Shown: piece after piece, positions 1 through 19,706 of the stretch
How positions within the stretch are numbered: position 1 is the first letter of the stretch
How the letters are laid out: the number at the start of each line of letters is the position of its first letter
Notes under the pieces: model-generated
Seen by the model: only the letters and a program-made list of their open reading frames with translations
The model's database searches: none
Told to the model about the DNA's origin: nothing
IMG/VR virus record: IMGVR_UViG_2617270940_000004
Location: 1 to 19,706 of that record
DNA: 19,706 bases
Source: a virus
Lineage: Duplodnaviria; Heunggongvirae; Uroviricota; Caudoviricetes
Reading direction: 5' to 3' (one strand)
Program-made: the position numbers and the translations under genes

Positions 1-128
1 ATTTCAGCGCAGACAATCACATCGCTGCCCGGTTGTATGCGCGAGGTTACCGACTGCGGCCTGAGTTTTTTAAGTGACGTAAAATCGTGTTGAGGCCAAC
101 GCCCATAATGCGGGCAGTTGCCCGGCAT
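1..128 (-). CDS. insB: IS1 transposase InsB, 5' part only (truncated by window edge)
   Basis: Minus-strand reading from ATG at 128 gives [43 protein letters not shown], matching recalled InsB N-terminus; overlaps insA 3' end in another frame as in IS1. Confidence 0.8.
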
Positions 129-322
129 CCAACGCCATTCATGGCCATATCAATGATTTTCTGGTGCGTACCGGGCTGAGAGGCGGTGTAAGTGAACTGT
201 AGTTGCCATGTTTTACGGCAGTGAGAGCAGAGATAGCGCTGATGTCCGGCGGTGCTTTTGCCGTTACGCACCACCCCGTCAGTAGCTGAACAGGAGGGAC
301 AGCTGATAGAAACAGAAGCCAC
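47..322 (-). CDS. insA: IS1 transposase subunit InsA
   Basis: 91 aa [46 protein letters not shown]... matches recalled IS1 InsA (zinc-finger N-terminus, HTH C-terminus). Confidence 0.9.
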
Positions 323-557
323 TGGAGCACCTCAAAAACACCATCATACACTAAATCAGTAAGTTGGCAGCATCACCGGCTACGCAGAAGCAGCCAAACG
401 CCCCGTGGTTGCGCCGGAAGCAATCGGGCAAGGAAGTGCTGGTGAATAAAAACGAGCACCTTGCGGACGCTGTCGCATCGATTTACACCGGTATGCAAAC
501 TGATCAATTCCGTCAGGTTCGCGATGTTCTTGCTGGAATTTTATAAGTTGATAATTG

Positions 558-577
558 ATAGGTAAGTGCTTATCTAT
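558..577. promoter_or_regulatory. Family A palindromic site (putative operator), imperfect
   Basis: ATAGGTAAGTGCTTATCTAT; near-palindrome matching recurring consensus ATAGGTAAGTAYTTACCTAT. Confidence 0.4.
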
Positions 578-587
578 TACCATGAGA

Positions 588-610
588 CCACTATATATAG
601 TGGTTTTTTT
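588..610 (+). terminator. Rho-independent terminator candidate
   Basis: Perfect hairpin CCACTATATATAGTGG (588-603) followed by T7 run (604-610). Confidence 0.6.
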
Positions 611-811
611 AATTGGGCTACACATAATAAGCATCGTAAAACGTAACGCCCACCGAGCCGCTGCCAGCTGCATGAAGCGCTGACAAAGTTCGCTGTCGAT
701 TGCACTGGCCCGAGCCAGTTCGAATACCTCTAAGCCGAGTTTAACCACTTTGTGGCTTGGCGCTGCTGGGTCAAAATTGGCGTATCAAAAGAAGTCTAAA
801 GGAAAGAAAAC

Positions 812-1690
812 ATGAAATTTACGAAACTGACCGATCATCTGAAACTTGCCGCAGACAAACTCGTGGGGTTTAAACCAGAGCCTTACGAGTTGAATCCCGG
901 TTTCGGCAAGACAACGGAAAGCATCTACCTGATGGTTGACCAGTTCCACACACTGTTTCAGCACCCACGCCGTGCCATTCCAGATCCGGCATTACTGCGT
1001 CTGCGTGCCAAGCTGATCCACGAAGAAGCAGTTACTGAGGGCATCCCGGCAGCCAAAAATGGGGATATGACGGCACTGCTGGACGCGATGGCTGACTTCC
1101 TTTACGTGGGCGTCGGCACAATGGTGGCCATCAAAGGCGGCATCTCGACGGGCATGAGTTACTACACCCAAGAGCAGAGTGTTGATCGCTTCATCCACAC
1201 CATCATGGTTCCGGGCAACACGGTCTTTGACGATATGGCTATCCCGTTTGAAGAAGCAAAAGAAGCTGCATTAATGCTGAATGCGCTGGCTGACAAACTT
1301 GAAGCGAAGCCGATAAGCGATTCCGAATTGGTGCAGGAGCTGCGCCGCGTGATGAACAAAATCTACGTTGCCTGCATGATGACCTACCGTCTGGCTGATT
1401 TTCTCGGAATCGATATTGTTGAGCTGGTGGCAGAAATCCACCGTTCCAACATGACCAAGCTGTGGCCGGCTGACGCCGAAGAGCGTCGTGTGGCGGTAGA
1501 GAATTGCAAATATGACAAGGAAGACCTGGGCTTCCGCCATGCTGAAGGGACTGACATGATGATCGGTTTCAGGGTTTCTGATGGCAAGATCCTCAAATCT
1601 CCCACCTACAGCGATGTGGATCTGACTTGCTTTGTTGAGAAGGCGAAGTCCTCATCTCTTTACGAGATGGTAAAAAATAATTGTAAGTGA
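812..1690 (+). CDS. MazG/HisE-like all-alpha NTP pyrophosphohydrolase (two tandem repeats; possibly dimeric-dUTPase-like)
   Basis: 292 aa; RBS AAGGA 8 nt upstream of ATG. Contains LIHEEAVTEGIPAAKNGDMTALLDAMADFLY (EExxE ... DxxxD pattern typical of MazG/HisE-type pyrophosphohydrolases) and a second similar half (ELRRVMNKIYVACMMTYRLADFLGIDIVELVAEI). Family call from motif recollection only. Confidence 0.5.
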   Translation: MKFTKLTDHLKLAADKLVGFKPEPYELNPGFGKTTESIYLMVDQFHTLFQHPRRAIPDPALLRLRAKLIHEEAVTEGIPAAKNGDMTALLDAMADFLYVGVGTMVAIKGGISTGMSYYTQEQSVDRFIHTIMVPGNTVFDDMAIPFEEAKEAALMLNALADKLEAKPISDSELVQELRRVMNKIYVACMMTYRLADFLGIDIVELVAEIHRSNMTKLWPADAEERRVAVENCKYDKEDLGFRHAEGTDMMIGFRVSDGKILKSPTYSDVDLTCFVEKAKSSSLYEMVKNNCK

Positions 1691-1753
1691 GTACTTATCA
1701 TTATATATTGCCTTGGCGTGTTTTATTGTCCAAGTTCTTAATTGCTCATTGCA

Positions 1754-1783
1754 ATGGTGGCCGAAGAGCCACCATTTTTTTTT
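1754..1783 (+). terminator. Rho-independent terminator
   Basis: Stem ATGGTGGC / GCCACCAT with loop CGAAGA, followed by T9 run. Confidence 0.75.
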
Positions 1784-1833
1784 ACTCCCTTCCTAGCCTT
1801 ACACACTTCTGACAGATAAACTTGTATAAAATA

Positions 1834-1853
1834 ATAGGTATGCACTTACTTAT
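1834..1853. promoter_or_regulatory. Family A palindromic site (putative operator), degenerate
   Basis: ATAGGTATGCACTTACTTAT directly upstream of the ThyA-like gene; outer ATAGGTA...TTAT conserved. Confidence 0.4.
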
Positions 1854-1870
1854 CTTGTGTGAGGTTGATT

Positions 1871-2974
1871 TTGTCTATCCTACTGAATCGAGACTTTACG
1901 AACGGTCAGTTTGCCAGTGGTTCGTATGCCAAAGTGGTTGAAACGGTGCTCAACACTGGCGTTCACGCGGGTGATCGCACCGGAACCGGCACAAAAAGTG
2001 TTTCATATGTCCCTTCCTACTACATGCTGACGGGCGGATCTGTTCCACTTATCTCCGGAAAAGCCGTCAATCTGAAGCCGTTACTGGTTGAGCTGGAGTG
2101 GTATCTCAAAGGAACAGGCAACATCCAGTTCCTGAAAGACAATGGCGTCAAAATCTGGGATGCCTGGGCCGATGAAAATGGCGATTTAGGCCCGGTCTAT
2201 GGCAAGCAATGGCGTCGGTGGGAAGACACTCGCATCGTGAGCCATAGCGAGTATCTGCGCAAAATCGACACGTTCCGTGAGCGCGGGTACAAGGTCGAGG
2301 GGTATCTGGGCGTAAGTGAAGATCGCGTTGTGTTGTCCCGTGAAATTGACCAGCTACAGCGTATCGTTGACACGCTTCGCACCAACCCTACAGATCGTCG
2401 CATCCTGCTGAATGCCTGGAATGTTGGCGAACTGGAAGATATGAAGCTGCCGCCATGCCATTTCGTGTTTTCACTGTGGAGTCGCGAGCTGGACTTTGAG
2501 ACCCGACTGACTATGGCCACCGACATTGGCATACAGCACAACCGCCACGGCCACGAGTCCATGTACACCCAGATGCTGTGTCTTCTGGAAAGAGATGGCG
2601 GCATTACTGAGAACATGCTGGACGAGCTGGGCATCCCGAAACGCATTCTGAACTCATGCCTGGTTCAACGCAGTGTCGATACCTTTGTTGGTATGCCGTT
2701 CAACATCGCCGGTTACGGCATTCTCACCCACTTCCTCGCGAAGATCACCGGCCACATGGCTGGCGCATTCGTGCATTTTGGCTTTGACGTTCATCTCTAC
2801 GACAACCACATGGAAGGCGTTGAGGAACTGATGAAGCGCGAGCCGCCCAAAGAGTCCGACCCGGTTGTCATCTTCCCGCATGAATGGGCCGAACTGGACG
2901 ACTTCAAATGGGAAGGTGTGCAGGTGTGCGGCTACAGCCCTCTTCCGTGGATCAAGGTTCCAGTGGCGGTGTGA
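1871..2974 (+). CDS. thyA: Thymidylate synthase family protein (ThyA homologue with two large insertions and an N-terminal extension)
   Basis: Contains DRTGTGT, IWDAWADENGDLGPVYGKQWRRW, DRRILLNAWNVGELEDMKLPPCHFVF (catalytic Cys in PCH), QRSVDTFVGMPFNIAGY and HLYDNHM, all matching recalled E. coli ThyA blocks. Start uncertain: ORF track gives GTG 1859, but GAGG at 1860-1863 looks like the SD for TTG 1871 (TTG 1865 also possible). Confidence 0.85.
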   Translation: MSILLNRDFTNGQFASGSYAKVVETVLNTGVHAGDRTGTGTKSVSYVPSYYMLTGGSVPLISGKAVNLKPLLVELEWYLKGTGNIQFLKDNGVKIWDAWADENGDLGPVYGKQWRRWEDTRIVSHSEYLRKIDTFRERGYKVEGYLGVSEDRVVLSREIDQLQRIVDTLRTNPTDRRILLNAWNVGELEDMKLPPCHFVFSLWSRELDFETRLTMATDIGIQHNRHGHESMYTQMLCLLERDGGITENMLDELGIPKRILNSCLVQRSVDTFVGMPFNIAGYGILTHFLAKITGHMAGAFVHFGFDVHLYDNHMEGVEELMKREPPKESDPVVIFPHEWAELDDFKWEGVQVCGYSPLPWIKVPVAV

Positions 2975-2975
2975 T

Positions 2976-3389
2976 ATGGCCAGAGGGATGTATGTGTTGT
3001 GTGAAATTGAAGGTGTGCTGGCGAGAGCCAGCCATCGCAAAGCAGTGCCTGATGCGGATGCAGGCGCTCTTATTGCCGGTGATGAACTCATCTTTCCCAC
3101 CAGCCGCATGTTGCGTGGTTTTGCTCGCTCCGGTGCTGAAGTGGTGCTTATCAGTAGTCGTCCGGAAGCGCTCGAAGGCCCAACCAAGCGCTGGCTGAAG
3201 GACTTCGGCATTGATTATGACTGGCTCCACCTGGTTCCGCGCGGTGTCAGTTTTGAAACCCATATCAAGCGCACGCTGGCAGAGCACAAAGGCGACTTAC
3301 TTATCGCCGCACTGGTTCATGATCCGCGTCTGCGTTCTGCGCTGGCAAATTCTCACCAGCGACCAACCATCTATGAGGTAAGCCAATGA
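2976..3389 (+). CDS. HAD-superfamily, NT5C-like 5'(3')-deoxyribonucleotidase-fold protein with non-canonical motif I (ExE instead of DxD)
   Basis: ATG at 2976, 1 nt after the ThyA stop; stop overlaps DHFR start (ATGA). MYVLCEIEGVLA aligns with the HAD/NT5C motif hhhhDxDGVL; later blocks (VVLISSRPEALEGPTKRWLKDFGIDYDWLHLV, LLIAALVHDP) fit HAD motifs II-IV. Weak, motif-level call. Confidence 0.4.
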   Translation: MARGMYVLCEIEGVLARASHRKAVPDADAGALIAGDELIFPTSRMLRGFARSGAEVVLISSRPEALEGPTKRWLKDFGIDYDWLHLVPRGVSFETHIKRTLAEHKGDLLIAALVHDPRLRSALANSHQRPTIYEVSQ

Positions 3390-3862
3390 AGATGATTGCA
3401 GCTGTCGGCCGCAACTATGAAATCGGCATTGGCAACGAACTTCCCTGGCGTTGCCCGACCGATCTGAAACTGTTCAAACAACTCACCAAAAACGCCACTG
3501 TCGTGATGGGACGTAAGACGATGGAAAGTCTTAAACGCCCGCTGCCAGAGAGCCATAACCTCGTTTTGACGCGCTCTCGTGGCTATATCCCCAATGGTTT
3601 CTACCCCGCTGGCATCGATGACGTTTTAAAACTACCAGATCCGGTCTGGGTGATTGGTGGCGGGCAGATTTACTCGCTCTTTATGCCACACGTTGAAGAG
3701 ATCTGGCTGTCGCATATTGGCGTGGATGTGTCGGGCGCGGATGCGTTCTTCCCGGCGCCAATGATGCGTTCTTTAGGGTTCGTACCAGTCGAAACGGCTT
3801 ATACCCAACGTGCAAATGAGGATGAGCCTGGCTTTTTGCAGATCGTATACAGAAGGTCGTAA
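3386..3862 (+). CDS. folA: Dihydrofolate reductase
   Basis: 158 aa; MKMIAAVGRNYEIGIGNELPWRCPTDLKLFKQLTKNATVVMGRKTMESLKRPLP parallels the DHFR N-terminus (IAA..IG..MPW..P.DL..FK..T....V.MGR.T.ES...PLP); VIGGGQIY matches the glycine-rich NADPH loop. GAGG RBS 7 nt upstream. Confidence 0.85.
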   Translation: MKMIAAVGRNYEIGIGNELPWRCPTDLKLFKQLTKNATVVMGRKTMESLKRPLPESHNLVLTRSRGYIPNGFYPAGIDDVLKLPDPVWVIGGGQIYSLFMPHVEEIWLSHIGVDVSGADAFFPAPMMRSLGFVPVETAYTQRANEDEPGFLQIVYRRS

Positions 3863-4506
3863 TGGATTACCGGATTGGAATCACTGGCGCACAGGGCAGT
3901 GGGAAAACAACCCTGGCAAGGTACATCGATGCGCACTATGGCATTCCGTATGTGGATGCTGGTGTTGGCAAGCTGATGAGCAGTCTGGGGGTGAAGGTTG
4001 GCGAGCGTTTGCCCCTTTACGAGCGTCTTCAGGTTCAGATGGAGATTGCCAGACACATCGAGATGATCACCCGCGGCGTTGAAGGTTTTGTCATCGACCG
4101 CACGCCAGCCGATGTCATGGCTTATACGCTTGACCTGGTCGGCCAGACCAACGAAGACCGCTGCATCGAGCTGGCTCTCGACATTGAGCAGTTTTGCCAC
4201 AAAGCGACCATTTCCAACTTCAATGCTATAGCGGGTCTTCGCCCGGGCGTTGAGCTTTCCAGCAAAGATCTCGCGCGTCCCCAGCGAGGATCGCTTGACC
4301 GTCTCTATGTTGCTCGCATCGATGCACTTATGTGTGGCGAGCTGACGAAAATTAGCGCCCTTCCCCATACCGGCGATTTGCAGGTTTTCATTATCTCTGA
4401 AAAGTGCCGCACGGTTGAGGCGCGAGCCAGATCGGTATTGCGTGTGCTGGAAAGAGCCACTGAAAACATCGAGAGCCGTATAACAGGACGAGTGACCTTC
4501 CACTGA
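3862..4506 (+). CDS. P-loop nucleotide kinase, T4 gp1-like deoxynucleoside monophosphate kinase candidate
   Basis: Walker A IGITGAQGSGKTTLA at N-terminus; FVIDRTPADVMAY resembles the PDTRQDHE region of T4 gp1 as recalled. Start overlaps DHFR stop (TAATG). Confidence 0.55.
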   Translation: MDYRIGITGAQGSGKTTLARYIDAHYGIPYVDAGVGKLMSSLGVKVGERLPLYERLQVQMEIARHIEMITRGVEGFVIDRTPADVMAYTLDLVGQTNEDRCIELALDIEQFCHKATISNFNAIAGLRPGVELSSKDLARPQRGSLDRLYVARIDALMCGELTKISALPHTGDLQVFIISEKCRTVEARARSVLRVLERATENIESRITGRVTFH

Positions 4507-4569
4507 ATGTTGTTCCCCTGTTGGGCAGTGTGACAATAAGACACGCGAAATGAATTGAGGAAAAACAGA

Positions 4570-4989
4570 ATGATAGATGAACTTCCCCTGTCGGATGAAT
4601 TAGATCGCAAAGCGATTGAAGCACTGATCCGTATTGCTGACGAACAATCCCGTTCCTTAATGAGTGAACGTGAAGCACGTCTGGCTATCCGAGCAGTGTT
4701 TGAGTCCGTTCAAGGTCTTGTTGGGGAAGAGGTTGGTGAAGCCATTAATGCGGCGATGTCGCAATTCAATGGCGGCACCAAGCGCTCTCTGTTTCCTATG
4801 CATCTCAAACTCTCGGGCGGTACGGTTTTTTATGTGTCCGTTTGCCTGGAGACTAACCAAATCCAGCTCCTCAACACGTCAACGGGCGAATGGCGTGAGC
4901 CGGTCGTCTGCGAAAGCGGCGAGGACGCACTAAAAAAGGCTGCTCAGTTTGTGCGTGGCGCACTGCTGAAAGGCGCGAAGAAGCTGTAA
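4570..4989 (+). CDS. Hypothetical protein
   Basis: ATG at 4570 with GAGGA 8 nt upstream (ORF track TTG start at 4555 lies inside the SD); 139 aa, no recognisable motif. Confidence 0.5.
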   Translation: MIDELPLSDELDRKAIEALIRIADEQSRSLMSEREARLAIRAVFESVQGLVGEEVGEAINAAMSQFNGGTKRSLFPMHLKLSGGTVFYVSVCLETNQIQLLNTSTGEWREPVVCESGEDALKKAAQFVRGALLKGAKKL

Positions 4990-4998
4990 GGAGTACCA

Positions 4999-5553
4999 AT
5001 GACCACGATTGTCGGTGGCGTCGATATTGAGTCCACGGGGCTGGACTTCACATCCGGCCACAAAATTATCGAAATCGCGATATCTCGTTATGAACTGGAA
5101 ACCCAGAAGCGCATTGACAGCCTTGAGATGCGCTTCAACCCGCGTCGTAGCATCGATCTGAAGGCGCAGGCTGTACATGGTATCTCTCTGGAAGAACTGG
5201 CTGCTGAACCGCTGTTGGCTGATCACGCAGGTAAGATTGCTGCATATATGGGGGCATGTAGCGCGTTAGTCGCCCATAACGGGGAGGCTTTTGACCTTCC
5301 GTTCATTCGCCACGAGTTCGGAAGCTATGGAGTGAAATTGCCAGAAATCCCTCTGGTTGACACTCTATTTTCCCTGTGGGCTACCGAGGATGGGAAGCGC
5401 CCACGCCTGGAAGAGCTGGCATTCTCACTTGGGTTCACTTACGACCGTGAGAAAGCCCACAGTGCTCTCTACGATACTGATCTGATGATGCAGTGTTTCT
5501 TCAAAGCCCGAGAGAAATACGGCTTCTTCAAACTCCCATTCGAAAGCGCCTGA
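4999..5553 (+). CDS. DnaQ-like (DEDDh) 3'-5' exonuclease
   Basis: Exo I DIESTGL, Exo II ALVAHNGEAFDLPFI, Exo III HSALYDTD; AAGGAG RBS 5 nt upstream of ATG. Confidence 0.7.
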   Translation: MTTIVGGVDIESTGLDFTSGHKIIEIAISRYELETQKRIDSLEMRFNPRRSIDLKAQAVHGISLEELAAEPLLADHAGKIAAYMGACSALVAHNGEAFDLPFIRHEFGSYGVKLPEIPLVDTLFSLWATEDGKRPRLEELAFSLGFTYDREKAHSALYDTDLMMQCFFKAREKYGFFKLPFESA

Positions 5554-5568
5554 TGGCGCTTTTTCTTT
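5543..5568 (+). terminator. Rho-independent terminator candidate overlapping the exonuclease stop codon
   Basis: Stem AAAGCGCC / GGCGCTTT with loop TGAT, followed by TTTTTCTTT. Confidence 0.5.
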
Positions 5569-5681
5569 GCCTCCAGTTCCTTTAACTGCCTGTAGTTATG
5601 ACTTTTCTGCCTGATAGGTTTTGCCAGAATAAGCTCAACCAAAACGCGGAAATGCACCAACGAAAACATAAGGAGTTAAAA

Positions 5682-6554
5682 ATGAGCGCAGTTTCAAACA
5701 TTGTTAAAAACGATGACCTGGATGAATTGACTGCAATGCTGCAATCTCTCGAAGAACCGGTTCTGAAAGCTGCGAAAATGAGCGGTATCGACGAGATCGA
5801 CGATCTTCTCTCTGGTCTGGATGATGCAATCGCAAAACCAGTCGAGGCGGTGGCAGATGAAGTCATGAATGTCAGCTCTACCGGCGATCTGAGTGGCGTT
5901 CTGGAAGAGCTTGAGATTGCACACGAATCGGTGAAGGTCGAGGAGCCAGAGCGTGGCCCTATTGCGGAGATAGTGGACGAGCCAACACCTGAACTTGATG
6001 CTCGAAGCGCTGAGACCACCGATATAGCTCCAACGCTTTTACCTTCAGTGGAGTCTGGGCCTAAACCTGAAGAAGAGCAGCCAAAACACCAGAAGGCACA
6101 ATCAAAGCGTGCGCCGACCAAACCTCGCTTCACGCTGGAGGGTAAGGATGAATCGTTCTATGTGACAGCCGGTCTGGATAGTGAGCGCTTTACTGCCGCA
6201 TTCGAAGGCGCGCCGATCAAAGCGAAAGACAAAATCTTAAACCTCCTGAACTGGTTTAGTGGTGGCCCGGAAATCAGCGTCTACACGGTAATCGCAATGC
6301 GCCATATTCTTGATACGAACACGGCGACCAGCAATAGCATTAAACTGGCGCTAATGAGCTACCCGGAGAAACCATATCCACTTAACACGGCTTCGACTCA
6401 GGCTGGCCAGATGATGGCTGTGTTTCCGGCCACAGGCATTGCCACCAGAGAAGGTGGAAATCTAACGCTTAATAAAGAGTCGCCGATCGTCAAAAAATTC
6501 ATAGCGGAGTATTCCATTGAACAATGTTCCTCTGCACGATCTAAAGCACCCTGA
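5682..6554 (+). CDS. Hypothetical protein with acidic, low-complexity N-terminal half and a globular C-terminal domain
   Basis: ATG at 5682 with AAGGAG 7 nt upstream (ORF track start 5598 is an upstream TTG). N-terminal ~150 aa rich in D/E/P/S/A; C-terminal part ordinary composition. Confidence 0.55.
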   Translation: MSAVSNIVKNDDLDELTAMLQSLEEPVLKAAKMSGIDEIDDLLSGLDDAIAKPVEAVADEVMNVSSTGDLSGVLEELEIAHESVKVEEPERGPIAEIVDEPTPELDARSAETTDIAPTLLPSVESGPKPEEEQPKHQKAQSKRAPTKPRFTLEGKDESFYVTAGLDSERFTAAFEGAPIKAKDKILNLLNWFSGGPEISVYTVIAMRHILDTNTATSNSIKLALMSYPEKPYPLNTASTQAGQMMAVFPATGIATREGGNLTLNKESPIVKKFIAEYSIEQCSSARSKAP

Positions 6555-6601
6555 GAGCTTTAGGACGCTGGGTAAGCTCATTGCATACCCAGCATCGATA
6601 A

Positions 6602-6653
6602 AACGCGCCAGAGAGCTTCCCGTTTGCGAATCTGGCGCGTTCTTCTTTGTTTG
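6602..6653 (+). terminator. Rho-independent terminator candidate (preceded by a second hairpin at 6568-6594)
   Basis: 11 bp perfect stem AACGCGCCAGA / TCTGGCGCGTT with 18 nt loop, followed by CTTCTTTGTTTG. Confidence 0.55.
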
Positions 6654-6677
6654 CTATCCGTTGGATTAAATGAAAAA

Positions 6678-6697
6678 ATAGGTAAGTATTTACCTAT
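6678..6697. promoter_or_regulatory. Family A palindromic site (putative operator)
   Basis: ATAGGTAAGTATTTACCTAT, near-perfect 20 bp palindrome 12 nt upstream of the methyltransferase start. Confidence 0.55.
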
Positions 6698-6709
6698 CAG
6701 AGTAAGGTA

Positions 6710-7303
6710 ATGATCGCAGCCGAAAAAATCAAAAAGCGAGAGCGTGATGCCTCTCTTCGCGACCTTTGGCGCACACCGCAGTGGTTGTTTGTCGCCATCC
6801 AACGTTACATAGGCGTAAAGTTCGATGTGGACGTCGCCTGCAACAAAGATAATGCTCTCCTGACGAACTTTATCGGTGTTGAGCGTGATGCGCTCAAGTG
6901 CAGTTGGGGAGAACCTGGCACTGTGGCGTTCCTTAACCCGCCCTACTCCAAAATCACCCCCTGGATAGATGCAGCCATTCGCGAGCAGGCGCGTGGAGTG
7001 ACGACGGTCATGCTGATACCACAATCCCTCGATACGCAGTGGTACGAGCGTGCGGCTGAATGCGCCAACGAAACCGTCATCTTGTCTGGCGGCCGCGTGG
7101 CGTTCGTTGAGCCGGATGTTGAACTTGGGCTGGTGGAGGTGAACATCAACCCTGGTGGCAGCATGTTGCTTATCTTCCGTGGCTACTGTCAGGAAGCTGG
7201 GCACACCATCAGCAAGATACCGCTGGCGGTGATGAAAAAGCTGGGTGGTTATGACCCTGCCAATGTTGTCAGGAAGAAGAGACCACGTAAAAAGGCAGCG
7301 TAA
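6710..7303 (+). CDS. Orphan DNA N6-adenine methyltransferase (phage Dam-like family, NPPY motif)
   Basis: 197 aa; DLWRTPQWLF ... FDVDVACN ... GTVAFLNPPYS follows the layout of phage-type N6-adenine MTases; no restriction endonuclease gene adjacent. Confidence 0.75.
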   Translation: MIAAEKIKKRERDASLRDLWRTPQWLFVAIQRYIGVKFDVDVACNKDNALLTNFIGVERDALKCSWGEPGTVAFLNPPYSKITPWIDAAIREQARGVTTVMLIPQSLDTQWYERAAECANETVILSGGRVAFVEPDVELGLVEVNINPGGSMLLIFRGYCQEAGHTISKIPLAVMKKLGGYDPANVVRKKRPRKKAA

Positions 7304-7505
7304 ACACCAGTCTGGGAGTTAGTTTGAGAACCTGCTTCCGTATATATAAATAACTAAGTACTAATTATTAATATATACAGACGCAGGCTTTTTAAGACGT
7401 GATTTCCAAACAACTCCCAGACCGTTTTACACCTCCAGAACCCACTGGAGCCCCTCTCCAGACGCTCTAGAATCGATTTTATGAACCACAGTAAGGAAAA
7501 CTATC

Positions 7506-7736
7506 ATGGTATACCCGACGAACGTCGTAGCGCTCGTTGAGAGCGATTTTCTGGCCACAGTGCGCGACATGATGAAAGATCGCGATAAGGCTTTCAGTCT
7601 CTACGAATGGTCGCTCAAATGTCTTCATTCAGGCGAGCACAAAGAGCTGGTGGAGCAGCTGTTAGGGGAACTCATCAATGAGGTGTTTGCCCTGAACGTC
7701 CAGCTTCATGGGCGAGAAATTAATCAATCAATATAA
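7506..7736 (+). CDS. Hypothetical small protein (76 aa)
   Basis: ATG with AAGGA 8 nt upstream; stop codon overlaps the family A palindrome at 7736-7755. Confidence 0.5.
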   Translation: MVYPTNVVALVESDFLATVRDMMKDRDKAFSLYEWSLKCLHSGEHKELVEQLLGELINEVFALNVQLHGREINQSI

Positions 7737-7755
7737 TAGGTAAGTACTTACCATT
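7736..7755. promoter_or_regulatory. Family A palindromic site (putative operator)
   Basis: ATAGGTAAGTACTTACCATT; core GGTAAGTACTTACC is a perfect 14 bp palindrome. Confidence 0.55.
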
Positions 7756-8330
7756 CAAAACGCCACTAACCAGTGATACAATCTATCCGCTTCCGGATAC
7801 TTTCGGCAGCTCGACCTGATGGGTGGGGGATAGCGTCACTGGCGTCAGGTTTAAAAAAGCTCACTACCAGCGTAGAACCGGCACCGTTTAGGGGTTGGGG
7901 AAGGGGGAACCAAAGTGGGCAGAGAGAAGGGTCACTTTATGATTGTCGAGTCTGGAGTGTTTCGAGAGGTTGAATCCAGTACTCCCCTTCATAAAGTGTG
8001 GGAAGATCTCGGTTCTGGGGTGCTGTCATCCATAACTTCCCAAGCCTAAGCTGGCAGTAGACTTAGGTCATAACTTTTCAGGTTATGAAACGACCAGGTT
8101 GGTGAGGAAATTTTGTACTCACCTCCCTGGGAGAGTATTACCTGAAAAGACAACCTCTCACTTCGTTCGAGGTGAACTTCACTCACTTCGTTCGTTCAGT
8201 TCAGGTTTTATTAAAACCTGTTCTGGGAAGTAATTTTTCTTTTCTAAAAAATTTTTAATATTTACACGCACGCGTGCGCACACGCGCGAGGGGAAAAAAA
8301 ATCGTCGCGGCGCGCGATTCTGGAGCCAAA

Positions 8331-8939
8331 ATGACGACCAAGACCCCAGCCCGGCAACATACTGGCTGCCGCACGAAGTCCAAAGCCAGATACCAAACCC
8401 ACCAGCAATCCCGTACCAACTTCAAAACCCCCGTAGTCGAGTTCAATCCCCAGCTCAAAACCGTAAAAGTATTCAGTGATGGCTCCTGCCTCAAAAATCC
8501 GGGCGGGCCGGGCGGTTACGGCATCGTTCTCCAGTATCGAGGCGAAGAGCGCGAGCTTTCTGAGGGCTTCCACAGCACGACCAACAATCGGATGGAGATG
8601 ATGGGCGCCCTGATTGCGCTGGAGCGTCTGAAGTACCCCTGCAACGTGATCCTGCATTCCGACAGCCAGTATCTTAAAAACGGCATGACGCTCTGGATGA
8701 AAGGCTGGAAGCGTAACGGATGGATCACGTCTGAGAAGAAGCCAGTCAAAAACGTGGATCTCTGGAAACGTCTCGACGCGGCCGCCAGTCGTCATAATGT
8801 CCGCTGGAAGTGGGTTAAAGGCCATGCAGGTCATCGCGAGAACGAAATGTGTGACCGTCTGGCGAAGATCGCCGCCTATTCCGCAGCTGATATGCCTCAC
8901 AAGCATGACATTGGGTTTTTGTCACAAAAAGATAAGTAA
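8331..8939 (+). CDS. rnhA: Ribonuclease HI homologue with ~45 aa basic N-terminal extension
   Basis: [75 protein letters not shown] and [20 protein letters not shown] match recalled E. coli RNase HI blocks. Start set at ATG 8331 (GGAG 5 nt upstream); ORF is open from 8274. Confidence 0.8.
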
Positions 8940-8951
8940 GTATTTACCTAC
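8932..8951. promoter_or_regulatory. Family A palindromic site (putative operator)
   Basis: ATAAGTAAGTATTTACCTAC overlapping the RNase H stop codon (TAA 8937-8939). Confidence 0.5.
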
Positions 8952-9031
8952 TATAATAAATCAGGTATCTTATAAATCGTCAGGATGACGAAGTACCGGT
9001 TAGGTACGGTTCCAGGATGGAACGCCAAAAG

Positions 9032-9052
9032 GCGGCTGGCTTGGCCAGCCGC
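9032..9052 (+). terminator. Hairpin, weak terminator candidate
   Basis: Stem GCGGCTGGC / GCCAGCCGC with loop TTG, followed by AACTCTTTCT (poor U-tract). Confidence 0.3.
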
Positions 9053-9081
9053 AACTCTTTCTGACACTGAATGGAATCCAC

Positions 9082-9582
9082 ATGGCCCGTCAAACGTCTT
9101 TCACTTCTTTCAATAAACGTCCCCGTTCAATTCGCCTGGTGCTGACCGAGCTGTTTAGTGGTCGTGTTTCCGCACGCCTTACGGAACTGGAAGAACGAGT
9201 GTTTGAACTGGAGAAGCGCATTAATGCGCAAGCTACCGCCATAGCTAATCTGGGCACGACAGTAGGCATGGAGAAGGTGCGTAATAGCGTCGCTTCTCGT
9301 GTGTTGCGTGAAACCCGGACACACAAGGACAGTTCTCATGGAAAATTTTCAACGAAATCGACTGAAGCCAATGGCCTACGGAGTGATTTTGGCAACTCTG
9401 GCAGCGATTACCGTACCAGCCGGTCAGAGCCTTTTGATGCCGGGCACAGCTACTTCCACTGCCACCACAGCCTTGCAGATGACACCCCTGCCCGAACGAC
9501 CTCCTGTCTCTCTGGATGGGATGCTGATGGACACGATTCCAGCTCGACCTGCGACTCCGGATCTTCCTTCTGCTGTGACTGA
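9082..9582 (+). CDS. Hypothetical protein with predicted coiled-coil segment; 3' half doubtful
   Basis: 166 aa ORF; residues ~30-75 (RLTELEERVFELEKRINAQATAIANLG) look coiled-coil; C-terminal third is S/D/G/C/H-rich and overlaps an alternative-frame ORF (9338-9595), so the 3' extent is uncertain. Confidence 0.35.
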   Translation: MARQTSFTSFNKRPRSIRLVLTELFSGRVSARLTELEERVFELEKRINAQATAIANLGTTVGMEKVRNSVASRVLRETRTHKDSSHGKFSTKSTEANGLRSDFGNSGSDYRTSRSEPFDAGHSYFHCHHSLADDTPARTTSCLSGWDADGHDSSSTCDSGSSFCCD

Positions 9583-9595
9583 GGCTATTGTATGA
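9338..9595 (+). CDS. Hypothetical small membrane/secreted protein (alternative frame to 9082-9582)
   Basis: ATG 9338 with AAGGA 9 nt upstream; hydrophobic segment MAYGVILATLAAITVPA; stop overlaps start of next ORF (ATGA at 9592-9595). Confidence 0.4.
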   Translation: MENFQRNRLKPMAYGVILATLAAITVPAGQSLLMPGTATSTATTALQMTPLPERPPVSLDGMLMDTIPARPATPDLPSAVTEAIV

Positions 9596-9780
9596 AATGG
9601 AACTTCCAGAAATTCACCTTGATGATTGTTGGCTTTACCGTTTTTTTGTTTAGCGGCTGGATCATGAATCTGGTGAAACTTGTGAACGATGGTGATCTCC
9701 AGTCTCATGCCGGAGTGACACTTGCGCGTGTCGTGGGCATTTTCGTTGTTCCGGTGGGCGGCATCCTCGGGTTCTTTTGA
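9592..9780 (+). CDS. Hypothetical small membrane protein (62 aa, two predicted TM helices)
   Basis: GAGG 7 nt upstream; FTLMIVGFTVFLFSGWIM and VVGIFVVPVGGILGFF hydrophobic stretches. Confidence 0.45.
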   Translation: MKWNFQKFTLMIVGFTVFLFSGWIMNLVKLVNDGDLQSHAGVTLARVVGIFVVPVGGILGFF

Positions 9781-9802
9781 TGCTGAATGATTTTCTGCAT
9801 TG

Positions 9803-9820
9803 TTAAAACAAATTGTTTAG
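9803..9820. promoter_or_regulatory. Family B palindromic site (putative operator)
   Basis: TTAAAACAAATTGTTTAG; half-sites AAACAA / TTGTTT around a central base. Confidence 0.5.
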
Positions 9821-9846
9821 ACAAATGATTAATGAGAGTTAACAAC

Positions 9847-9870
9847 AAGGGCCGCTGACGGCCCTTTTGT
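9847..9870 (+). terminator. Rho-independent terminator candidate
   Basis: Stem AAGGGCCG / CGGCCCTT with loop CTGA, followed by TTGT. Confidence 0.55.
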
Positions 9871-9886
9871 ACTGAATGGAAAACGT

Positions 9887-10702
9887 ATGTTTGAGGTAAC
9901 TGCACACGCTCCCAGCACCACAGGCTTACATGCCAGGCCATCGATGACCAGTCAGGAGATCGCCGAAATGGTCGGCAGTCGCCATGACAGCGTAAAACGC
10001 ACCATTGAAAGACTCGCTAAATCCGGCGTTATTACTTTTCCACCAATGGTGGAAAAGCCCACTGCCGGGCGTCCGGCTACCTTTTACTTGTTCGAAGCCG
10101 AACAGGGTAAGCGCGACAGTATCGTTGTCGTGGCACAGCTTTCTCCTGAATTTACCGCACGTCTTGTTGATCGGTGGAGAGAGCTTGAATCCATGTTTGC
10201 CTACCACGGAACGCCTGCTATTCCGCGTACCTATAAAGAAGCGCTGGTTCATTTGCTGCGCCAGGTTGAGGAAAACGAGCGTCTGGAGAGTGAGAACGAG
10301 GCGTTGGGCGTAGCACTATCCAACGCAAAGCCAAAAGCCATTCTCATGGACACCATTTGCGGCACTGCTGATGAACTTTATGGGTTGAATGAAGCCGGTC
10401 GCATTCTCGGCACGTCCGGGGCTGTTCTGGGTGCGCTGATGGACTCGCTGGGTGATGTGTACGTTAAGCGCAAATACACCACTGTTAACCGCCAGTTCCT
10501 CAAGATCTTCATTGACCGCGGATATGGCAAAAACGTTGTCATCGGAAACGGTCGCAACCAGGCCAAGTTCACCTTTAAAGGGCTTTGCTTTGCAGCTGTG
10601 AAACTAATTGCAGCCGGGTTGATTGCCTCCAGCGCCATTGAATATGAGCCGTGTCGTGAGCATGTCGAACGTGCAATGAAGGAATCCAAACGTCTTCATT
10701 GA
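9887..10702 (+). CDS. Phage antirepressor-type regulator (Rha-like N-terminal domain + ANT/KilAC-like C-terminal domain)
   Basis: N-terminal MTSQEIAEMVGSRHDSVKRTIERL resembles the Rha family; C-terminal ILGTSGAVLGALMDSLGDVYVKRKYTTVNRQFLKIFIDRGYGKNVV resembles the ANT domain. Start uncertain (9887 or 9944). Confidence 0.55.
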   Translation: MFEVTAHAPSTTGLHARPSMTSQEIAEMVGSRHDSVKRTIERLAKSGVITFPPMVEKPTAGRPATFYLFEAEQGKRDSIVVVAQLSPEFTARLVDRWRELESMFAYHGTPAIPRTYKEALVHLLRQVEENERLESENEALGVALSNAKPKAILMDTICGTADELYGLNEAGRILGTSGAVLGALMDSLGDVYVKRKYTTVNRQFLKIFIDRGYGKNVVIGNGRNQAKFTFKGLCFAAVKLIAAGLIASSAIEYEPCREHVERAMKESKRLH

Positions 10703-10773
10703 CCGTCAGTATGGACGTCCACCTTTATGTAGCGTTTGGCCACCTTTTCAGTCACGTCACAATAACACAATTG

Positions 10774-10791
10774 AGAAAACAACTTGTTTAA
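10774..10791. promoter_or_regulatory. Family B palindromic site with conserved upstream ATAACA box (putative promoter/operator)
   Basis: AGAAAACAACTTGTTTAA preceded by CAATAACACAATTGAG; lies ~20 nt upstream of the 10811 start codon. Confidence 0.55.
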
Positions 10792-10810
10792 AAACATAAG
10801 GAAAAAACAC

Positions 10811-11383
10811 ATGTGCGACAAATGCAAAAAAACTAATGCCAAAGTTGAAAGCGTGATTAAAAAAGTTGGTGCGGCCGAACTGGTTGAGATCATGGGTCTT
10901 GTGGCTGGTCACGAAGACGACGCCTCCCCTATTGACCGCCTTTTCAGCGTTCTCAAGTTCTCAAGCATGATTGATGATCCGATTGAAATTGTGATGCTGG
11001 CGCGTCATTTCGGCGAAGCGTATCTGGAAGAGAAAGAACGCGCCGACAAACTTCAGGCAACTCTGGAAATGGTAAGCAAGCCGAAGTGCTCACCGGATTC
11101 AGTCAAGGCAGATGAAACCAACGCCAGCAAAGATCGTGAAATCGCCGGGTTGAAGTTTTCTCTGGCGATGTTGCTGGCCGCCTTCAAACTGATGTCTTCC
11201 CAGGCTGGATTCAAAATGCCTGAGCTGAACAGCGACGATCCGATGGCCGTTCGCCAGCTGCTGGGGGCAATGGCCGACCAGCTTGACGACACCAAGAGCC
11301 GTCTTGAAGACATGATGCGCGAGCTGACCCATCGCTACGACCTGAACAAACAGCCGCAAAAGATGCAGCCTTTACATCATTAA
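10811..11383 (+). CDS. Hypothetical protein
   Basis: ATG 10811 with AAGGA 8 nt upstream (ORF track TTG start 10784 lies inside the operator motif); 190 aa, N-terminal CDKCKK. Confidence 0.5.
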   Translation: MCDKCKKTNAKVESVIKKVGAAELVEIMGLVAGHEDDASPIDRLFSVLKFSSMIDDPIEIVMLARHFGEAYLEEKERADKLQATLEMVSKPKCSPDSVKADETNASKDREIAGLKFSLAMLLAAFKLMSSQAGFKMPELNSDDPMAVRQLLGAMADQLDDTKSRLEDMMRELTHRYDLNKQPQKMQPLHH

Positions 11384-11388
11384 TATAT

Positions 11389-11405
11389 AGGGGGCAAAGC
11401 CCCCT
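11389..11405. terminator. Bidirectional hairpin between convergent genes
   Basis: AGGGGGC AAA GCCCCCT perfect stem-loop between the stop of 10811-11383 (+) and the stop of 11409-11828 (-). Confidence 0.5.
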
Positions 11406-11408
11406 ACT

Positions 11409-11828
11409 CTACTTTGCGGCGTCTAACAATAAGCCGCAATTTTCGCTCATGTATGCCGCAGTTGCCGGATTGCCTCTGTCATTATTCGAATTGTTCATTT
11501 CAGGGTGAGCGTCCCAGGCCACTGATTCCTGAGATGATAGATAGACGGCAAAGTCGACGATTTCATCATCTCCGGTTTTAACGTTGCCAAGCAATTCATT
11601 TGCCTTTCTCCAGTGCTTCAGCGCGAGAATTCTGAACTGTTTTGCATTTTCAGCAGGCACTGCACTGGATTTGTCTGTGTAGATATTCGATATGTCGGCA
11701 TAAAGAGCGCATTTAACATAGCTGGTTGCCCTGCCGGTCTCTTTAAAACGTTGCTCTGTGTTGTTGGCGTAGACATTCACAGCAAAAGCGCTGGCAATTC
11801 CCAGCAATATAATTTTCTTCATCATCAT
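11409..11828 (-). CDS. Hypothetical secreted protein with signal peptide
   Basis: N-terminus MMMKKIILLGIASAFAVNVYA is a signal-peptide-like sequence; the only substantial minus-strand gene outside the IS elements; AT-rich; no clear SD. Confidence 0.5.
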   Translation of the reverse strand: MMMKKIILLGIASAFAVNVYANNTEQRFKETGRATSYVKCALYADISNIYTDKSSAVPAENAKQFRILALKHWRKANELLGNVKTGDDEIVDFAVYLSSQESVAWDAHPEMNNSNNDRGNPATAAYMSENCGLLLDAAK

Positions 11829-11971
11829 TACTCAATAAGGAGGCGACAAATATCTTACGTGTAGTTGTCAGTTGAGTATTAAGCAAACTCAATAAACTTA
11901 TAAGTATCTCCCTGTGCAGCCTGTGAATCCTTATTTATTACCTACTCAATTTTGAAATAATAACACCAACA

Positions 11972-11989
11972 AGAAAACAATTTGTTTAA
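11972..11989. promoter_or_regulatory. Family B palindromic site with conserved upstream ATAACA box
   Basis: AGAAAACAATTTGTTTAA preceded by TAATAACACCAACAAG; ~10 nt upstream of the 12000 start codon. Confidence 0.55.
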
Positions 11990-11999
11990 TGGTGCAGTC

Positions 12000-13685
12000 A
12001 TGAATACAGCCCTTTCCATCATTGACGCTATCACTCCAAACACTGATATCGACTACCGGCAGGAAATGAACGTTATCCACGAAATTGTGGCCGAGTGCGA
12101 GAAAGAGATCGCATTCATGCATCAGGTTCACGACTTCGTTTATGGCGACGAACGCCACAGCATGATTAACCGTCTACTGCGGCTCAATCACCGGCCGGAC
12201 GACGAGCGCACACGCTTTAACAGAACCTGGCTGGACAAAGTCGACCTGGAATGGGTGAAACAAAATATCTGGGCCGAGTACTGGAAGAAGGTCACGGATA
12301 TGACCAACGTTCTGTTGATCATGCCAGCATCCCGCCGCGACGAGTGGCGTGAACAGTTTATCGAGGGCAAGCAGGAAACGATCAAGACTGACAGAACTGG
12401 CTATCAAATGAAGGTTAAAGAGTTCGTTGGTGTACCTGAGTTCAAAGCAGAAACGGTCATACCAACGATGCTTAATTTGCTGAATGACAGGCACAAATAT
12501 CTCTCTGAGCGCGTGTATGGCTTGTTTAAGGCGTTGAGTCCTGCTCACAAGACCAATAAGACGAACGGCTTCAGCGAGCGTCTGATCATCGCCGACTGCA
12601 TTTCCGATTTCTGGCGGGACAGCGTCAGCGTTAACTACCGGAAAGAGGATTACATAGACGACCTGCGCGTCATGTTGCATTTCTTTGCACACAAAGAATT
12701 TATCACCATCAATCGCACGGCCGAGATGCTGTCAGCTGCGTATCGAGCAAATGACTGCCAGACCGGCGACTGGATGAATGTCGACGGAAACCTGATGCGT
12801 GTGAAGATGTTTAAGAACGGCAACGTTCACTTTGAAATACATCCTGACGTAGCCTGGAAGCTGAATGAGGTGCTGGCTTACAGTATGCCCGCTGCAATCC
12901 CGGCTCCATGTCGTACTGCGCCCAAAACACGGGCACCAAAACAGTTCGGGTTAATCCAGAAGACGATCTCCGAGCCGGTGCGTACTGCGCTTCGCGACGG
13001 GCGATCTGGCAATGACAAACGCGTATGGTACTTCTCTGATTCCGGTCTCCAGAAGTCACAGGTGGAAGAGCTGGAGCGTACACTGAGCTTTATTGGCGGC
13101 GTGCAGGAGAACAAGCACTGGCAGTTCCCGTATGAGATCGGCCATACGCTCAATACGATTGTGGCCACCGGCGTAATACCGGATACAAAATCACACCAGT
13201 TCTACCCTACCCCGCGTTTGATAGCGGAGTACGTTGCCAGAGCCATTGAGCTGAAACCAGGTGAGAAGCTGCTGGAGCCTGAAGCCGGGCGTGGAGATCT
13301 GCTGGCCTGCATCGACGCCAACCCGGAAGACGTCACCTGCATAGAAGTCGCGCCTCTCTTTGCTGATATCCTGCTTGGCAAGGGGTACACAAATACGGTC
13401 TGCTGCGACTTCATGAAGTGGTCTGAGAACAACGCAGGCTATCAGTTCGACAAAATCGTCATGAACCCACCCTACTCTCTCGGTCGTCACAGAGAGCACA
13501 CATTGGCCGCGCTGGGGCATCTGAAAGTTGGTGGGCGTCTGGTAGCAGTGCTGCCGGGCGACGCGCCAATTCTAAACTGGATGACGCTGGATAATTACGT
13601 TTATGCCAAAGGGAAGTCGTTTACTAACGTGTTTGAAGACACCGGGATTACTGTCAGCGTATACGTTTTTAAACGCGTTAAATGA
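12000..13685 (+). CDS. Large orphan N6-adenine DNA methyltransferase (C-terminal SAM-dependent MTase domain, N-terminal ~400 aa domain of unknown function)
   Basis: C-terminal FYPTPRLIAEYVA ... LLEPEAGRGDLL (motif I) ... DKIVMNPPYSLG (motif IV NPPY). No adjacent restriction gene. Start set at ATG 12000. Confidence 0.7.
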   Translation: MNTALSIIDAITPNTDIDYRQEMNVIHEIVAECEKEIAFMHQVHDFVYGDERHSMINRLLRLNHRPDDERTRFNRTWLDKVDLEWVKQNIWAEYWKKVTDMTNVLLIMPASRRDEWREQFIEGKQETIKTDRTGYQMKVKEFVGVPEFKAETVIPTMLNLLNDRHKYLSERVYGLFKALSPAHKTNKTNGFSERLIIADCISDFWRDSVSVNYRKEDYIDDLRVMLHFFAHKEFITINRTAEMLSAAYRANDCQTGDWMNVDGNLMRVKMFKNGNVHFEIHPDVAWKLNEVLAYSMPAAIPAPCRTAPKTRAPKQFGLIQKTISEPVRTALRDGRSGNDKRVWYFSDSGLQKSQVEELERTLSFIGGVQENKHWQFPYEIGHTLNTIVATGVIPDTKSHQFYPTPRLIAEYVARAIELKPGEKLLEPEAGRGDLLACIDANPEDVTCIEVAPLFADILLGKGYTNTVCCDFMKWSENNAGYQFDKIVMNPPYSLGRHREHTLAALGHLKVGGRLVAVLPGDAPILNWMTLDNYVYAKGKSFTNVFEDTGITVSVYVFKRVK

Positions 13686-13704
13686 GAGGTAAATACTTAC
13701 CTAA
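13685..13704. promoter_or_regulatory. Family A palindromic site (putative operator)
   Basis: AGAGGTAAATACTTACCTAA, starting at the last base of the methyltransferase stop codon. Confidence 0.5.
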
Positions 13705-13747
13705 TCTATGTAAGAATATAGTGACTATATGATAAGAGAAAAAACAC

Positions 13748-14437
13748 ATGAGCAATCTTCCGTTAGAGCGTTTTAACGTCAAAAGCCATGCCGACTTTCC
13801 TTTCAAATTTGTAATGAGAGGTTATGCAGAGGAAGCAGTAGGCCAGATCATCATTGACAAAGGCATTGTTAAGTTTGAAGGGGATTATGATGAATCCGCG
13901 AAAACATTCATAGACTTCGTTGCTAAACGTTGGAGCGAGCAATGGAGAGACCTGGAAAAACGTGCTCGTGAATTTGATGTATTCATGTCTGCAATTGATA
14001 CAGAAAAAACGGCTCTGGCTGCGGGTACTCCGTTAGATTTGGAGTCTCTGTTTAAAGGTGAAATGGCCTCTGCGATGTTCGCAACCATGTTTGCCGGTGA
14101 GTTTGTTCGTAGCGGGGCCAGAAACTACCTGGAGCTGGGGTACGACGTTCCTGAAATGGGTGAGTTTACCGTCACCATTCAACGCAAAGAAGGTAAGACT
14201 CCTGGCGAACGTATCGCTGAACTTGAGGCCGTTGTGGATCAGCGTAACGGCGAGTGCGTCCGTTTGATTAATGAACGTGATGCGCTGCGCGAAGAGCAGC
14301 TAAACAAAGGCTCGAACACACGCGCGGCCGCAGACATCTACTTCCAGTTGGTTGAGGAATGCCAGATCCCGCCAGGTGGCTCTTTGGTCGAGTTCGTTCG
14401 CGAATTGCAGGAGAAAGCAGAGAGGTGCGCGGCATGA
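13748..14437 (+). CDS. Hypothetical protein (229 aa)
   Basis: Long ORF with ordinary composition; stop overlaps next start (ATGA at 14434-14437). Confidence 0.5.
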   Translation: MSNLPLERFNVKSHADFPFKFVMRGYAEEAVGQIIIDKGIVKFEGDYDESAKTFIDFVAKRWSEQWRDLEKRAREFDVFMSAIDTEKTALAAGTPLDLESLFKGEMASAMFATMFAGEFVRSGARNYLELGYDVPEMGEFTVTIQRKEGKTPGERIAELEAVVDQRNGECVRLINERDALREEQLNKGSNTRAAADIYFQLVEECQIPPGGSLVEFVRELQEKAERCAA

Positions 14438-14673
14438 ATGATCTGCTTGTCGAGCGAGTCTCCGCTTTTGTTAAGTCCCCGCTGAATAATCCCCTCACCC
14501 GCTGTGAGCAGATGGAGCTGGCAAGGTGGTTTCTGCGTATCCATGAGCAGATGGAAGTTTTTAAACAGTTGCCGGATCTGCCCATTACAGACGGCCAAAT
14601 TCAGTGTGCCACTTCAGTACGGTCGACGATGACAACGACGCAAACCTGCTTTTCGTCAAATCCGAAATCATAA
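14434..14673 (+). CDS. Hypothetical small protein, possibly frameshifted at its 3' end
   Basis: ATG 14434 with GAGAGG upstream, translationally coupled to the previous gene; C-terminal ~25 aa look non-protein-like while another frame looks protein-like (see findings). Confidence 0.4.
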   Translation: MNDLLVERVSAFVKSPLNNPLTRCEQMELARWFLRIHEQMEVFKQLPDLPITDGQIQCATSVRSTMTTTQTCFSSNPKS

Positions 14674-14719
14674 AGTTGCGCAGGGAGAGAGAGAAATCGA
14701 CGCAGAGCAGGCCCGCAAT

Positions 14720-19706: not shown

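Follow-up and report, generated by a model that had tools for sequence, protein, structure and literature searches.

The window analysed here, a stretch of 19,706 nucleotides, is part of an SSU5-like phage-plasmid, with 93% identity to Salmonella phage SSU5 and 98.8% to E. coli plasmid pLAO18, and six copies of a 20-bp palindrome, ATAGGTAAGTAYTTACCTAT, lie at its gene junctions (Table 1). A preliminary description had named six such copies, and a search of the window with up to three mismatches returned exactly these, each on both strands; none arose in 200 dinucleotide-preserving shuffles (chance expectation 0), the comparison that the description had proposed for the density of the motif. 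Its account of the neighbouring genes also held. Copies overlap the stop codons of the 7506–7736 gene, the RNase H gene and the large methyltransferase gene, the MazG-like stop lies inside a weaker relative, and two copies are directly 5′ of the ThyA and Dam-like methyltransferase starts. A position weight matrix (PWM) built from the six sites gave them scores of 26–32 bits.

Table 1. Palindromes and adjoining promoter- and terminator-like features of the window. Scores are PWM bits; all promoters named here and in the text are consensus matches.
Feature	Position	Strand	Score (bits)	Remarks
Promoter-like (sigma-70) TTGATA-17-TACCAT	555–583	+		Predicted from sequence; palindrome 558 fills the spacer
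Palindrome ATAGGTAAGTGCTTATCTAT	558–577	.	28.2	11 nt past stop of IS1-truncated RuvC-like gene
Intrinsic-terminator-like hairpin and T run	584–613	+		10-pair stem directly 3′ of site 558; kept in 4/4 lineages
Weak family member GTAAGTGAGTACTTATCATT	1683–1702	.	15.0	Overlaps MazG-like stop codon (1688–1690)
Palindrome ATAGGTATGCACTTACTTAT	1834–1853	.	26.1	Ends 17 nt before ThyA TTG start (1871)
Palindrome ATAGGTAAGTATTTACCTAT	6678–6697	.	31.8	Ends 12 nt before Dam-like methyltransferase ATG (6710)
Palindrome ATAGGTAAGTACTTACCATT	7736–7755	.	27.5	Covers last stop base of 7506–7736 gene
Promoter-like TTCAAA-17-TACAAT with TG	7754–7782			Abuts site 7736
Palindrome ATAAGTAAGTATTTACCTAC	8932–8951	.	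26.9	RNase H stop codon (8937–8939) within
Promoter-like TTTACC-17-TATCTT	8943–8971	+		Putative; -35 hexamer is right half of palindrome 8932
Palindrome AGAGGTAAATACTTACCTAA	13685–13704	.	26.1	Covers last base of large (DUF4942) methyltransferase stop (13683–13685)
Extended -10-like TGTAAGAAT	13709–13717	+		Putative; 5 nt past site 13685, 5′ of gene starting 13748

Two weaker relatives had been proposed as well, of which one can be retained. The site at 1683–1702 is kept in SSU5 (72357) and pLAO18 (104068) and is enclosed by a promoter-like TTGTAA-17-TATATT (1681–1709); no PWM site of at least 14 bits was found at this junction in phage Cyrano or a Klebsiella phage, and we regard it as a plausible, weak seventh member of the family. 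The AT-rich tract at 7341–7379 was rejected as a distinct element that reaches only 10–11 bits: it forms the middle of a long AT-rich hairpin that has its own conservation and carries a GC clamp and T run, and its GTAC centre is not retained in Cyrano.

The six copies of the window belong to a larger, genome-wide set of about 18–39 per genome. At a PWM threshold of at least 14 bits, pLAO18 carries 27 sites, SSU5 25, Cyrano 23 and the Klebsiella phage 18, against 0.07–0.27 expected from dinucleotide shuffles of the same genomes. Genome-wide mapping did not support a regulon limited to an “island”: the 25–27 sites are spread through the whole phage-plasmid of ~110 kb, junctions of capsid and tail genes included, and they occur in structural, replication and nucleotide-metabolism modules, with every lytic module represented. 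In pLAO18, 25 of the 27 are intergenic, though non-coding sequence makes up 18% of the genome (binomial p = 5e-17). Conservation at orthologous positions, on which the earlier claim had hinged, was likewise found, as all six window sites have copies at orthologous junctions in four lineages, down to ~78% nucleotide identity; the counterparts of site 558 lie at 67775 (SSU5), 67883 (Cyrano) and 60580 (Klebsiella phage), and sites 1834 and 13685 have copies in 4/4 lineages. Invariant columns make up 75% of the palindromes versus 54% of flanks that include coding sequence, with 17/20 invariant at site 8932 and 16/20 at site 6678, where the neighbouring intergenic flank diverges.

This is not a host motif: among 5,426 E. 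coli genomes, no chromosome carries a match of at least 19/20, all matches being on plasmids of 100–150 kb, and 31 of the 35 IMG/VR matches are SSU5-like. The same dyad, RTAAGTAAGnnCTTACTTAY, is present in 39 copies in the distantly related Rhizobium phage B1VFA (59% GC), with the half-site TAAGTAA invariant in 35–37 of 37 copies. B1VFA is syntenic with SSU5 (amino-acid identity 54% for TerL, 51% for portal, 41% for MCP and 37% for DnaE), and its copies include one at the terminase|portal junction and one after the major capsid gene. The site system dates back to the ancestor of a phage lineage extending to Rhizobium and Halomonas, and its occurrence in phages of both E. coli and Rhizobium points to deep ancestry.

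Promoter-like sequences overlap copies of the dyad in several arrangements. Among 58 SSU5-type sites, 15 are overlapped by a forward sigma-70-like promoter versus 3 by a reverse one (at least 9/12 hexamer matches); in the window overall, promoter-like matches are not enriched (16 found vs 17.9 expected). The arrangement at 555–583 is retained in SSU5, Cyrano and the Klebsiella phage, the TATCTT of 8943–8971 is kept in 4/4 lineages (preceded by TG in Cyrano and the Klebsiella phage), and four lineages share the conserved block tttatgtaagaat at the extended -10-like element after site 13685. Near-consensus pairs, TTGCAA-17-TACAAT or TTGATA-17-TATTAT, enclose the dyad in B1VFA, where it also begins 1–3 nt after 9 of 14 GCGCTATAA -10-like boxes, which places it over the predicted start site. 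At positions 18–23, on its right edge, the dyad frequently reads as a -10-like TATYAT. Its position relative to the hexamers varies: the dyad may occupy the spacer, form the -35, follow the -10 or cover +1, and because of this variation a repressor, rather than an activator, would be expected.

We narrowly favour a reading in which the palindromes are putative operators of one dimeric HTH regulator, encoded by the phage-plasmid, that would silence lytic genes throughout the genome. With a half-site of ATARGTAAGT, each 20-bp dyad appears to lie on or against a sigma-70-type promoter core, occupying the spacer, supplying the -35 from the right half or extending over the transcription start; RNA polymerase would then be kept out by a bound dimer. 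Where a copy separates co-transcribed late genes, as at the terminase|portal junction, it would probably serve as a roadblock to read-through, like a stoperator. If this is correct, the dyad is the docking site of a master repressor that keeps the virus silent, across plasmid-like phages from E. coli to Rhizobium. One arrangement counts against operators: a terminator hairpin directly follows several sites, among them 558 and the one after the capsid gene, where a productive promoter would hardly be expected.

No repressor gene is present in the window, as the preliminary description had stated, and its suggestion that the regulator lies elsewhere on the element now has a candidate. The likeliest binder would be a 129-aa protein of XRE/Cro-CI type whose gene adjoins that of the integrase (pLAO18 26227–26616), ~65 kb from the window in the nearest complete relative, a tentative assignment that we place somewhat short of an even chance. 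Its N-domain, as predicted, matches 434 Cro, lambda cI and C-proteins, and in 21 aligned enterobacterial homologues, 55–84% identical to the reference, 8 of the 12 positions of the recognition helix NPNNLSLIKSGK are invariant and the other 4 are conserved at 90% or more. The promoter of the XRE gene (TTTACA-16-TAATAT) itself has a dyad covering the -10 to about +12, with a weak second copy on the -35; the arrangement is the same in Cyrano, and in B1VFA two dyads flank a homologue that has an HTH_3 domain. Such a dyad would give autoregulation, and since the protein lacks a cleavage domain, induction would use an antirepressor. The Cyrano protein is listed as the lysogeny repressor and is expressed in the Cyrano lysogen (PMC9928086). 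The proposal is weakened by SSU5, which has no XRE repressor homologue, the whole integrase–repressor segment being absent, and retains 25 good sites; this fits a recent virulent deletion derivative or, equally, a binder that lytic growth requires. Rapid divergence is usual for immunity repressors and the operators they bind, as in cluster A stoperators (PMC6550527), and finding the same dyad from Rhizobium to E. coli despite XRE proteins of 32% identity (~48% in the HTH region, by hand count on the alignment) counts against the repressor reading. In Cyrano, upstream sites are found for 1/14 lysogen-expressed genes vs 20/109 other genes, a difference that is not significant (p = 0.46).

Retention of the motif in SSU5 would also suit a positive promoter element, resembling the Lpa box of P1 late promoters or the MotA box of T4, through which a conserved phage transcription factor would drive lytic transcription. 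Conservation across hosts that share little else, as is seen for promoter codes, the -10-like right edge and the excess of promoter-like contexts in the direction of transcription are in keeping with this, and an 88-aa LexA-NTD-like winged-helix protein, encoded just 5′ of the small terminase gene in all lineages, including SSU5 and B1VFA (B1VFA_084), could be the activator. Its domain match is, however, below threshold (PF01726, E = 0.14), and the helix presumed to serve in recognition shows little conservation from the E. coli to the Rhizobium version. Activators need a fixed geometry, which the dyads do not have; near-consensus hexamers in B1VFA should make an activator unnecessary, and a dyad over the start point can only hinder initiation, so that we consider this explanation unlikely. 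Two conserved ParB_N-domain proteins encoded 5′ of the packaging genes, ~41% identical between SSU5 and B1VFA and both present in SSU5, raise the prospect of parS- or OB-like sites, either targets of a global silencer of the KorB type or centromeres dispersed as they are in phage-plasmid N15. In favour are the plasmid-prophage nature of the element and the short palindromic form of ParB and KorB sites; KorB (ParB family) of plasmid RK2 co-ordinates many operons through a short OB palindrome repeated across the plasmid genome, much as the dyad is here. A dyad is present in the divergent UvsW|ParB region of the three lineages pLAO18 and Klebsiella phage (weak, at 16.6 and 14.5 bits) and B1VFA; but Cyrano has no site of at least 14 bits there, and as most operon starts carry a dyad, one beside the ParB gene is uninformative. 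The 12 OB sites of RK2 are 13 bp long and many lie far from promoters. A defined HTH is present in KorB, whereas only a ParB_N (Srx-like) domain and no HTH was detected in the SSU5-type proteins, and placement of 25–39 sites directly on promoter cores is unlike that of parS or OB. With a separate ParA and small partner gene as the likely partition system, such a role for the ParB_N proteins seems distinctly improbable.

The preliminary description had taken the dyad to imply a dimeric DNA-binding protein, which bears on whether the palindromes instead act in RNA, as mRNA-end hairpins for transcript stability, processing or termination. They stand at gene junctions, often just past stop codons, and most can fold as an 8-bp stem with a 4-nt loop. 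These hairpins are AT-rich and weak (-0.3 to -6.6 kcal/mol, that of site 8932 being essentially absent at -0.3 kcal/mol), no U tracts lie beside them, several have true terminators as neighbours, predicted start sites fall inside the dyad, and Rfam holds no matching family. At mismatched arm positions, G-U does not exceed A-C overall (19 vs 15 in pLAO18, 23 vs 17 in B1VFA), and 26/220 and 42/370 arm pairs, respectively, are non-pairable. Pair covariation was absent from the arms except weakly in B1VFA, where Watson–Crick pairs exceed shuffle expectation at 9/12 (23 vs 17.3; P = 0.02) and 1/20 (14 vs 9.7; P = 0.07), the outermost pair 1/20 showing G-T 10 times and A-C 0. Sequence, rather than pairing, is conserved, which makes this a DNA-level element and an RNA role very improbable; the dyad behaves as a double-stranded recognition site, as a dimer would need, and to that extent the earlier claim stands, the protein itself being putative. 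We give scarcely any credence to recombination or mobility signals, whether REP- or MITE-like spreading repeats or module-exchange junctions as proposed for the PeSL cassettes of T4-type phages. Sites do bracket accessory modules (pLAO18 site 12459 edges an inserted defence-gene block absent from Cyrano), and the element encodes RuvC-like, SbcCD-like and RecA-like proteins, but sites recur at the same junctions in phages as distant as those of E. coli and Rhizobium, E. coli chromosomes lack the motif, and the 20-bp unit has no coding capacity, target duplications, longer repeat unit or dedicated transposase.

The system, putatively of the dispersed-operator kind exemplified by P1 C1 and the L5 stoperators, is previously undescribed. 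As proposed for the SSU5-type element, P1, also a plasmid-prophage, has one repressor with operators, 22 in number (PMC8546580), scattered over a genome of ~90–110 kb. C1 also resembles the putative regulator in having no self-cleavage, being inactivated by antirepressor proteins and autoregulating at its own promoter; it differs in not being XRE-type and in its operator, the 17-bp asymmetric ATTGCTCTAATAAATTT. Control of late genes in P1 is indirect, by way of the activator Lpa, whereas SSU5-type capsid and tail junctions themselves carry the dyad, and the two systems share no sequence or protein homology. In L5 and cluster A phages, 20–30 repressor sites per genome lie mostly in short intergenic gaps, a few being promoter operators and most blocking elongation (PMC6550527), a mix comparable to the promoter-embedded copies and those between co-transcribed late genes seen here. 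Each stoperator is an asymmetric 13-bp sequence aligned with the direction of transcription, and the stoperator consensus drifts between subclusters, giving heteroimmunity; the SSU5-type site is instead a symmetric, non-oriented dyad of 20 bp, with one consensus across alpha- and gammaproteobacterial hosts. Symmetric too are the conserved inverted repeats (CIRs) of Streptomyces phage phiC31, sites of ~17 bp to which the phage repressor c binds at clearly more than a dozen intergenic loci. Phage lineage, repressor family and sequence are unrelated, and most CIRs are grouped in the early region; SSU5-type dyads occur in the structural cluster as well.

The window aligns with Salmonella phage SSU5 at 93% identity across 84% of its length, and with the E. 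coli plasmid pLAO18 at 98.8% identity across 99%. Since pLAO18, an IncFIB, non-mobilizable plasmid of 111,874 bp, has terminase, capsid and tail genes aboard, these identities mean that the window comes from an SSU5-type phage-plasmid and is no genomic island. The genes between the palindromic sites all lie on the plus strand and form a nucleotide-metabolism and replication module, with MazG-like, ThyA, DHFR, exonuclease, Dam-like methylase, RNase H, Rha/Ant and large methylase genes. In SSU5 and phage Cyrano, nrdA and nrdB stand between the RuvC-like and MazG-like genes; both are absent from the window and from pLAO18.

With up to three mismatches allowed, the pattern ATAGGTAAGTAYTTACCTAT recovers from the window exactly the six ~20-bp palindromes (family A dyads) that the preliminary description had listed, each of them, being a dyad, on both strands, and has no match in 200 dinucleotide-preserving shuffles of the window. 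On a symmetrised weight matrix trained on these six sites they score 26–32 bits. Two weaker relatives had also been proposed: one is indeed the next-best position in the window, at 15 bits, and the other, at only 10–11 bits, was rejected as a family member and is a separate conserved hairpin. The relations of the sites to stop and start codons match those described earlier. The dyad holds stop codons in two of the three frames on both strands (TAG/TAA at positions 2–4, TAA at 6–8), so that upstream genes often end inside it and it is almost absent within genes. Two family-like sites found inside the portal and cobT-like genes occupy the dyad's sole stop-free frame and are conserved between lineages; they may be functional sites or just conserved coding sequence.

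Coordinates of the dyads and of other features in the window and in related genomes
Feature	Record	Coordinates	Details
IS1 copy	window	1-377	insA 47-322, minus strand; truncates RuvC-like gene at left end
Family A dyads	window	558, 1834, 6678, 7736, 8932, 13685	start positions
Predicted promoter at site 558	window	555-583	TTGATA-17-TACCAT
Terminators adjoining sites	window	584-607, 1753-1776	second is strong, with T run
Position lacking nrdA and nrdB	window	607-812
Promoter-like sequence	window	1681-1709	TTGTAA-17-TATATT
Next-best matrix score	window	1683-1702	15 bits
Possible short transcript or leader	window	1681-1785
AT-rich inverted repeat	window	7331-7395	between Dam-like and 7506 genes
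Rejected weaker relative	window	7341-7379	10-11 bits
Predicted promoter at site 8932	window	8943-8971	TTTACC as -35
Rha/Ant gene	window	9887-10702
Predicted extended -10 at site 13685	window	13709-13717
SOS-box core	window	16085-16100	CTGT-N8-ACAG, perfect
88-aa ORF	window	16118-16384	17 nt 3' of SOS box
IS2 copy	window	18387-19706	right end
Family-like sites inside genes	pLAO18	71656, 24726	portal and cobT-like genes
Family-like site inside gene	Cyrano	3527
Family-like sites inside genes	SSU5	3544, 43661
Dyad at XRE promoter	pLAO18	26179-26198	last -10 bases to ~+12
Weak second copy	pLAO18	26142	over -35
XRE gene	pLAO18	26227-26616	129 aa
Winged-helix protein gene	pLAO18	75282-75548	88 aa
FljA-like gene	pLAO18	81094-81621	full-length
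Integrase-repressor segment	Cyrano	39-43 kb	present
Corresponding segment	SSU5 (NC_018843)	42.5-42.8 kb	tRNA-Asn straight to cobT-like gene
Early-cassette examples	B1VFA	440-505, 4490-4555, 104700-104765

Across whole genomes, at a cut-off of 14 bits, the same matrix finds 27 sites in the complete pLAO18, 23 in Cyrano, 25 in SSU5 and 18 in the 84-kb record of Klebsiella phage ST13-OXA48phi12.3, compared with 0.07–0.27 in shuffled genomes. Almost all of the pLAO18 sites (25/27) are intergenic, in a genome of which 18% is non-coding (p = 5e-17). They stand at the terminase/portal junction, 3′ of the major capsid gene, between tail genes and 5′ of lysis genes, as well as 5′ of helicase, ligase, SSB, SbcD, nrdA, thyA and dam, usually in the order stop codon, 0–20 nt, dyad, 12–70 nt, start codon of the next gene. 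The regulon of an "island" envisaged earlier is thus far too small a frame, the six sites being a sample of a network that spans the phage-plasmid genome. K-mer over-representation, assessed with a Markov model of maximal order, failed to pick out the motif; a count of palindrome arms did pick it out.

Every one of the six window sites has an orthologous copy in SSU5, in Cyrano and in the Klebsiella phage, whose coding DNA is ~78% identical to that of the window, and the conservation in related elements that the preliminary description proposed to check is thereby borne out. Aligned four ways, the dyads have 75% invariant columns, versus 54% in flanks that include coding sequence. More distant relatives came to light through tblastn with the candidate XRE repressor discussed below, which matched Rhizobium phages of 115–122 kb. 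One of these, B1VFA (MT770738; 59% GC), is syntenic with SSU5 at amino-acid identities of 54% for TerL, 51% for portal, 41% for capsid and 37% for DnaE, and carries 39 copies of RTAAGTAAGnnCTTACTTAY at intergenic junctions. Its half-site TAAGTAA is invariant in 35–37 of the 37 copies analysed and falls inside the SSU5-type consensus range (position 4 = A or G). Sites at the terminase/portal junction and 3′ of the capsid gene are common to B1VFA and SSU5, with a terminator hairpin coming after the latter site in each lineage. The authors of B1VFA describe it as phage-plasmid-like, and a term search of their paper gave no mention of palindromes or promoters (PMC12509600). B1VFA-like metagenomic contigs, with TerL 65–98% identical to that of B1VFA, have several copies each.

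An exact-match scan of IMG/VR with AGGTAAGTACTTACCT returned 35 loci, of which 31 align to pLAO18, usually with several sites each, and the remaining four are single matches. A scan of genome contigs with TARGTAAGNNCTTACYTA was swamped by single chance matches and gave a multi-site locus in Halomonas sulfidaeris only (AP019514). Two chromosomal stretches close to one another there contain six family-type dyads and a gene for an SSU5_086-like exonuclease, probably a relative in a third host order that has either integrated or been misassembled. Some low-GC metagenomic phage contigs in IMG/VR (GC ~0.41) have a single GTAAGTAAGTACTTACTTAC in a conserved context (…ttgtaacctctttac-aa…), and no relation of these contigs to the SSU5 lineage was detectable.

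Several other readings of such a repeat were considered. Were the dyads the regulon of a host transcription factor, or a REP/BIME/MITE-like repeat, they would belong to the host; in a search of 5,426 complete E. coli genomes, hits of at least 19/20 occur on 100–150 kb plasmids only and at no place on a chromosome, and the motif is therefore a property of the phage-plasmid family. Its confinement to SSU5- and B1VFA-like elements and the conservation of orthologous sites likewise led us to reject both. An RNA hairpin or intrinsic terminator has in its favour that pairing in B1VFA is somewhat above expectation at positions 9/12 (23 vs 17.3, shuffle P = 0.02) and 1/20 (14 vs 9.7, P = 0.07). Against it, folding energies of the six window sites are only −0.3 to −6.6 kcal/mol, none of these sites has a U tract, genuine terminators stand beside several sites, the well-conserved site 8932 has essentially no hairpin, and Rfam gives no match in the window.

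The mismatches between dyad arms point the same way. An RNA stem should tolerate G-U pairs and should not tolerate A-C. With sites oriented by transcription, pLAO18 has 19 G-U, 15 A-C and 26 other arm mismatches, and B1VFA 23, 17 and 42, so that neither genome has a bias of G-U over A-C and many mismatches are non-pairable. The arms vary independently, positions 4/17 pairing 13 times against ~10.6 expected. With neither a stable stem and U tract nor maintained pairing, the RNA reading was rejected. A phage sigma factor as reader of the motif was also discarded: B1VFA does encode one (B1VFA_132, Sigma70_r2), but tblastn found no homologue in pLAO18, Cyrano or SSU5. What is conserved is the sequence, read on either strand, as is typical of sites for a dimeric DNA-binding protein.

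The position of the dyads relative to promoters is informative about what such a protein might do. Counting as sigma-70-like promoters those consensus matches of at least 9/12 hexamer positions that overlap the dyad, 15 of 58 SSU5-type sites have one in the direction of transcription versus 3 in the opposite direction, and at a threshold of at least 8/12 the figures are 27 and 15; consensus matches of this kind are not in excess across the window. Three layouts recur. A −35 element TTGATA/TAGATA may end at or inside the first dyad bases, with a −10 TATYAT at dyad positions 18–23 or 21–26, as at site 558, where four lineages share TTGATA-17-TACCAT; the right half-site TTTACC may itself serve as −35, as at site 8932, where TATCTT is conserved 17 nt downstream; or an extended −10 follows just 3′ of the dyad, as at site 13685 with its conserved TGTAAGAAT. 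The arrangement in B1VFA takes two fixed geometries. Late-gene sites there lie within near-consensus TTGCAA-17-TACAAT or TTGATA-17-TATTAT, and nine of 14 coding-strand GCGCTATAA −10-like boxes are followed 1–3 nt later by a dyad, which places it over the expected start point. About ten early-type junctions of B1VFA share a ~60-nt cassette, CGCTCAcnACCTG ... yTCCC ... GCGCTATAA, with the dyad directly after it. Judged from sequence, the variable distance between dyad and promoter and the near-consensus hexamers fit a repressor that would occlude RNA polymerase, and not an activator. The terminase/portal site has no promoter context, its dyad containing the stop codon with an ATG 17 nt further on; by analogy with stoperators, such promoter-less sites would act as roadblocks.

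We lean slightly towards the dyads being operators of a global repressor. As had been stated, no repressor gene lies in the window, and the suggestion that a dimeric DNA-binding protein is encoded elsewhere on the element stands as the best-supported reading, given the both-strand conservation and an XRE candidate outside the window. This 129-aa protein, our preferred choice among three candidates, is a tentative one with somewhat less than an even chance of being the binder. Its gene is next to that of the integrase and divergent from a 70-aa gene, and in both pLAO18 and Cyrano its own predicted promoter (TTTACA-16-TAATAT) is overlain by a dyad and by a weak second copy; the B1VFA homologue (B1VFA_128; 32% identity, HTH_3 domain E = 5e-7) lies between two dyads. 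The Cyrano counterpart, CYRAN_45, was named a putative master repressor in a study of strain LF82, with lysogen expression 10-fold over background (PMC9928086). Each of the 51 homologues either carries an XRE-regulator annotation or has no name, and those on long contigs come mostly from records of ~100–116 kb. Among 21 aligned enterobacterial homologues, merely 55–84% identical to the reference, the recognition helix NPNNLSLIKSGK is invariant at 8 of 12 positions and at least 90% conserved at the others. An AlphaFold model of good confidence at residues 13–81 resembles C.AhdI, 434 Cro and the lambda repressor N-domain (target-normalised TM 0.65–0.8, weak E-values). Cyrano genes expressed in the lysogen avoid the motif in the expected direction, not significantly (1/14 vs 20/109, p = 0.46), and this was not used as evidence.

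Two observations weigh against the XRE protein. SSU5 lacks the whole segment of integrase, repressor and divergent 70-aa gene that Cyrano and pLAO18 have at that place, yet it keeps its 25 sites; the loss fits the description of SSU5 as virulent (PMC5427195), and SSU5 may be a recent repressor-less derivative. In addition, immunity systems do not usually keep a single operator sequence over hosts so far apart, and in cluster A mycobacteriophages the motif drifts along with the repressor (PMC6550527). We propose that a specificity read at 25–40 places could not drift. The other candidates are an 88-aa LexA-NTD-like winged-helix protein, whose gene stands just 5′ of that for the small terminase in every lineage, SSU5 among them, with a Pfam match of only E = 0.14 and a poorly conserved recognition helix, and two conserved ParB_N proteins, in which the N-terminal domain alone and no HTH domain was detected. 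With the latter as binders the dyads would be ParB/KorB-type sites (parS, OB), a class in which an HTH domain of the protein recognises the palindrome.

The XRE protein has no peptidase domain, so induction would need an antirepressor. The window has a perfect SOS-box core with an AT-rich centre 5′ of an 88-aa ORF, and pLAO18, SSU5 and the Klebsiella phage keep it in this position. Cyrano has one 5′ of an S24-peptidase-like gene; a second SOS box lies 5′ of the integrase, adjoining the repressor gene. From their sequences, the SOS box and ORF may form a LexA-controlled induction arm, the ORF perhaps encoding an antirepressor, which would fit the induction of Cyrano by ciprofloxacin (PMC9928086). 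The Rha/Ant protein of the window is another candidate for releasing the repressor.

We file the dyads, on their sequence features, with the dispersed operators of the P1 C1, L5 gp71 and phiC31 c type, having found 18–27 copies per SSU5-type genome and 39 in B1VFA against at most 0.3 in shuffles, and a copy at the candidate repressor's own predicted promoter. The CIRs of phiC31 are symmetric, like the present dyads. P1 C1 is closest in logic, likewise serving a plasmid-prophage, with 22 dispersed operators and antirepressor-based induction of its own, but its site is 17 bp and asymmetric and its protein unrelated (PMC8546580). Mycobacteriophage L5 and relatives have 20–30 mostly intergenic sites, some in promoters and most blocking elongation, but these are 13-bp, asymmetric and oriented (PMC6550527). 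The present dyad is symmetric, with equal base preferences in its halves, and is therefore at most stoperator-like in action, not of the stoperator subtype. The architecture is that of known systems, but the dyads have a sequence and a protein family of their own and do not belong to the symmetry class of P1 and L5; they differ further in standing right at junctions of capsid and tail genes and in being conserved across host classes. Sequence-string and keyword searches of literature mostly outside subscription journals turned up no description of the motif for SSU5, pHCM2-like plasmids, Cyrano or B1VFA.

As predicted operators, the six window sites sample a network of ancient conservation that runs through whole genomes of a phage-plasmid family. 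A stronger version, which we consider rather unlikely, is that one repressor-operator code has been frozen since before the split between alpha- and gammaproteobacterial hosts, its 25–40 operators per genome being unable to change together. If so, all SSU5-type phage-plasmids, including pHCM2-like and resistance-carrying Enterobacterales plasmids, would have a single immunity specificity, a single protein or decoy DNA could silence or induce them all, and SSU5 would be a natural "clear" derivative with operators kept and repressor gone. The same motif in E. coli and Rhizobium phages, unusual among immunity systems, makes it possible to test whether a very large number of operators freezes repressor specificity. 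SSU5-type phage-plasmids are described as frequent among clinical Enterobacterales and as possible carriers of resistance genes; to our knowledge, their silencing in the plasmid state and their induction are essentially unstudied. The site map yields a defined 20-bp predicted operator, a named candidate repressor, ~25 predicted target promoters, a natural repressor-less relative in SSU5 and a possible LexA-controlled induction arm within the window.

Other features of these elements deserve mention. The FljA-like protein of pLAO18 (Pfam Flag1_repress, E = 7e-95), a phase-1 flagellin repressor, suggests by its sequence possible phage-plasmid interference with host flagellin expression. The long AT-rich inverted repeat of the window, with a GC clamp (CCTGCTTCCGTATATAT...ATATATACAGACGCAGG) and a T run, is kept in four lineages, is not a family A site and could be a large terminator or an origin-like hairpin. 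Upstream of site 1834 and thyA, a promoter-like sequence is followed ~45 nt on by a strong terminator, an arrangement that could give a ~65-nt transcript or an attenuator-like leader.

Follow-up and report, generated by a model that had tools for sequence, protein, structure and literature searches.

A dfrA51-containing thymidylate operon in the backbone of an SSU5/pHCM2-family phage-plasmid

Within the 19,706-nt stretch of DNA that was analysed (the window), five consecutive plus-strand genes (Table 1) are best explained, as a whole, as the thymidylate branch of a module for replication and nucleotide metabolism in an SSU5/pHCM2-family phage-plasmid, a reading that we consider probable. The cassette is an ordinary one that has already been catalogued, and it offers two minor new details. 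Positions 378-18387 of the window are SSU5/pHCM2-type phage-plasmid backbone, and align at 97-99% to E. coli plasmids of about 105-115 kb. The cassette shares 97.4% nucleotide identity with Salmonella phage SSU5 over 4 kb and 99.9% with an E. coli plasmid, and it is matched in 708 plasmid records. Identity and synteny with the cassette region are found in SSU5 and in hundreds of IncFIB(pHCM2)-type plasmids; the genes, their order, their lengths and their junctions are all the same here as in SSU5_080-084 and in the equivalent pHCM2-type block.

The earlier note had described a thymidylate-pathway cassette and had guessed at a phage-plasmid. Both points stand, the cassette being conserved, tightly packed and part of a phage-like element. 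Its placement on an "IS-flanked accessory segment" does not, as the cassette is part of the core backbone of the family and other SSU5/pHCM2-family members have no mobile element beside the cassette genes. IS1 and IS2 lie 18 kb apart, one at each end of the window (IS2 from about 18388), do not specifically bracket the cassette, and are later insertions into the surrounding backbone. Unlike in SSU5, the upstream gene is truncated by IS1 here. Among the proteins that SSU5 itself encodes are a DNA polymerase, a helicase, a primase, a ligase and NrdAB. In SSU5, Cyrano and the Klebsiella phages, the nrdAB genes lie ahead of gene 1, whereas they are absent from the present E. coli lineage; since this lineage has lost them, the picture of a complete dNTP module is only partial here.

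Table 1. Features of the cassette and its surroundings (coordinates of the window).
Feature	Coordinates	Strand	Basis or remark
Partial IS1 (insA 47-322)	1..377	-	InsA ORF; left inverted repeat, ending 377, read directly; phage-plasmid homology starts at 378
SSU5_077-like (RNase H-like domain) gene, 3' remnant cut by IS1	378..546	+	End of the 570-bp gene at locus L002 7278-7847
Promoter-like TTGATA-17-TACCAT	555-583	+	Palindrome core GGTAAGTGCTTATC (561-574) inside spacer
Hairpin with U-run	584-613	+	-10.9 kcal/mol, z -4.8; 3' of the promoter-like hexamers
Gene 1: DR2231-like MazG-type all-alpha NTP pyrophosphohydrolase, 292 aa, two insertions; putative dUTPase	812..1690	+	Pfam PRA-PH, phrog_671, DR2231
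Palindrome-like site AGTGAGTACTTATC	1686..1709	+	Overlaps gene 1 stop; within promoter-like TTGTAA-17-TATATT; conserved in five loci
Intrinsic terminator after gene 1	1753..1785	+	9-bp stem then T9; -14.1 kcal/mol, z -3.4
Palindrome site GGTATGCACTTACT(TAT)	1837..1853	+	20 nt upstream of thyA start
thyA, thymidylate synthase, 367 aa, insertions of ~38 and ~57 aa	1871..2974	+	Pfam, TIGR03284, E. coli ThyA alignment
PNKP-type HAD-fold protein, 137 aa; motif I C-E-I-E-G, motif IV degenerate	2976..3389	+	
dfrA51, dihydrofolate reductase, 158 aa	3386..3862	+	NF047324; SSU5 protein
P-loop nucleoside/nucleotide kinase, 214 aa, AAA_28 family; putative dTMP kinase	3862..4506	+	
Conserved hypothetical protein (phrog_5373), probably same operon	4570..4989	+	Syntenic in all relatives
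DnaQ-like 3'-5' exonuclease, last gene ahead of terminator	4999..5553	+	Pfam RNase_T 5.7e-20
Intrinsic terminator	5542..5570	+	Overlaps exonuclease stop codon; read directly; fold -14.3 kcal/mol, z -3.95

The five genes and the three tight junctions reported between the last four are present where they had been placed. A single T separates the thyA stop codon (TGA, 2972-2974) from the ATG of the HAD-like gene, which in turn overlaps the DHFR gene in ATGA (3386-3389), with GAGGT 7 nt upstream. The DHFR and kinase genes meet in TAATG (3860-3864), with AAGG upstream. All three junction sequences recur unchanged in SSU5, in phage Cyrano and in Klebsiella phage ST13-OXA48phi12.3, and so hold over a DNA divergence of about 25% (about 75% identity); a more distant contig retains close packing, with spacers of 2 and 3 nt and one overlap of 13 nt. 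Conserved stop-start overlaps and Shine-Dalgarno sequences accompany the tight packing of the four genes, and dN is well below dS in all five genes of the cassette. Start/stop overlaps are common in phage operons, and a second ATGA overlap occurs in the window at 16703-16706; the coupling is therefore genuine, but nothing out of the ordinary. With regard to the start codons, TTG at 1871 is more likely for thyA than GTG at 1859, as it has GAGG 6 nt upstream and is also the SSU5-annotated and PGAP start. PGAP starts the HAD-like gene at about 2994 and DHFR at 3392, in both cases further downstream, which would give an 18-19 nt gap before the former and a 2-nt gap before the latter, not overlaps. 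As the DfrA51 reference model comprises 158 aa and is matched over residues 1-158, the start at 3386 is favoured for DHFR.

The last four genes are tightly joined, but a reading of all five as one unit is not supported, as gene 1 has its own terminator. Gene 1 and thyA are about 180 nt apart, with this strong hairpin between them, and its stem is kept in locus L005, though through different sequence. The conservation of this terminator suggests that gene 1 probably has its own transcript. The operon probably comprises thyA, the HAD-like gene, dfrA51, the kinase gene, the following orf and the exonuclease gene, up to the terminator that overlaps the exonuclease stop. A 20-bp palindrome is dispersed through the genome, and one copy precedes the thyA operon. 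The window contains 7 such sites (0.34 expected) and SSU5 contains 17 (3.3 expected). The arrangement of hexamers, palindrome and hairpin seen at the left of the window is also found in SSU5, ahead of nrdA. An alternative to an operator role is that the palindrome acts as a promoter or as an RNA element.

Gene 1, which had been described as an NTP pyrophosphohydrolase, indeed belongs to the MazG/HisE/dimeric-dUTPase group, with 37.4 bits for Pfam PRA-PH (PF01503; cutoff 21.3) and a match to phrog_671 at 8e-46. The only relatives with both a solved structure and a known function are DR2231 proteins. A profile search against the PDB gave DR2231 an E value of 5.6e-5, with the whole DR2231 chain covered in three blocks. 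The acidic metal-binding motifs (EExxE ... DxxD) align as well, and none of E71, E72, E76, D91 and D95 varies among 15 homologues with identities as low as 43%. However, the similarity is weak, and at 292 aa gene 1 is twice the length of DR2231 (about 140-150 aa) and carries insertions of about 85 and 35 aa. The MazG-like DR2231 of Deinococcus radiodurans is reported to be exclusively active on dUTP. This closest solved relative, together with the fact that no Dut is annotated in SSU5, points to a putative specificity of gene 1 for dUTP.

The call of a ThyA homologue was likewise correct. The protein scores 266.3 bits for Pfam PF00303 (cutoff 24.3) and 220.9 for the equivalog model TIGR03284 (cutoff 108.35), and it aligns with E. 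coli ThyA in three blocks, with the motifs DRTGTGT, DRRILLNAWN, PPCH, QRSVD, PFNIA and VHLYDNH. All catalytic residues are retained, including C146, R21, R126', R127', R166, S167, D169, N177, H207 and Y209 (E. coli numbering), as is the C-terminal VAV. In ThyA, Cys146 is catalytic, R21, R126', R127', R166 and S167 bind the phosphate, and N177 specifies uracil. We therefore predict a bona fide dUMP-methylating thymidylate synthase. Such enzymes convert dUMP and CH2-THF into dTMP and DHF, hence the need for a DHFR. The approximately 95 extra residues in the two insertions could instead suggest a pyrimidine hydroxymethylase or similar enzyme, with the kinase and the HAD-fold protein acting in a modified-base pathway, as ThyA-fold hydroxymethylases with dedicated kinases occur in other phages. 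This is extremely unlikely: the equivalog cutoff for thymidylate synthase is passed, Asn177 and VAV are kept, no transferase or other base-modifying gene lies nearby, and a co-translated DHFR is needed solely if dihydrofolate is made, which is true thymidylate synthase chemistry.

On its sequence, the DHFR is the recently named trimethoprim-resistance gene dfrA51. The protein passes the NCBIfam DfrA51 model NF047324 over residues 1-158 of 158 (354.6 bits vs 322), is identical to the SSU5 protein at 155 of 158 residues (98%; substitutions R56S, R82K and P116S), and retains A6, I13, D26 and S48. DfrA51 and DfrA50 are trimethoprim-resistant DHFRs of phage-plasmids, in which the importance of these four residues was shown by mutagenesis (Wang et al., AAC 2025, PMC12217456). 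Cloned dfrA51 encoding the SSU5 protein gave a trimethoprim MIC of 256-512 mg/L, and purified DfrA51 bound trimethoprim about 9-fold more weakly than EcDHFR (PMC12217456). The protein described here thus shares the model and the key residues with the published DfrA51; resistance is known there from the cloned gene, whereas here it is predicted from the sequence. The earlier reader had correctly called DHFR_1 and had missed the DfrA51 identity.

The high MIC and the weaker drug binding, together with reports of dfrA51 from Salmonella, Cronobacter and Citrobacter in AMR surveys, could mean that the cassette is kept mainly as a resistance determinant, with dfrA51 expressed and trimethoprim selection driving its spread. 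We consider this unlikely. One native carrier, a Salmonella isolate, had a trimethoprim MIC of 0.25 mg/L, a single data point, and a Citrobacter carrier is trimethoprim-resistant but also has dfrA16. In SSU5-type elements, no integron, IS or transposon adjoins dfrA51, which is tied through codon overlaps into a nucleotide operon of phages that is conserved across genera. Moreover, ThyA-paired phage DHFRs are widespread and enriched in lytic phages.

The HAD-fold protein exhibits a HAD Rossmann-like fold of the PNKP subgroup. It most closely matches Pnkp1 and T4 Pnkp, in sequence as well as in fold, and its score for HAD_PNKP (PF25109), 18.4 bits, is below the gathering score of 27.6. It had been described as NT5C-like, but no similarity to NT5C 5'(3')-deoxyribonucleotidases was found in sequence or fold; the fold is that of a PNKP 3'-phosphatase domain with the catalytic Asp replaced. 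[quoted passage not shown] Glu10 is invariant in the clade of this protein, its position is taken by A, T or G in the next relatives, and remote relatives have DIDGT. The Mg2+-binding acidic residue of motif IV, Asp278 in T4 Pnkp, is also absent (LVHDPR here; VSSSR, ICRTGP, IGCSPE and IVASNS in family members). In contrast to T4 Pnkp and Pnkp1, the protein has no kinase domain and exhibits a new invariant motif, [F/Y]PTSRML[R/K]GF-RSG-E. Nevertheless, it is under purifying selection despite the loss of both Asp residues. It is probably a non-canonical or inactive phosphatase, although the Glu at the nucleophile position might still support catalysis.

The Pnkp matches raise the idea that this protein and the P-loop kinase form a split polynucleotide kinase-phosphatase that heals broken RNA or DNA ends, e.g. 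those left by a host anticodon nuclease, and does not act on free nucleotides. Related phage records annotate the protein as a PNKP phosphatase, and its remote relatives of about 300 aa have an N-terminal extension like that of full-length PNKP. Even so, we regard this as very improbable and retain the thymidylate-branch reading. The kinase exhibits a Walker A P-loop, a family score above the cutoff and a five-stranded core with a lid, i.e. the NMP/nucleoside kinase fold. In fold it matches deoxynucleoside kinases, dTMP kinases and the ribosylnicotinamide kinase of NadR, and the best of these matches is to a ribosylnicotinamide kinase domain rather than to a dTMP kinase. The T4 gp1-like assignment was rejected, as the match to phrog_139 is confined to the P-loop and the T4 gene 1 dNMP kinase is not the closest fold either. 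The context suggests dTMP as the putative phosphoryl acceptor. For gene 1 as for the kinase, the proposed substrate is a guess based on distant relatives, which share 13-23% identity.

Based on these observations, gene 1 would convert dUTP into dUMP and PPi, feeding ThyA and keeping uracil out of phage DNA, a role suggested by the missing canonical Dut annotation in SSU5. ThyA would convert dUMP into dTMP, DfrA51 would recycle the dihydrofolate made by ThyA, and the kinase would phosphorylate dTMP, or thymidine or other dNMPs. The HAD-fold protein would most likely be no nucleotidase but a partner, altered or without catalytic activity, of the enzymes encoded next to it. A transcript starting near the palindrome at 1837 would run from thyA to the terminator at 5542-5570, with translational coupling leading to matched protein amounts.

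The thymidylate module of phage T4 comprises td, frd, nrdAB and the gene 1 dNMP kinase, with a dNTP-synthetase complex. The present cassette is similar in that the phage's own polymerase would be supplied by a phage-encoded pair of ThyA and DHFR together with a nucleotide kinase. It differs in that the kinase is no gp1 homologue, the dUTPase candidate is of the MazG/DR2231 type and not a trimeric Dut, and ThyA and DHFR are separated by an additional, degenerate HAD protein of the PNKP type.

The dfrA51 operon is real and clinically flagged, but it is not new. It would serve the element's own DNA polymerase in lytic or replicative growth, and in the plasmid-prophage state it would be kept low by a regulator acting on the dispersed 20-bp palindrome. 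With such low expression, dfrA51 would be a by-product "resistance gene", silent in at least some carriers.

The block containing the cassette is already known, with database copies at 97-99.9% identity. Identity over 4 kb is 97.4% with Salmonella phage SSU5 and reaches 99.9% with an E. coli plasmid. The block matches 708 plasmid records, chiefly from Klebsiella, Escherichia, Enterobacter and Salmonella, of which 685 are predicted to be non-mobilizable. An earlier note on this DNA had placed the cassette on an accessory segment flanked by insertion sequences, which is not borne out. E. coli phage-plasmids of ~105-115 kb align to the whole of 378-18387 at 97-99%, and IS1 and IS2 are secondary insertions 18 kb apart; the cassette therefore belongs to the SSU5/pHCM2 backbone. 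Neither the plasmid nor the E. coli collections searched contained a record with IS1 and IS2 at this exact pair of positions. Secondary literature credits Kidgell et al. 2002 with homologues of dhfR, thyA, nrdAB and rnhA on pHCM2, and the citing literature thus has thyA and DHFR genes on this plasmid since that year. Carriage of dfrA51 is now reported for IncFIB(pHCM2) plasmids, and the DHFR of the block was named and tested in 2025 (Wang et al., PMC12217456). Two phage-plasmid surveys do not mention the cassette genes.

Features of the window, with coordinates and the basis of assignment where this is by comparison
Feature	Position	Strand	Remarks
IS1	window start to 377		terminal repeat ends at 377
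SSU5_077-like gene (RNase H-like domain), remnant	378-546		last 169 bp, cut by IS1
Palindrome-plus-hairpin element	555-613		precedes nrdA in SSU5
Palindrome site	561-574		before gene 1
Gene 1, MazG-type pyrophosphohydrolase	812-1690	+	
Palindrome site	1686-1699		at gene 1 stop
Hairpin with T9	1753-1785		9-bp GC-rich stem, 3' of gene 1; -14.1 kcal/mol, z -3.4
Palindrome site	1837-1850		20 nt before thyA start
thyA	1859/1871-2974	+	TTG at 1871
Junction TGA-T-ATG	2972-2978	+	
HAD-like gene	2976-3389	+	
Junction ATGA	3386-3389	+	preceded by GAGGT
dfrA51	3386-3862	+	
Antisense ORF	3799-4536	-	245 aa
Junction TAATG	3860-3864	+	preceded by AAGG
P-loop kinase gene	3862-4506	+	
ORF	4570-4989		
Hairpin with U-run	5542-5570		over stop codon of DnaQ-like exonuclease gene
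Palindrome sites	6681-6694, 7739-7752, 8935-8948, 13688-13701		
Dam-type N6-adenine methyltransferase	6710-7303		assigned by scan
RNase H	8274-8939		by position, SSU5 and Klebsiella phage annotation
Rha/Ant-like regulator	9887-10702		by position, annotated related records
Large DUF4942 (class I SAM) methyltransferase	11982-13685		by position, annotated related records
Further ATGA overlap	16703-16706		
IS2	about 18388 to window end		

The five consecutive plus-strand ORFs of the earlier note are present, and the stop/start junctions are as it described. Coupling is real yet not remarkable in itself: phage operons often show stop/start overlaps of this kind, and the window has another. For thyA the more likely start is TTG, with GAGG 6 bases upstream, which the SSU5 annotation and PGAP also use. 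At ~75% DNA identity, SSU5, phage Cyrano and Klebsiella phage ST13-OXA48phi12.3 have exactly the same gene order, gene lengths and three junction sequences. In a more distant contig, with proteins 48-59% identical, the order is unchanged and the genes are 2 and 3 nt apart or, at one junction, overlap by 13 nt. In two database products (P0039 and P0040), the DHFR C-terminus is fused to a garbled, frameshifted kinase, and thyA is split into two ORFs in the related Logan contig L005 (6945-8028); these entries probably reflect errors in sequencing or gene copies in decay. The minus-strand ORF opposite the kinase gene has probably arisen by chance within GC-rich coding sequence. In SSU5, Cyrano and the Klebsiella phages, gene 1 is immediately preceded by nrdAB (2457-6022 of the SSU5 sequence L001), which the E. 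coli lineage of the window lacks at 378-811; the palindrome-plus-hairpin element preceding SSU5 nrdA is still present.

ThyA reaches 266 bits in Pfam and exceeds the equivalog cutoff of TIGR03284. Three blocks align with E. coli ThyA, retaining R21, C146, R126'/R127', R166, S167, D169, N177, H207, Y209 and the C-terminal VAV. Between the blocks lie insertions of ~38 residues at the small-domain position and of ~57 residues after the catalytic Cys strand, ahead of the QRS motif (protein residues ~119-156 and ~204-260). As thymidylate-synthase chemistry yields dihydrofolate, a co-translated DHFR is sensible only if this chemistry is genuine. The intact thymidylate-synthase signatures and the coupled DHFR thus leave a low probability that the cassette serves a modified-base pathway.

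Gene 1 scores over the gathering threshold of Pfam PRA-PH and also has a match to phrog_671. Its relatives of solved structure are DR2231 proteins and one uncharacterised putative NTP pyrophosphohydrolase (3nl9). The family profile spans the entire DR2231 chain in three blocks, between which gene 1 has insertions of ~85 and ~35 residues, and the acidic metal-binding residues E71, E72, E76, D91 and D95 do not vary, even in homologues of 43% identity. DR2231 is reported to act exclusively on dUTP, and no Dut is annotated within the first 100 kb of SSU5. Gene 1 could reasonably be assigned as a putative dUTPase. The annotation as phosphoribosyl-ATP pyrophosphohydrolase (HisE) was taken as a carry-over of the family name, with no NCBIfam equivalog match.

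The DHFR matches the NCBIfam model of DfrA51 (NF047324) over its full length, with 354.6 bits (cutoff 322), and is identical to the SSU5 protein at 155 of 158 positions, including A6, I13, D26 and S48. The SSU5 enzyme binds trimethoprim more weakly than EcDHFR, and its cloned gene lifts the trimethoprim MIC to 256-512 mg/L (Wang et al., PMC12217456). The cassette could accordingly be regarded first of all as an antibiotic-resistance determinant, which we consider improbable: the gene is embedded in an operon, no mobile element adjoins it (Wang et al., PMC12217456), and one dfrA51-carrying isolate in a large Salmonella survey was susceptible, with a trimethoprim MIC of 0.25 mg/L.

The HAD-like protein was previously proposed to be an NT5C nucleotidase; its sequence matches are instead PNKP phosphatase domains (Pnkp1, E 7e-5; phrog_415, 1.9e-8), with a Pfam HAD_PNKP match under the gathering score. 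Its motif I, VLCEIEGVL, aligns with VICDLDGTL of Pnkp1. In the motif table built after 1.84 billion representatives had been searched with a profile, the nucleophile position is an invariant glutamate across the SSU5-type clade and alanine, threonine or glycine in the closest relatives outside it, while nearly all more remote relatives exhibit a canonical Asp-x-Asp motif I, mostly DIDGT. At motif IV the acidic residue is not conserved either, and a new motif, [F/Y]PTSRML[R/K]GF-RSG-E, is invariant. In T4 Pnkp, the covalent intermediate forms on Asp165, the D165N mutant lacks activity, and Mg2+ is bound by Asp278. As in the neighbouring genes, dN is well under dS, a sign of purifying selection, although these values are only rough because dS is saturated between the compared loci. 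From these patterns, we read the protein as probably functional and not a canonical phosphatase. No earlier account was found of this conserved HAD-fold protein having lost the DxDxT nucleophile, which is a modest lead and not a discovery.

The kinase matches Pfam AAA_28 over the gathering score, and exhibits a P-loop, DRTPxD, RPG and QRxSLD that are invariant or nearly so. Searches of PDB sequences with the single sequence and with a profile returned P-loop matches only. Among the top 60 fold matches of its AF2 model (pLDDT 84.5) are neither T4 gp1 nor T4 PNK, and viral structure models agree with the fold matches. The proposed likeness to T4 gp1 is therefore confined to the P-loop and has to be abandoned. 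The protein is a nucleoside or nucleotide kinase, for which the gene context would suggest dTMP as acceptor. Together with the HAD-fold protein it could instead form a split PNKP end-healing pair, to which we attach little probability given the missing nucleophile and the fold neighbours of the kinase. A role in defence or anti-defence was rejected, PADLOC being blank for the cassette proteins apart from P-loop noise on the kinase.

Transcription of all five genes as one unit probably holds only in part, since gene 1 has its own terminator, the T9 hairpin. This hairpin is kept in five loci, and in L005 the stem is retained with a different sequence. From thyA to 5540 no terminator was found, and a second strong hairpin follows. 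The likely unit therefore comprises thyA, the HAD-like gene, dfrA51, the kinase gene, the next ORF and the exonuclease gene.

A 20-bp perfect palindrome, ATAGGTAAGTACTTACCTAT (halves ATAGGTAAGT and ACTTACCTAT; 14-bp core GGTAAGTACTTACC), has seven sites in the window at up to 3 mismatches, against 0.34 expected. It recurs upstream of plus-strand genes; six of the sites are intergenic, the seventh overlapping the final bases of the RNase H ORF. Several of the other backbone genes in the table are preceded by it. The first 100 kb of SSU5 contain 17 sites against 3.3 expected, across structural, lysis and replication modules. The flanking sequence is conserved, and the palindrome often runs straight into a GC hairpin with a T-run. 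An RNA hairpin at the thyA copy was rejected, the fold being no better than that of shuffles (z 0.15), and no Rfam family reached the gathering score anywhere in the window. We take the palindrome as a candidate dispersed operator or phage-specific promoter element; the operators of P1 C1 have a comparable dispersed layout. No earlier description of it was found, and it too is a modest lead rather than a discovery.

In the best reading, the cassette is a replication-phase dTTP-supply operon for the element's own replisome. Gene 1 would convert dUTP to dUMP, ThyA would convert dUMP to dTMP, which is well supported, DfrA51 would reduce DHF to THF, as shown for the SSU5 protein, and the kinase may phosphorylate dTMP to dTDP. 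The protein ratios would follow from translational coupling, and expression in the plasmid state would be held low by a regulator that binds the palindrome. It is also conceivable, but unlikely, that coupled ThyA, nucleophile-less PNKP-fold protein, DfrA51 and kinase form a stoichiometric thymidylate 'metabolon', with the degenerate HAD domain as scaffold or regulatory subunit, in an operon switched by a regulator binding the 20-bp palindrome and with dfrA51 conditionally expressed. If this were true, induction-dependent trimethoprim resistance or heteroresistance would be possible in carriers of SSU5-type phage-plasmids.

Hundreds of sequenced Enterobacterales plasmids carry the cassette block, in which AMR pipelines now call a trimethoprim-resistance gene. 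Under the dTTP-supply reading, dfrA51 would be co-translated within an operon of the phage's replication phase and would probably be repressed while the element is a plasmid, which bears on how discordant genotypes and phenotypes are interpreted in surveillance. Small leads into the organisation and regulation of early genes in SSU5-type phage-plasmids come from the degenerate HAD protein and the dispersed palindrome.

Follow-up and report, generated by a model that had tools for sequence, protein, structure and literature searches.

A probable non-catalytic relic of a PNKP-type phosphatase encoded in SSU5-type phage-plasmids between the genes for thymidylate synthase and dihydrofolate reductase

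Here, we explored the provenance and likely role of a small protein, X, encoded by an ATG-initiated open reading frame of 137 codons (N-terminus MARGMYVLCEIEGVLA) in a 19,706-nucleotide stretch of virus DNA, the window (IMG/VR record IMGVR_UViG_2617270940_000004). Our analysis revealed that protein X adopts the HAD fold of the PNKP branch, to which its profile and structural similarity rank above those to other HAD branches, and that its gene is under purifying selection. Given the loss of the catalytic Asp and of the magnesium-binding residues, X most likely binds rather than hydrolyses. The explanation that we favor, and consider probable while still far from certain, is that X is a non-catalytic phosphatase relic that serves as a ligand- and/or partner-binding accessory of the dTMP-synthesis module.

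Bases 1800-4600 of the window show 98.2% identity with Salmonella phage SSU5 (72.5-75.3 kb) and 76-78% with SSU5-like phage-plasmids of Klebsiella and Escherichia, and bases 378-4600 share more than 99% identity with many E. coli plasmids of ~108-130 kb, so that the window represents a portion of an E. coli SSU5-type phage-plasmid. The gene block is carried by at least 204 PLSDB records, and the order NrdAB-MazG-ThyA-X-DHFR-AAA_28-hyp-DnaQ was found in every orthologous locus retrieved, the genes downstream of that for the AAA_28 protein encoding a phrog_5373 protein and a DnaQ-like exonuclease (upstream features in Table 1). At the junction of ThyA and X (TGAtATG), the ThyA stop codon (2972-2974) is followed by a single base and the ATG of X, whereas the ATG of the DHFR gene overlaps the TGA of X within the tetranucleotide ATGA (3386-3389). 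Identical junction sequences are present in SSU5, Cyrano, pJN2-26, and the Klebsiella-type loci L002 and L003; in orthologues further removed, the genes are separated by a short spacer or overlap differently. Judging from these start/stop arrangements, ThyA, X, DHFR, and the P-loop kinase-like protein are translationally coupled, in this order. The AAA_28 protein also weakly matches the (d)CMP, adenylate, and thymidylate kinase families. As a candidate for the kinase half of a split PNKP, it was rejected, its matches being just the generic ones to the P-loops of NMP kinases, CoaE, and adenylate kinases.

Table 1. Features of the window around protein X and the positions of T4 Pnkp to which its residues correspond
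Feature	Positions	Strand	Remarks
MazG/PRA-PH-like nucleotide pyrophosphohydrolase	812..1690	+	opens the conserved nucleotide-metabolism block in the window
Thymidylate synthase (ThyA), upstream of X	1859..2974	+	PF00303 at 3e-79
Protein X, coding sequence (137 aa)	2976..3389	+	orthologue of SSU5_082; member of phrog_5387; degenerate PNKP-type HAD fold
Motif I, E10-I11-E12 in place of DxD	3003..3011	+	E10 = T4 D165; E12 = T4 D167
R21	3036..3038	+	T4 Pnkp R176
D36	3081..3083	+	T4 Pnkp D187
P41-T42-S43-R44-M45, family-specific motif	3096..3110	+	N-terminus of helix 40-51, after the flap
Motif II region, S60-S61-R62	3153..3161	+	T4 S211-G212-R213
K98, motif III position	3267..3269	+	T4 K258
Former motif IV, V114-H115-D116	3315..3323	+	T4 D277-D278-R279
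Dihydrofolate reductase (DHFR), downstream of X	3386..3862	+	PF00186 at 1.7e-33
P-loop nucleotide-kinase-like protein	3862..4506	+	AAA_28 at 1.4e-9; start overlaps the end of the DHFR gene

Among 80 IMG/VR loci collected via the AAA_28 protein, X is located directly upstream of AAA_28 in 79, with 31 distinct intact X sequences, and the sole locus without an intact X carries a rearrangement breakpoint inside this gene. The pairwise dN/dS of X (Nei-Gojobori method, unsaturated pairs) is 0.06-0.24, comparable to the values for the neighboring ThyA (0.07-0.17) and DHFR (0.05-0.09, aside from one noisy pair of close sequences). Together with the conserved synteny and the start/stop overlaps, these values bear out the earlier supposition, drawn from the position of X within the operon, that the gene is functional. 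In long-range comparisons, X reaches a dN of 0.7-0.9, compared with 0.34-0.45 for ThyA and 0.45-0.6 for DHFR, and the AAA_28 protein diverges about as fast as X. A few database members (P0003 and P0017-P0019) appear frameshifted, as would befit a decaying pseudogene or a spurious open reading frame, but such an origin of X is refuted by the low dN/dS and by the 31 intact sequences and 79 of 80 loci just described, and is further contradicted by the confident fold prediction (see below) and the conserved start/stop coupling, leaving this reading with next to no credence.

The orthologue SSU5_082 is annotated as 'hypothetical protein', in RefSeq likewise, whereas two GenBank records (phage Cyrano and ST13-OXA48phi12.3) label X 'polynucleotide kinase'. 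In PHROGs, X belongs with phrog_5387 (function not known; 7e-87) and is more remotely similar to phrog_415 ('polynucleotide kinase'; 1.9e-8). Against the Pfam family PF25109 (HAD_PNKP), X scores 18.4 bits (E = 0.0025), below the gathering cut-off of 27.6 bits; the canonical relative P0061 scores 43.2 bits. NCBIfam contains no model matching X. Sequence comparison nevertheless pinpoints the relationship. Codons 10-12 (3003-3011; GAA ATT GAA) encode E-I-E within a motif I of the sequence C-E-I-E-G-V-L-A, which lines up with DxDG(T/V)LA without any shift, and the resemblance to HAD motif I greatly exceeds what chance would produce. In a phmmer search against the PDB, the segment VLCEIEGVLA of X aligns with VICDLDGTLS of Pnkp1 (4xrp; E = 7e-5), and in an hhalign comparison between a profile of the X family alone and a canonical DxD profile built from 13 relatives (probability 99.7%, E = 2e-26), cEid.VlA..HR is paired with cDiDGTLad..HR, such that the first Asp is matched by E10 and the second by position 12. 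A mixed profile retrieves Pnkp1 (4xrp) at 1.9e-27 and T4 Pnkp (1ltq) at 5e-17. The small canonical DxD proteins, such as P0061 with MHIVCDIDGVLADASHREHL, were found in an exhaustive search among 1.8 billion representatives; word-indexed protein searches yielded only the SSU5-type family and one canonical protein (P0079). One further match, to P0054 (2583 aa; 8 matching stretches), is spurious because P0054 is a repetitive T9SS surface protein.

The AlphaFold (AF2) model of X, obtained with a 21-sequence alignment, is confident (pLDDT 90.6, pTM 0.86) and displays the Rossmannoid alpha/beta core typical of the HAD superfamily, with strands at residues 5-10, 55-63, 83-87, 108-114, and 131-134, each but the last followed by a helix, and with motif I placed where the first strand ends. 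In Foldseek comparisons, the model is most similar to Pnkp1 (4xru/4xrp; TMq 0.82) and to the phosphatase domain of T4 Pnkp (5uj0; TMq 0.81, TMt 0.78), followed by plant VSP, class C acid phosphatases, and the LNS2 domain of Nir2. All matches listed for X in the PDB and BFVD are of the HAD type, those in BFVD being phage 'polynucleotide kinase/phosphatase' proteins. Thus, the preliminary description was right on the HAD fold and on the residue register, with a TM score of ~0.8 to the Pnkp domains, and likewise on the presence of Glu in place of both motif I aspartates, on which phmmer, hhalign, and the mapping onto T4 Pnkp agree. The same description placed X next to the NT5C-type 5'(3')-deoxyribonucleotidases, and this assignment has to be given up in favor of the PNKP type. 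A relationship to NT5C would draw on the generic resemblance to hhhhDxDG(V/T)LA and on the nucleotide-metabolism context only, whereas PF06941 (NT5C) was not found in the Pfam search at E <= 1, NT5C structures are missing from the top 50 Foldseek hits for both the X model and the P0060 model, and the significant matches of X are exclusively to HADs of the PNKP type or of the class B/C acid phosphatases, so that this placement can hardly be correct.

The same similarities could be taken at face value, that is, X could be a genuine polynucleotide 3'-phosphatase or 'polynucleotide kinase' involved in the healing of nucleic-acid ends, given that Pnkp phosphatase domains are its nearest solved structures and profiles and that this name has been used in the two GenBank records. 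However, no P-loop 5'-kinase domain was found in X, in which the HAD domain accounts for all 137 aa, the Pfam score falls short of the family threshold, and the nucleophile, the magnesium ligands, and the D254 loop are all absent; an end-healing enzyme is therefore very improbable.

The equivalences between X and T4 Pnkp were taken from the profile alignment (Table 1). In mutagenesis by the Shuman laboratory, R176, R213, D254, and D187 were reportedly found to be essential for the 3'-phosphatase activity of T4 Pnkp. Of the residues of this enzyme, D165 accepts the phosphoryl group (as the nucleophile) and coordinates magnesium, as does D278; D167 serves as the general acid/base, and the phosphate is contacted by S211 and K258 (PMC3592404). 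Protein X lacks the DxD signature of motif I with its nucleophilic first Asp and retains a Ser in motif II (S60), whereas the Mg2+-binding acidic pair of motif IV (DD or ED) is missing, D116 being one residue out of register with the Asp-Asp. Furthermore, the R-x-x-G-D-x-R-x-D loop that bears D254 in T4 Pnkp is shortened in X, leaving this Asp without a counterpart.

Conservation was analyzed in two sets, one of ~45 full-length family members and one of 80 sequences, comprising the window and 79 IMG/VR loci. Position 10 is Glu in all E-type orthologues, including all 80 sequences of the second set, and remains strictly invariant among E-type orthologues down to ~35% sequence identity, although lineages differ in the codon used, GAA or GAG; not a single orthologue has Asp at this position. 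Three more distant members depart from this pattern, with Thr in P0060 (Moellerella) and P0077, and Ala in P0055. Both P0060 and P0077 occupy the syntenic ThyA-X-DHFR-AAA_28 slot, and P0060 is predicted to have the same fold as X (pLDDT 92.9), with the same PDB neighbors. Position 12 is acidic throughout, with Glu confined to the SSU5/E. coli/Klebsiella subclade. Regarding the conservation of the E-x-E signature in homologs, E10 is thus kept in all E-type orthologues, but not in the three distant members, and position 12 is D or E.

The remainder of the pocket shows a similar mixture of retention and loss. R21, D36, R44, and D82 are invariant in intact members except for P0016, which has a deletion beside R21. 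R21, D36, T70, and W73 are common to the X family and its canonical DxD relatives, whereas R44, invariant in the X family, varies in the canonical enzymes; R44, G48, G53, D82, and P130, the latter within H-x-[RK]-P, are the invariants specific to the X family. Position 60 is mostly S or T but is C, D, E, A, or G in some orthologues, being D or E in all three that lack E10 and in a few that have it, and position 62 holds R or K except in P0044 (I) and P0075 (V). By contrast, the column of K98 contains A, T, S, D, N, H, M, or R elsewhere in the family, H115/D116 are replaced by S/S in 16 close relatives and by C-A, G-C, and the like in distant ones, and the motif IV columns of orthologues read V-S-S, C-A-G, G-C-S, and similar. 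Thus, where motifs II-IV had been described as retained, motif II stands, in the form of S60 together with R62, whereas the motif III residue K98 is unconserved and motif IV has become V114-H115. By the topology of HAD proteins, strands 1, 2, and 4 would point toward the active site with their C-terminal ends, as would helix 40-51 with its first residues, so that the P-T-S-R-M motif at the beginning of this helix probably looks into the old active site.

The strictness with which Glu10 is maintained calls for consideration of an enzyme with changed chemistry. Under this scenario, X would remain a HAD-fold hydrolase or transferase with a nucleotide substrate, the reaction of which would bypass the aspartyl-phosphate intermediate. 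General base and acid could then be, for example, Glu10 and D/E12, with the acidic residue 60 taking the place of Glu10 in the Thr/Ala variants. The invariance of E10 across synonymous codons while position 12 toggles between D and E, the D/E at motif II position 60 of the three E10-less sequences, the maintenance of R21, D36, and R/K62 in the lining of the pocket, and the conservation of the new T-S-R motif are all compatible with such an activity. Conversely, no common nucleophile can be provided by E, T, and A at one position, the equivalents of the Mg2+ ligands D277/D278 and of K258 are unconserved, the D254 loop is deleted, and the exchange between E10 and the acidic residue 60 comes from one clade, amounting to a single evolutionary event. 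In addition, in the characterized DxDxT phosphatase Nem1, replacement of either motif I Asp with Glu abolishes the activity (PMC13543951). On balance, we regard continued catalysis as rather improbable.

At the other extreme, X could be a purely structural adaptor, for example, a bridge between ThyA and DHFR or a factor that targets a host protein, in which the former pocket is irrelevant. This possibility is in accord with the tight translational coupling of the ThyA, X, DHFR, and kinase genes and their invariant synteny, with the fast divergence of X and the AAA_28 protein relative to ThyA, and with the presence of a second conserved cluster (R51-S52-G53-x-E55, G78, Y81-D82, and H-x-[RK]-P130), which would lie at the edge of the sheet opposite the pocket. 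It leaves unexplained, however, the strong conservation of E10, D/E12, R21, D36, R/K62, and T42-S43-R44; moreover, part of this 'bottom' cluster (the G and Y-D) is also found in canonical enzymes and may be structural. An adaptor of this kind thus has some merit, but we consider it unlikely.

The non-catalytic accessory is favored over these alternatives by the combination of the residue losses, the retained pocket, and the precedent of the LNS2 domain. Because the nucleophile site is occupied by E, T, or A, and the motif IV magnesium ligand and the motif III Lys are unconserved, X would no longer be capable of the canonical two-step aspartyl-phosphate mechanism; because the acidic residue 12, R21, D36, S/T60, R/K62, and the T-S-R cap stay constrained, the pocket should still do something. 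As a homolog of an active family that lacks the nucleophile and the magnesium ligands, X would qualify as a pseudo-phosphatase. Of the two options left by the preliminary description, an inactivated pseudo-phosphatase or an enzyme with unusual chemistry, the former therefore appears preferable, considering the Thr and Ala at the nucleophile position, the loss of the motif IV magnesium ligands and of the D254 loop, the unconserved motif III Lys, and the effect of the Asp-to-Glu change in Nem1. For the proposed mode of action, the HAD domain LNS2 of Nir1 and Nir2 would be the closest mechanistic precedent: in this domain, the second Asp is present but the first Asp and one magnesium ligand are missing, and phosphatidic acid, a phosphomonoester, is bound but not hydrolyzed (PMC12419160). 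As a counterpoint, the invariance of Glu10, together with the acidic residue 60 in the sequences without E10, suggests that a carboxylate may be needed in the pocket, in which case residual or altered catalysis, or metal binding, would fit as well.

Under the favored explanation, X would be a descendant of the small PNKP-type HAD phosphatases that stand alone. The nucleophile Asp has been lost, as have the D254 loop and the two Mg2+-binding Asp residues of motif IV, and the motif III Lys is free of constraint, with selection continuing to act on the acidic residue 12, R21, D36, S/T60, R/K62, and the new P-T-S-R-M helix cap. The pocket might still hold a ligand that carries a phosphate, for which a deoxynucleoside monophosphate from the dUMP/dTMP pathway would be a plausible candidate, and X may additionally dock onto a partner protein. 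Through translational coupling, the amounts of X, ThyA, DHFR, and the P-loop kinase-like protein would be kept in a fixed proportion, and X could function as an accessory subunit, be it regulatory, protective, or bridging, of the thymidylate-synthesis module of the phage-plasmid. The link between X and nucleotides is one that we infer from gene context and translational coupling only. In other phages, the canonical relatives are found outside nucleotide-metabolism clusters; the canonical stand-alone PNKP-type phosphatase of phage IsaakIselin resides among small early genes of unassigned function, so that this locus is uninformative with regard to an ancestral role in nucleotide metabolism.

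A bolder version of this proposal, which we advance tentatively and rate as improbable, is a phage-plasmid thymidylate 'metabolon' with X as an obligatory, non-catalytic subunit, in which the remodeled pocket (E10, D/E12, R21, R62, and T42-S43-R44) senses or holds dUMP/dTMP and X bridges ThyA, the DHFR (of the trimethoprim-resistant dfrA51 type), and the P-loop kinase. In protozoa, TS is fused to DHFR; were the metabolon to exist, a dead phosphatase would recreate what the protozoan TS-DHFR fusion achieves. On an equal footing with the metabolon would be the alternative considered above, in which the invariant Glu enables the HAD scaffold to carry out a new chemistry that does not involve an aspartyl-phosphate.

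The fold of X, its family of origin, and the very concept of a HAD pseudo-phosphatase are all known already, and HAD pseudo-phosphatases are known in eukaryotes. To our knowledge, a conserved, selected pseudo-phosphatase of the PNKP branch in a viral nucleotide-biosynthesis operon has not been described; what appears to be new is a selected, PNKP-derived variant devoid of the nucleophile and fixed between thyA and a clinically relevant DHFR gene. The DHFR of SSU5-type phage-plasmids (dfrA51/dfrA50) confers trimethoprim resistance (PMC12217456). The X gene is located directly upstream of this resistance-conferring gene and is coupled to it translationally, SSU5-type elements are widespread among the plasmids of E. 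coli, Klebsiella, and Salmonella, and any effect of X on thymidylate/folate flux or on DHFR expression would bear on both the replication of these elements and the resistance phenotype. The annotation of X, now 'hypothetical protein' or 'polynucleotide kinase', can be corrected to a degenerate PNKP-type phosphatase fold. Furthermore, with E, T, or A at the nucleophile site and the phosphate-binding arginines kept, X offers a clean test case for the evolution of pseudoenzymes.

Among known systems, the closest in fold are the PNKP phosphatase domains (T4 Pnkp, 1ltq/5uj0, and Capnocytophaga Pnkp1, 4xrp), which have the same minimal-cap HAD fold as X (TM ~0.8), and the stand-alone phage phosphatases of this type (PF25109, phrog_415), which, at ~135-150 aa, are equal to X in length. 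The blocks common to X and the PNKP-type proteins are hhhC-x-h-x-G(V/T)LA...HR, D36, (S/T)-x-R, T-x-x-W-L, and G-h-x-Y-D. Unlike these proteins, X has Glu (in some orthologues, Thr or Ala) in place of the nucleophile Asp, has lost the Asp-Asp of motif IV and the conservation of the motif III Lys, has lost or shortened the R-P-x-G-D-x-R-x-D loop, and has a deletion of the W-x-A-F cap segment; it has gained the P-T-S-R-M motif and the C-terminal H-x-[RK]-P motif, falls below the Pfam threshold, and occupies a fixed genomic slot between thyA and the DHFR gene. NT5C (PF06941) shares with X the HAD superfamily and a generic DxDGVL-like motif I, and its role in dNMP metabolism would suit the gene context of X, but neither profile nor fold ranking detects a specific relationship. 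The lipin-like HAD pseudo-phosphatase domain LNS2 of Nir1 and Nir2, the crystal structures of which are among the fold matches of both X and P0060, parallels X in that, of the two motif I aspartates, the first has been lost and the second kept, and in the loss of a Mg2+ ligand. Unlike X, LNS2 is eukaryotic and membrane-associated, is part of a large multidomain protein, belongs to another HAD branch (lipin/FCP-like), and has a lipid ligand. Thus, the likeness between LNS2 and X would be one of working mode rather than of family kinship.

The ribonucleotide reductase genes nrdA-nrdB, which span ~3.5 kb in phage SSU5 (L001 1410-4888), are missing from the window, where the junction at 667-691 retains no more than a few codons from the beginning of nrdA-nrdB and a few from the end. 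Such a gap could, in principle, reflect an assembly artefact, but this explanation is ruled out by many E. coli plasmids that are colinear with the window across the junction at >99% identity. Thus, the absence of nrdA-nrdB is a feature of the lineage. Homology to phage SSU5 begins at base 378 of the window, and the left edge is occupied by a partial IS1 element that includes the InsA open reading frame (see the table).

Turning to X, the 137-aa protein with a degenerate PNKP-type HAD fold, 3 orthologues (P0055, P0060, and P0077; L005-L007, 5001-5438) carry Thr or Ala at the nucleophile position 10, together with Asp or Glu replacing Ser/Thr at the motif II position 60. The acidic residue at position 60 may represent a relocated pocket carboxylate. 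This pattern is confined to a single clade and, hence, counts as a single evolutionary event. Only one related viral contig, L082 (IMGVR_UViG_2869154154_000004), lacks an intact X; there, an inversion or rearrangement breakpoint falls within the gene, at window coordinate 3258, and the AAA_28 match is truncated. In two public phage records, including that of phage Cyrano, the X orthologue is named "Polynucleotide kinase" or "polynucleotide kinase/phosphatase". These names are over-annotations because both the kinase domain and the catalytic Asp residues are absent.

Directly downstream of X, the DHFR gene is a close homolog of the single DHFR gene of SSU5 (98% at the DNA level), and the latter is dfrA51, which confers trimethoprim resistance in E. 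coli (PMC12217456). Given the ATGA overlap, the DHFR gene would feel any manipulation or regulation of X. The next gene, for the AAA_28 protein, diverges about as quickly as X (dN 0.7-0.9 among distant orthologues). The product is a candidate for the module's dTMP or dNMP kinase, but the protein matches known families only weakly and in a generic way. Further downstream, the conserved phrog_5373 protein has no match in Pfam or NCBIfam and occupies the same position in every orthologous locus examined.

Coordinates of the features discussed, in the window unless another record is named
Feature	Location	Strand	Remarks
Partial IS1 element	1-377		left edge
InsA open reading frame	47-322	minus	within the partial IS1
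Thymidylate synthase	1859-2974		~370 aa
DHFR gene	3386-3862		overlaps the X stop codon (ATGA)
AAA_28 / NMP-kinase-like P-loop protein	3862-4506		translationally coupled to the DHFR gene
phrog_5373 protein	4555-4989		conserved, 144 aa; follows the kinase-like gene and precedes the DnaQ-like exonuclease
X orthologue named as a kinase	L008 3001-3414		phage Cyrano CYRAN_73
X orthologue named as a kinase	MK422451.1 54296-54706		

Finally, the Pfam match of the thymidylate synthase is split into two separate stretches, which implies that a putative insertion interrupts the protein at some point in the region of residues 209 to 262. Compared with E. coli ThyA, a protein of 264 aa, the thymidylate synthase encoded in the window is longer by ~100 aa.

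Follow-up and report, generated by a model that had tools for sequence, protein, structure and literature searches.

The four genes between positions 3862 and 6554 quite probably form the downstream end of a conserved block for DNA precursors and replication in an SSU5-like phage-plasmid, comprising a kinase, a proofreading exonuclease with its candidate partner, and a separately transcribed winged-helix protein. The stretch of 19,706 nucleotides that was analysed (the window) is part of such an element, i.e., a temperate siphovirus maintained as a plasmid: it displays about 100% nucleotide identity to the E. coli plasmid NZ_CP110979, and 93% to Salmonella phage SSU5. An earlier note, made from the sequence alone, had placed the four ORFs where we also find them, all on the + strand (Table 1), and the P-loop and DEDDh motifs it described are present. 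The start codons of all four agree with the RefSeq annotation of the near-identical plasmid. Our literature search brought up no publication that addresses what these four SSU5-type genes do.

Table 1. Features of the gene run and its surroundings (positions in the window).
Positions	Strand	Feature	Basis or remark
1871-3862	+	Thymidylate synthase, HAD/PNKP-phosphatase-like protein, and DHFR	Upstream context; junctions overlapping or near-abutting, leading into the kinase gene
3862-4506	+	P-loop protein of the nucleoside/nucleotide-kinase fold, 214 aa	Pfam AAA_28, PHROG 2107, motifs
4570-4989	+	139-aa protein, phrog_5373; conserved upstream neighbour of the exonuclease gene	
4999-5553	+	DnaQ/epsilon-type DEDDh 3'-5' exonuclease, 184 aa, comprising just the catalytic domain	Pfam RNase_T, PHROG 192, PDB 1j53
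5542-5570	+	Intrinsic-terminator-like hairpin (GAAAGCGCC-UGAU-GGCGCUUUU) at 5542-5563, with U-tract	RNA fold
5682-6554	+	290-aa two-part protein, phrog_5235: acidic N-terminus, basic patch, C-terminal winged helix	
5682-6086	+	Acidic N-terminal region, aa 1-135, with motifs DLDELTAMLQSLE and EIDDLLSGLD	
6129-6515	+	Winged-helix domain, aa 150-278	
6567-6655	+	Terminator of the acidic-protein gene, made of hairpins at 6567-6593 and 6602-6641; a U-rich tail comes after the latter	
6680-6695	.	Intergenic 16-bp palindrome AGGTAAGTATTTACCT, a perfect copy	The Dam methyltransferase start codon lies 15 nt downstream

The run continues a conserved MazG-ThyA-HAD-DHFR block. The order ThyA-DHFR-kinase-139-aa protein-exonuclease-...-acidic protein recurs in SSU5, Cyrano, PhiR41_1, Pseudomonas phage nickie, and Rhizobium phage RHph_X66, as well as in 10 uncultivated viral contigs of about 100 kb each; it is kept at 72% nucleotide identity (Cyrano, PhiR41_1), and even at 25-45% protein identity (nickie, RHph_X66, and most of the IMG/VR contigs). 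This recurrence contradicts the earlier view that a stand-alone exonuclease next to nucleotide-metabolism genes is "not a housekeeping arrangement": in the SSU5-type phage lineage, a housekeeping arrangement is what this gene order is. Common descent of the whole lineage may, as an alternative to functional coupling, account for the conserved synteny. The closest counterparts, SSU5_084 to SSU5_087 and their orthologues in Cyrano, PhiR41_1, and the pHCM2-type phage-plasmids, stand in identical order, and identity to SSU5 amounts to 94% for the exonuclease, 88% for the acidic protein, and 98% for the neighbouring DHFR. Compared to the SSU5-type genomes, the element in the window has lost the upstream nrdAB genes, carries its epsilon and acidic-protein genes closer together, and encodes an acidic protein whose C-terminus is 10 residues longer. 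A Dam-type methyltransferase gene adjoins the acidic-protein gene.

The first gene of the run is located in the dTMP-synthesis block, and its ATG, as read from the sequence, overlaps the DHFR stop codon (TAATG). Its product carries the P-loop GAQGSGKT at residues 9-16, and its best Pfam match is the generic AAA_28 model (38.8 bits against a cut-off of 27). Among the PHROG families it matches 2107 'thymidylate kinase' (6e-10) and 139 'dNMP kinase' (0.004); it has no match to the Pfam thymidylate-kinase model, and only sub-threshold matches to the NCBIfam kinase models. In a profile of 10 homologues, GxxGxGK (with G9, G14, and K15), R55, Q59, D79-R80-T81-P82, and R188 are invariant, which supplies the Walker A loop, a (D/E)R motif, and the substrate-binding Arg and Gln. 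The sole long alignment to a PDB entry is with deoxyguanosine kinase (2jaq/2jas, E ~7e-4). Although similarity in sequence to the deoxynucleoside and dNMP kinases (2jaq, thymidylate kinases, T4 gp1) is weak at that E-value, the protein shares with them the Walker A loop and the conserved Arg and Gln of the substrate region, and its D-R-T motif lies at the position of their (D/E)RS/Y motif. It probably is a dNMP kinase of the thymidylate type, most likely acting on dTMP or on other dNMPs, and would thereby allow the phage to make its own dNTPs.

The last gene of the run, preceded by a ribosome-binding site (AAGGAG, 5671-5676), encodes a protein of two contrasting parts. Residues 1-135 hold 34 D/E against 9 K/R (net charge -25, pI 4.05); a basic patch follows, and the pI of residues 136-290 is 9.35. 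The earlier description of the N-terminal ~150 residues as strongly acidic and of low complexity thus holds for the charge; the region extends over some 135 residues, and is not featureless since short helical motifs are conserved: of 137 family representatives, 39 contain [DE]L[DE]xLLxxL[DE], whereas 2 of 137 shuffled sequences do. Apart from these short helices the region mostly is predicted to be disordered, in particular residues 85-142 (AF2 pLDDT 49-80 over residues 1-90, and 31-36 over residues 91-140), and across the family it is poorly conserved, varying in sequence and in length (76-194 aa). Residues 150-278, by contrast, give a confident AF2 model with the full winged-helix succession of helix, strand, helix, recognition helix, and beta-hairpin wing, and K184, N187, T236, and Q243 are invariant in the family. 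Foldseek against the PDB returned only weak winged-helix matches (E ~0.2), and a direct PDB sequence search returned nothing. Neither Pfam, NCBIfam, nor PADLOC assigned the protein to a family; at E <= 0.01 Pfam had no match for it or for 40 relatives, hence no named family (MarR, ArsR, PadR, etc.). In PHROG it matches only phrog_5235 and phrog_3932, both of unknown function, and a homology search with the winged-helix domain profile retrieved only 'hypothetical protein' as source annotation. The acidic plus winged-helix architecture is common to 588 uncharacterised protein clusters. The contig that carries one distant family member is 1.8 kb long and offers no gene context. Compared to the winged-helix regulators ArsR/SmtB, MarR, Fur, PadR, and MecI/BlaI, the phage protein belongs to none of their sequence families, and its winged helix is C-terminal, behind a long acidic disordered region that those regulators lack. 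The fold suggests that the C-terminal domain is a binder of double-stranded DNA, probably dimeric and directed to palindromic sites, while short amphipathic motifs in the disordered N-terminus may recruit or occlude a partner; on this reading the protein, specific to the phage, would sit on the DNA and regulate or organise gene expression or replication.

The double-hairpin terminator that had been proposed downstream of this gene is borne out, the region after the stop codon folding at -44.3 kcal/mol (z = -3.7). A second terminator-like structure had been overlooked: the hairpin at the end of the exonuclease gene, which encloses its stop codon, folds at -14.3 kcal/mol (z = -3.07). The run therefore is split into two units, and with terminator-like hairpins on both sides the acidic-protein gene is, by RNA-fold prediction, a transcription unit of its own. 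A scan of positions 5566-5681 for a sigma-70 promoter of this gene gave none above the threshold, and none convincing by eye.

It is unlikely, albeit conceivable, that the acidic protein is itself a replication protein and not a gene regulator: either a lytic origin-binding initiator, or a replisome hub. Its winged helix would then bind the origin, and its acidic motifs would recruit the phage DnaB or polymerase, much as lambda O or the acidic tails of phage SSBs do. Many initiators use winged helices, SSU5 and nickie have no annotated lytic initiator or helicase loader, and the gene always lies in the replication/nucleotide block, in most cases with the epsilon gene 0.1-2.5 kb upstream. The fold matches, however, are generic ones to transcription regulators, and neither iterons nor AT-rich repeat clusters occur in or beside the gene. 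By analogy with lambda O we had considered iterons or an origin at this place; the repeat scan of positions 5400-6900 yielded chance-level two-copy matches only.

Turning to the exonuclease, its three motifs are intact: DIESTG (9-14), HNGEAFD (93-99), and HSALYD (154-159), corresponding to DxE, NxxxFD, and HxxxxD. It scores 72.9 bits against Pfam RNase_T (PF00929; cut-off 24), and matches PHROG 192 'DNA polymerase exonuclease subunit' at 9e-47. Among proteins of solved structure, epsilon subunits are the nearest to it in sequence, the best PDB match being the N-terminal domain of E. coli epsilon (1j53, 8e-10, residues 9-168). The match to NCBIfam dnaQ_proteo (TIGR01406; 1e-20), at 74 bits, falls far under the equivalog cut-off of 222.7. 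With E. coli epsilon (DnaQ; 1j53, 5fku) the phage enzyme shares the DEDDh fold and the motifs Exo I (DxE), Exo II (NxxxFD), and Exo III-epsilon (HxxxxD); it would likewise be a separate subunit that works for a DnaE-type polymerase whose PHP domain is inactive. In E. coli epsilon, a C-terminal segment of ~57 residues binds the PHP domain of alpha, and a QTSMAF motif binds the clamp (PMC2528190, PMC3664792). The phage enzyme, in contrast, ends with residue 184, directly behind its catalytic domain; it has neither this segment nor QTSMAF, and its C-terminus is formed by a conserved stretch, G-[FY]-F-x-[LSF]. We do not claim its C-terminal GFFKLPF as a beta-clamp-binding motif; distant homologues retain only G-[FY]-F-x-[LSF].

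No DnaE gene lies within the 19.7-kb window, and the link to a polymerase is drawn from SSU5 and nickie, both of which encode DnaE, DnaB, primase, ligase, SSB, and a FEN-type nuclease. At the HxH position of the PHP domain, the N-terminus of the SSU5 DnaE-type polymerase reads MKALMVRTDFSLGES; lacking the His-x-His typical of active PHP domains, this site probably is inactive, and for that reason the exonuclease is most simply seen as a trans-acting 3'-5' proofreader of the epsilon type for the phage-encoded DnaE, with which it would be in contact. The earlier note had named an ordinary proofreading subunit as an outcome that would speak against its proposal; the enzyme reads as just such a subunit. 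Having no alpha-binding tail and scoring far under the dnaQ cut-off, it could nevertheless act alone, as a nuclease independent of the polymerase that would break down DNA or RNA, from the host or damaged, and feed the adjacent nucleotide-salvage enzymes, and its gene does adjoin nucleotide-metabolism genes. We consider this improbable: distributive DEDDh enzymes are poor at bulk DNA degradation, SSU5 has other nucleases for that role (SbcCD type and FEN type), the proteins of solved structure nearest to it in sequence are the epsilon subunits, and the gene co-occurs with a phage DnaE of degenerate PHP motif.

Directly upstream of the presumed proofreader, the gene for the 139-aa protein is found in this same position in 10 of 12 divergent phage loci, which makes its product a likely partner of epsilon, i.e., a candidate epsilon-binding accessory subunit as far as gene neighbourhood can tell. 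A fold search with this protein was uninformative, a PDB profile search gave no match, and, for the theta (HolE)/phage P1 HOT group, similarity to theta was not detected (hhalign probability 0.1% against E. coli theta). Because the phage epsilon has no C-terminal tail to tether it to alpha, we propose that the 139-aa protein supplies a tether to the polymerase or stabilises epsilon; the two genes form a conserved, closely spaced pair, and their products would work with the phage DnaE.

The earlier note also raised a nucleic-acid processing or anti-defence module. Processing stands in the broad sense of a block for dNTP synthesis and replication, whereas anti-defence does not. Ocr and ArdA are compact, fully folded, and wholly acidic; the phage protein shares their strong negative charge, but its acidic part is variable and mostly disordered, its conserved domain is basic and of a DNA-binding fold, and it has neither a sequence match to them nor a compact folded carboxylate domain, so that on the predicted structure it is not an Ocr/ArdA-like DNA mimic. 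Acidic tails in other proteins can mimic DNA, and the neighbouring Dam-type methyltransferase could itself protect against restriction; still, we regard it as very improbable that the acidic protein blocks restriction enzymes and the exonuclease processes nucleic acids against host immunity, given the variable and disordered acidic part, the absence of any Pfam, NCBIfam, or PADLOC family match for the protein, and the position of its gene in the replication block in all relatives examined. PADLOC on the whole run found only P-loop-level and generic DEDDh matches, and none for the 139-aa or the acidic protein. In addition, CYRAN_78 is absent from the Cyrano prophage genes listed as expressed in lysogeny (PMC9928086), which counts against the same reading.

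Removing this false lead leaves core phage housekeeping rather than an anti-restriction or accessory cassette, and two uncharacterised families conserved beside a proofreading exonuclease across a large lineage of ~100-kb phages. The lineage includes phage-plasmids that spread in clinical Enterobacteriaceae, with the trimethoprim-insensitive DHFR dfrA51 right beside the run. To learn how the tail-less epsilon joins the phage DnaE, and what the acidic winged-helix protein binds, would fill gaps in the replication and control of these elements. As a tentative and rather unlikely proposal, in phages with a DnaE of their own (the SSU5, Nickievirus, and Rhizobium 120-kb lineage) two replisome or regulatory components may have gone unrecognised: the 139-aa subunit, tethering the tail-less epsilon to the polymerase in place of the epsilon C-terminal segment and theta; and the acidic-tailed winged-helix protein, binding intergenic palindromes (AGGTAAGTAyTTACCT and relatives) and thereby organising transcription or replication genome-wide.

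Nickie encodes the acidic protein yet has no TAAGT..ACTTA palindrome, and the intergenic palindromes are candidate sites only. In the window the AGGTAAGTAyTTACCT palindrome is by itself strongly over-represented: 6 matches occur against 0.4 expected, and none of 200 shuffles reaches 6.

The region 3700-6700 is approximately 100% identical to the E. coli plasmid pYUXYEH3934-1, 98-99.5% identical to about 24 more plasmids among the matches listed, which measure 96-133 kb and come almost entirely from E. coli, and 93% identical to the Salmonella phage SSU5. In all, 679 plasmid records match this region, and most of them are non-mobilisable. Because of the near-complete plasmid match together with the match to SSU5, we assign the window, from its sequence, to an SSU5/pHCM2-type phage-plasmid. 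The SSU5 counterparts of the four genes are SSU5_084 to SSU5_087; they are preceded by genes for NrdA, NrdB, a MazG-like pyrophosphohydrolase, ThyA, a small HAD/PNKP-phosphatase-like protein, and DHFR, and are followed by those for a Dam-type methyltransferase and RNase H. The same gene order is found in the phages Cyrano and PhiR41_1 (72% nucleotide identity). Of 10 retrieved uncultivated viral contigs (32-115 kb long), 7 share, at 25-45% protein identity, a core order of ThyA, DHFR, P-loop protein, exonuclease and then acidic protein. Pseudomonas phage nickie, as searched, keeps this core order except for DHFR, and Rhizobium phage RHph_X66 retains the exonuclease-acidic protein pair. Moreover, nickie is colinear with SSU5 over the whole replication region, the shared genes being those for DnaB, primase, ligase, CobT/S, DnaE, SSB, exonuclease, recombinase, SbcCD-like and RuvC-like proteins, NrdAB, and ThyA. 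Phage-plasmids of this known type carry the four-gene run as a conserved and ordinary module. Its recurrence contradicts the suggestion that the arrangement is an oddity of an accessory element: it is the norm in this lineage.

This element has lost the ribonucleotide reductase genes nrdAB (ca. 3.4 kb) that SSU5, Cyrano and nickie possess. What is left is a remnant at about 618-745 in which the start of nrdA is fused to the end of nrdB and the nrdA ATG is mutated to ATA. By translation only, two overlapping ORFs at the window's right end (18433-19706) resemble an IS2/IS3-family transposase (InsC/InsD-like), which hints at an insertion in the backbone of the phage-plasmid; IS421 and restriction genes likewise lie inside this backbone in the plasmid that matches best (188 kb, IncFIB). 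An RNase H-type ORF at 8274-8939 corresponds to SSU5_090 (Pfam RNase_H). It has no CDS in the gene table of the matching plasmid, where it may have been called a pseudogene or omitted from the table.

The earlier note's observation is confirmed: the four plus-strand genes are real and the last of them is followed by two hairpins, as it had stated. Its interpretation was only partly right; its view of the arrangement and of the acidic protein (see below) did not hold. The start codons of all four genes agree with the RefSeq annotation of a near-identical plasmid. A longer ORF for the acidic protein, starting at 5598, is unsupported: an AAGGAG ribosome-binding site precedes the ATG at 5682, which is where every homologue starts. 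The DHFR gene overlaps the HAD-like gene, the kinase ATG overlaps the DHFR stop codon (TAATG), and the 9-nt gap between the 139-aa protein gene and the exonuclease gene holds a GGAG. Since the exonuclease stop codon lies within a hairpin that is accompanied by a U-tract, the acidic-protein gene is probably a separate transcription unit; the 115 nt ahead of it yielded no convincing sigma-70 promoter.

Coordinates of genes, hairpins and palindromes in the window
Feature	Position	Strand	Remark
Kinase gene	3862-4506	+	214 aa ORF
139-aa protein gene	4570-4989	+	139 aa ORF
Exonuclease gene	4999-5553	+	184 aa ORF
Terminator-like hairpin and U-tract	5542-5570 (hairpin 5542-5563)	+	exonuclease stop codon in loop
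Acidic-protein gene	5682-6554	+	290 aa ORF
Hairpins after acidic-protein gene	6567-6593, 6602-6641	+	U-rich tail on second only
Palindrome copies	560-575, 1836-1851, 6680-6695, 7738-7753, 8934-8949, 13687-13702		intergenic
Related palindrome copy	1684-1697		

In Pfam, the kinase scores above the threshold of AAA_28; in PHROG, it has weak matches to families named thymidylate kinase and dNMP kinase. An alignment with 10 homologues from divergent loci shows that the Walker A loop, R55, Q59, D79-R80-T81-P82, and R188 are kept, and in a PDB profile search the alignment extended past the P-loop only for deoxyguanosine kinase (E about 7e-4). Both the fold and the place in the operon favour a kinase of nucleotides or nucleosides that feeds dTTP/dNTP synthesis; its substrate is inferred. 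The DHFR gene directly upstream (3386-3862) is 98% identical to DfrA51 of SSU5, which has been shown to raise the trimethoprim MIC and whose expression in E. coli was reported to confer resistance to the drug (PMC12217456).

Two of the four proteins belong to uncharacterised families and would repay experiments. The 139-aa protein has no match in Pfam or NCBIfam and is a member of phrog_5373; in its family a [DE]E[LI]xRK motif and one glycine are invariant. In 10 of 12 divergent loci, a family HMM places a homologue gene ahead of the exonuclease gene. The stop of the former gene and the start of the latter overlap in at least five loci; in RHph_X66 an HNH endonuclease gene separates them.

The exonuclease is of the DEDDh type, and its Exo I, II and III-epsilon motifs are all intact. 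It matches Pfam RNase_T (72.9 bits) and the PHROG 'DNA polymerase exonuclease subunit' (9e-47); among solved structures, its best relative is the proofreading subunit of E. coli, epsilon, in its catalytic domain. The DnaE-type polymerase of SSU5 (1172 aa) comprises PHP, pol3-alpha, finger, and HhH domains. Active PHP domains have a His-x-His, and because the SSU5 N-terminus reads MKALMVRTDFSLGES at this position a trans-acting proofreader is to be expected. E. coli epsilon has 57 more residues at its C-terminus, through which it binds alpha (PMC2528190, PMC3664792); the phage exonuclease ends directly past the catalytic domain, and it scores well under the NCBIfam dnaQ equivalog cut-off. Judged by sequence, it would work like epsilon without being a full member of the proteobacterial epsilon family.

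The acidic protein had been likened to DNA-mimic anti-restriction proteins, a comparison that was not borne out: its anatomy differs from that of Ocr and ArdA in combining a putative DNA-binding winged-helix domain with an acidic, mostly predicted-disordered tail that carries short linear motifs. A profile of the C-terminal domain retrieved 588 representative clusters, nearly all of which measure 210-330 aa and carry the domain C-terminally. Their N-terminal regions have a median of 24% D/E versus 9% K/R. Pfam found no domain in the 40 members searched, and the members have no source annotation. Four residues are invariant: K184 and N187, in helix 179-192, N-terminal to the winged-helix core; and, in the predicted recognition helix (residues 234-251), T236 at its start and Q243 farther in. 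In the acidic part only short [DE]L[DE]xLLxxL[DE] motifs are kept (39 of 137 representatives versus 2 of 137 shuffled sequences); the acidic N-terminal peptides of the window protein include DLDELTAMLQSLE and EIDDLLSGLD. We propose that the protein is a DNA-bound regulator or organiser serving transcription or replication, which would bind sequence-specifically and whose acidic tail would recruit a partner or mask the DNA-binding surface.

A 16-bp palindrome, AGGTAAGTAyTTACCT (AGGTAAGTAYTTACCT), has six copies in the window where 0.4 are expected, all of them in gaps between plus-strand genes. Its core, TAAGT..ACTTA, is likewise enriched in SSU5 (14 versus 0.8 expected), RHph_X66 (6 in 18 kb versus 0), and one of the viral contigs, L016 (4 versus 0.3). 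The copies lie just past stop codons, usually behind an A/T-rich TATAAT-like hexamer, and are followed in RHph_X66 by a Shine-Dalgarno sequence. They may serve as operators, bound by a dimeric protein for which the winged-helix protein is one candidate, or as promoter-plus-stem-loop units. Nickie has the winged-helix protein without the TAAGT..ACTTA motif, so that this link is unproven.

Finally, 30 of 137 acidic-family representatives end in -AA (LAA, KAA, EAA, AAA) against 2.6 expected, as do 8 of 12 distant epsilon homologues; the window's own acidic protein and epsilon have no such end. These termini resemble ssrA-type C-terminal degrons for ClpXP.

Follow-up and report, generated by a model that had tools for sequence, protein, structure and literature searches.

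Within the window, by which we mean the whole 19,706-nucleotide stretch of DNA analysed, lie two genes whose products are supported as N6-adenine-type methyltransferases (MTases) by family membership, sequence motifs and predicted fold. We consider it probable (roughly 0.6) that both are solitary enzymes of an SSU5-type phage-plasmid, whose self-methylation serves to pre-protect the element against host restriction. Both would be catalytically active and would methylate the element's own DNA, and the element so modified would be protected in advance against the restriction systems that it encounters when it infects a new host. The logic of protection would be the same as that of the orphan MTases of phages and plasmid leading regions. 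Orphan MTases that protect phages and plasmids are documented (PMC11541004, PMC7736820), and the proposed anti-restriction role of both enzymes agrees with these published examples. With the help of solitary MTases, phages, plasmids and phage-plasmids cross restriction barriers.

In sequence comparison the window shows about 99% identity to the E. coli plasmid pLAO18 and 94% to Salmonella phage SSU5, and the source is therefore an SSU5-type phage-plasmid. This narrows the mobile element of which the earlier note spoke. Elements of this type are common in Enterobacteriaceae, and the larger MTase gene is found plasmid-borne in 242 of 5,426 complete E. coli genomes. One published study describes antibiotic-resistance genes as frequent on phage-plasmids, the group to which the SSU5 type belongs (PMC9600943). 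Both MTase genes sit in a long series of genes read in one direction, made up of early genes, genes of DNA metabolism and accessory genes. They are ordinary genes that have already been annotated, with identical proteins in RefSeq, and we found no paper characterising either enzyme.

The smaller gene (positions 6710 to 7303, + strand) encodes a protein of 197 amino acids assigned to the phage T1/Stx Dam-like family through Pfam, NCBIfam, PHROGs, PADLOC and RefSeq. It had been described from the sequence as a small Dam-like MTase with an NPPY motif, and coordinates, motif and family membership all bear this out. The NPPY of catalytic motif IV is found in the translation at residues 76-79 (6935 to 6946, + strand). 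The protein matches the Pfam Dam family PF05869 with an E-value of 5e-37 and 127.5 bits (cut-off 28.1) and the NCBIfam equivalog TIGR01712 with 112.8 bits (cut-off 97.05), thus exceeding both curated cut-offs, and the latter profile spans residues 11-174. There are further matches to phrog_111 (5e-63) and to the PADLOC 'orphan methyltransferase' model (9e-14), and the identical RefSeq entry is named 'phage N-6-adenine-methyltransferase'. The enzyme is a single small domain containing (D/N)PP(Y/F), with no separate recognition domain.

The small MTase is 99.5% identical to its SSU5 counterpart and about 30% identical to the Dam genes of siphophages of approximately 50 kb, which we take to be T1-like. 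With the T1/Stx Dam family (PF05869, TIGR01712), of which M.EcoVT2Dam is an example, it shares a size of about 170-200 amino acids, the NPPY motif, solitary occurrence and carriage by a phage. It differs from the Dam proteins of Stx phages in being only about 38% identical to them and in possessing a basic C-terminal tail (RKKRPRKKAA). We presume that M.EcoVT2Dam is in the same gene class as the small MTase. The target reported for M.EcoVT2Dam is GATC (PMC6602927). Judged by its family, the small MTase most likely methylates a short motif, for which GATC would be the leading candidate, but at only about 38% identity to the Stx-phage enzymes this specificity is not safely transferable. There is no GATC bias in the window, where 80 sites are observed against 89.6 expected (ratio 0.89), so that the motif is neither depleted nor enriched. 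A GATC-specific enzyme would add little protection in E. coli, since the host already has Dam.

The larger gene (12000 to 13685, + strand) encodes a protein of 561 amino acids, in which an N-terminal YdiA/DUF4942 region is followed by a C-terminal N6-adenine MTase domain of gamma motif order, as seen with PHROGs, RefSeq and AlphaFold. The mechanical open reading frame begins at a TTG at 11982, and the ATG at 12000 is the RefSeq start and is kept in SSU5, Cyrano and pYUXYEH3934-1. The protein matches phrog_6263 'DNA methyltransferase' over its full length (3e-296), is identical to RefSeq WP_032187605.1, and has an AlphaFold model with a mean pLDDT of 83. We found 327 homologues, nearly all of about 520-580 amino acids among the matches listed, and a query with the N-terminal region gave 617 representative clusters, nearly all of about 500-580 amino acids. 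The architecture is fixed across these 617 clusters, and the YdiA/DUF4942-MTase family to which the large MTase belongs is widespread.

The catalytic domain is compact (residues 396-561; 13185 to 13682, + strand). It contains motif X (FYPTP, 13200-13214), motif I (EPEAGRG, residues 426-432, 13275-13295), motif II (E449), motif III (DF, residues 470-471) and motif IV (NPPY, residues 489-492, 13464-13475), all on the + strand; the position of the gene and its EPEAGRG and NPPY motifs are as previously read from the letters of the DNA. The order X, I, II, III, IV, together with (D/N)PP(Y/F) and a class I Rossmann fold, places the enzyme in the gamma class, and the catalytic motifs are all invariant in 30 homologues down to 32% identity. 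By fold and profile its closest solved relatives include M.TaqI, M.BseCI, CamA and the Type I HsdM. The best structural match is METTL5, an rRNA m6A enzyme, and so the fold alone is no proof of a DNA substrate. That the substrate is RNA (as m6A in rRNA or tRNA) or protein is nevertheless extremely improbable, given that the best profile matches are DNA adenine MTases, that the PADLOC MTase models matched are DNA MTase models, and that DNA MTases, Mom and replication genes are what is found in the neighbourhood. We infer that DNA is the substrate of both enzymes. The catalytic domain (residues 397-520) also matches domains inside PHROG families whose profiles have 1,259-3,925 positions, as well as phage genes annotated as structural, PLxRFG or 'DarB-like antirestriction'. 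Polyvalent and DarB-like proteins are giants composed of many domains, and in some cases carry a structural annotation, whereas the large MTase consists of two modules and contains neither a helicase nor any other polyvalent domain.

The earlier note held that neither MTase has a restriction partner, and regarded a partner endonuclease nearby in the complete element as an observation that would count against this. No endonuclease family was found in the flanking open reading frames of the window using Pfam, PADLOC, PHROGs and a PDB sequence search, none is present in the annotated complete SSU5 genome, and no recurrent partner accompanies the large MTase in some 40 diverse homologous loci, where other solitary MTases and early genes of prophages are its neighbours. 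The claim therefore stands. An all-versus-all BLAST of 247 neighbouring open reading frames, from about 42 diverse loci in which the gene was located, gave a single cluster of three. In a Pfam scan of homologue neighbours, which left out four high-GC loci with a mis-assigned target strand, the commonest families were other DNA MTases (8 of 101 neighbouring reading frames) and those of prophage early genes, and the top 25 families included none of restriction endonucleases. The adjacent cognate endonuclease of a Type II restriction-modification system is thus lacking for both enzymes. One homologue of the large MTase adjoins Mom in a phage, and in IncHI2 plasmids another is two genes away from a Dam-family MTase; both contexts fit an anti-restriction role. 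In pYUXYEH3934-1 a gene annotated 'restriction endonuclease' precedes the large gene by about 0.9 kb, and was considered as a partner. It was rejected as a Mrr_cat (Type IV-like) protein, which sits beside IS421 in a variable slot.

In M.TaqI, M.BseCI, CamA and HsdM the recognition domain follows the catalytic domain or is carried on a separate S subunit. By contrast, the large MTase ends at its last catalytic motif, with about 10 residues beyond the final strand of its catalytic domain, and has a 395-residue region ahead of it instead. A C-terminal target-recognition domain of the M.TaqI type is absent from the motif alignment and the AlphaFold model, and a search with Pfam, PHROGs and PADLOC found no S-subunit gene near the large gene such as a Type I enzyme has. 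The earlier note called the N-terminal region a domain of about 400 amino acids of unknown function. Its approximately 395 residues indeed contain no MTase motifs, but the region already belongs to a named Pfam family, DUF4942/YdiA (PF13708), which matches residues 146-301 with 1e-20 and 74.5 bits against a gathering score of 25. Profile comparison widens the DUF4942 core to residues 84-303 (12249 to 12908, + strand), with an hhalign value of 98.7% to a stand-alone 282-amino acid IncK2/Z protein. The core is followed by a proline-rich linker and a small basic alpha/beta domain (residues 304-395; 12909 to 13184, + strand; pI 9.3) that is possibly winged-helix-like.

The core is shared with the YdiA/DUF4942 proteins of plasmid leading regions and of CP4-57/SRL-type islands. 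The stand-alone example from a leading region adjoins the relaxase/oriT region, in the same orientation as ardA and psiB; it has no MTase domain, nor has the aligned portion, while the gene in the window is a fusion in a phage-plasmid and is not adjacent to oriT. A public record gives the name 'YdiA' to a truncated S. Typhi protein of 461 amino acids that is 96% identical to the large MTase. Among the families enriched in leading regions, those of DUF4942/YdiA rank 24th and 76th, the larger with a median position of 1 from oriT (PMC11541004 Supplementary Table 1), and they are labelled 'Uncharacterized; DUF4942; Methyltransferase' (PMC11541004). In the literature on DUF4942, on SSU5/pHCM2 methyltransferases and on leading-region ydiA we found no functional study.

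Two roles can be considered for the N-terminal region, target recognition and a second activity, and the former is the more plausible because the MTase domain ends after its last motif with no C-terminal recognition domain. The C-terminal catalytic domain of about 165 amino acids is complete, and since no recognition domain comes after it, the 395 residues ahead of it, comprising the DUF4942 core and the small basic domain, most likely bind and select the nucleic acid substrate. DUF4942 also exists without any MTase, as the stand-alone protein YdiA, and so has an independent function for which target recognition does not account. Moreover, about 20 polar or charged residues of the region are invariant, including E170, T185, N186, D221, H277 and D283; with R171 and N289 these are among the conserved polar residues of DUF4942, and several are retained in the stand-alone proteins. 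So many invariant polar residues would also be in keeping with the active site of an enzyme, as against a pure binding domain. They would be expected if the protein were bifunctional, the N-terminal region providing a second catalysis either as a nuclease in the manner of Type IIG/IIL enzymes or as some other DNA modification. The PD-(D/E)xK or other nuclease that is fused N-terminally to a gamma-class MTase in the Type IIG/IIL enzymes is not found here, and we regard bifunctionality as very unlikely.

M.EcoGIX and M.BceJIII are single-strand-specific, solitary adenine MTases borne by mobile genetic elements, with an anti-defence neighbourhood and a demonstrated anti-restriction role (PMC7736820), and they provide a functional precedent. 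Enzymes of the M.EcoGIX type are marked by asymmetric, incomplete and promiscuous (SAY) methylation of single strands. The large MTase might resemble them more closely, as a promiscuous adenine methylase of low specificity whose substrate is single-stranded DNA or DNA under replication. The DUF4942 region would then read no sequence, but would link the enzyme to DNA that is entering or being replicated, or to a replication protein of the host. However, M.EcoGIX and M.BceJIII are beta-class enzymes with DPPY (PMC7736820) and the large MTase has the gamma order and NPPY; M.EcoGIX and M.BceJIII have no DUF4942, and their motif order and architecture are not homologous to those of the large MTase. 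SSU5, moreover, enters as double-stranded phage DNA and not as a transferred single strand. We find this mode of action distinctly doubtful. Homology to M.EcoGIX, which the name YdiA had suggested, was excluded on account of its beta-class DPPY. Non-specific MTases of the Hia5 type are Dam/D12-like DPPY enzymes, and lie outside both families represented in the window.

A broader conjecture is that DUF4942/YdiA is an autonomous establishment or anti-defence module that, when fused to an adenine MTase lacking a target-recognition domain, steers methylation towards DNA that is entering or being replicated, and not towards a sequence motif. We think this unlikely, but if it is true the stand-alone protein would be the product of the gene with which many conjugative plasmids begin their entry. 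DUF4942-MTase fusions, as found in the window, in IncHI2 plasmids and in many prophages, would then give promiscuous or replication-coupled protection, and the SSU5 phage-plasmid would be reusing the toolkit of conjugative leading regions, including the neighbouring DUF5983 and DUF1380-annotated genes. The YdiA/DUF4942 module, which ranks among the largest gene families showing enrichment where leading regions lie closest to oriT, is the part worth pursuing, and its natural fusion to a catalytic domain offers an experimental handle on its role.

Rather than counteracting restriction, the two MTases could serve the element's own biology, with adenine methylation timing replication, packaging or expression. 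Precedents are the Dam-dependent cleavage of pac and the Dam-regulated promoters known for phage P1 and for host Dam. Both genes of the window are inside a block of replication and nucleotide metabolism that includes thymidylate synthase, DHFR, an exonuclease and RNase H, and a Dam-family enzyme in a Dam+ host is more easily understood as a dosage supplement during rapid replication. In addition, a member of a genome-wide palindrome family lies ahead of each gene, suggesting programmed expression. Yet the relatives of the large gene occur in variable accessory contexts, with Mom, other MTases and leading-region genes, and are not consistently associated with genes of packaging or replication, and no methylation-sensitive site was identified in the element. 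We therefore think an internal role unlikely, though it deserves to be taken seriously, and prefer protection against host restriction.

The palindromes belong to two families. Family A, AGGTAAnnnnTTACCT, has 6 sites against 0.4 expected, and family B, AAACAAnTTGTTT, has 8 sites against 0.09 expected. The sites that had been reported upstream of both genes and at the stop of the large one were all located. The family A site AGGTAAGTATTTACCT (6680 to 6695) is 15 nt upstream of the ATG of the small MTase, and its arms, though not its 4-nt spacer, are the same in SSU5 and Cyrano. The family B site AAACAATTTGTTT (11975 to 11987) is 13 nt upstream of the ATG of the large MTase; it is kept in SSU5 and pYUXYEH3934-1 and degenerate in Cyrano, and overlaps a weak sigma-70-like -10 hexamer within a promoter-like match at 11952-11981. 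Another family A site, AGGTAAATACTTACCT (13687 to 13702), lies directly past the stop of the large MTase, with 46 nt between it and the next gene (13748), and is kept in SSU5 and Cyrano. As RNA hairpins the family A sites are weak (-1.8 to -7.3 kcal/mol), with deviations that are not compensatory, and for family B no RNA structure is predicted. The palindromes fit better as putative protein binding sites acting at the level of DNA.

The window carries two DNA N6-adenine methyltransferase genes, both on the plus strand, where the earlier note had read them, with their motifs intact. The small methyltransferase (6710-7303; 197 aa, NPPY at aa 76-79) belongs to the phage T1/Stx Dam-like family. 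It scores 127.5 bits against Pfam PF05869 (curated cut-off 28.1) and 112.8 bits against the NCBIfam equivalog TIGR01712, 'phage N-6-adenine-methyltransferase' (curated cut-off 97.05), and it also hits phrog_111 as well as the 'orphan methyltransferase' models of PADLOC. Identity is 99.5% to the gene of Salmonella phage SSU5, ~38% to Dam of Stx-converting phage and ~30% to Dam of T1-like phage, and RefSeq already holds an identical protein, named 'phage N-6-adenine-methyltransferase'. We take the Stx-phage enzyme M.EcoVT2Dam to be a member of the same family. That characterised enzyme targets GATC (PMC6602927). At 38% identity GATC is a leading guess for the target of the small methyltransferase, not a conclusion, and the window has GATC at an unremarkable 0.89 of the expected frequency. 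One GATC (6712-6715) overlaps the start codon of the gene itself (ATGATC); the overlap is probably coincidental, because it is kept in SSU5 but not in the related phage Cyrano (ATGATT).

The large methyltransferase (12000-13685; 561 aa) has an N-terminal YdiA/DUF4942 region followed by a C-terminal gamma-order N6-adenine methyltransferase domain (aa 396-561), with EPEAGRG at aa 426-432 and NPPY at aa 489-492. Its start is the conserved ATG at 12000 rather than the TTG at 11982 of the mechanical ORF call. The identical RefSeq protein WP_032187605.1 is named 'DUF4942 domain-containing protein' or 'class I SAM-dependent methyltransferase', PHROGs includes a full-length family, and the gene is plasmid-borne in 242 of 5,426 complete E. 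coli genomes. That a mobile element carries two orphan methyltransferases is correct, already known and ordinary, and the SSU5 annotation labels both genes DNA methyltransferases. What remains of interest is the uncharacterised YdiA/DUF4942 module, whose natural fusion to a methyltransferase gives a testable hypothesis.

We infer activity, substrate, target motif and protective effect for both enzymes, and favor, with a probability of about 0.6, solitary methyltransferases that methylate the element's DNA and so pre-protect it against host restriction. Both would methylate adenines in the element's own DNA, and progeny or newly established copies would thereby be pre-protected against the restriction systems of the next host; for the small enzyme, this is how a Dam-family methyltransferase of a phage is usually read. 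The catalytic domain of the large enzyme would be unable alone to hold its substrate specifically, and the N-terminal region, which includes a small basic domain (pI 9.3) and the DUF4942 core, is the obvious candidate for binding and selecting the substrate. That this region instead carries a second catalytic activity seems highly improbable. The large enzyme also has fold similarity to METTL5 and Erm/KsgA; this is the sole point in favor of its acting on a non-DNA substrate, to which we give hardly any weight.

The solitary status of the two genes, as the earlier note had claimed, is borne out by their surroundings. No nuclease signature was seen in the ORFs flanking either gene in the window. 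The complete SSU5 annotation includes recombination exonucleases and no restriction endonuclease; a partner endonuclease nearby in the complete element is what the earlier note had named as contrary evidence. From 80 loci of the large methyltransferase in GTDB genomes, ~40 diverse loci, each matching over nearly the full length, were kept, spanning Gamma-, Beta- and Alphaproteobacteria, and an all-versus-all BLAST of three ORFs on each side gave no recurrent neighbor family. In a Pfam scan of 101 ORFs at most two genes from a homologue, the commonest families were other DNA methyltransferases (C5 in five, N6_N4 in two, Eco57I-type in one), followed by early and replication genes of prophages (antiterminator Q, NinB, DnaB, SSB and RdgC, among others), and the 25 most frequent families include no restriction endonuclease. 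As an alternative, the methyltransferases could serve the replication, packaging or regulation of the element itself, which we think unlikely.

Individual contexts agree with the absence of a restriction partner. One homologue has a Mom gene directly downstream, the contig of another also encodes a terminase ATPase domain of GpA type, and IncHI2 plasmids carry a full-length homologue (30% identity) two genes from a Dam-family methyltransferase. The same agreement extends to plasmid pYUXYEH3934-1, where the 'restriction endonuclease' 0.9 kb upstream of the large methyltransferase is a Mrr_cat protein beside IS421, in the slot held by Rha in the window and Ant in SSU5; it is cargo, not a partner. 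In a closer look, a divergently oriented Dam/D12-family methyltransferase is one gene away from the DUF4942-methyltransferase homologue in IncHI2 plasmids (pSCE516-1, locus L009, 6300-10584) and in one metagenomic plasmid-like contig (locus L005, 5655-9638). This pairing mirrors that of Dam and DUF4942-methyltransferase in SSU5-type elements.

DUF4942 also occurs in the leading regions of plasmids. One IncK2/Z plasmid has a stand-alone DUF4942 gene that adjoins the mobA/relaxase (oriT) region, co-oriented with ardA, psiA and psiB. Supplementary Table 1 of Samuel et al. (2024) lists two families as 'Uncharacterized; DUF4942; Methyltransferase', mostly named YdiA, both within the 100 largest leading-region-enriched families: family 24, with 2,171 members, a median position of 1 from oriT and an orientation expressible from the transferred strand, and family 76, with 551 members (PMC11541004). 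Orphan methyltransferases are named there among the most prominent leading-region functions, citing protection in phages and pESBL (PMC11541004). M.EcoGIX, the enzyme of pESBL, methylates single strands as they enter and gives protection from restriction (PMC7736820); it belongs to the beta class, with DPPY, which makes it an analogue in function only, not a relative. A promiscuous mode like that of M.EcoGIX, coupled to replication or entry, is a decidedly doubtful reading of the large enzyme. Two small genes at 16464-17023 belong to families that typify the leading regions of plasmids and islands of the CP4-57 type: a DUF5983 gene at 16703-17023 (1e-21), and one assigned to DUF1380 in RefSeq relatives, for which Pfam, with E values up to 0.01 admitted, gives no DUF1380 match. 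With the DUF4942 fusion, these two genes suggest that a phage-plasmid carries an accessory set resembling that of leading regions.

Two palindrome families lie near the methyltransferase genes. Family A, AGGTAAnnnnTTACCT, occurs six times in the window against 0.4 expected, at gene junctions (560-575, 1836-1851, 6680-6695, 7738-7753, 8934-8949 and 13687-13702), directly following a stop codon, directly preceding a start codon, or both. Family B, AAACAAnTTGTTT, occurs eight times against 0.09 expected (9806-9818, 10777-10789, 11975-11987, 15701-15713, 16017-16029, 16394-16406, 16445-16457 and 18009-18021). Where a gene can be recognized downstream, the site precedes its start codon by 7-92 nt; two sites come after the end of a gene, and the minus-strand ydfZ is flanked by two copies. 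The copies at 6680-6695, 13687-13702 and 11975-11987 are exactly where the earlier note had placed them. SSU5 has eight family A sites at no more than one mismatch, at gene junctions genome-wide including the late regions (terminase/portal, capsid, lysis), and 20 family B sites, in its non-structural part, ~10-100 nt upstream of start codons. Family A arms are conserved and the spacer variable in an 82%-identical relative; the site before the small methyltransferase keeps its arms in Cyrano, with a different spacer. The family B site before the large methyltransferase is kept in SSU5 and degenerate in Cyrano. As RNA, family A forms weak hairpins with non-compensatory deviations, and family B sites form none. 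Both families look like candidate sites for dimeric DNA-binding proteins, which would put the two methyltransferases in different regulons, and family B resembles putative operators, or promoter-associated elements, of a regulon that spans the genome.

By megablast the window matches circular plasmids of ~100-115 kb from E. coli, E. fergusonii and Enterobacter, the best being pLAO18 (NZ_OP242248; 98.8% over 91% of the window), and 5500-14500 matches SSU5 at 93.7% identity over 91% of its length. The annotated synteny fits an SSU5/pHCM2-type phage-plasmid backbone, in the order pyrophosphohydrolase, thymidylate synthase, DHFR, AAA ATPase, 3'-5' exonuclease, small methyltransferase, RNase H, variable slot, large methyltransferase, LprI and ydfZ, all on the plus strand except ydfZ and one small insert. 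Outside this backbone, an IS3-family transposase (HTH_Tnp_1 then rve) occupies the right end (18433-19706); similarity to pLAO18 stops near its start, at 18387, and the >5,000 plasmid records matching the window are probably mostly due to it. The cargo slot (9780-10784) lies between conserved genes and holds a Rha-family regulator gene (9887-10702) in the window, the Ant anti-repressor in SSU5, TciA/TciB-like genes in Cyrano, and IS421 with the Mrr_cat nuclease in pYUXYEH3934-1. Just upstream of the large methyltransferase, a minus-strand ORF of 139 aa (11409-11828) is inserted between conserved genes and is not present at this position in SSU5 or pYUXYEH3934-1. Its product matches phrog_7437 and is a small secreted protein with a clear signal peptide (MMMKKIILLGIASAFAVNVYA), and the ORF looks like a moron.

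Follow-up and report, generated by a model that had tools for sequence, protein, structure and literature searches.

A recurrent palindromic module at operon boundaries of SSU5-like phage-plasmids, read as a putative terminator followed by a candidate promoter

The intergenic region that separates a Dam-like methyltransferase gene from a 76-aa open reading frame (ORF76) in an SSU5-like phage-plasmid is, in the reading that we favour with moderate confidence, an operon-boundary module in which an intrinsic terminator is followed by a promoter. The module is multi-copy, with two to four near-identical copies per genome, all intergenic and each about 115 bp long, and transcription apparently stops in the intergenic region that holds one of the paralogous copies. 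The window, that is, the whole 19,706-nucleotide stretch of DNA analysed here, belongs to an SSU5-like phage-plasmid; in the 661 bp that were compared with E. coli pTB212, the two do not differ. Phage-plasmids of this type are common among Klebsiella, E. coli, Enterobacter, Salmonella and Yersinia pestis (pMT1) and frequently bear resistance genes; how they keep the plasmid-state programme apart from the lytic one is, to our knowledge, hardly understood at all. A preliminary description of the region had read it as a compound promoter/operator or as a recombination or nicking site.

A nested palindrome upstream of ORF76

The methyltransferase gene, which carries the same annotation in SSU5 and pTB212, is taken to be the upstream transcription unit, with its terminus at the module. 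ORF76, the first gene 3′ of the module, gave no match in a Pfam search and is annotated as SSU5_089 in SSU5 and CYRAN_80 in Cyrano. No tRNA or tmRNA was found, and an Rfam search of the whole window returned no match at gathering thresholds and, at E values up to 10, nothing except meaningless AT-hairpin matches to miRNA precursors.

The copy in the window (copy A) is a nested imperfect palindrome spanning 7310–7422, in which an 11-bp perfect outer repeat surrounds a 57-bp inner palindrome (Table 1). The outer inverted repeat of the preliminary description, CAGTCTGGGAGTT (7308–7320) and AACTCCCAGACCG (7412–7424), is real and slightly better than described, with 12 rather than 11 of 13 positions complementary; a repeat search extended it to 18 nt at 83% complementarity. 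The AT-rich palindrome centred on AGTACT (7357–7362) is likewise real but larger than the ~40 bp claimed for it, its 26-nt arms (7331–7356 and 7362–7387) being 85% complementary, ending in CCTGC/GCAGG clamps and carrying CCTGCTTCCGTATATAT. TTGAGA, described as −35-like, is present at 7325–7330 and is not conserved among homologues. The small CTGGAG-N5-CTCCAG hairpin exists, two bases to the right of where it had been placed, at 7445–7461, and is not significant alone (z = −1.6; 14 of 200 shuffles fold equally well). A LexA/SOS box was considered and rejected: CTGTATAT half-boxes occur in the arms, but they lie about 40 bp apart, and therefore no SOS box is possible.

Table 1 Features of the region around copy A
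Feature	Position	Strand	Basis or detail
Dam-like N6-adenine methyltransferase gene	6710..7303	+	Pfam PF05869 Dam, E = 5e-37
Outer repeat, left arm	7310..7327	none	perfect core GTCTGGGAGTT 7310–7320; holds TCTGG motif
Inner GC-clamped AT-rich palindrome, putative terminator hairpin	7331..7387	+	repeat search, RNA folding
T-tract tail CTTTTTAAG	7388..7396	+	TTTTT 7389–7393, directly 3′ of hairpin; sequence reading
Outer repeat, right arm	7405..7422	none	perfect core AACTCCCAGAC 7412–7422; first CCAGA 7417–7421
CTCCAGA-type motifs and small inverted repeat	7432..7463	+	CCAGA 7435–7439 and 7458–7462; CTGGAG/CTCCAG 7445–7450 / 7456–7461
Promoter-like block CTCCAGACGCTC-TAGAAT	7456..7473	+	conserved; −10-like TAGAAT 7468–7473, without a good −35
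Shine-Dalgarno AAGGA	7493–7497	+	sequence reading
ATG of ORF76	7506–7508	+	ORF list
ORF76 (76-aa ORF), first gene 3′ of module	7506..7736	+	phrog_5343, E = 2.5e-49

Copies of the module at operon boundaries

Three further sites hold paralogous copies. Copy B lies upstream of terS/terL in pTB212, SSU5 and Yersinia pestis pMT1, and copy C lies upstream of the 249-aa/DnaB-like helicase/primase operon and just 3′ of the parA/119-aa operon. Copy G, the fourth site, occurs in some relatives, such as an E. albertii plasmid, sits 3′ of two canonical terminators and is lost in pTB212. A centromere, to which the position of copy C would point, was rejected as a general explanation, since the other three copies lie far from the par genes. 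A scan of viral contigs returned 46 instances in context A, 52 in context B and 16 in context C, all co-oriented with the downstream genes. The module ends in terminal inverted repeats, GGTCTGGGAG and CTCCCAGACC; the palindrome is flanked by GGTCTGG(GAG) in contexts A, B and G and by TTCTGG in context C, and CCAGA(A/C) repeats follow it on the 3′ side in all four contexts.

Several intergenic copies, each some 115 bp in length, bounded by 10-bp terminal inverted repeats and both palindromic and AT-rich inside, would also be expected of a MITE/REP-like selfish repeat, a non-autonomous palindrome that spread within the SSU5-like lineage and whose terminator or promoter effects are incidental. 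The presence/absence polymorphism at site G and the identical 55-mers found across different contexts fit this explanation, and the ERIC/IRU, Correia and REP/BIME elements, which can serve as terminators, promoters or RNase III sites, are likewise intergenic, multi-copy imperfect palindromes of about 115–130 bp with terminal inverted repeats. Unlike those elements, the copies described here are few, are confined to one phage-plasmid lineage and occupy orthologous positions, across lineages 74% identical, in a fixed orientation relative to genes; a scan of contigs from 185,579 species genomes found no copy outside SSU5-like replicons. No target-site duplication was seen at the module ends, no cognate transposase or other sign of mobility was evident, and the module is better conserved than the spacers next to it. 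With the copy number and terminal repeats of a MITE found, but neither non-orthologous sites, other replicons nor duplications, we consider a selfish repeat quite improbable.

The nicking site proposed in the preliminary description is not supported. An oriT or nick site for conjugative or rolling-circle transfer, for which the inverted repeats adjoining an AT-rich tract speak and nothing else does, has next to no chance of being the correct explanation: pTB212 is typed as non-mobilizable with no relaxase, 769 of the 798 matching plasmids are likewise non-mobilizable, neither a relaxase nor a Rep_HUH gene stands in the pTB212 annotation, and the element is present in multiple copies at operon boundaries.

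A putative intrinsic terminator

Folding of both strands, which the preliminary description had put forward as a check, supported a strong secondary structure. As DNA, 7299–7432 folded with z = −8.2 and −9.6 for the two strands (0/200 shuffles), and as RNA, 7285–7505 folded with z = −5.5 on the plus strand and −7.3 on the minus strand, with none of 200 shuffles as good. The inner hairpin (7331–7387), with its CCUGC/GCAGG clamp, reached −18.6 kcal/mol as plus-strand RNA (z = −4.95); the window's copy folds better on the minus strand (−28.9 versus −18.6 kcal/mol), and the RNA hairpins of the paralogues reach −33 to −35 kcal/mol. Among 52 variants no consistent RNA strand bias was found, with A favouring the minus strand, B the plus strand and C neither. 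RNAalifold returned almost no covariation (term −0.14), and the most variable pair in the alignment is U.G in seven sequences and C.A in four, again without a consistent strand bias.

Copy A combines a stable stem with a G+C-rich base and a U-tract directly 3′ of the stem, as an intrinsic terminator does. A T-run of at least four on the gene strand was present in 8 of the 10 distinct context-A tails and 4 of the 5 context-C tails, and none was present on the opposite strand; the T-runs are kept although the tail sequences differ (CTTTTTAAG, CTTTTCCTTG and CTGTTTTGTA). The palindrome itself, for which an operator had been proposed, resembles a terminator hairpin more than an operator: it has a GC clamp and a gene-strand T-tract, RNA drops across copy C, and a distant relative has ordinary terminators in its place.

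That drop comes from the relative Cyrano, which also carries copy A. In its published RNA-seq data, the par genes CYRAN_28–30 have log2 values of 5.2–10.8, with 5.7–10.4 for CYRAN_30, which adjoins palindrome C, and CYRAN_31, just past the palindrome, has values of 2.3–4.2 in all ten samples (PMC9928086 S1 Table). Gene-level expression falls 11- to 230-fold across copy C in 10 of 10 samples, and transcription apparently stops at the intergenic region holding this paralogue. A smaller drop was seen across copy B, from CYRAN_123 to CYRAN_1. At copy A, CYRAN_80 (ORF76) lies 0.5–2.4 log2 above CYRAN_79 (the methyltransferase) in 10 of 10 samples, values near the floor with the upstream gene silent.

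In the terminator–promoter reading, RNA polymerase leaving the methyltransferase gene would transcribe the inner palindrome, and the transcript would form a long hairpin, rich in AU, with a CCUGC/GCAGG clamp and with UUUUU behind it, that acts as a Rho-independent terminator, so that copy A itself would terminate transcription and prevent it from entering the genes that follow. Some 80 bp downstream, the conserved but weak promoter-like block CTCCAGACGCTC-TAGAAT would restart transcription for ORF76 and the genes beyond. The outer repeat would pair in read-through RNA only, lengthening the hairpin to about 113 nt and making it a plausible substrate for RNase III, comparable to lambda sib or a T7 R site; the enzyme would then process the read-through RNA. 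RNase III naturally acts on long double-stranded RNA, 20 bp or more, and the inner stem of ~26 bp together with the outer stem of 11 bp is predicted to provide such a duplex on either strand. The nested arrangement is reminiscent of lambda sib/tI and the T7 R sites, in which the inner hairpin can terminate and the extended hairpin forms on read-through only, and T7 R sites are also multi-copy, sequence-similar, co-oriented intergenic hairpins. Unlike in those systems, the predicted outer stem here is short (7–11 bp) and has large internal loops, and no wobble-pair strand bias backs an RNA-only role.

With intrinsic terminators the module shares the GC-clamped stem-loop, the gene-strand U-tract, the position at the 3′ end of a transcription unit and, at a paralogue, the drop in RNA; it differs from them in that three or four sites share one primary sequence and in that the symmetry reaches beyond the hairpin.

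Further observations speak against a terminator. The stem, at ~26 bp, is much longer and more AT-rich than that of typical terminators, and copy B lacks the T-tract, which was found in 0 of 13 context-B tails. A terminator scan (loops of 3–8, at most 20 pairs) called neither the window copy nor the B and C copies of pTB212. The near absence of covariation and of a consistent strand preference in the RNA energies points the same way, as do the sequence conserved at three or four paralogous sites and the symmetric outer repeat, which are unneeded for termination. At copy G a terminator is not needed, because two canonical terminators already lie upstream. Since the paralogues conserve their sequence and show no consistent RNA strand bias, the module may also have a role at the DNA level, in protein binding or as an origin or break site.

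A candidate promoter for ORF76

By its sequence, the block CTCCAGACGCTC-TAGAAT looks like a weak promoter for ORF76. Its −10 hexamer fits TAnnnT, being TAGAAT in the window and TAGAAT or TAAAAT in relatives, with TATAGAAT and TAAAAT as variants of the block, and its counterpart at paralogue C, CTCCAGTCGCTATGAT, lies within a sigma-70-like match, TTCCCA-17-TATGAT. With CTGGAG at −35, the block falls short of a −35 element at 16–18 bp spacing and at least 9/12 matches overall, and a sigma-70 promoter scan of 7150–7650 called none. Of the promoter/operator proposed in the preliminary description, what stands is a conserved −10-like block, found also at paralogue C, which would fire as a promoter, together with the somewhat higher RNA level of ORF76 than of the methyltransferase gene in Cyrano, at values near the floor; the missing sigma-70 call and the unconserved TTGAGA count against it.

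Two candidate promoters inside the palindrome were rejected: TTGAGA-N16-TAAATA, whose −35 is unconserved and which has no scan support, and a T4-late-like TATAAATA at 7345–7352, also without scan support.

Conservation of the primary sequence

The preliminary description had tied its reading to conservation in related elements, and conserved islands were indeed found against relatives that are 74–77% identical overall. In these relatives the left arm of the inner palindrome is 94% identical, the centre 87–96% and the right arm 76.5%, and the spacers are 20–70% identical. In divergent relatives, the outer right arm is 91% identical with an invariant CCCAG (alignment A1), and the stretch 7456–7480 is 84–88% identical. 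The AGTACT core is absent from E. coli-type homologues of copy A, which have CTACATATTAAT instead, and the centre of copies B and C is the odd-spaced TAAGTNACTTA. The distant relative pCAV1099-111 has an ordinary terminator-type hairpin with a 13-bp stem at position A and a long hairpin followed by T8 at position B.

The centre of copy A was said to share its core with a set of palindromes in the window, family A, whose consensus ATAGGTAAGTACTTACCTAT is a 20-bp palindrome. The resemblance is real but weak, with 16 of 21 positions matching the family-A copy at 7735–7755; 7350–7369 matches the consensus at 13 of 20 positions, and this match is not kept in homologues. Family A is like the stoperators and start-associated sequences of mycobacteriophages, which are short conserved sites in early and late operons near gene starts. 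Unlike those sites, family A is a perfect 20-bp palindrome. The comparison does not extend to the large palindrome, whose partial match to family A at the centre of copy A is unconserved. A P1-type late promoter (a dyad at −22 plus a −10) was rejected for family A, the correct −10 spacing being found at 3 of 7 window sites.

Conservation of the primary sequence beyond pairing, in all four copies and between lineages, would be accounted for by a sequence-specific partner, and one explanation places that partner on DNA. The symmetric element of ~113 bp (TCTGG, palindrome, CCAGA and the extra CCAGA boxes) would then bind a phage regulator, a lysogeny repressor or a lytic activator acting at the promoters of several lytic operons, maybe together with the family-A palindromes. 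The symmetry reaching into the flanks, the lack of an RNA strand bias and the resemblance of the copy A centre to family A favour a binding site, as do the CTCCAGA-type boxes on the promoter side and within the promoter spacer in both A and C, and pCAV1099-111 keeps a TCTGGGA/TCCCAG repeat upstream of the ORF76 promoter without the AT palindrome. However, no candidate binding protein was found, the window holds only slightly more CTCCAGAC-like words than expected (23 versus 13), arm 'alleles' such as CAGACG are uncompensated, and some context-C genomes have a replaced left outer arm with the rest of the module kept. The AGTACT core is not conserved, and binding leaves the gene-strand T-tracts and the RNA-seq drop unexplained. 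Taking these observations together, we regard a regulator-binding site as unlikely.

Possible roles in lytic replication or packaging

In GenBank, SSU5 and Cyrano are deposited as linear records that both open inside palindrome B, 9–10 nt from its centre, a position that a random break would hit within these 55 bp with a probability of about 5e-4. The palindromes might accordingly be cruciform or hairpin sites, serving as lytic replication origins or as break sites that are cut by an SbcCD-like nuclease or by terminase and from which recombination-dependent replication or packaging starts, an explanation that we consider rather improbable. In its favour, B lies directly upstream of terS and C directly upstream of the helicase–primase operon, Cyrano encodes SbcC/SbcD-like proteins, RuvC, UvsY, a gp32-like SSB, RecA and UvsW, and the element is symmetric and strand-neutral, with very stable DNA hairpins (z = −8 to −10). 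An AT-rich dyad and TCTGG/CCAGA boxes are present as in origins, although the box enrichment is weak; the module is like HSV-1 oriS/oriL in its AT-rich dyad, its inverted boxes with a one-sided extra box and its several copies next to promoters, an analogy of architecture alone, the element here being a virus of bacteria whose replisome is of the DnaB/primase type.

The record start, which is also the sole positive evidence for the recombination site of the preliminary description, could equally have arisen because assembly or sequencing failed at a strong hairpin or because a repeat ended the contig, and the Cyrano record was probably oriented to match that of SSU5. No IMG/VR contig starts inside palindrome B, PhiR41_1 and other records start elsewhere (the ends of PhiR41_1 being arbitrary), and TerL, of the T4-like Terminase_6N type, leaves the packaging mode unsettled. 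Cutting each genome at three or four sites would break the DNA into pieces, no initiator protein was found, and the copy number varies between two and four, with copy G lost in pTB212. No report on the termini, packaging mode or palindromes of SSU5 turned up in a literature search.

A more specific form of this explanation, to which we lend little credence, is that the palindromes are sequence-specific hairpin or cruciform sites that start recombination-dependent lytic replication, packaging or both through T4-like machinery, which may comprise an SbcCD/gp46-47-like nuclease, UvsX/UvsY/gp32-like proteins, UvsW, RuvC and terminase. If this were true, terminator activity would serve to silence the lytic operons on either side as long as the element is a plasmid, and the start of the SSU5 virion record inside copy B would be a physical end.

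Implications for SSU5-like phage-plasmids

In the terminator–promoter reading, a conserved and reusable module would head the replication, packaging and mid-early gene blocks of SSU5-like phage-plasmids. It would offer a concrete handle on the control of the plasmid and lytic states, by indicating where to seek read-through, antitermination or a binding factor, and it would explain the breaks that short-read assemblies, and even the SSU5 reference record, show there. Should the palindromes act at the DNA level as well, whether as origins or as break sites, they would constitute a new piece of phage-plasmid biology.

A conserved nested palindrome between the methyltransferase gene and ORF76

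Sequence matches place the window within an SSU5-like phage-plasmid: positions 6700-8000 are 97.5% identical to Salmonella phage SSU5, and 7100-7760 are 100% identical to E. coli plasmid pTB212 (NZ_CP033252) and match 798 plasmids from Klebsiella, Escherichia, Enterobacter, Yersinia, Salmonella and others, 769 of which are typed as non-mobilizable. The intergenic gap between the methyltransferase gene and ORF76, both on the + strand, holds the sequence features claimed in the preliminary description, although the inner palindrome is longer than the ~40 bp assigned to it and the small hairpin had been placed two bases off. RNA folding of 7285-7505 gave z = -5.5 (+ strand) and -7.3 (- strand), and DNA folding of 7299-7432 was strong on both strands (z = -8.2 and -9.6), with no shuffle as good in either case.

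Features of the window around copy A and related elements
Feature	Position	Strand	Description
Dam-like methyltransferase gene	6710-7303	+	Pfam Dam, E = 5e-37
Outer inverted repeat	7310-7320 / 7412-7422		perfect 11-bp core; extends to 18 nt, 83% complementary
Inner palindrome	7331-7356 / 7362-7387		26-nt arms, 85% complementary; CCTGC/GCAGG clamps; centre AGTACT
Small hairpin	7445-7461		CTGGAG-N5-CTCCAG; folding not significant alone
TAGAAT block	7456-7473		CTCCAGACGCTC-TAGAAT
ORF76	7506-7736	+	76-aa ORF, function not known; phrog_5343
Non-coding gap	7754-8170		long; ORF76 to RNase H; promoter-like TTCAAA-17-TACAAT at 7754-7782
Region upstream of ORF at 18433	18385-18440		GCCCCCTGAATCTCCAGAC, then palindrome TCACTTAAATAAGTGA
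Family A cores	563-572, 1688-1697, 1839-1848, 6683-6692, 7741-7750, 8937-8946, 13690-13699		seven sites

Homologues were fetched via the flanking genes, giving a set without bias toward the palindrome. Conservation in related elements, on which the preliminary description had laid weight, was found: with overall identity to the window of only 74-77%, the inner left arm (94%), centre (87-96%) and outer right arm (91%) stand against spacers at 20-70%, and a block at 7456-7480 retains 84-88%. Variable arm positions occur in three fully complementary states (CC/GG, TC/GA and CT/AG) and in mixed states, CT with GG, giving U.G on the + strand, and CC with AG, giving C.A; the window copy, with its CAGACG arm, counts among the latter group of mixed states. 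RNAalifold found little covariation (term -0.14), the most variable pair being CG in 9, UG in 7, CA in 4 and UA in 1. Folding energies of the RNA favour the - strand in context A, the + strand in context B and neither in context C, and, given this lack of a consistent preference, the module is conserved mainly as a sequence and DNA-symmetric object, not clearly as a one-stranded RNA structure.

Paralogous copies mark operon boundaries

When the region was searched by BLAST against plasmids, pMT1 of Yersinia pestis and further plasmids gave short matches limited to the palindrome. In pMT1 and pTB212, copy B separates an 88-aa ORF from a terS-like gene (phrog_867, 'DNA binding domain') that precedes terL; copy C adjoins the parA/119-aa genes, upstream of an operon encoding a protein of 249 aa, a DnaB-like helicase and a primase; and a fourth copy, G, is found in an E. 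albertii plasmid, its position in pTB212 holding a relic only (GGTTAGTTTGAAACCTGG...TTCCAGAACC, locus L004 24780-24830, - strand), which looks like a remnant after palindrome loss. All copies share one plan: GGTCTGG(GAG), a variable spacer, CCTGCTTCCGTATATAT ... ATATATACGGAAGCAGG, a spacer often with TAAGAC, (CTC)CCAGAC and, after ~12 nt, CCAGAA.

A pattern scan of IMG/VR yielded 119 loci, with 46 context-A, 52 context-B and 16 context-C instances, a set in which the invariance of the arms arises partly by construction. All sorted instances are co-oriented with the downstream genes. A separate scan, of one genome per species, detected the element on SSU5-like contigs only. That the copies occupy orthologous positions in one fixed orientation, with none elsewhere, speaks against a MITE-like repeat. 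Copy A is one instance of a lineage-specific, multi-copy nested-palindrome module marking operon boundaries, of which no published description was found in the searchable literature.

Some genomes have a GIY-YIG (LEM-3-like) gene inserted between palindrome C and the par genes (locus L026 465-1232, - strand; pTB212 34286-35053); since this place is taken by another gene or left empty in other genomes, the region left of palindrome C is a hot spot for insertion or recombination.

Proposed termination followed by a weak promoter

The best-supported mechanism, to which we give an even chance, is an intrinsic terminator at the module that would halt upstream transcription, followed by a weak promoter. 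A gene-strand T-run of at least 4 follows the hairpin in 8 of the 10 distinct tails of context A and 4 of the 5 of context C, which differ in sequence (CTTTTTAAG, CTTTTCCTTG, CTGTTTTGTA, TCTTTTAAAA); no such run occurs on the opposite strand or in context-B tails. RNA-seq of ten samples is available for Cyrano, an SSU5-like prophage of E. coli LF82 (PMC9928086, S1 Table). Upstream of palindrome C, the par genes CYRAN_28-30 reach log2(fpkm+5) of 5.2-10.8 (5.7-10.4 for the adjacent CYRAN_30), and CYRAN_31, the first gene past it, 2.3-4.2 in all ten samples (PMC9928086); the 193-bp gap between CYRAN_30 and CYRAN_31 contains a perfect module copy, then TCTTTTAAAG. Expression falls by 1-2 log2 units across copy B in most samples. 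At copy A, also present in Cyrano, the methyltransferase gene is silent and so offers no gauge of termination, and ORF76 stands 0.5-2.4 log2 above it in every sample (PMC9928086). RNA that reads through may in addition be processed by RNase III, as at lambda sib or the T7 R sites.

The distant relative pCAV1099-111 (K. oxytoca) lacks the AT palindrome but carries terminator hairpins of the ordinary kind at the two corresponding gene boundaries, a 13-bp hairpin at the A position and a long hairpin followed by T8 at the B position (loci L142 1772-1801 and L143 2685-2760), indicating that the need for a terminator there is older than this palindrome. It keeps a TCTGGGA/TCCCAG repeat and the CCAGAAAACAAtTTG motif.

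On the promoter side, the TAGAAT block is kept in relatives as TAGAAT, TATAGAAT or TAAAAT and resembles CTCCAGTCGCTATGAT adjoining copy C, near which a promoter scan called TTCCCA-17-TATGAT; none was called at the block in the window because of its poor -35, and the TTGAGA proposed earlier as a -35 is not conserved. The region at 18385-18440 is similar to the GCCCCTCTCCAGAC block at 7450-7463 and may hold a further promoter of this class. Between the context-C promoter and the ribosome-binding site lies a palindrome of family A, a family of 20-bp perfect palindromes, which suggests a terminator followed by a repressible promoter. In context B, a second, terminator-like hairpin, GGAGCGCAaggaTGCGCTCT, with a T-run just before the terS ribosome-binding site (L004 15313-15332, - strand) varies among relatives by compensatory and U.G changes, a pattern suggesting that the late operon is controlled by attenuation or antitermination.

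Family A (consensus ATAGGTAAGTACTTACCTAT) is a real family, with at least 13 copies at up to 3 mismatches in the 110-kb pTB212 (L003/L004/L005) versus 0 expected. Most precede a start codon by 5-130 nt; one copy marks the terL-to-portal junction, and another separates the helicase operon promoter from the ribosome-binding site. The family could serve as a 'stoperator' for a repressor or form an RNA hairpin. The centre of copy A, which had been said to share its core with this family, matches the consensus at only 13 of 20 positions; as the E. coli-type copy A does not keep this likeness and copies B and C show it with a different spacing, the shared core is probably not functional.

The gap at 7754-8170, whose G-rich stretch is highly conserved in Cyrano, probably encodes an unannotated small RNA; it has no Rfam match, and its Cyrano homologue, CYRAN_81, stands 12-fold over background in lysogen RNA-seq (PMC9928086).

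Readings at the DNA level

Termination leaves several points unexplained: why one primary sequence is reused and conserved at three or four sites, why the symmetry reaches into the flanks, why copy B has no T-tract, and why copy G sits downstream of two ordinary terminators. These points keep DNA-level readings alive. The main alternative is a protein-binding platform. The nicking site envisaged in the preliminary description, as an oriT, is disfavoured by the absence of a relaxase. An origin or break site is still alive: in GenBank, the linear records of both SSU5 and Cyrano are opened within palindrome B, 9-10 nt off centre, and the element encodes SbcCD-like, RuvC, UvsY, gp32-like, RecA and UvsW proteins, but a hairpin-induced assembly break accounts for the opening equally well, 0 IMG/VR contigs start inside the palindrome and other records begin elsewhere. 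The SSU5 record (NC_018843; L130 2961-3000 and L129 1-18) ends in ...CTAAGTGACTTATTA and resumes at AATATATACGGAAGCAGG..., and the Cyrano record (OV696614) likewise begins and ends inside palindrome B, where either the DNA physically ends or the assembly broke at the hairpin. With its sequence conservation not explained by termination, there is a real chance that the module has an additional, DNA-level function.

Follow-up and report, generated by a model that had tools for sequence, protein, structure and literature searches.

The DNA analyzed here, a stretch of 19,706 nt referred to as the window, is part of an SSU5/pHCM2-type phage-plasmid and is 97% identical to phage SSU5. Phage-plasmids of this type are common in clinical Escherichia coli, Klebsiella, Enterobacter, Salmonella (including pHCM2 of Typhi), and Citrobacter, and according to the literature phage-plasmids often carry resistance genes. 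Within its replication and nucleotide-metabolism module, the window harbors an RNA locus that is organized as follows:

7506–7736, plus strand: upstream ORF of 76 aa (SSU5_089, phrog_5343), the only constant neighbor of the RNA
7754–7782, plus strand: sigma-70 promoter with −35 TTCAAA (7754–7759), 17-bp spacer, and TG-extended −10 TGaTACAAT (hexamer 7777–7782)
7789–8246, plus strand: structured ncRNA of approximately 445–460 nt, with a conserved body to 8232, a U-rich tail at 8234–8245, and an approximate 3' end
8233–8330, no strand assigned: AT-rich spacer, GC tract, and A-run stretch; variable, travels with the RNA module
8331–8939, plus strand: rnhA, encoding RNase HI (202 aa; catalytic domain residues 44–182; Pfam RNase_H, E = 7e-46)

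Homologues were identified in 687 plasmids of PLSDB; among 5,426 complete E. coli genomes, 232 (4.3%) carry one. The locus is left unannotated by RefSeq, and we found no account of an RNA at this position in the literature searched.

A consensus scan recovered the promoter with TG preceding the −10 hexamer. The T-A-n-n-A-T pattern of the −10 is held in every lineage (TACAAT, TAAAAT, TAAGAT, TAATAT, TAGGAT, TAGAAT, or TAACAT), with the sequence around it varying between lineages, and in a divergent clade that is 60.6% identical to the main clade (clade B) the promoter reads TTTACC-17-TGcTAACAT. The predicted +1, G7789, is invariant across homologues. Thus, as expected for a stand-alone sRNA or ncRNA gene, the element has a promoter of its own, with a conserved extended −10 and an invariant +1 G. 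Published RNA-seq data on a Cyrano lysogen, which carries about 5 plasmid copies per cell, revealed a discrete transcript (PMC9928086, Table 1 and S1 Table). The 44-aa 'ORF' CYRAN_81, corresponding to window positions 7915–8049, reached approximately 117 FPKM, a value counted for the annotated 'gene' from 135 nt of a single strain, with counting that may not be strand-aware, compared to 9.5 FPKM for CYRAN_80 and 8.4 FPKM for rnhA. The RNA thus exceeds the upstream gene in abundance about 12-fold, and its abundance drops more than 10-fold ahead of rnhA. The CYRAN_81 signal was high under all five conditions and follows the putative repressor CYRAN_45.

The region between positions 7811 and 8232 displays 91–100% identity throughout the main clade. 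Its 3' part of about 320 nt (7911–8232) is 95–98% identical to the E. coli and Klebsiella lineages, compared to 43–57% identity at third codon positions of the flanking genes. The fraction of invariant columns amounts to 0.8–0.98 in the RNA block and to approximately 0.6–0.65 in the coding sequences, and the RNA is the most conserved sequence, above the protein genes, in the ~1.9 kb compared across lineages (window positions 7200–9100). Many unpaired segments of the RNA are invariant or nearly so. The adjacent stretch from 8233 to 8330 is much less conserved (60–75% identity to the E. coli, Klebsiella, and AnCo3 lineages). The limits of the unit, originally set at 7757–8330 by a reading of the sequence alone, were refined accordingly: it starts at approximately 7754 with the promoter, and its strongly conserved part stops at 8232.

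The RNA is predicted to fold into the following elements:

7789–7810, plus strand: 5'-terminal hairpin from the predicted +1; hypervariable in sequence, always a hairpin
7816–7848, plus strand: helix H2 (CUGAUGGGUGGGG / CGUCACUGGCGUCAG); compensatory pairs in both alignments
7860–7919, plus strand: G-rich domain with closing helix H3 (CUCACU / AGUGGG); 3 of 6 closing pairs compensated between the clades
7933–7998, plus strand: hairpin domain H8–H10 (CACUUUA / UAAAGUG; inner CUGGA / UCCAG); compensatory swaps
7999–8042, plus strand: helix H12 (UGGGAAG / CUUCCCA) around H13; between the clades, 3 of 7 pairs of H12 and 1 of 5 pairs of H13 compensated
8044–8068, plus strand: hairpin H14 (CCTAAGCTGGCAGTAGACTTAGG); 5 of 10 pairs changed on both sides
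8069–8148, plus strand: long irregular hairpin arm H15/H16; 2 compensated pairs in H16
8154–8172, plus strand: hairpin P_a (CCUC / GAGG); its 11-nt loop UCACUUCGUUC is copy 1 of a direct repeat (8157–8169)
8173–8203, plus strand: hairpin P_b (UGAACU / AGUUCA); loop with copy 2 of the repeat (8182–8194), 3 of 6 pairs compensated
8197–8225, plus strand: 3' hairpin with a palindrome (core 8202–8220); compensated within the main clade
8223–8245, plus strand: CUGGGAAGUA (8223–8232), invariant in the main clade, followed by a U-rich tract; candidate termination region

In the main clade, 99.6% of the cells are paired. Compensatory double changes occurred at 13 of 129 pairs (159 cells), compared to 1–4 pairs (5–22 cells) when the pairing was slid; after addition of clade B, 27 of 99 predicted pairs were double-changed (113 cells), compared to 1–5 pairs (2–13 cells) in the slid controls, with the reservation that the lineages are few, essentially two clades and their sub-lineages, so that counting cells exaggerates how many changes arose independently. 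With clade B included, the covariation score was 0.314 compared to at most 0.094 in controls, a value that was reached by none of 500 shuffles. The structure is thus conserved by compensatory change, as is characteristic of genes encoding ncRNAs. Within the 5' hairpin, 4 of 7 pairs have changed on both sides (for example pair 22–45, with CG in 22, UA in 18, AU in 11, and UG in 5 cases), and a hairpin of another sequence occupies the same 5' position in clade B. In L004 and L005, the inner helix CUGGA/UCCAG is replaced by CUGGGA/UCCCAG, and in clade B by CCAGAC/GUCUGG; the P_b stem of clade B is GAAACC/GGUUUC. The 3' hairpin CAGGUUUU/AAAACCUG is converted to CAGGG/CCCUG or, including a G·U pair, to CAGGGA/UCCUUG. 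Conserved elements comprise the large loop GAUCUCGGUUCUGGGG of the 7999–8042 domain, the P_a stem, which is invariant in both clades (the clade B loop, UCACUCCGUUC, differs by one base), and UUCUGGG of the CUGGGAAGUA region, which is retained in clade B. The arm at 8069–8148 is paired over its full length in clade B. A local hairpin at 8069–8087 (8069–8075/8081–8087) constitutes an alternative to the H15/H16 arm and is also compensated, as is a long-range pairing of AGG 7928–7930 with CCU 8141–8143; the fold given for this arm is thus tentative.

The folding data also indicate the active strand. G·U pairs account for 11–13% of the cells, and a minus-strand reading of the same helices is consequently only 86–89% paired. 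The minimum free energy of the plus strand is −166 kcal/mol (z −4.6) compared to −137 kcal/mol for the minus strand, a difference of 29 kcal/mol, and only the plus strand retains transitions from G·C via G·U to A·U. The G·U pairs thus argue that selection acts on a plus-strand RNA.

Several features of the 3' third and of the stretch beyond it had been pointed out by the sequence-only reading and could be confirmed: the 13-nt direct repeat CTCACTTCGTTCG at 8157–8169 and 8182–8194, the palindrome CAGGTTTTATTAAAACCTG at 8202–8220, which is extendable to arms at 8197–8210 and 8212–8225, an AT-rich tract, its run extending from 8233 to 8263, and an alternating GC tract with the palindrome CGCACGCGTGCG at 8267–8278. 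The same holds for the local hairpin at 8045–8067, now part of H14. By itself the 13-mer is unremarkable, as 17 of 200 window shuffles yield at least two matches with two or fewer mismatches. The features are considered real because they are conserved, the block being 91–100% identical and several hairpins carrying compensatory substitutions. The 13-mer has two copies only and occurs nowhere else in the window or the SSU5 genome, which likewise contains no extra copies of the GC palindrome and of other conserved blocks. In clade B, copy 2 lacks 7 nt and the perfect repeat is not kept. According to the modeled fold, the motif CAC.UYCGUUCG can be displayed twice, in the adjacent loops of P_a and P_b. 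This two-loop fold is the minimum free energy structure in clade B only; in the window, a competing three-way junction in which CGAGGUGA pairs with copy 2 is more stable by about 15 kcal/mol (−25 to −27 compared to −9 to −10 kcal/mol over an 87-nt stretch). The 3' third contains mutually exclusive alternative pairings. Loops of the hypervariable 5' and 3' hairpins showed no complementarity to each other across lineages.

No canonical terminator was called in a scan for promoters and terminators; a hairpin region with a U-rich tail is located at 8197–8245. With only a weak U-tract in the Klebsiella lineage, this terminator is a candidate only, and since a stem with an immediate U-run is not evident in every lineage, the transcript might be a leader with an unstable or Rho-terminated downstream part. 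The variable stretch that follows consists of the AT-rich tract at 8233–8263, which varies in length and sequence with indels present, the palindrome at 8267–8278, CGCGCGAGG and an A-run at 8283–8301, and a GC hairpin. The CGCGCGAGG motif is kept in both clades; in pHCM2, 11 nt of the AT/GC-rich tail are missing, and the recombination breakpoints of loci with a replaced rnhA are situated at approximately 8278–8299.

The 76-aa ORF is always located about 500–730 nt upstream of the RNA 3' end and is poorly expressed in the lysogen. Its product has no Pfam match, belongs to a PHROG of unknown function, and is modeled by AF2 as three helices with no fold match in the PDB. As these analyses were uninformative, the protein was not retained as a candidate RNA-binding partner. 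On the other side, rnhA is a separable neighbor outside the RNA element: at some loci it is replaced or truncated with the RNA intact, and in clade B no RNase H is found beside the RNA, the next gene encoding a Tad2-like protein or a protein without Pfam match. Another downstream arrangement comprises a small plus-strand ORF followed by a lipoprotein gene on the minus strand. A functional link to the adjacent RNase H, which had been suggested from the sequence, is thus not borne out. In the window, an anti-repressor gene is located 1.6 kb downstream.

A search for a partner protein identified none. Complementarity of 11-mers to the SSU5 genome was at chance level, and no conserved antisense pairing target emerged. 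The ribosome binding site of SSU5_112 (92405) was rejected as a target of the repeat motif because the site, kept in the E. coli lineage, is lost in the Klebsiella lineage although the motif is invariant there. By eye, no convincing or clade-conserved match was obtained to a CsrB-like sponge, a CRISPR-repeat mimic, a tRNA-like structure, an anti-SD mimic, or ops/boxA/put elements. A type III toxin-antitoxin system of the ToxI/ToxN kind, defined by tandem full-length repeats of 34–45 nt, a terminator, and then a ToxN/CptN/TenpN toxin gene, was also dismissed: only 13 of every 25 nt repeat, twice, and the gene that follows is the one for RNase HI or a variable one. Comparison of the whole window with the 4,227 models of Rfam 15, among them C4/c4-CI, IsrK, RNAI, 6S, tmRNA, RNase P, ROOL, GOLLD, OLE, raiA, and HEARO, gave no match to a known RNA family at the gathering threshold, and with E-values up to 10 only spurious miRNA matches appeared for 7300–8500 and 7785–8250. 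The clade B and L297 loci did not match Rfam either. When genome contigs were scanned with sequence patterns for distant homologues, only two contigs from Kluyvera, a decayed remnant from Buttiauxella, and a single chance match came up, and the metagenome scan gave mostly unrelated repeats and close copies; a locus search starting from distant RNase H genes found no RNA alongside. Among the candidates, L041 was discarded as a chance 19-mer match, and L255 and L264 as decayed remnants.

Taken together, we concluded that the region from approximately 7754 to 8246 is a self-contained plus-strand gene for a structured ncRNA, and we consider it likely that its product acts as an RNA in trans. Of the two possibilities raised by the sequence-only reading, an origin or an ncRNA, the latter is thus upheld by promoter, compensatory changes, and transcript, and an origin of replication or transfer or a single-strand promoter is not. 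A host sigma-70 extended −10 promoter would fire at the invariant G7789, and the RNA would open with a hairpin whose sequence is free and whose pairing is preserved. It would then fold into at least 12 helices, many held by compensatory substitutions, and end in a hairpin region and a U-rich stretch ahead of the next gene. In the Cyrano lysogen, the RNA appears to be present at repressor-like levels with both neighbor genes nearly silent, and it would exert its trans action at the RNA level while the element persists as a plasmid-prophage. The near-invariant unpaired segments suggest a specific partner, a protein or another RNA, and the twin loop motif points in the same direction. Thus, the RNA looks more like a scaffold, a decoy, or a riboregulator of lysogeny or host interaction than like a DNA-level site.

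Alternatively, the transcript may be a cis-acting leader or attenuator. The constitutive promoter would then drive rnhA and the variable genes, with the leader halting transcription in lysogens and permitting read-through in lytic growth, or being processed to a small immunity RNA that ends transcription of nascent chains as in P4, N15, and P1. What accumulates in lysogens would, on this view, be the leader after termination. Such a role would agree with the more than 10-fold fall in abundance before rnhA, with the lack of a recognizable sigma-70 promoter for rnhA within 100 nt past the RNA, with the mutually exclusive pairings and the downstream anti-repressor gene, and with the layout of the main clade, in which identical 13-mers flank the complementary CGAGGUGA and resemble seqA-seqB-seqC of P4. 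We nevertheless regard it as unlikely. What follows the RNA differs between loci (rnhA, a Tad2-like gene, a gene for a protein without Pfam match, or a small ORF with a lipoprotein gene), and in clade B the next gene has, by eye, good sigma-70 promoters of its own after the RNA module and the perfect repeat-complement-repeat arrangement is absent. Furthermore, no match to C4, IsrK, or another Rfam family occurred at E-values up to 10, and mere termination would not account for about 320 nt of near-invariant sequence. An origin of replication appears far less probable still. On this reading, the transcript would serve as primer or activator of DNA synthesis, with an initiator bound at the repeats, melting at the AT-rich tract, and primer processing by the adjacent RNase H, in the manner of ColE1-type or T4 R-loop origins. 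The order of elements, a structured, G-rich RNA of about 450 nt and then an AT-rich tract and the purine run GAGGGGAAAAAAAA, bears a superficial resemblance to ColE1 RNA II and its origin, the element resides in a replication and nucleotide-metabolism module, and RNase HI adjoins it in the main clade. However, the DnaA box TTWTNCACA has no match in 19.7 kb (1.8 expected), two copies of the 13-mer fall short of the at least three expected of iterons, and conservation is lowest in the AT/GC-rich tail, where deletions are tolerated. The replicon is also found elsewhere: carrier plasmids are typed as IncFIB or rep_cluster_488, and SSU5_069, annotated as 'replication helicase' and presumably the RepA of the IncFIB replicon, is located at 59.4–60.5 kb, about 18 kb from the RNA locus. 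In addition, the adjacency to RNase H is lost in clade B and at several main-clade loci, strong expression in lysogens at about 5 copies per cell misfits an activator of a lytic origin, and the phage, not being Pol I-dependent, encodes its own DnaB-like helicase, primase, and Pol III-alpha-type polymerase. The cumulative GC skew is monotonic without inflection at this position and therefore uninformative as an origin mark.

Coding of one or more small proteins conserved at the protein level, such as the 44-aa CYRAN_81 or the annotated N-terminal extension of SSU5_090, is highly improbable. Annotators have called coding sequences here, and the ORF at 7915–8049 is intact in 39 of 56 sequences. 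Yet each ORF of at least 25 aa is broken in 16–48 of the 56 distinct homologues, so that none is intact in all of them; the view from the sequence that the region lacks a convincing ORF is thereby corroborated, and a conserved coding frame was not detected among the homologues. Substitutions are paired across helices rather than placed at third codon positions, frame-shifting indels of 1–2 nt occur within the conserved block, and PGAP makes no call here in 233 E. coli records. Hardly more credible is another DNA-level site with hairpins acting in DNA, be it a transfer origin, an Frpo- or ssi-like single-strand promoter, or a recombination or packaging site. Many inverted repeats in a large intergenic region would be in line with such a site, but plasmid typing classified 677 of the 687 carriers as non-mobilizable, which speaks against both a transfer origin and a promoter active in single-stranded DNA. 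Moreover, G·U pairing and the G·C/G·U/A·U transitions on the plus strand only fit an RNA, and the element is read from a conserved double-strand promoter. The terminase genes are about 25 kb distant, so that the packaging site is presumably there too.

Likenesses to several known systems were noted. Like the large orphan RNAs ROOL, GOLLD, OLE, and raiA of bacteria and prophages, the RNA is several hundred nt long, non-coding, and carried on a mobile element or prophage, with covariation-supported helices and conserved unpaired segments. In contrast to these, it has no match in Rfam 15, is hosted by Enterobacteriaceae (theirs are mostly Firmicutes and others), is confined to one phage-plasmid family, and is expressed in lysogeny. 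With ColE1 RNA II it shares a transcript size of about 500 nt, G-richness, a conserved fold, an A-run after it, and RNase H nearby; however, the RNA described here is not the replicon, its link to RNase H is not conserved, and conservation is weakest in the putative 'origin' part. An antisense unit resembling RNA I was not detected, as there was no RNAI match and, in the scan, no minus-strand promoter/terminator pair over 7789–7900. The CI RNA of P4, the CB RNA of N15, and the c4 RNA of P1 are also expressed from a constitutive promoter in the prophage state of a phage-plasmid, ahead of lytic or anti-repressor genes; a complementary segment sits between two repeats, as in the main clade here, and the transcripts stop before the downstream genes. 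In P4 immunity, the CI RNA pairs with seqA and seqC, leading to premature termination (PMC4825925). Unlike these RNAs, the one described here is 5–6 times larger and without homology to them, clade B does not retain the repeat layout, and the genes that follow vary. Finally, the 6S transcript of lambda PR'-tR' and StxS also arise in lysogens from an always-on prophage promoter, and a short terminated lysogen RNA of this kind can moonlight as a trans-acting regulator (PMC7547250). Both are short, weakly structured, and positioned before a late operon with a Q-binding site, whereas the RNA described here comprises about 450 nt under far stronger constraint.

To our knowledge, bacterial RNAs of about 450 nt that are this constrained in both structure and sequence are rare. 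Where such large constrained RNAs are understood, they are mostly ribozymes or RNP cores. It is conceivable, and we suggest this only tentatively, that the RNA founds a new class of large RNAs with complex folds and is a core lysogeny-expressed factor of this clinically widespread family of phage-plasmids, serving as a scaffold for an RNP, as a ribozyme, or as an immunity or anti-defense effector. For example, the twin motif loops and the conserved junctions might capture a protein dimer of host or phage origin or a small signaling molecule. The RNA, which is made in carriage and not in lysis, is a candidate controller of phage-plasmid maintenance, immunity, or host interaction, and it provides a well-delimited new target for Rfam and for genetics. 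The annotations of CYRAN_81 and of the SSU5_090 N-terminal extension should be corrected.

The sister lineage L297/L298 may carry a non-homologous, putatively structured RNA in the same slot. If the RNA indeed founds a new class, the putative L297/L298 RNA would be a functional analogue, and the slot would hold an interchangeable 'RNA cassette' between the replication module and a variable anti-defense region.

The 1.5 kb around the RNA (plus strand, 7789–8246, conserved body to 8232) are 97% identical to Salmonella phage SSU5; with SSU5-like phage-plasmids from E. coli and Klebsiella, identity is 80–89%. In SSU5, the region belongs to an extended run of plus-strand genes for replication and nucleotide metabolism, comprising nrdAB, thyA, genes for DHFR and an exonuclease, and dam; downstream of these come a 76-aa ORF, then the gap and RNase H, and beyond them small ORFs, an anti-repressor gene and methyltransferase genes. 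The constant neighbours are those on the upstream side, i.e. the exonuclease, a 267-aa ORF, dam and the 76-aa ORF. Just 3′ of the dam stop codon (7331–7396), an AT-rich hairpin of 57 nt (CCTGC...GCAGG), with CTTTTT behind it, resembles a terminator; it gave spurious miRNA matches in the E-value mode of Rfam. The locus is delimited as follows:

7737 to 8330, non-coding gap between the 76-aa ORF and RNase H
7754–7782, plus strand, promoter identified by promoter scan, TTCAAA-17-TACAAT with TG before the -10
8331, RNase H start codon

The gap is the most conserved part of its neighbourhood. Plasmid matches obtained by blastn were 88–97% identical across 7810–8325, compared to 80–82% for the whole 1.5 kb in the same phages. 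Across nine aligned genomes, invariant columns made up a fraction of 0.7–0.98 at 7825–8205, about 0.6–0.65 in the flanking genes, and 0.3–0.5 at 7740–7810 and 8205–8330. Compared to the E. coli and Klebsiella lineages, identity of the RNA was 95–98% at 7911–8232 and 77–88% at 7789–7910; that of third codon positions in dam, the 76-aa ORF and the RNase H catalytic domain was 43–57%. The sequence-only reading of this region as a candidate origin or ncRNA was to be given up if homologues shared a coding frame or if no transcript occurred. No conserved frame was found in 56 homologues, which favours an RNA: each ORF of at least 25 aa, on either strand, is broken in 16–48 of the 56 distinct homologues, none remaining intact in all, and the conserved block is interrupted by one- and two-base indels. 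Judged by its sequence, the gap is not coding. Because of the disrupted ORFs and the indels, two annotations look like artefacts, namely the 44-aa ‘hypothetical protein’ CYRAN_81 of Cyrano, a phage-plasmid of E. coli LF82 (L002:3503–3637, window 7915–8049, inside the RNA), and the long N-terminal extension of the SSU5 ‘Rnase H’ SSU5_090 (L001:9775–10539), whose annotated start lies ~157 nt 5′ of the conserved ATG. The first ~45 codons of RNase HI itself (8331–8465) encode a basic, low-complexity extension that is hypervariable between lineages (8–12% invariant columns at 8350–8424); the catalytic domain is 86–100% identical at the protein level across the family.

For the main clade of close homologues (56 distinct sequences), RNAalifold gave a consensus of 129 pairs, with 99.6% of cells paired and double-sided changes in 13 pairs (159 cells); slid controls yielded 1–4 pairs and 5–22 cells, and 0 of 500 shuffles reached the observed value. 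Since the main clade is so uniform, deeper relatives were sought. These were found via the 76-aa protein, and a divergent clade B was recovered from Enterobacter-type 110-kb contigs. Its sequences are 60.6% identical to the window and score about 170 bits against the RNA profile, compared to about 590 bits for the main clade. With five clade B sequences added, RNAalifold predicted 99 pairs, 27 of them with double-sided changes (113 cells; slid controls 1–5 pairs, 2–13 cells), at a covariation score of 0.314 versus a control maximum of 0.094 (0 of 500 shuffles reached 0.314); in both alignments, the covariation events stem from few independent lineages. Compensated pairs occur in helices H2, H3, H12/H13, H14 and H16, in the 7933–7998 domain and in hairpin P_b. 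H14, with 5 of 10 pairs compensated, is the hairpin singled out by the sequence-only reading. G·U pairs account for 11–13% of cells, and the series G·C to G·U to A·U is present. Read on the minus strand, the same helices were only 86–89% paired, and the MFE was -166 kcal/mol (z -4.6) for the plus strand versus -137 for the minus strand. The G·U pairs and the plus-strand MFE indicate that selection acts on plus-strand RNA rather than on DNA hairpins. Among unpaired columns, 45% are invariant between the clades at an overall identity of 61%.

The -10 element keeps T-A-n-n-A-T in every lineage (TACAAT, TAAAAT, TAAGAT, TAATAT, TAGGAT, TAGAAT) within variable surroundings, and the clade B promoter reads TTTACC-17-TGcTAACAT. 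An invariant G (7789), seven bases 3′ of the -10, is the predicted +1. From this G a hairpin can be folded in every lineage, its sequence being completely different between lineages: the arms are GCUUCCGG.../...UCGGCAGC in the window, GCUGGCAGAU/AUCUGCCAGC in the homologous locus L068 and GUUUCCAGUC/GACUGGAGAC in Cyrano, and 4 of 7 pairs show double-sided changes. Stable bacterial RNAs typically have such a 5′-terminal hairpin of conserved structure and free sequence.

A transcript is present in lysogen RNA-seq, again favouring an RNA. In a re-annotation of E. coli LF82 combined with RNA-seq, CYRAN_81 was among the prophage loci expressed 12-fold above background (PMC9928086).

Expression of Cyrano loci in E. 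coli LF82, as per-gene counts from one strain (PMC9928086 S1 Table): locus; normalised FPKM+5 in LB; log2(FPKM+5) over five conditions
CYRAN_80 (upstream ORF); 9.5; 3.1–5.8
CYRAN_81 (inside the RNA); 117; 6.8–10.35
CYRAN_82 (rnhA, the RNase H gene); 8.4; 2.6–5.0
CYRAN_45 (putative repressor); 95.8; 6.4–10.35

According to these published counts, lysogens transcribe the RNA as a unit of its own, and its level tracks that of the putative repressor, the values of CYRAN_81 and CYRAN_45 running parallel. The same table lists two ‘hypothetical proteins’ from outside the window, CYRAN_43 (OV696614 40268–40822) and CYRAN_40 (39144–39356), at 723-fold and 15-fold above background in lysogens (PMC9928086); they might be further RNA genes or small morons.

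The 13-nt direct repeat (8157–8169 and 8182–8194), the palindrome (8202–8220), the AT-rich tract, the GC palindrome (8267–8278) and the hairpin (8045–8067) noted from the sequence were all confirmed. A two-copy 13-mer alone is not significant, as 17 of 200 shuffles gave at least 2 matches at ≤2 mismatches; it is conservation that makes the listed features real. In the two-clade consensus, each repeat copy lies in one of two adjacent hairpins: in P_a, CCUC (8154–8157) pairs with GAGG (8169–8172) around the 11-nt loop UCACUUCGUUC, which is repeat 1, and in P_b, UGAACU (8173–8178) pairs with AGUUCA (8198–8203) and encloses repeat 2. Three of the 6 pairs of P_b are compensated, clade B having GAAACC/GGUUUC. 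The clade B loops of P_a and P_b are UCACUCCGUUC and UCACAUUCGUUCG; thus, the conserved feature is a twice-shown loop motif, CAC.UYCGUUCG, and not a DNA repeat. In clade B the twin hairpins are the MFE fold; in the window, a competing fold of this segment is about 15 kcal/mol more stable, in which CGAGGUGA pairs with repeat 2 and ACUUC of repeat 1 with the invariant GAAGU (8227–8231), and which also contains the palindrome hairpin. Similar rival pairings occur around 8069–8148. Such alternatives, in this stretch and in the 3′ third, may represent a switch or model uncertainty. The palindrome folds into a hairpin whose pairs show compensatory changes within the main clade, one variant having a G·U pair; 3′ of it come the invariant CUGGGAAGUA and then a U-rich tract. 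This U-rich tail is a plausible, non-canonical candidate terminator; in the Klebsiella lineage it is weak. The least conserved part is 8233–8330, with its AT-rich and GC-rich sequence.

Of the two roles initially proposed, that of an ncRNA was strongly supported by promoter, fold and lysogen transcript, and that of a replication origin was rejected. No DnaA boxes were found in the 19.7 kb window, no iterons beyond the two 13-mer copies, which have no further copy elsewhere in SSU5, and no inflection of GC skew at the RNA locus. The replicon lies elsewhere: carrier plasmids are typed IncFIB or rep_cluster_488 (non-mobilizable), SSU5_069, annotated ‘replication helicase’ and presumably RepA, is located about 18 kb from the RNA, and the phage encodes its own helicase, primase and Pol III-alpha-type polymerase. 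Moreover, the RNA is abundant while the element is a plasmid at ~5 copies per cell (PMC9928086). The proposed primer-processing link to the adjacent RNase H was not kept, as loci with replaced (L076, L064, L077) or 5′-truncated rnhA (L282–L284) retain an intact RNA, and in clade B the RNA is followed by a Tad2-like gene or by a gene whose product lacks a Pfam match. RNase H without the RNA was seen only in decayed remnants. RNase H is a separable neighbour.

According to the main rival explanation, the locus would be an attenuator or leader acting in cis, perhaps in the manner of P4. There, a constitutive leader is processed into an RNA that base-pairs with two repeats and causes termination of replication-gene transcription (PMC4825925). 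Although the main-clade layout resembles this arrangement, it is lost in clade B, where downstream genes have apparent promoters of their own; moreover, downstream genes are variable, and the RNA has no homology to Rfam families. The RNA has a promoter and a plus-strand structure, is discretely expressed in lysogens according to per-gene counts, and is independent of the downstream gene. We infer that it would act as RNA, in trans, in the carried (plasmid) state. A specific partner, either protein or RNA, is suggested by the strong constraint on unpaired segments together with the twin motif loops; no conserved pairing target was found in the phage genome and no informative candidate among proteins. 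Rfam 15 gave no family match at any threshold tried, also for clade B and L297 loci, and the literature searched contained no description of an RNA at this locus. Closest in kind are the large orphan structured RNAs of bacteria and prophages, closest in context the RNA-based immunity elements of other phage-plasmids; the RNA is a member of neither. It was rated a new family with a predicted 3′ end, of real interest to RNA biology and phage-plasmid biology.

With 7737–8331 as blastn query, 687 plasmid records were matched in Klebsiella, Escherichia, Enterobacter, Salmonella, Citrobacter and Cronobacter. The element occurs in 232 of 5,426 complete E. coli genomes, nearly always on 108–114 kb plasmids and without RefSeq annotation at its site; its known range comprises two clades of a single phage-plasmid family. 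With the conserved replication module on one side and a variable region of accessory genes on the other, the RNA sits at a boundary. The junction behind it is a swap hot spot (window 8233–8330; L076:860–1900; L295:3760–4250), occupied by rnhA in most genomes, by a small ORF and a minus-strand lipoprotein gene in L076, by 5′-truncated rnhA in some loci, and in clade B by the Tad2-like gene (anti-Thoeris family, weak Pfam hit). Within variable AT-/GC-rich surroundings, CGCGCGAGG with an A-run (8283–8301) is kept in both clades (L292:3761–3775, L295:3765–3782), ~55 nt past the end of the conserved RNA body, and the breakpoints of rnhA replacement fall around it. The minus strand at 8305–8317 carries a terminator-like TCGCGCGCCGCGA, then CGA and T8. 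This site is oriented into the spacer, with rnhA behind it, and a gene on that strand for it to terminate is not evident.

RNA alleles are exchanged by recombination, as indicated by the mosaic locus L005: compared to the window (7200–9100), its flanking genes are 97–99% identical and its RNA only ~92%, with the hairpin variant CUGGGA/UCCCAG of the distant AnCo3 lineage. In a decayed remnant from Buttiauxella gaviniae (L089:4812–5170), a deletion fuses an SSU5_073-like metallophosphoesterase ORF in frame to the RNA at 7911; what is left of the RNA region is its 3′-terminal 365 nt, ~99% identical and without the promoter. In a sister lineage (L297:3226–3938 and L298), the same slot, behind a 71%-identical homologue of the 76-aa ORF, holds a 450-nt G-rich non-coding stretch, then a long AT-rich tract and two RNase H-like genes. 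This stretch has neither sequence similarity to the RNA nor an Rfam match; with an equally extreme folding z-score of -5.5, it may be a non-homologous analogue.

Follow-up and report, generated by a model that had tools for sequence, protein, structure and literature searches.

The window, i.e., the whole stretch of 19,706 nucleotides that was analysed, is by its sequence part of a phage-plasmid of the SSU5/pHCM2 type. Its identity between positions 7800 and 9600 amounts to 95.4% with Salmonella phage SSU5 and to 81-89% with phage-plasmids of Klebsiella and Escherichia such as Cyrano and pJN2-26. Identity reaches 100% with pYUXYEH3934-1 over 7737-8940, and the RNase HI protein encoded there is 100% identical to its counterpart on the E. 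coli plasmid pLAO18. Of 5,426 complete E. coli genomes, 232 contain this region of the window, nearly always on plasmids.

The RNase HI gene (rnhA) lies in a co-oriented module for replication and nucleotide metabolism. The module comprises, in this order, a MazG-like pyrophosphohydrolase, thymidylate synthase, DHFR, an ATPase, a 3'-5' exonuclease, a Dam methylase and a 76-aa ORF, followed by a gap of ~590 nt, rnhA, hypothetical genes and a Rha/Ant-type regulator. The gene itself is already known and carries an RNase H annotation in hundreds of records. Deposited orthologues include SSU5 gp090 (YP_006906722, 'Rnase H', 254 aa), Cyrano CYRAN_82 (197 aa) and the RefSeq rnhA of IncFIB phage-plasmids (e.g., WP_175120286 and WP_019704565). 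They show 79-100% protein identity to the RNase HI of the window and the same gene order (Dam methylase, 76-aa ORF, ~590-nt gap, rnhA). The features of the gap, the gene and the region behind it are as follows:

7739-7752: palindrome of a recurrent family, at the start of the gap
7754-7782: predicted promoter-like sequence, TTCAAA-17-TACAAT with an upstream TG
~7789-8245, plus strand: putative structured RNA of ~455 nt, unannotated, between the Dam methylase module and rnhA
8265-8321, plus strand: rnhA 5' leader with a CG/CA tract, a G/A tract and a palindrome
8265-8289, plus strand: alternating CG/CA tract within the leader
8290-8301, plus strand: G/A tract of variable length, A4 to A10 among relatives
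8302-8318: GC-rich palindrome within the leader
8322-8325, plus strand: Shine-Dalgarno sequence GGAG, 5 nt ahead of the start codon
8331-8939, plus strand: coding sequence of an rnhA-type RNase HI, 202 aa and TAA (profiles, E. coli alignment, AlphaFold2, Foldseek)
8331-8354, plus strand: conserved N-terminal motif MTTKTPAR, residues 1-8 (dN/dS 0.20 over seven lineages)
8355-8423, plus strand: variable polycationic middle, predicted to be disordered, residues 9-31 (pN 0.45, dN/dS 0.47, seven lineages)
8424-8450, plus strand: junction motif KTPVVEFNP, residues 32-40, running into strand beta-1
8451-8882, plus strand: RNase HI catalytic core, residues 41-184 (E. coli RNase HI alignment and fold match)
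8883-8936, plus strand: variable C-terminal tail, residues 185-202 (dN/dS 0.34), the final codons entering the downstream palindrome
8931-8952, no strand assigned: operator-like palindrome GATAAGTAAGTATTTACCTACT with its core at 8935-8948; it overlaps the TAA stop
9032-9052, plus strand: GC-rich hairpin 3' of rnhA, 9 bp with a loop of 3, terminator-like with a poor T run

The reading frame opens with the ATG at 8331 and closes with the TAA at 8937-8939. Its coordinates, its length of 202 aa and its N-terminal peptide match the account given earlier from the letters and their translation (hereafter the sequence-only reading), which had also called the RNase H core clear. Profile searches and the alignment with E. 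coli RNase HI bear this out. Pfam RNase_H (PF00075) matches residues 44-182 with an E-value of 6.8e-46 and 156.4 bits (cut-off 25.8), the NCBIfam RNase HI equivalog (NF001236) scores 219.6 bits (cut-off 160), and residues 2-143 of the E. coli enzyme align with residues 42-184 of the query. The catalytic residues D50, E89, D111, H165 and D175, the equivalents of E. coli D10, E48, D70, H124 and D134, do not vary across an alignment of 30 sequences, and the basic protrusion (W122-N141, residues 122-141) aligns with that of E. coli without gaps. The AlphaFold2 model has a mean pLDDT of 82.8, with values above 90 in the core, and Foldseek superimposes it on E. coli RNase HI structures with a TMt of 0.92-0.95, an rmsd of 1.2-1.5 A and 58-60% identity. 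The core evolves under strong purifying selection, with a pN of 0.08 and saturated synonymous sites. On the grounds of sequence and model, positions 8331-8939 are thus an RNase HI gene with a predicted intact active site. The C-termini vary by lineage (...SQKDK, ...YNKW and ...GFLV).

According to our comparison of the related loci, translation begins at ATG 8331. A GGAG stands 5-7 nt before this ATG in 50 of 50 of these loci, and in-frame starts further upstream lie 12 to 222 nt off, are inconsistent among loci and are lacking in five of them. Length differences in the G/A tract are not multiples of 3, and the frame upstream of ATG 8331 is therefore unconserved. For this reason, the upstream GTG 8274 and longer starts, such as that of the 254-aa SSU5 protein, were rejected. 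Between 8331 and the catalytic Asp50 the window contains no in-frame ATG, GTG or TTG at all, since its valine codons there are GTA and GTC, and an active enzyme must consequently include the tail. Translation from an internal codon just before the core, which the sequence-only reading had named as a finding that would speak against an extension, therefore has no candidate codon here, and the GGAG-ATG arrangement is kept throughout. A GTG located five codons ahead of the Asp in E. coli-type variants was likewise rejected. It has no Shine-Dalgarno sequence, and the 157-aa proteins with this start are truncation artefacts at contig ends, from which they begin 19-78 nt away.

The annotation of this gene is inconsistent. 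At least five different rnhA starts have been annotated, in addition to some calls of a 'frameshifted pseudogene', and the database proteins are 157, 195-202, 214-224 or 254 aa long, with one Klebsiella record of 222 aa; the annotations of 195-197 aa start at the conserved ATG. This scatter from 157 to 254 aa, together with the 'frameshifted' label that RefSeq NZ_CP110979.1 gives to rnhA in a sequence 100% identical to the window over 7737-8940, could be taken to mean that the extension is an artefact of annotation, with the real start at another codon, or that rnhA is a dead, frameshifted pseudogene. The frameshift, however, exists only when a start is forced at window position 8260, which lies 71 nt ahead of the ATG and in another frame, and we attribute the call to over-extended reference starts combined with the variable G/A tract. 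From ATG 8331 the ORF is unbroken, its core is strongly purified as described above, the shortest database forms are contig-end truncations, and the window offers no internal in-frame start ahead of Asp50. We consider this explanation already refuted by the compared sequences, with next to no probability left to it.

The extension consists of residues 1-40 (8331-8450), the position of E. coli Met1 being taken by Gln41 in the window protein. With eight K+R and one D+E its net charge is +7, so that the basic N-terminal extension described from the sequence is indeed there, 40 residues ahead of a complete core. The protein can be aligned from residue 1 with ~630 plasmid records and 12 phage records; for RNases HI of other phages and of chromosomes the alignment sets in only at about residue 38-47. 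Among relatives the extension is 36-40 aa long, and every indel in the tail is a multiple of 3 and keeps the frame. The extension ORF is intact in 56 of the 60 unique loci recovered via the neighbouring RNA motif, with 23 distinct sequences.

Conservation is unevenly distributed along the tail. Over residues 1-8, the window and Cyrano differ by three synonymous and no non-synonymous changes, and over residues 32-45 dN/dS is 0.08 in seven lineages. The F-[ND]-P of the junction is retained even in distant relatives, as FDP or FNP in L011, L018, L019 and P0092. In the middle of the tail, identity between major lineages is only 17-36%. All eight lineages nevertheless have a net tail charge of +7 or +8, with a standard deviation of 0.52, as compared with 2.8 in composition-matched random tails, and only a fraction of 5e-5 of the simulations was as tight, with the caveat that the eight lineages are related. 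Length, charge and both ends are what the relatives have kept of an extension whose conservation the sequence-only reading had left for alignment to decide. Beyond this group, the distant phage-plasmid RNases HI of L011, L018/P0099 and L019/P0102 have basic, K-rich tails of 22-30 aa that end in F-D-P, and L011, L018 and L019 share with the window clade the one-residue insertion KNPGG[PA]GG.

In the AlphaFold2 model residues 6-31 stay below a pLDDT of 50, residues 31-40 average ~72, and no secondary structure precedes residue 44. Residues 9-31 are therefore predicted to be intrinsically disordered, and the junction motif probably forms an ordered N-terminal cap running on into strand beta-1. 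A phmmer search of 1.84 billion representative proteins with the 45-aa tail returned only a 54-aa fragment of itself. A signal peptide or lipoprotein was rejected, as inspection revealed no hydrophobic stretch and other lineages have not kept Cys13.

We posit, as the best explanation, that the tail may be a non-specific electrostatic tether to nucleic acid, a reading that fits the conserved charge and the predicted disorder and to which we give an even chance of being right. The flexible polycationic segment would grip the duplex beside an RNA/DNA hybrid, R-loops or primer RNA. It would thereby add a non-specific, salt-sensitive affinity beside the hybrid and could lengthen the residence time of the enzyme on the R-loops and RNA primers of phage-plasmid replication. 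In E. coli RNase HI the basic protrusion is enough for substrate binding. As the core of the window enzyme already has a protrusion of this type, an extra handle is not obviously needed.

The conserved ends with a fast-evolving disordered linker between them are the usual signature of short linear motifs. The tail could accordingly be read as a protein-docking peptide, in which MTTKTP and the junction motif, separated by a variable linker, recruit a partner. This partner may be a replisome component of the phage-plasmid, the host SSB, the sliding clamp or, in some lineages, an upstream RNase H-like paralogue. L018 and L019 have an RNase H paralogue that looks inactive (FSSGC or FASGC in place of FTDGSC) and overlaps the start of rnhA by 4-7 nt, which suggests co-expression of the two. 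The window, however, has no trace of this paralogue. We know of no clamp- or SSB-binding consensus that is visible in the tail motifs, which counts against docking. The junction is moreover contiguous with strand beta-1, is modelled with intermediate confidence and may simply belong to the fold, and docking leaves the strict conservation of charge unexplained. We therefore regard a docking role as quite unlikely. Separately, the idea that the region upstream of rnhA in the window holds the relic of a second RNase H was rejected, as the L018/L019 paralogue left no tblastn trace there.

The DNA that encodes the extension has an unusual composition, which gives rise to the main and serious rival of the tether. 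In the window it consists of A 0.32, C 0.40, G 0.16 and T 0.12, and across seven lineages of the SSU5 group of A 0.32-0.39, C 0.33-0.40, G 0.12-0.20 and T 0.10-0.15. With an A+C of 0.72 and a C/G of 2.47, the first 39 codons of rnhA are the compositional outlier among the 18 genes of the window, the other 17 having an A+C of 0.42-0.58 and a C/G of 0.66-1.31 over the same number of codons. The bias extends to four-fold degenerate sites, where A+C across lineages is 0.69 in the extension versus 0.46 in the core, and the composition of the peptide in K, T, Q, P and R could thus partly reflect a constraint at the nucleotide level. A/C-rich RNA cannot self-fold, and Rho prefers RNA that is C-rich and G-poor.

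Under such a constraint the tail would be a by-product of a relocated start codon. The ancestral Met1 would have disappeared and been replaced by an upstream ATG that has a good Shine-Dalgarno sequence, after which selection would keep ~120 nt of A/C-rich, G/U-poor, unfoldable mRNA that favours the initiation of translation. The stretch could also be a Rho-loading (rut-like) site that couples the transcription of rnhA to its translation. The peptide would then be largely neutral baggage, basic since codons rich in A and C specify K, T, Q, P, H, N and R. The A/C-richness in all seven lineages, its reach into four-fold sites, the outlier position of the extension among the window genes and the fast evolution of the tail middle (pN 0.45, indels) agree with this explanation. 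The net charge of +7/+8, however, is held far tighter than composition predicts, and the other two reading frames are not equally basic, frame +2 of the window being net acidic in a hand count. The ends of the tail are purified at the protein level while they accumulate many synonymous changes (dN/dS 0.20 and 0.08), and L011, L018 and L019 keep a basic tail although their DNA in this stretch is A-rich and not C-rich (C 0.17-0.24). According to the compared sequences, the feature that is common among distant relatives is positive charge and not C-richness. We consider it rather unlikely that nucleotide-level constraint accounts for the tail.

The gap of ~590 nt upstream of rnhA is poor in ORFs and is more conserved than rnhA itself. 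Over 7826-8200, per-column variability among 54 unique sequences is 0.004-0.13. The plus strand of the putative RNA folds with a z of -4.3 and the minus strand with a similar z; exchanges of G-U for A-U and G-C in several helices favour the plus strand. RNAalifold predicts 127 pairs, 12 of which show compensatory double changes, as compared with 5.2 +/- 1.4 in shuffled alignments (0 of 500 reached 12) and 1-2 in slid controls. As judged from a closing helix with a U-rich run behind it, the 3' end of the RNA may lie near 8245. Behind it follow an AT-rich stretch, the alternating CG/CA tract and a G-run/A-run. In a ColE1-type origin, a structured transcript of ~500 nt would end at a G-run/A-run at which RNase H makes a primer. 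The A tract of the G/A tract at 8290-8301, which follows the structured RNA (~7789-8245), can equally be read as the T run of a minus-strand terminator, and on the minus strand the leader palindrome with its T8 scores as terminator-like.

No Rfam family matched the whole window at its gathering score or the interval 7600-9150 at E-values up to 1, and a search of the upstream element for tRNA and tmRNA found none. Membership in a known RNA family was rejected for the window RNA and for its counterparts in L011 and L019, for which there was no credible Rfam match, only sub-threshold microRNA noise. L011 and L019 hold RNAs at the same position that are ~67% identical to each other and both fold with a z of -7.8; nhmmer detected no sequence homology between the window RNA and the corresponding regions of L011, L018 and L019.

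The RNA persists in relatives where rnhA has been replaced and therefore needs no such rnhA in cis. In pToe3-1, L071, L083 and L084 the A tract is followed by other DNA in place of rnhA, and in L048 rnhA is cut off after codon 8. The replaced or truncated gene in these few relatives implies that rnhA, and hence the tail, is dispensable for plasmid maintenance there.

It is conceivable that RNase HI and the ~455-nt RNA upstream of it form a functional pair, e.g., at an RNA-primed origin, but we regard this as very improbable. The RNA or its R-loop, processed by RNase HI, would prime or regulate the replication of the phage-plasmid, and the polycationic tail would tether the enzyme to that RNA or hybrid. 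Such a pair would conceptually resemble ColE1 RNA II or the R-loop origins of phage T4. Rfam includes the ColE1 RNA I family, and a ColE1 homologue would be expected to match; no Rfam match to ColE1 RNA I or RNA II was found in the neighbourhood. Pairing of the RNA with the mRNA of the extension was rejected as well, its energy of -86.6 kcal/mol being no different from that of shuffled sequences (-87.4 +/- 4.9), with a core segment at -94.7. As a separate observation, the RNA that precedes the tailed RNase HI in L011 and L019 is equally placed, looks different and is more stably folded.

At the other end of the gene, the palindrome AGTAAGTATTTACC at 8935-8948 overlaps the stop codon of rnhA. 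The family of which it is a member, GGTAAGTAnTTACC, has five matches in the window (561, 6681, 7739, 8935 and 13688), as compared with 0.22 expected by chance. Four of the five are intergenic and lie just upstream of plus-strand units according to the ORF list, and the site at 561 overlaps a listed minus-strand ORF. All relatives have the stop-codon palindrome, in the form GATA(A/G)GTA-N6-TACCTAT(C), kept together with the downstream blocks GTATCTTA and CGTCAGGATGAC, and where rnhA ends earlier, in L003, L018 and L019, the palindrome lies past the stop codon. These two features assign it to the promoter/operator region of the next unit. The family palindrome reported earlier at the stop codon thus exists, yet, as judged from the relatives, it is part of the promoter or leader of the next transcription unit and not an element of rnhA. 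The final codons of RNase HI read into it, which fits the variable C-termini.

The searchable literature on SSU5/pHCM2, phage-plasmid RNase H and N-terminal extensions of RNase HI contained no description of the tail, and that on SSU5 ncRNA contained nothing on the upstream RNA. What is new here is an RNase HI of the E. coli type with a lineage-specific, charge-conserved N-terminal tail that is predicted to be disordered. Fixing the start at the conserved GGAG-ATG resolves the inconsistent annotation of rnhA in common phage-plasmids. The tail is also a clean natural case of a disordered segment that has kept its net charge but not its sequence on a well-studied enzyme, and the effect of a polycationic tether on the affinity and processivity of RNase H becomes directly testable. 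The finding is solid, yet it will not surprise a specialist, and the upstream RNA is probably of greater interest than the tail. A link between this RNA and RNase HI, if true, would point to RNA-dependent control of replication in clinically widespread mobile elements.

Terminal extensions are also found in other RNases H. A non-catalytic terminal extension of a bacterial type 2 RNase H has, according to the title of a 2013 paper that PMC4423430 and PMC4182655 cite, been examined for what it does in the enzyme; it belongs to another family, has no sequence relation to the window tail and resembles it only conceptually. The closest comparison is E. coli RNase HI (RnhA; PDB 1RNH, 2RN2 and 1RCH), which has the same fold, catalytic residues and basic protrusion as the window enzyme, with 58-60% identity over 154 aligned positions and a TM of 0.92-0.95. 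The E. coli protein has 155 aa and its Met1 stands directly ahead of strand beta-1, whereas the window enzyme has 40 residues more and, with its clade, the one-residue insertion KNPGG[PA]GG in place of GNPGPGG.

In human RNase H1, Bacillus halodurans RNase H, Thermotoga maritima RNase HI and Shewanella SIB1 RBD-RNase HI, a hybrid-binding domain at the N-terminus, ~40 aa long, precedes the catalytic domain and raises substrate binding. The tail of the window enzyme is likewise an N-terminal appendage of ~40 aa, and the role proposed for it is analogous. The two differ in that the hybrid-binding domain is a folded alpha/beta domain, whereas the tail is a low-complexity segment predicted to be disordered. 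PF01693 (dsRHbd / Cauli_VI) gave no match at E-values up to 1, with nothing on residues 1-43. Given this lack of a Pfam match, of any helix or strand before residue 44 and of a pLDDT above 50 in residues 6-31, the tail was rejected as a hybrid-binding domain. As a tether, it would be functionally analogous, but not homologous, to the hybrid-binding domain that other type 1 RNases H carry.

Upstream of rnhA, the gene for an RNase HI with a basic N-terminal extension (tail), the window contains two features, which are as follows:

7739-8245, plus strand: structured RNA of about 455 nt, unannotated, located between the 76-aa ORF and rnhA
8265-8318: alternating CG/CA tract (ACGCACGCGTGCGCACACGCGCG) with a G-run/A-run and a GC palindrome

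The RNA is ultra-conserved, exceeding the flanking genes in conservation, and is preceded by a palindrome of its own and a promoter-like site (7754-7782). Its predicted fold is supported by a minimum free energy z-score of -4.3 and by compensatory changes, which were found in 12 of the 127 predicted pairs compared with 5.2 ± 1.4 in shuffled alignments. A search of Rfam returned no match for this RNA. Replacement or truncation of rnhA occurs in a few relatives, and the upstream RNA is kept in all of them. In the related loci L089 (pToe3-1; 4563-6720), L071, L083 and L084, about 2 kb of unrelated DNA occupies the place of rnhA, with the recombination breakpoints lying immediately 3' of the A tract, while in L048 the gene is cut off after codon 8.

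RNAs in the equivalent position, upstream of the tailed RNase HI, were also found in two distant phage-plasmids:

L011 600-1110: large RNA, different in sequence from that of the window
L019 1790-2300: large RNA, likewise different in sequence

Both are predicted to fold very strongly (z = -7.8 for each) and share about 67% identity with each other. An nhmmer comparison showed no link between them and the RNA of the window, and Rfam provided no credible match for either.

The tract next to rnhA is variable, with the A-run ranging from A4 to A10 among relatives, and its GC palindrome, together with a T8 run, scores as an intrinsic terminator on the minus strand. Annotated starts of rnhA disagree, giving products of 195-254 aa (RefSeq NZ_CP110979.1, SSU5 gp090 and L006), and a sequence identical to that of the window has been called a "frameshifted pseudogene" (RefSeq NZ_CP110979.1; L088 2024-2703, corresponding to window 8260-8939). 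Both the pseudogene call and the inconsistent starts are annotation artefacts, which arise because over-extended reference proteins combine with the variable G/A tract. Truncated gene calls of 157 aa result from draft assemblies that recurrently break inside the extension-coding region or a short way upstream of it (contig ends L012, L013 and L014). The GC-alternating or homopolymer tract may cause these breaks.

Some relatives encode a second RNase H-like protein directly upstream of the tailed RNase HI:

L018 218-733 and L019 2477-3004: degenerate RNase H-like paralogue, 171-175 aa

This paralogue overlaps the start of the tailed enzyme by 4-7 nt and carries FSSGC or FASGC in place of FTDGSC, the site of the first catalytic Asp. 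The window shows no sign of such a paralogue. Two tandem RNase H domains joined by a linker are present in the metagenomic proteins P0093, P0094, P0098 and P0105 (298-343 aa), and linker-like tails may have evolved from such two-domain proteins.

Two further features extend to the region downstream of rnhA:

561-574, 6681-6694, 7739-7752, 8935-8948 and 13688-13701: palindrome family GGTAAGTAnTTACC
8953-9052: conserved leader, downstream of the palindrome at 8935-8948

The five palindromes compare with 0.22 expected in the window. Four of the five immediately precede either a plus-strand gene or the promoter of the structured RNA, and the site at 561 overlaps a listed minus-strand ORF. The sites look like operators for a regulator of the phage-plasmid. 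The leader, conserved throughout the relatives, even the distant ones, contains a -10-like element (GTATCTTA/TATAAA), a hairpin (CGTCAGGATGACG), a second hairpin and a 9-bp GC hairpin (9032-9052).

The window also encodes a dihydrofolate reductase:

3386-3862, plus strand: DHFR gene

The corresponding gene of pToe3-1 carries the annotation DfrA51, a trimethoprim-resistant enzyme, and dfrA51 has been reported from phage-plasmids (PMC12217456).

Follow-up and report, generated by a model that had tools for sequence, protein, structure and literature searches.

A putative Rha–KilAC regulator gene behind a terminator-like hairpin is an optional, domain-swapped cassette of SSU5/pHCM2-type phage-plasmids

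Comparison of related elements indicates that the rha gene of an SSU5/pHCM2-type phage-plasmid is an accessory, domain-swapped cassette, carried by about 149 of 736 related plasmids. On balance, we think it probable that this cassette encodes a chimeric regulator built from a Rha domain, a connecting helix and a KilAC domain, that it is expressed by read-through and that its product acts as an accessory modulator of lysis–lysogeny or SOS circuitry.

The window, by which we mean the whole stretch of 19,706 nucleotides that was analysed, is the early, DNA-metabolism region of an SSU5/pHCM2-type phage-plasmid, as judged from its synteny with SSU5 genes 79–110 and with plasmid pLAO4. Its products include a nucleotide pyrophosphohydrolase, ThyA, DHFR, an exonuclease, methyltransferases and RNase H, and a scan of the window found no tRNA or tmRNA genes. 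Over the stretch 9500–11000, DNA identity amounts to 98–99% with IncFIB non-mobilizable E. coli plasmids of about 106–115 kb and to 93% with Salmonella phage SSU5. The gene and its immediate neighbours are as follows:

9082–9582 and 9592–9780, plus strand: two upstream co-directional genes (166 aa and 62 aa), annotated as coding sequences in pLAO4 and SSU5
9887–10702, plus strand: rha, 271 aa, ATG start, predicted Rha–KilAC two-domain regulator
10757–10789, plus strand: promoter/operator-like element of the next gene (CACAAT-N13-AGA-AAACAACTTGTTT), the downstream limit of the rha cassette

The two upstream genes match PHROG 10411 and 6006, both entries without a function, and the genes found at the position of this pair in relatives give Pfam TerB (faint) and DUF3927 matches.

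The rha open reading frame lies exactly where the original prediction had placed it, at 9887–10702 on the plus strand, with an ATG start and 271 aa. We consider it a real gene because its product is 99% identical to the RefSeq 'Rha family transcriptional regulator' cluster P0001 (304 members), because it has an ortholog in SSU5 (gp93, SSU5_093 'anti-repressor Ant') and because the dN/dS ratio against that ortholog is 0.12, a value that indicates purifying selection. Full-length homologs are found in SSU5-like elements of Klebsiella, Enterobacter and Salmonella. In comparison with SSU5 gp93, the neighbours, the upstream site and the hairpin are the same, and no functional difference was seen at 93% DNA identity. 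In the SSU5 record the annotated start is an internal Met 27 codons further downstream, and the full 813-nt reading frame is intact in SSU5. Because the ATG follows a hairpin by 14–17 nt in the E. coli, SSU5, pHCM2 and Klebsiella versions and the frame stays open across the diverged first 19 codons, the upstream ATG is the likely start, and the SSU5 annotation probably mis-calls it. The gene is already named in public databases and is a routine Rha–KilAC regulator, albeit a diverged member; for the 271-aa protein, PADLOC returned no match and NCBIfam no relevant match.

The AlphaFold model of the whole protein (pLDDT 75) consists of a winged-helix N-terminal domain, a helix of about 45 residues, a second winged domain and a terminal helix, and together with the profile searches and alignments it divides the gene into four parts:

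9944–10189, plus strand: Phage_pRha winged-helix domain (Pfam PF09669), residues 20–101
10232–10363, plus strand: long connecting helix in the secondary structure of the model, residues 116–159
10307–10624, plus strand: diverged ANT/KilAC domain with a MerR/excisionase-like winged helix-turn-helix (HTH) fold, residues about 141–246
10625–10699, plus strand: helical tail with a conserved Cys (yePCRehV), residues 247–271 (alignment columns 320–359; model helix 254–270)

The product had been predicted to combine a Rha-like N terminus with an ANT/KilAC-like C terminus. A Pfam search bore out the first half, finding Phage_pRha at residues 20–101 above the cut-off by a narrow margin (31.9 bits against a gathering cut-off of 29.9, E = 2e-7, profile positions 1–90 of 91); close homologs score 26.7–38.3 bits on the same profile. 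In the model this domain has the order strand-helix-helix-strand-strand-helix of a winged HTH fold. Published work places Rha among winged-HTH domains and suggests that it is regulatory (PMC8951638).

The second half proved harder to reach. Pfam ANT (PF03374; gathering score 25.3 bits) gave no match at E ≤ 10 to the whole protein, to residues 101–271 or to residues 147–271, and a Klebsiella ortholog of 65% identity (P0008) scored 20.0 bits on this profile, below the gathering score. For a comparison restricted to the C-terminal parts, sequences were cut after the RWxELE motif, so that the shared N-terminal domain could not drive the result, and a profile of the SSU5-group C termini was aligned with one of the C termini of proteins that have PF03374 matches; hhalign returned a probability of 99.7% and E = 4e-27 over 129 aligned columns. 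PHROG 63 'anti-repressor Ant' was matched by the whole protein with E = 4e-43 and by its C-terminal 171 residues with E = 1e-12, and a Rha+ANT protein (P0106; ANT E = 9e-33) is collinear with the 271-aa protein at 44% overall identity. In the whole-protein model the C-terminal domain again has the order strand-helix-helix-strand-strand-helix. A C-terminal domain model (pLDDT 80) found its best Foldseek matches among the predicted structures of BFVD in entries named 'Antirepressor protein', 'Antirepressor protein KilAC domain' and 'KilA protein' (E = 2e-6 to 8e-3, TM about 0.5). PDB sequence-profile searches found neither a solved relative nor a solved KilAC structure. The C-terminal-only alignment, PHROG 63, the collinearity with P0106 and the fold searches thus support the assignment of the C terminus as a diverged KilAC domain that is reached only by sensitive methods. 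The original prediction had named failure of the domain searches to support Rha/ANT homology as the outcome that would speak against it; Pfam supported the Rha part and missed the ANT part, and the ANT/KilAC-like C terminus stands on the profile–profile alignment, PHROG 63 and the viral KilAC structure matches instead of a direct Pfam hit.

Between the two domains, the connecting helix, which in the model is probably a linker or dimerisation element, begins just past a conserved IPxT(Y)xEAL motif (residues about 111–120 in the alignment). Both the Rha and the KilAC domains look, in the predicted structures, like DNA-binding-type winged-HTH folds. Ordinary enterobacterial prophage Rha+ANT/KilAC proteins, such as P0106 and P0096 ('phage antirepressor KilAC domain-containing protein'), are collinear with the 271-aa protein and share its RWxELE...IPxT..EAL junction. 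They differ in that their C-terminal domains are only about 25–30% identical to that of the 271-aa protein, which misses the Pfam ANT threshold, in that they lack the Cys-containing tail of 25–30 residues, which occurs only in SSU5-group proteins, and in that their genes mostly have no tight upstream hairpin.

The gene is a mosaic as well as optional, as three comparisons argue. First, relative to the pHCM2/Enterobacter allele (P0025), residues 158–271 are about 97% identical, whereas the region of residues 20–101 is a different pRha subtype in P0025, and DNA homology with this allele stops just inside the rha start. Second, residues 10–101 are 78% identical to Rha of chromosomal E. coli prophages (P0064), in which the C terminus is unrelated. 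Last, the Salmonella Tennessee plasmid NZ_CP014995 lacks the segment that begins just past the end of the 62-aa gene and runs through the rha stop codon, with intact flanks that include the element at 10757–10789. By tblastn, the SSU5-type C-terminal domain was present in 149 plasmid records, compared with 736 records that have the downstream backbone gene. The cassette would comprise a small hairpin, a palindromic site, the terminator and rha, with a small membrane-protein gene on one side and the next promoter of the early region on the other.

By analogy, the protein would most likely be an accessory modulator of lysis–lysogeny or SOS circuitry. In the Listeria phage phi10403S protein AriS, KilAC inhibits the SOS response and regulation of the phage falls to an exchangeable N-terminal domain (PMC9043618). 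AriS and AriS-like proteins keep KilAC and exchange the N-terminal domain (AntA/B, Bro-N or pRha), as seen in rha, and the 271-aa protein has both features by which AriS-like proteins are defined, a C-terminal KilAC domain and an exchangeable N-terminal regulatory domain (PMC9043618). By the same analogy, the variable N-terminal domain would target DNA and the backbone-specific C-terminal domain would contact an effector. The literature searched yielded no experimental study of SSU5-type Rha proteins, and two narrower functions were weighed against this broader one.

An antirepressor role in the classical sense, in which the protein binds and inactivates the master repressor of the phage-plasmid or of co-resident prophages and so leads to induction, is possible, although we hold it to be doubtful. 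The label comes solely from the family name and a diverged domain: the protein belongs to a Rha/KilAC group that is so labelled (SSU5_093 'anti-repressor Ant', PHROG 63), and KilAC occurs in Ant1/Ant2 of P1/P7 (PMC9043618). A C-terminal domain that does not change on the SSU5/pHCM2 backbone, even as N-terminal domains are swapped, would fit a backbone-specific protein partner, an N-terminal domain common to lambdoid prophage Rha proteins would permit cross-talk, and the SSU5-like Cyrano is ciprofloxacin-inducible (PMC9928086). However, the gene is accessory, being missing from syntenic relatives and carried by about 149 of the 736 related plasmids, and therefore cannot be the general induction switch of the SSU5-like family. 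Both domains are moreover modelled as DNA-binding-type winged-HTH folds, and the literature calls the function of KilAC unclear (PMC9043618). An operator-like palindrome and a terminator-like hairpin stand upstream of rha; no LexA box, Rfam RNA or antisense promoter was found at the gene. A conserved LexA box instead fronts another small gene (16085–16384), in parallel to N15, which has a LexA-regulated antirepressor (PMC11652158).

We regard as unlikely the more specific proposal that the protein is an AriS-like SOS modulator, whose KilAC domain would damp the host SOS response along the RecA/LexA axis and whose Rha domain would regulate phage-plasmid genes. The KilAC domain of Listeria AriS inhibits the SOS response on its own, the retention of KilAC beside a varying N-terminal domain (PMC9043618) is the modular pattern observed here, and the SSU5-like family is SOS-inducible, as in Cyrano (PMC9928086). 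AriS, however, has an AntA/AntB N-terminal domain and comes from Firmicutes (PMC9043618); the KilAC domain of the 271-aa protein is so diverged that Pfam misses it, and its SSU5-specific tail has no counterpart in AriS-type proteins. The broader reading, an accessory modulator of lysis–lysogeny or SOS circuitry, is the one we retain.

The control regions of antirepressor genes, such as P1 immI with the c4 RNA, N15 immB with the CB RNA and the LexA-regulated AntC, and P22 ant/sar, have as a common theme termination or RNA-based gating. Like its P1 and N15 counterparts, rha carries an antirepressor family label, resides on a phage-plasmid and lies directly behind a terminator or leader. Unlike in P1, N15 and P22, no regulatory RNA family match and no antisense promoter was found at rha, which does not lie in an immunity region beside a repressor gene and is dispensable in many relatives. 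The leader of rha contains the following features:

9781–9799, plus strand: weak hairpin immediately behind the 62-aa gene's stop codon (MFE fold of 9781–9900)
9806–9818, no strand assigned: 13-bp palindrome AAACAAATTGTTT, an operator-like site
9847–9870, plus strand: intrinsic-terminator-like hairpin (8-bp stem with six G-C pairs, CTGA loop, short U-tract)
9871–9881, plus strand: ribosome-binding-site segment ACTGAATGGAA, with an exact second copy at 9066–9076

The first of these hairpins has a perfect stem in SSU5 and pHCM2 (GCCGAA/TTCGGC) and a T.T mismatch in this window. The main hairpin, AAGGGCCG-CTGA-CGGCCCTT at 9847–9866 followed by TTGT up to 9870, has a folding energy of −14.9 kcal/mol (z = −4.1), and none of 200 shuffled sequences folded as well. 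Its U-tract is short (UUUUGU), relatives having five U's (TTTTTAC, TTTTTGC or TTTTTAT), and the hairpin was listed by a laxer terminator scan and not by a strict consensus scan. The rha ATG at 9887 lies 17 nt past the hairpin end at 9870, the distance first claimed. The segment ACTGAATGGAA occurs only twice in the window, both times between a GC hairpin and an ATG, and SSU5 has it only at the two homologous places.

In relatives, the slot between the DUF3927-like gene and rha is occupied by hairpins with five different stems (GGGCCG/CGGCCC, GGAGC/GCTCC, GGGGC/GCCCC, GGGGC/GCTCC and GGTCGCTAA/TTAGCGACC), each followed by a T-tract and located 14–65 nt before the ATG. Klebsiella plasmids have the hairpin AAGGAGC-TTCG-GCTCCTT, the stem of which overlaps the DUF3927 stop codon; with 14 nt from the end of its T-tract to the rha ATG, there is no space for a promoter. 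In three further relatives (GGGGC-TTT-GCCCC; GGGGC-TTCG-GCTCC; GGTCGCTAA...TTAGCGACC) the hairpin lies 22–65 nt before the ATG. Structure and position are thus conserved across about five independent sequence classes and sequence is not, a pattern that would be expected of a functional terminator between the TerB-like/DUF3927-like genes and rha. Such tight hairpins are not a general property of Rha/KilAC genes: in a set of 80 Rha-family loci from viral contigs, a hairpin lay no more than about 25 nt from the start at the four SSU5-like loci and at no other. As most Rha/KilAC genes of integrated prophages have no tight hairpin, it is, in these comparisons, a trait of the SSU5-like lineage.

With this arrangement, transcripts of the 166-aa and 62-aa genes would need to read through the hairpin to reach rha. 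The relatives compared have no conserved promoter between the upstream gene and rha and the ATG follows the hairpin by 17 nt, so attenuated read-through is probably the mode of expression, a view drawn from the anatomy of the leader and its positional conservation. The earlier suggestion that expression may depend on read-through is supported by the comparative anatomy of the hairpin slot. Most likely, rha would be transcribed solely by read-through from the two upstream genes, which would hold its level low relative to theirs. No antisense (sar-like) promoter with at least 8 of 12 matches was present in the 5′ end of rha, and Rfam gave only noise, both across the whole window at gathering thresholds and for 9400–10100 at permissive thresholds.

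It is improbable, in our judgement, that the hairpin simply ends the upstream unit and serves as a 5′ stabilising leader stem-loop, with rha transcribed from its own promoter. The proposed promoter, a weak sigma-70-like match at 9800–9829 (TTGTTA, an 18-nt spacer, AATGAT), holds the palindrome exactly in its spacer, the CTTTTG...AATGAT spacing is common to the region and to promoter elements of the family, and in two relatives the 45–65-nt gap between hairpin and ATG could hold a promoter, one of them having another palindrome there. The match, however, is just 8 of 12, its −10 element is lost in SSU5 and pHCM2 (ATTAAC), and the whole segment is missing in Klebsiella and in a further relative (L092), whose hairpins lie directly against the upstream stop codon. 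Read-through expression is consequently favoured. A further elaboration of read-through appears distinctly unlikely: that the site, terminator and rha leader form a regulated attenuator, gated by a binder of the AAACAANTTGTTT palindromes or by a phage antiterminator, and that the Rha–KilAC protein would couple the phage-plasmid to lambdoid prophages through its N-terminal domain and to the SOS response through KilAC. If true, this would give the SSU5 family an equivalent of the P1, N15 and P4 anti-immunity modules.

The 'family B' site that had been placed before the hairpin is almost certainly the palindrome AAACAAATTGTTT at 9806–9818. This palindrome occurs in 8 copies in the window against 0.09 expected, a count that none of the shuffled sequences reached, and in 20 copies across the SSU5 genome, nearly all just upstream of genes. 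The usual layout is (G/C)ATAAT, 13 nt, AAGA-AAACAANTTGTTTA, a further 10–25 nt and then a ribosome-binding site and ATG, sometimes with a second palindrome copy 51 bp upstream; the copy at 9806 is without the (G/C)ATAAT-N13-AAGA promoter part that is present at most others. From their distribution, the AAACAANTTGTTT palindromes look like a dispersed operator network. That Rha itself is the DNA-binding factor for these palindromes and controls their promoters, including its own upstream site, is very unlikely and was rejected: two modelled winged-HTH-like domains joined by a long helix would fit a protein that binds palindromes as a dimer and one site lies 68 nt upstream of the rha ATG, but the sites are spread over the whole SSU5 genome while rha is accessory, are also present in relatives from Klebsiella (L005, L092), are the same in pHCM2 despite its unrelated subtype of Rha N-terminal domain, and persist in the rha-less Tennessee plasmid (L004), so the sites are not those of Rha.

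No LexA box lies at or close to rha; the window has a single exact CTGT-N8-ACAG, at 16085. This strong LexA-box-like palindrome stands 17 nt before an 88-aa open reading frame at 16118–16384 and is conserved in SSU5. Given the conserved box, the ciprofloxacin induction of Cyrano and the precedent of the LexA-regulated antirepressor of N15, the gene of the 88-aa reading frame is a competing candidate for the role of SOS switch.

Clinical Enterobacteriaceae commonly carry SSU5/pHCM2-type phage-plasmids, and the literature searched contained no description of a repressor, operators or an antirepressor for these elements. Together, these comparisons mark rha as an optional, domain-shuffled cassette and not as the switch of the family, with its expression probably set by terminator read-through. 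The palindromic operator-like sites found genome-wide and the gene behind the conserved LexA box say more about regulation in this region and offer handles on the induction of SSU5/pHCM2-type elements.

The hairpin, palindrome, terminator and rha, which encodes a 271-aa Rha-KilAC regulator, are all absent as one unit (window approximately 9781-10702) from the Salmonella Tennessee plasmid NZ_CP014995. This unit is a clean presence/absence polymorphism between phage-plasmids that are otherwise syntenic. The rha stop codon is spanned by a direct repeat of 22 nt whose copies, at 10506-10527 and 10693-10714, match imperfectly (82% identical). Immediately in front of the gene stands one copy of a short repeat:

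Window 9066-9076 and 9871-9881: exact 11-nt repeat ACTGAATGGAA

Just these two copies occur in the window, each downstream of a GC-rich hairpin (9032-9052 and 9847-9866, respectively) and followed 5-6 nt later by an ATG, that of a 166-aa gene and that of rha. In Salmonella phage SSU5, ACTGAATGGAA is found only at the two homologous places, and the pair may represent a duplicated terminator-RBS junction. The SSU5 ortholog of rha is annotated with a different start:

SSU5 NC_018843 80855-81670 (10390-11205 of the SSU5 locus L002): SSU5_093 region

The RefSeq start of SSU5_093 is an internal Met, 27 codons past the conserved ATG, and was probably mis-called, because it would cut into the N-terminal winged-helix pRha domain. 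In one Klebsiella oxytoca-type relative (GCA_021046885.1 contig, locus L091, 2440-2500), a different 10-bp inverted repeat, AAACTACGAA-TTT-TTCGTAGTTT, lies between the terminator and rha and suggests that the gene has another operator or promoter there.

Elsewhere, a non-coding gap of approximately 540 bp (7737-8273) upstream of the RNase H gene contains the 13-nt direct repeat CTCACTTCGTTCG (8157-8169 and 8182-8194) and GC-rich palindromic runs, CGCACGCGTGCGCACACGCGCG ... TCGCGGCGCGCGA, at approximately 8262-8320.

A second element recurs across the window:

Window 9806, 10777, 11975, 15701, 16017, 16394, 16445 and 18009: palindrome AAACAANTTGTTT, 13 bp each

SSU5 carries 20 such sites. A (G/C)ATAAT -10-like hexamer usually lies 13 nt upstream of the palindrome and a start codon 10-25 nt downstream; some promoters have an extra copy 51 bp upstream (16394/16445), often directly behind a terminator hairpin (15701). 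AAACAANTTGTTT is a scattered, intergenic, operator-like element of SSU5-type phage-plasmids, a set that looks similar to a dispersed repressor-operator network; no description of it was found in the literature searched.

Another potential regulatory site precedes a small ORF:

Window 16085-16100: exact LexA-box-like palindrome CTGTTTATACATACAG
Window 16118-16384, + strand: 88-aa ORF, PHROG 2100 (family of unassigned function)

The ORF, for which Pfam gives no match, begins 17 nt downstream of the palindrome. The site is conserved in SSU5, where its counterpart, CTGTTTATATATACAG, lies ahead of SSU5_103. In this phage-plasmid family, which ciprofloxacin induces, the ORF is a candidate for a small regulator or an antirepressor under SOS control.
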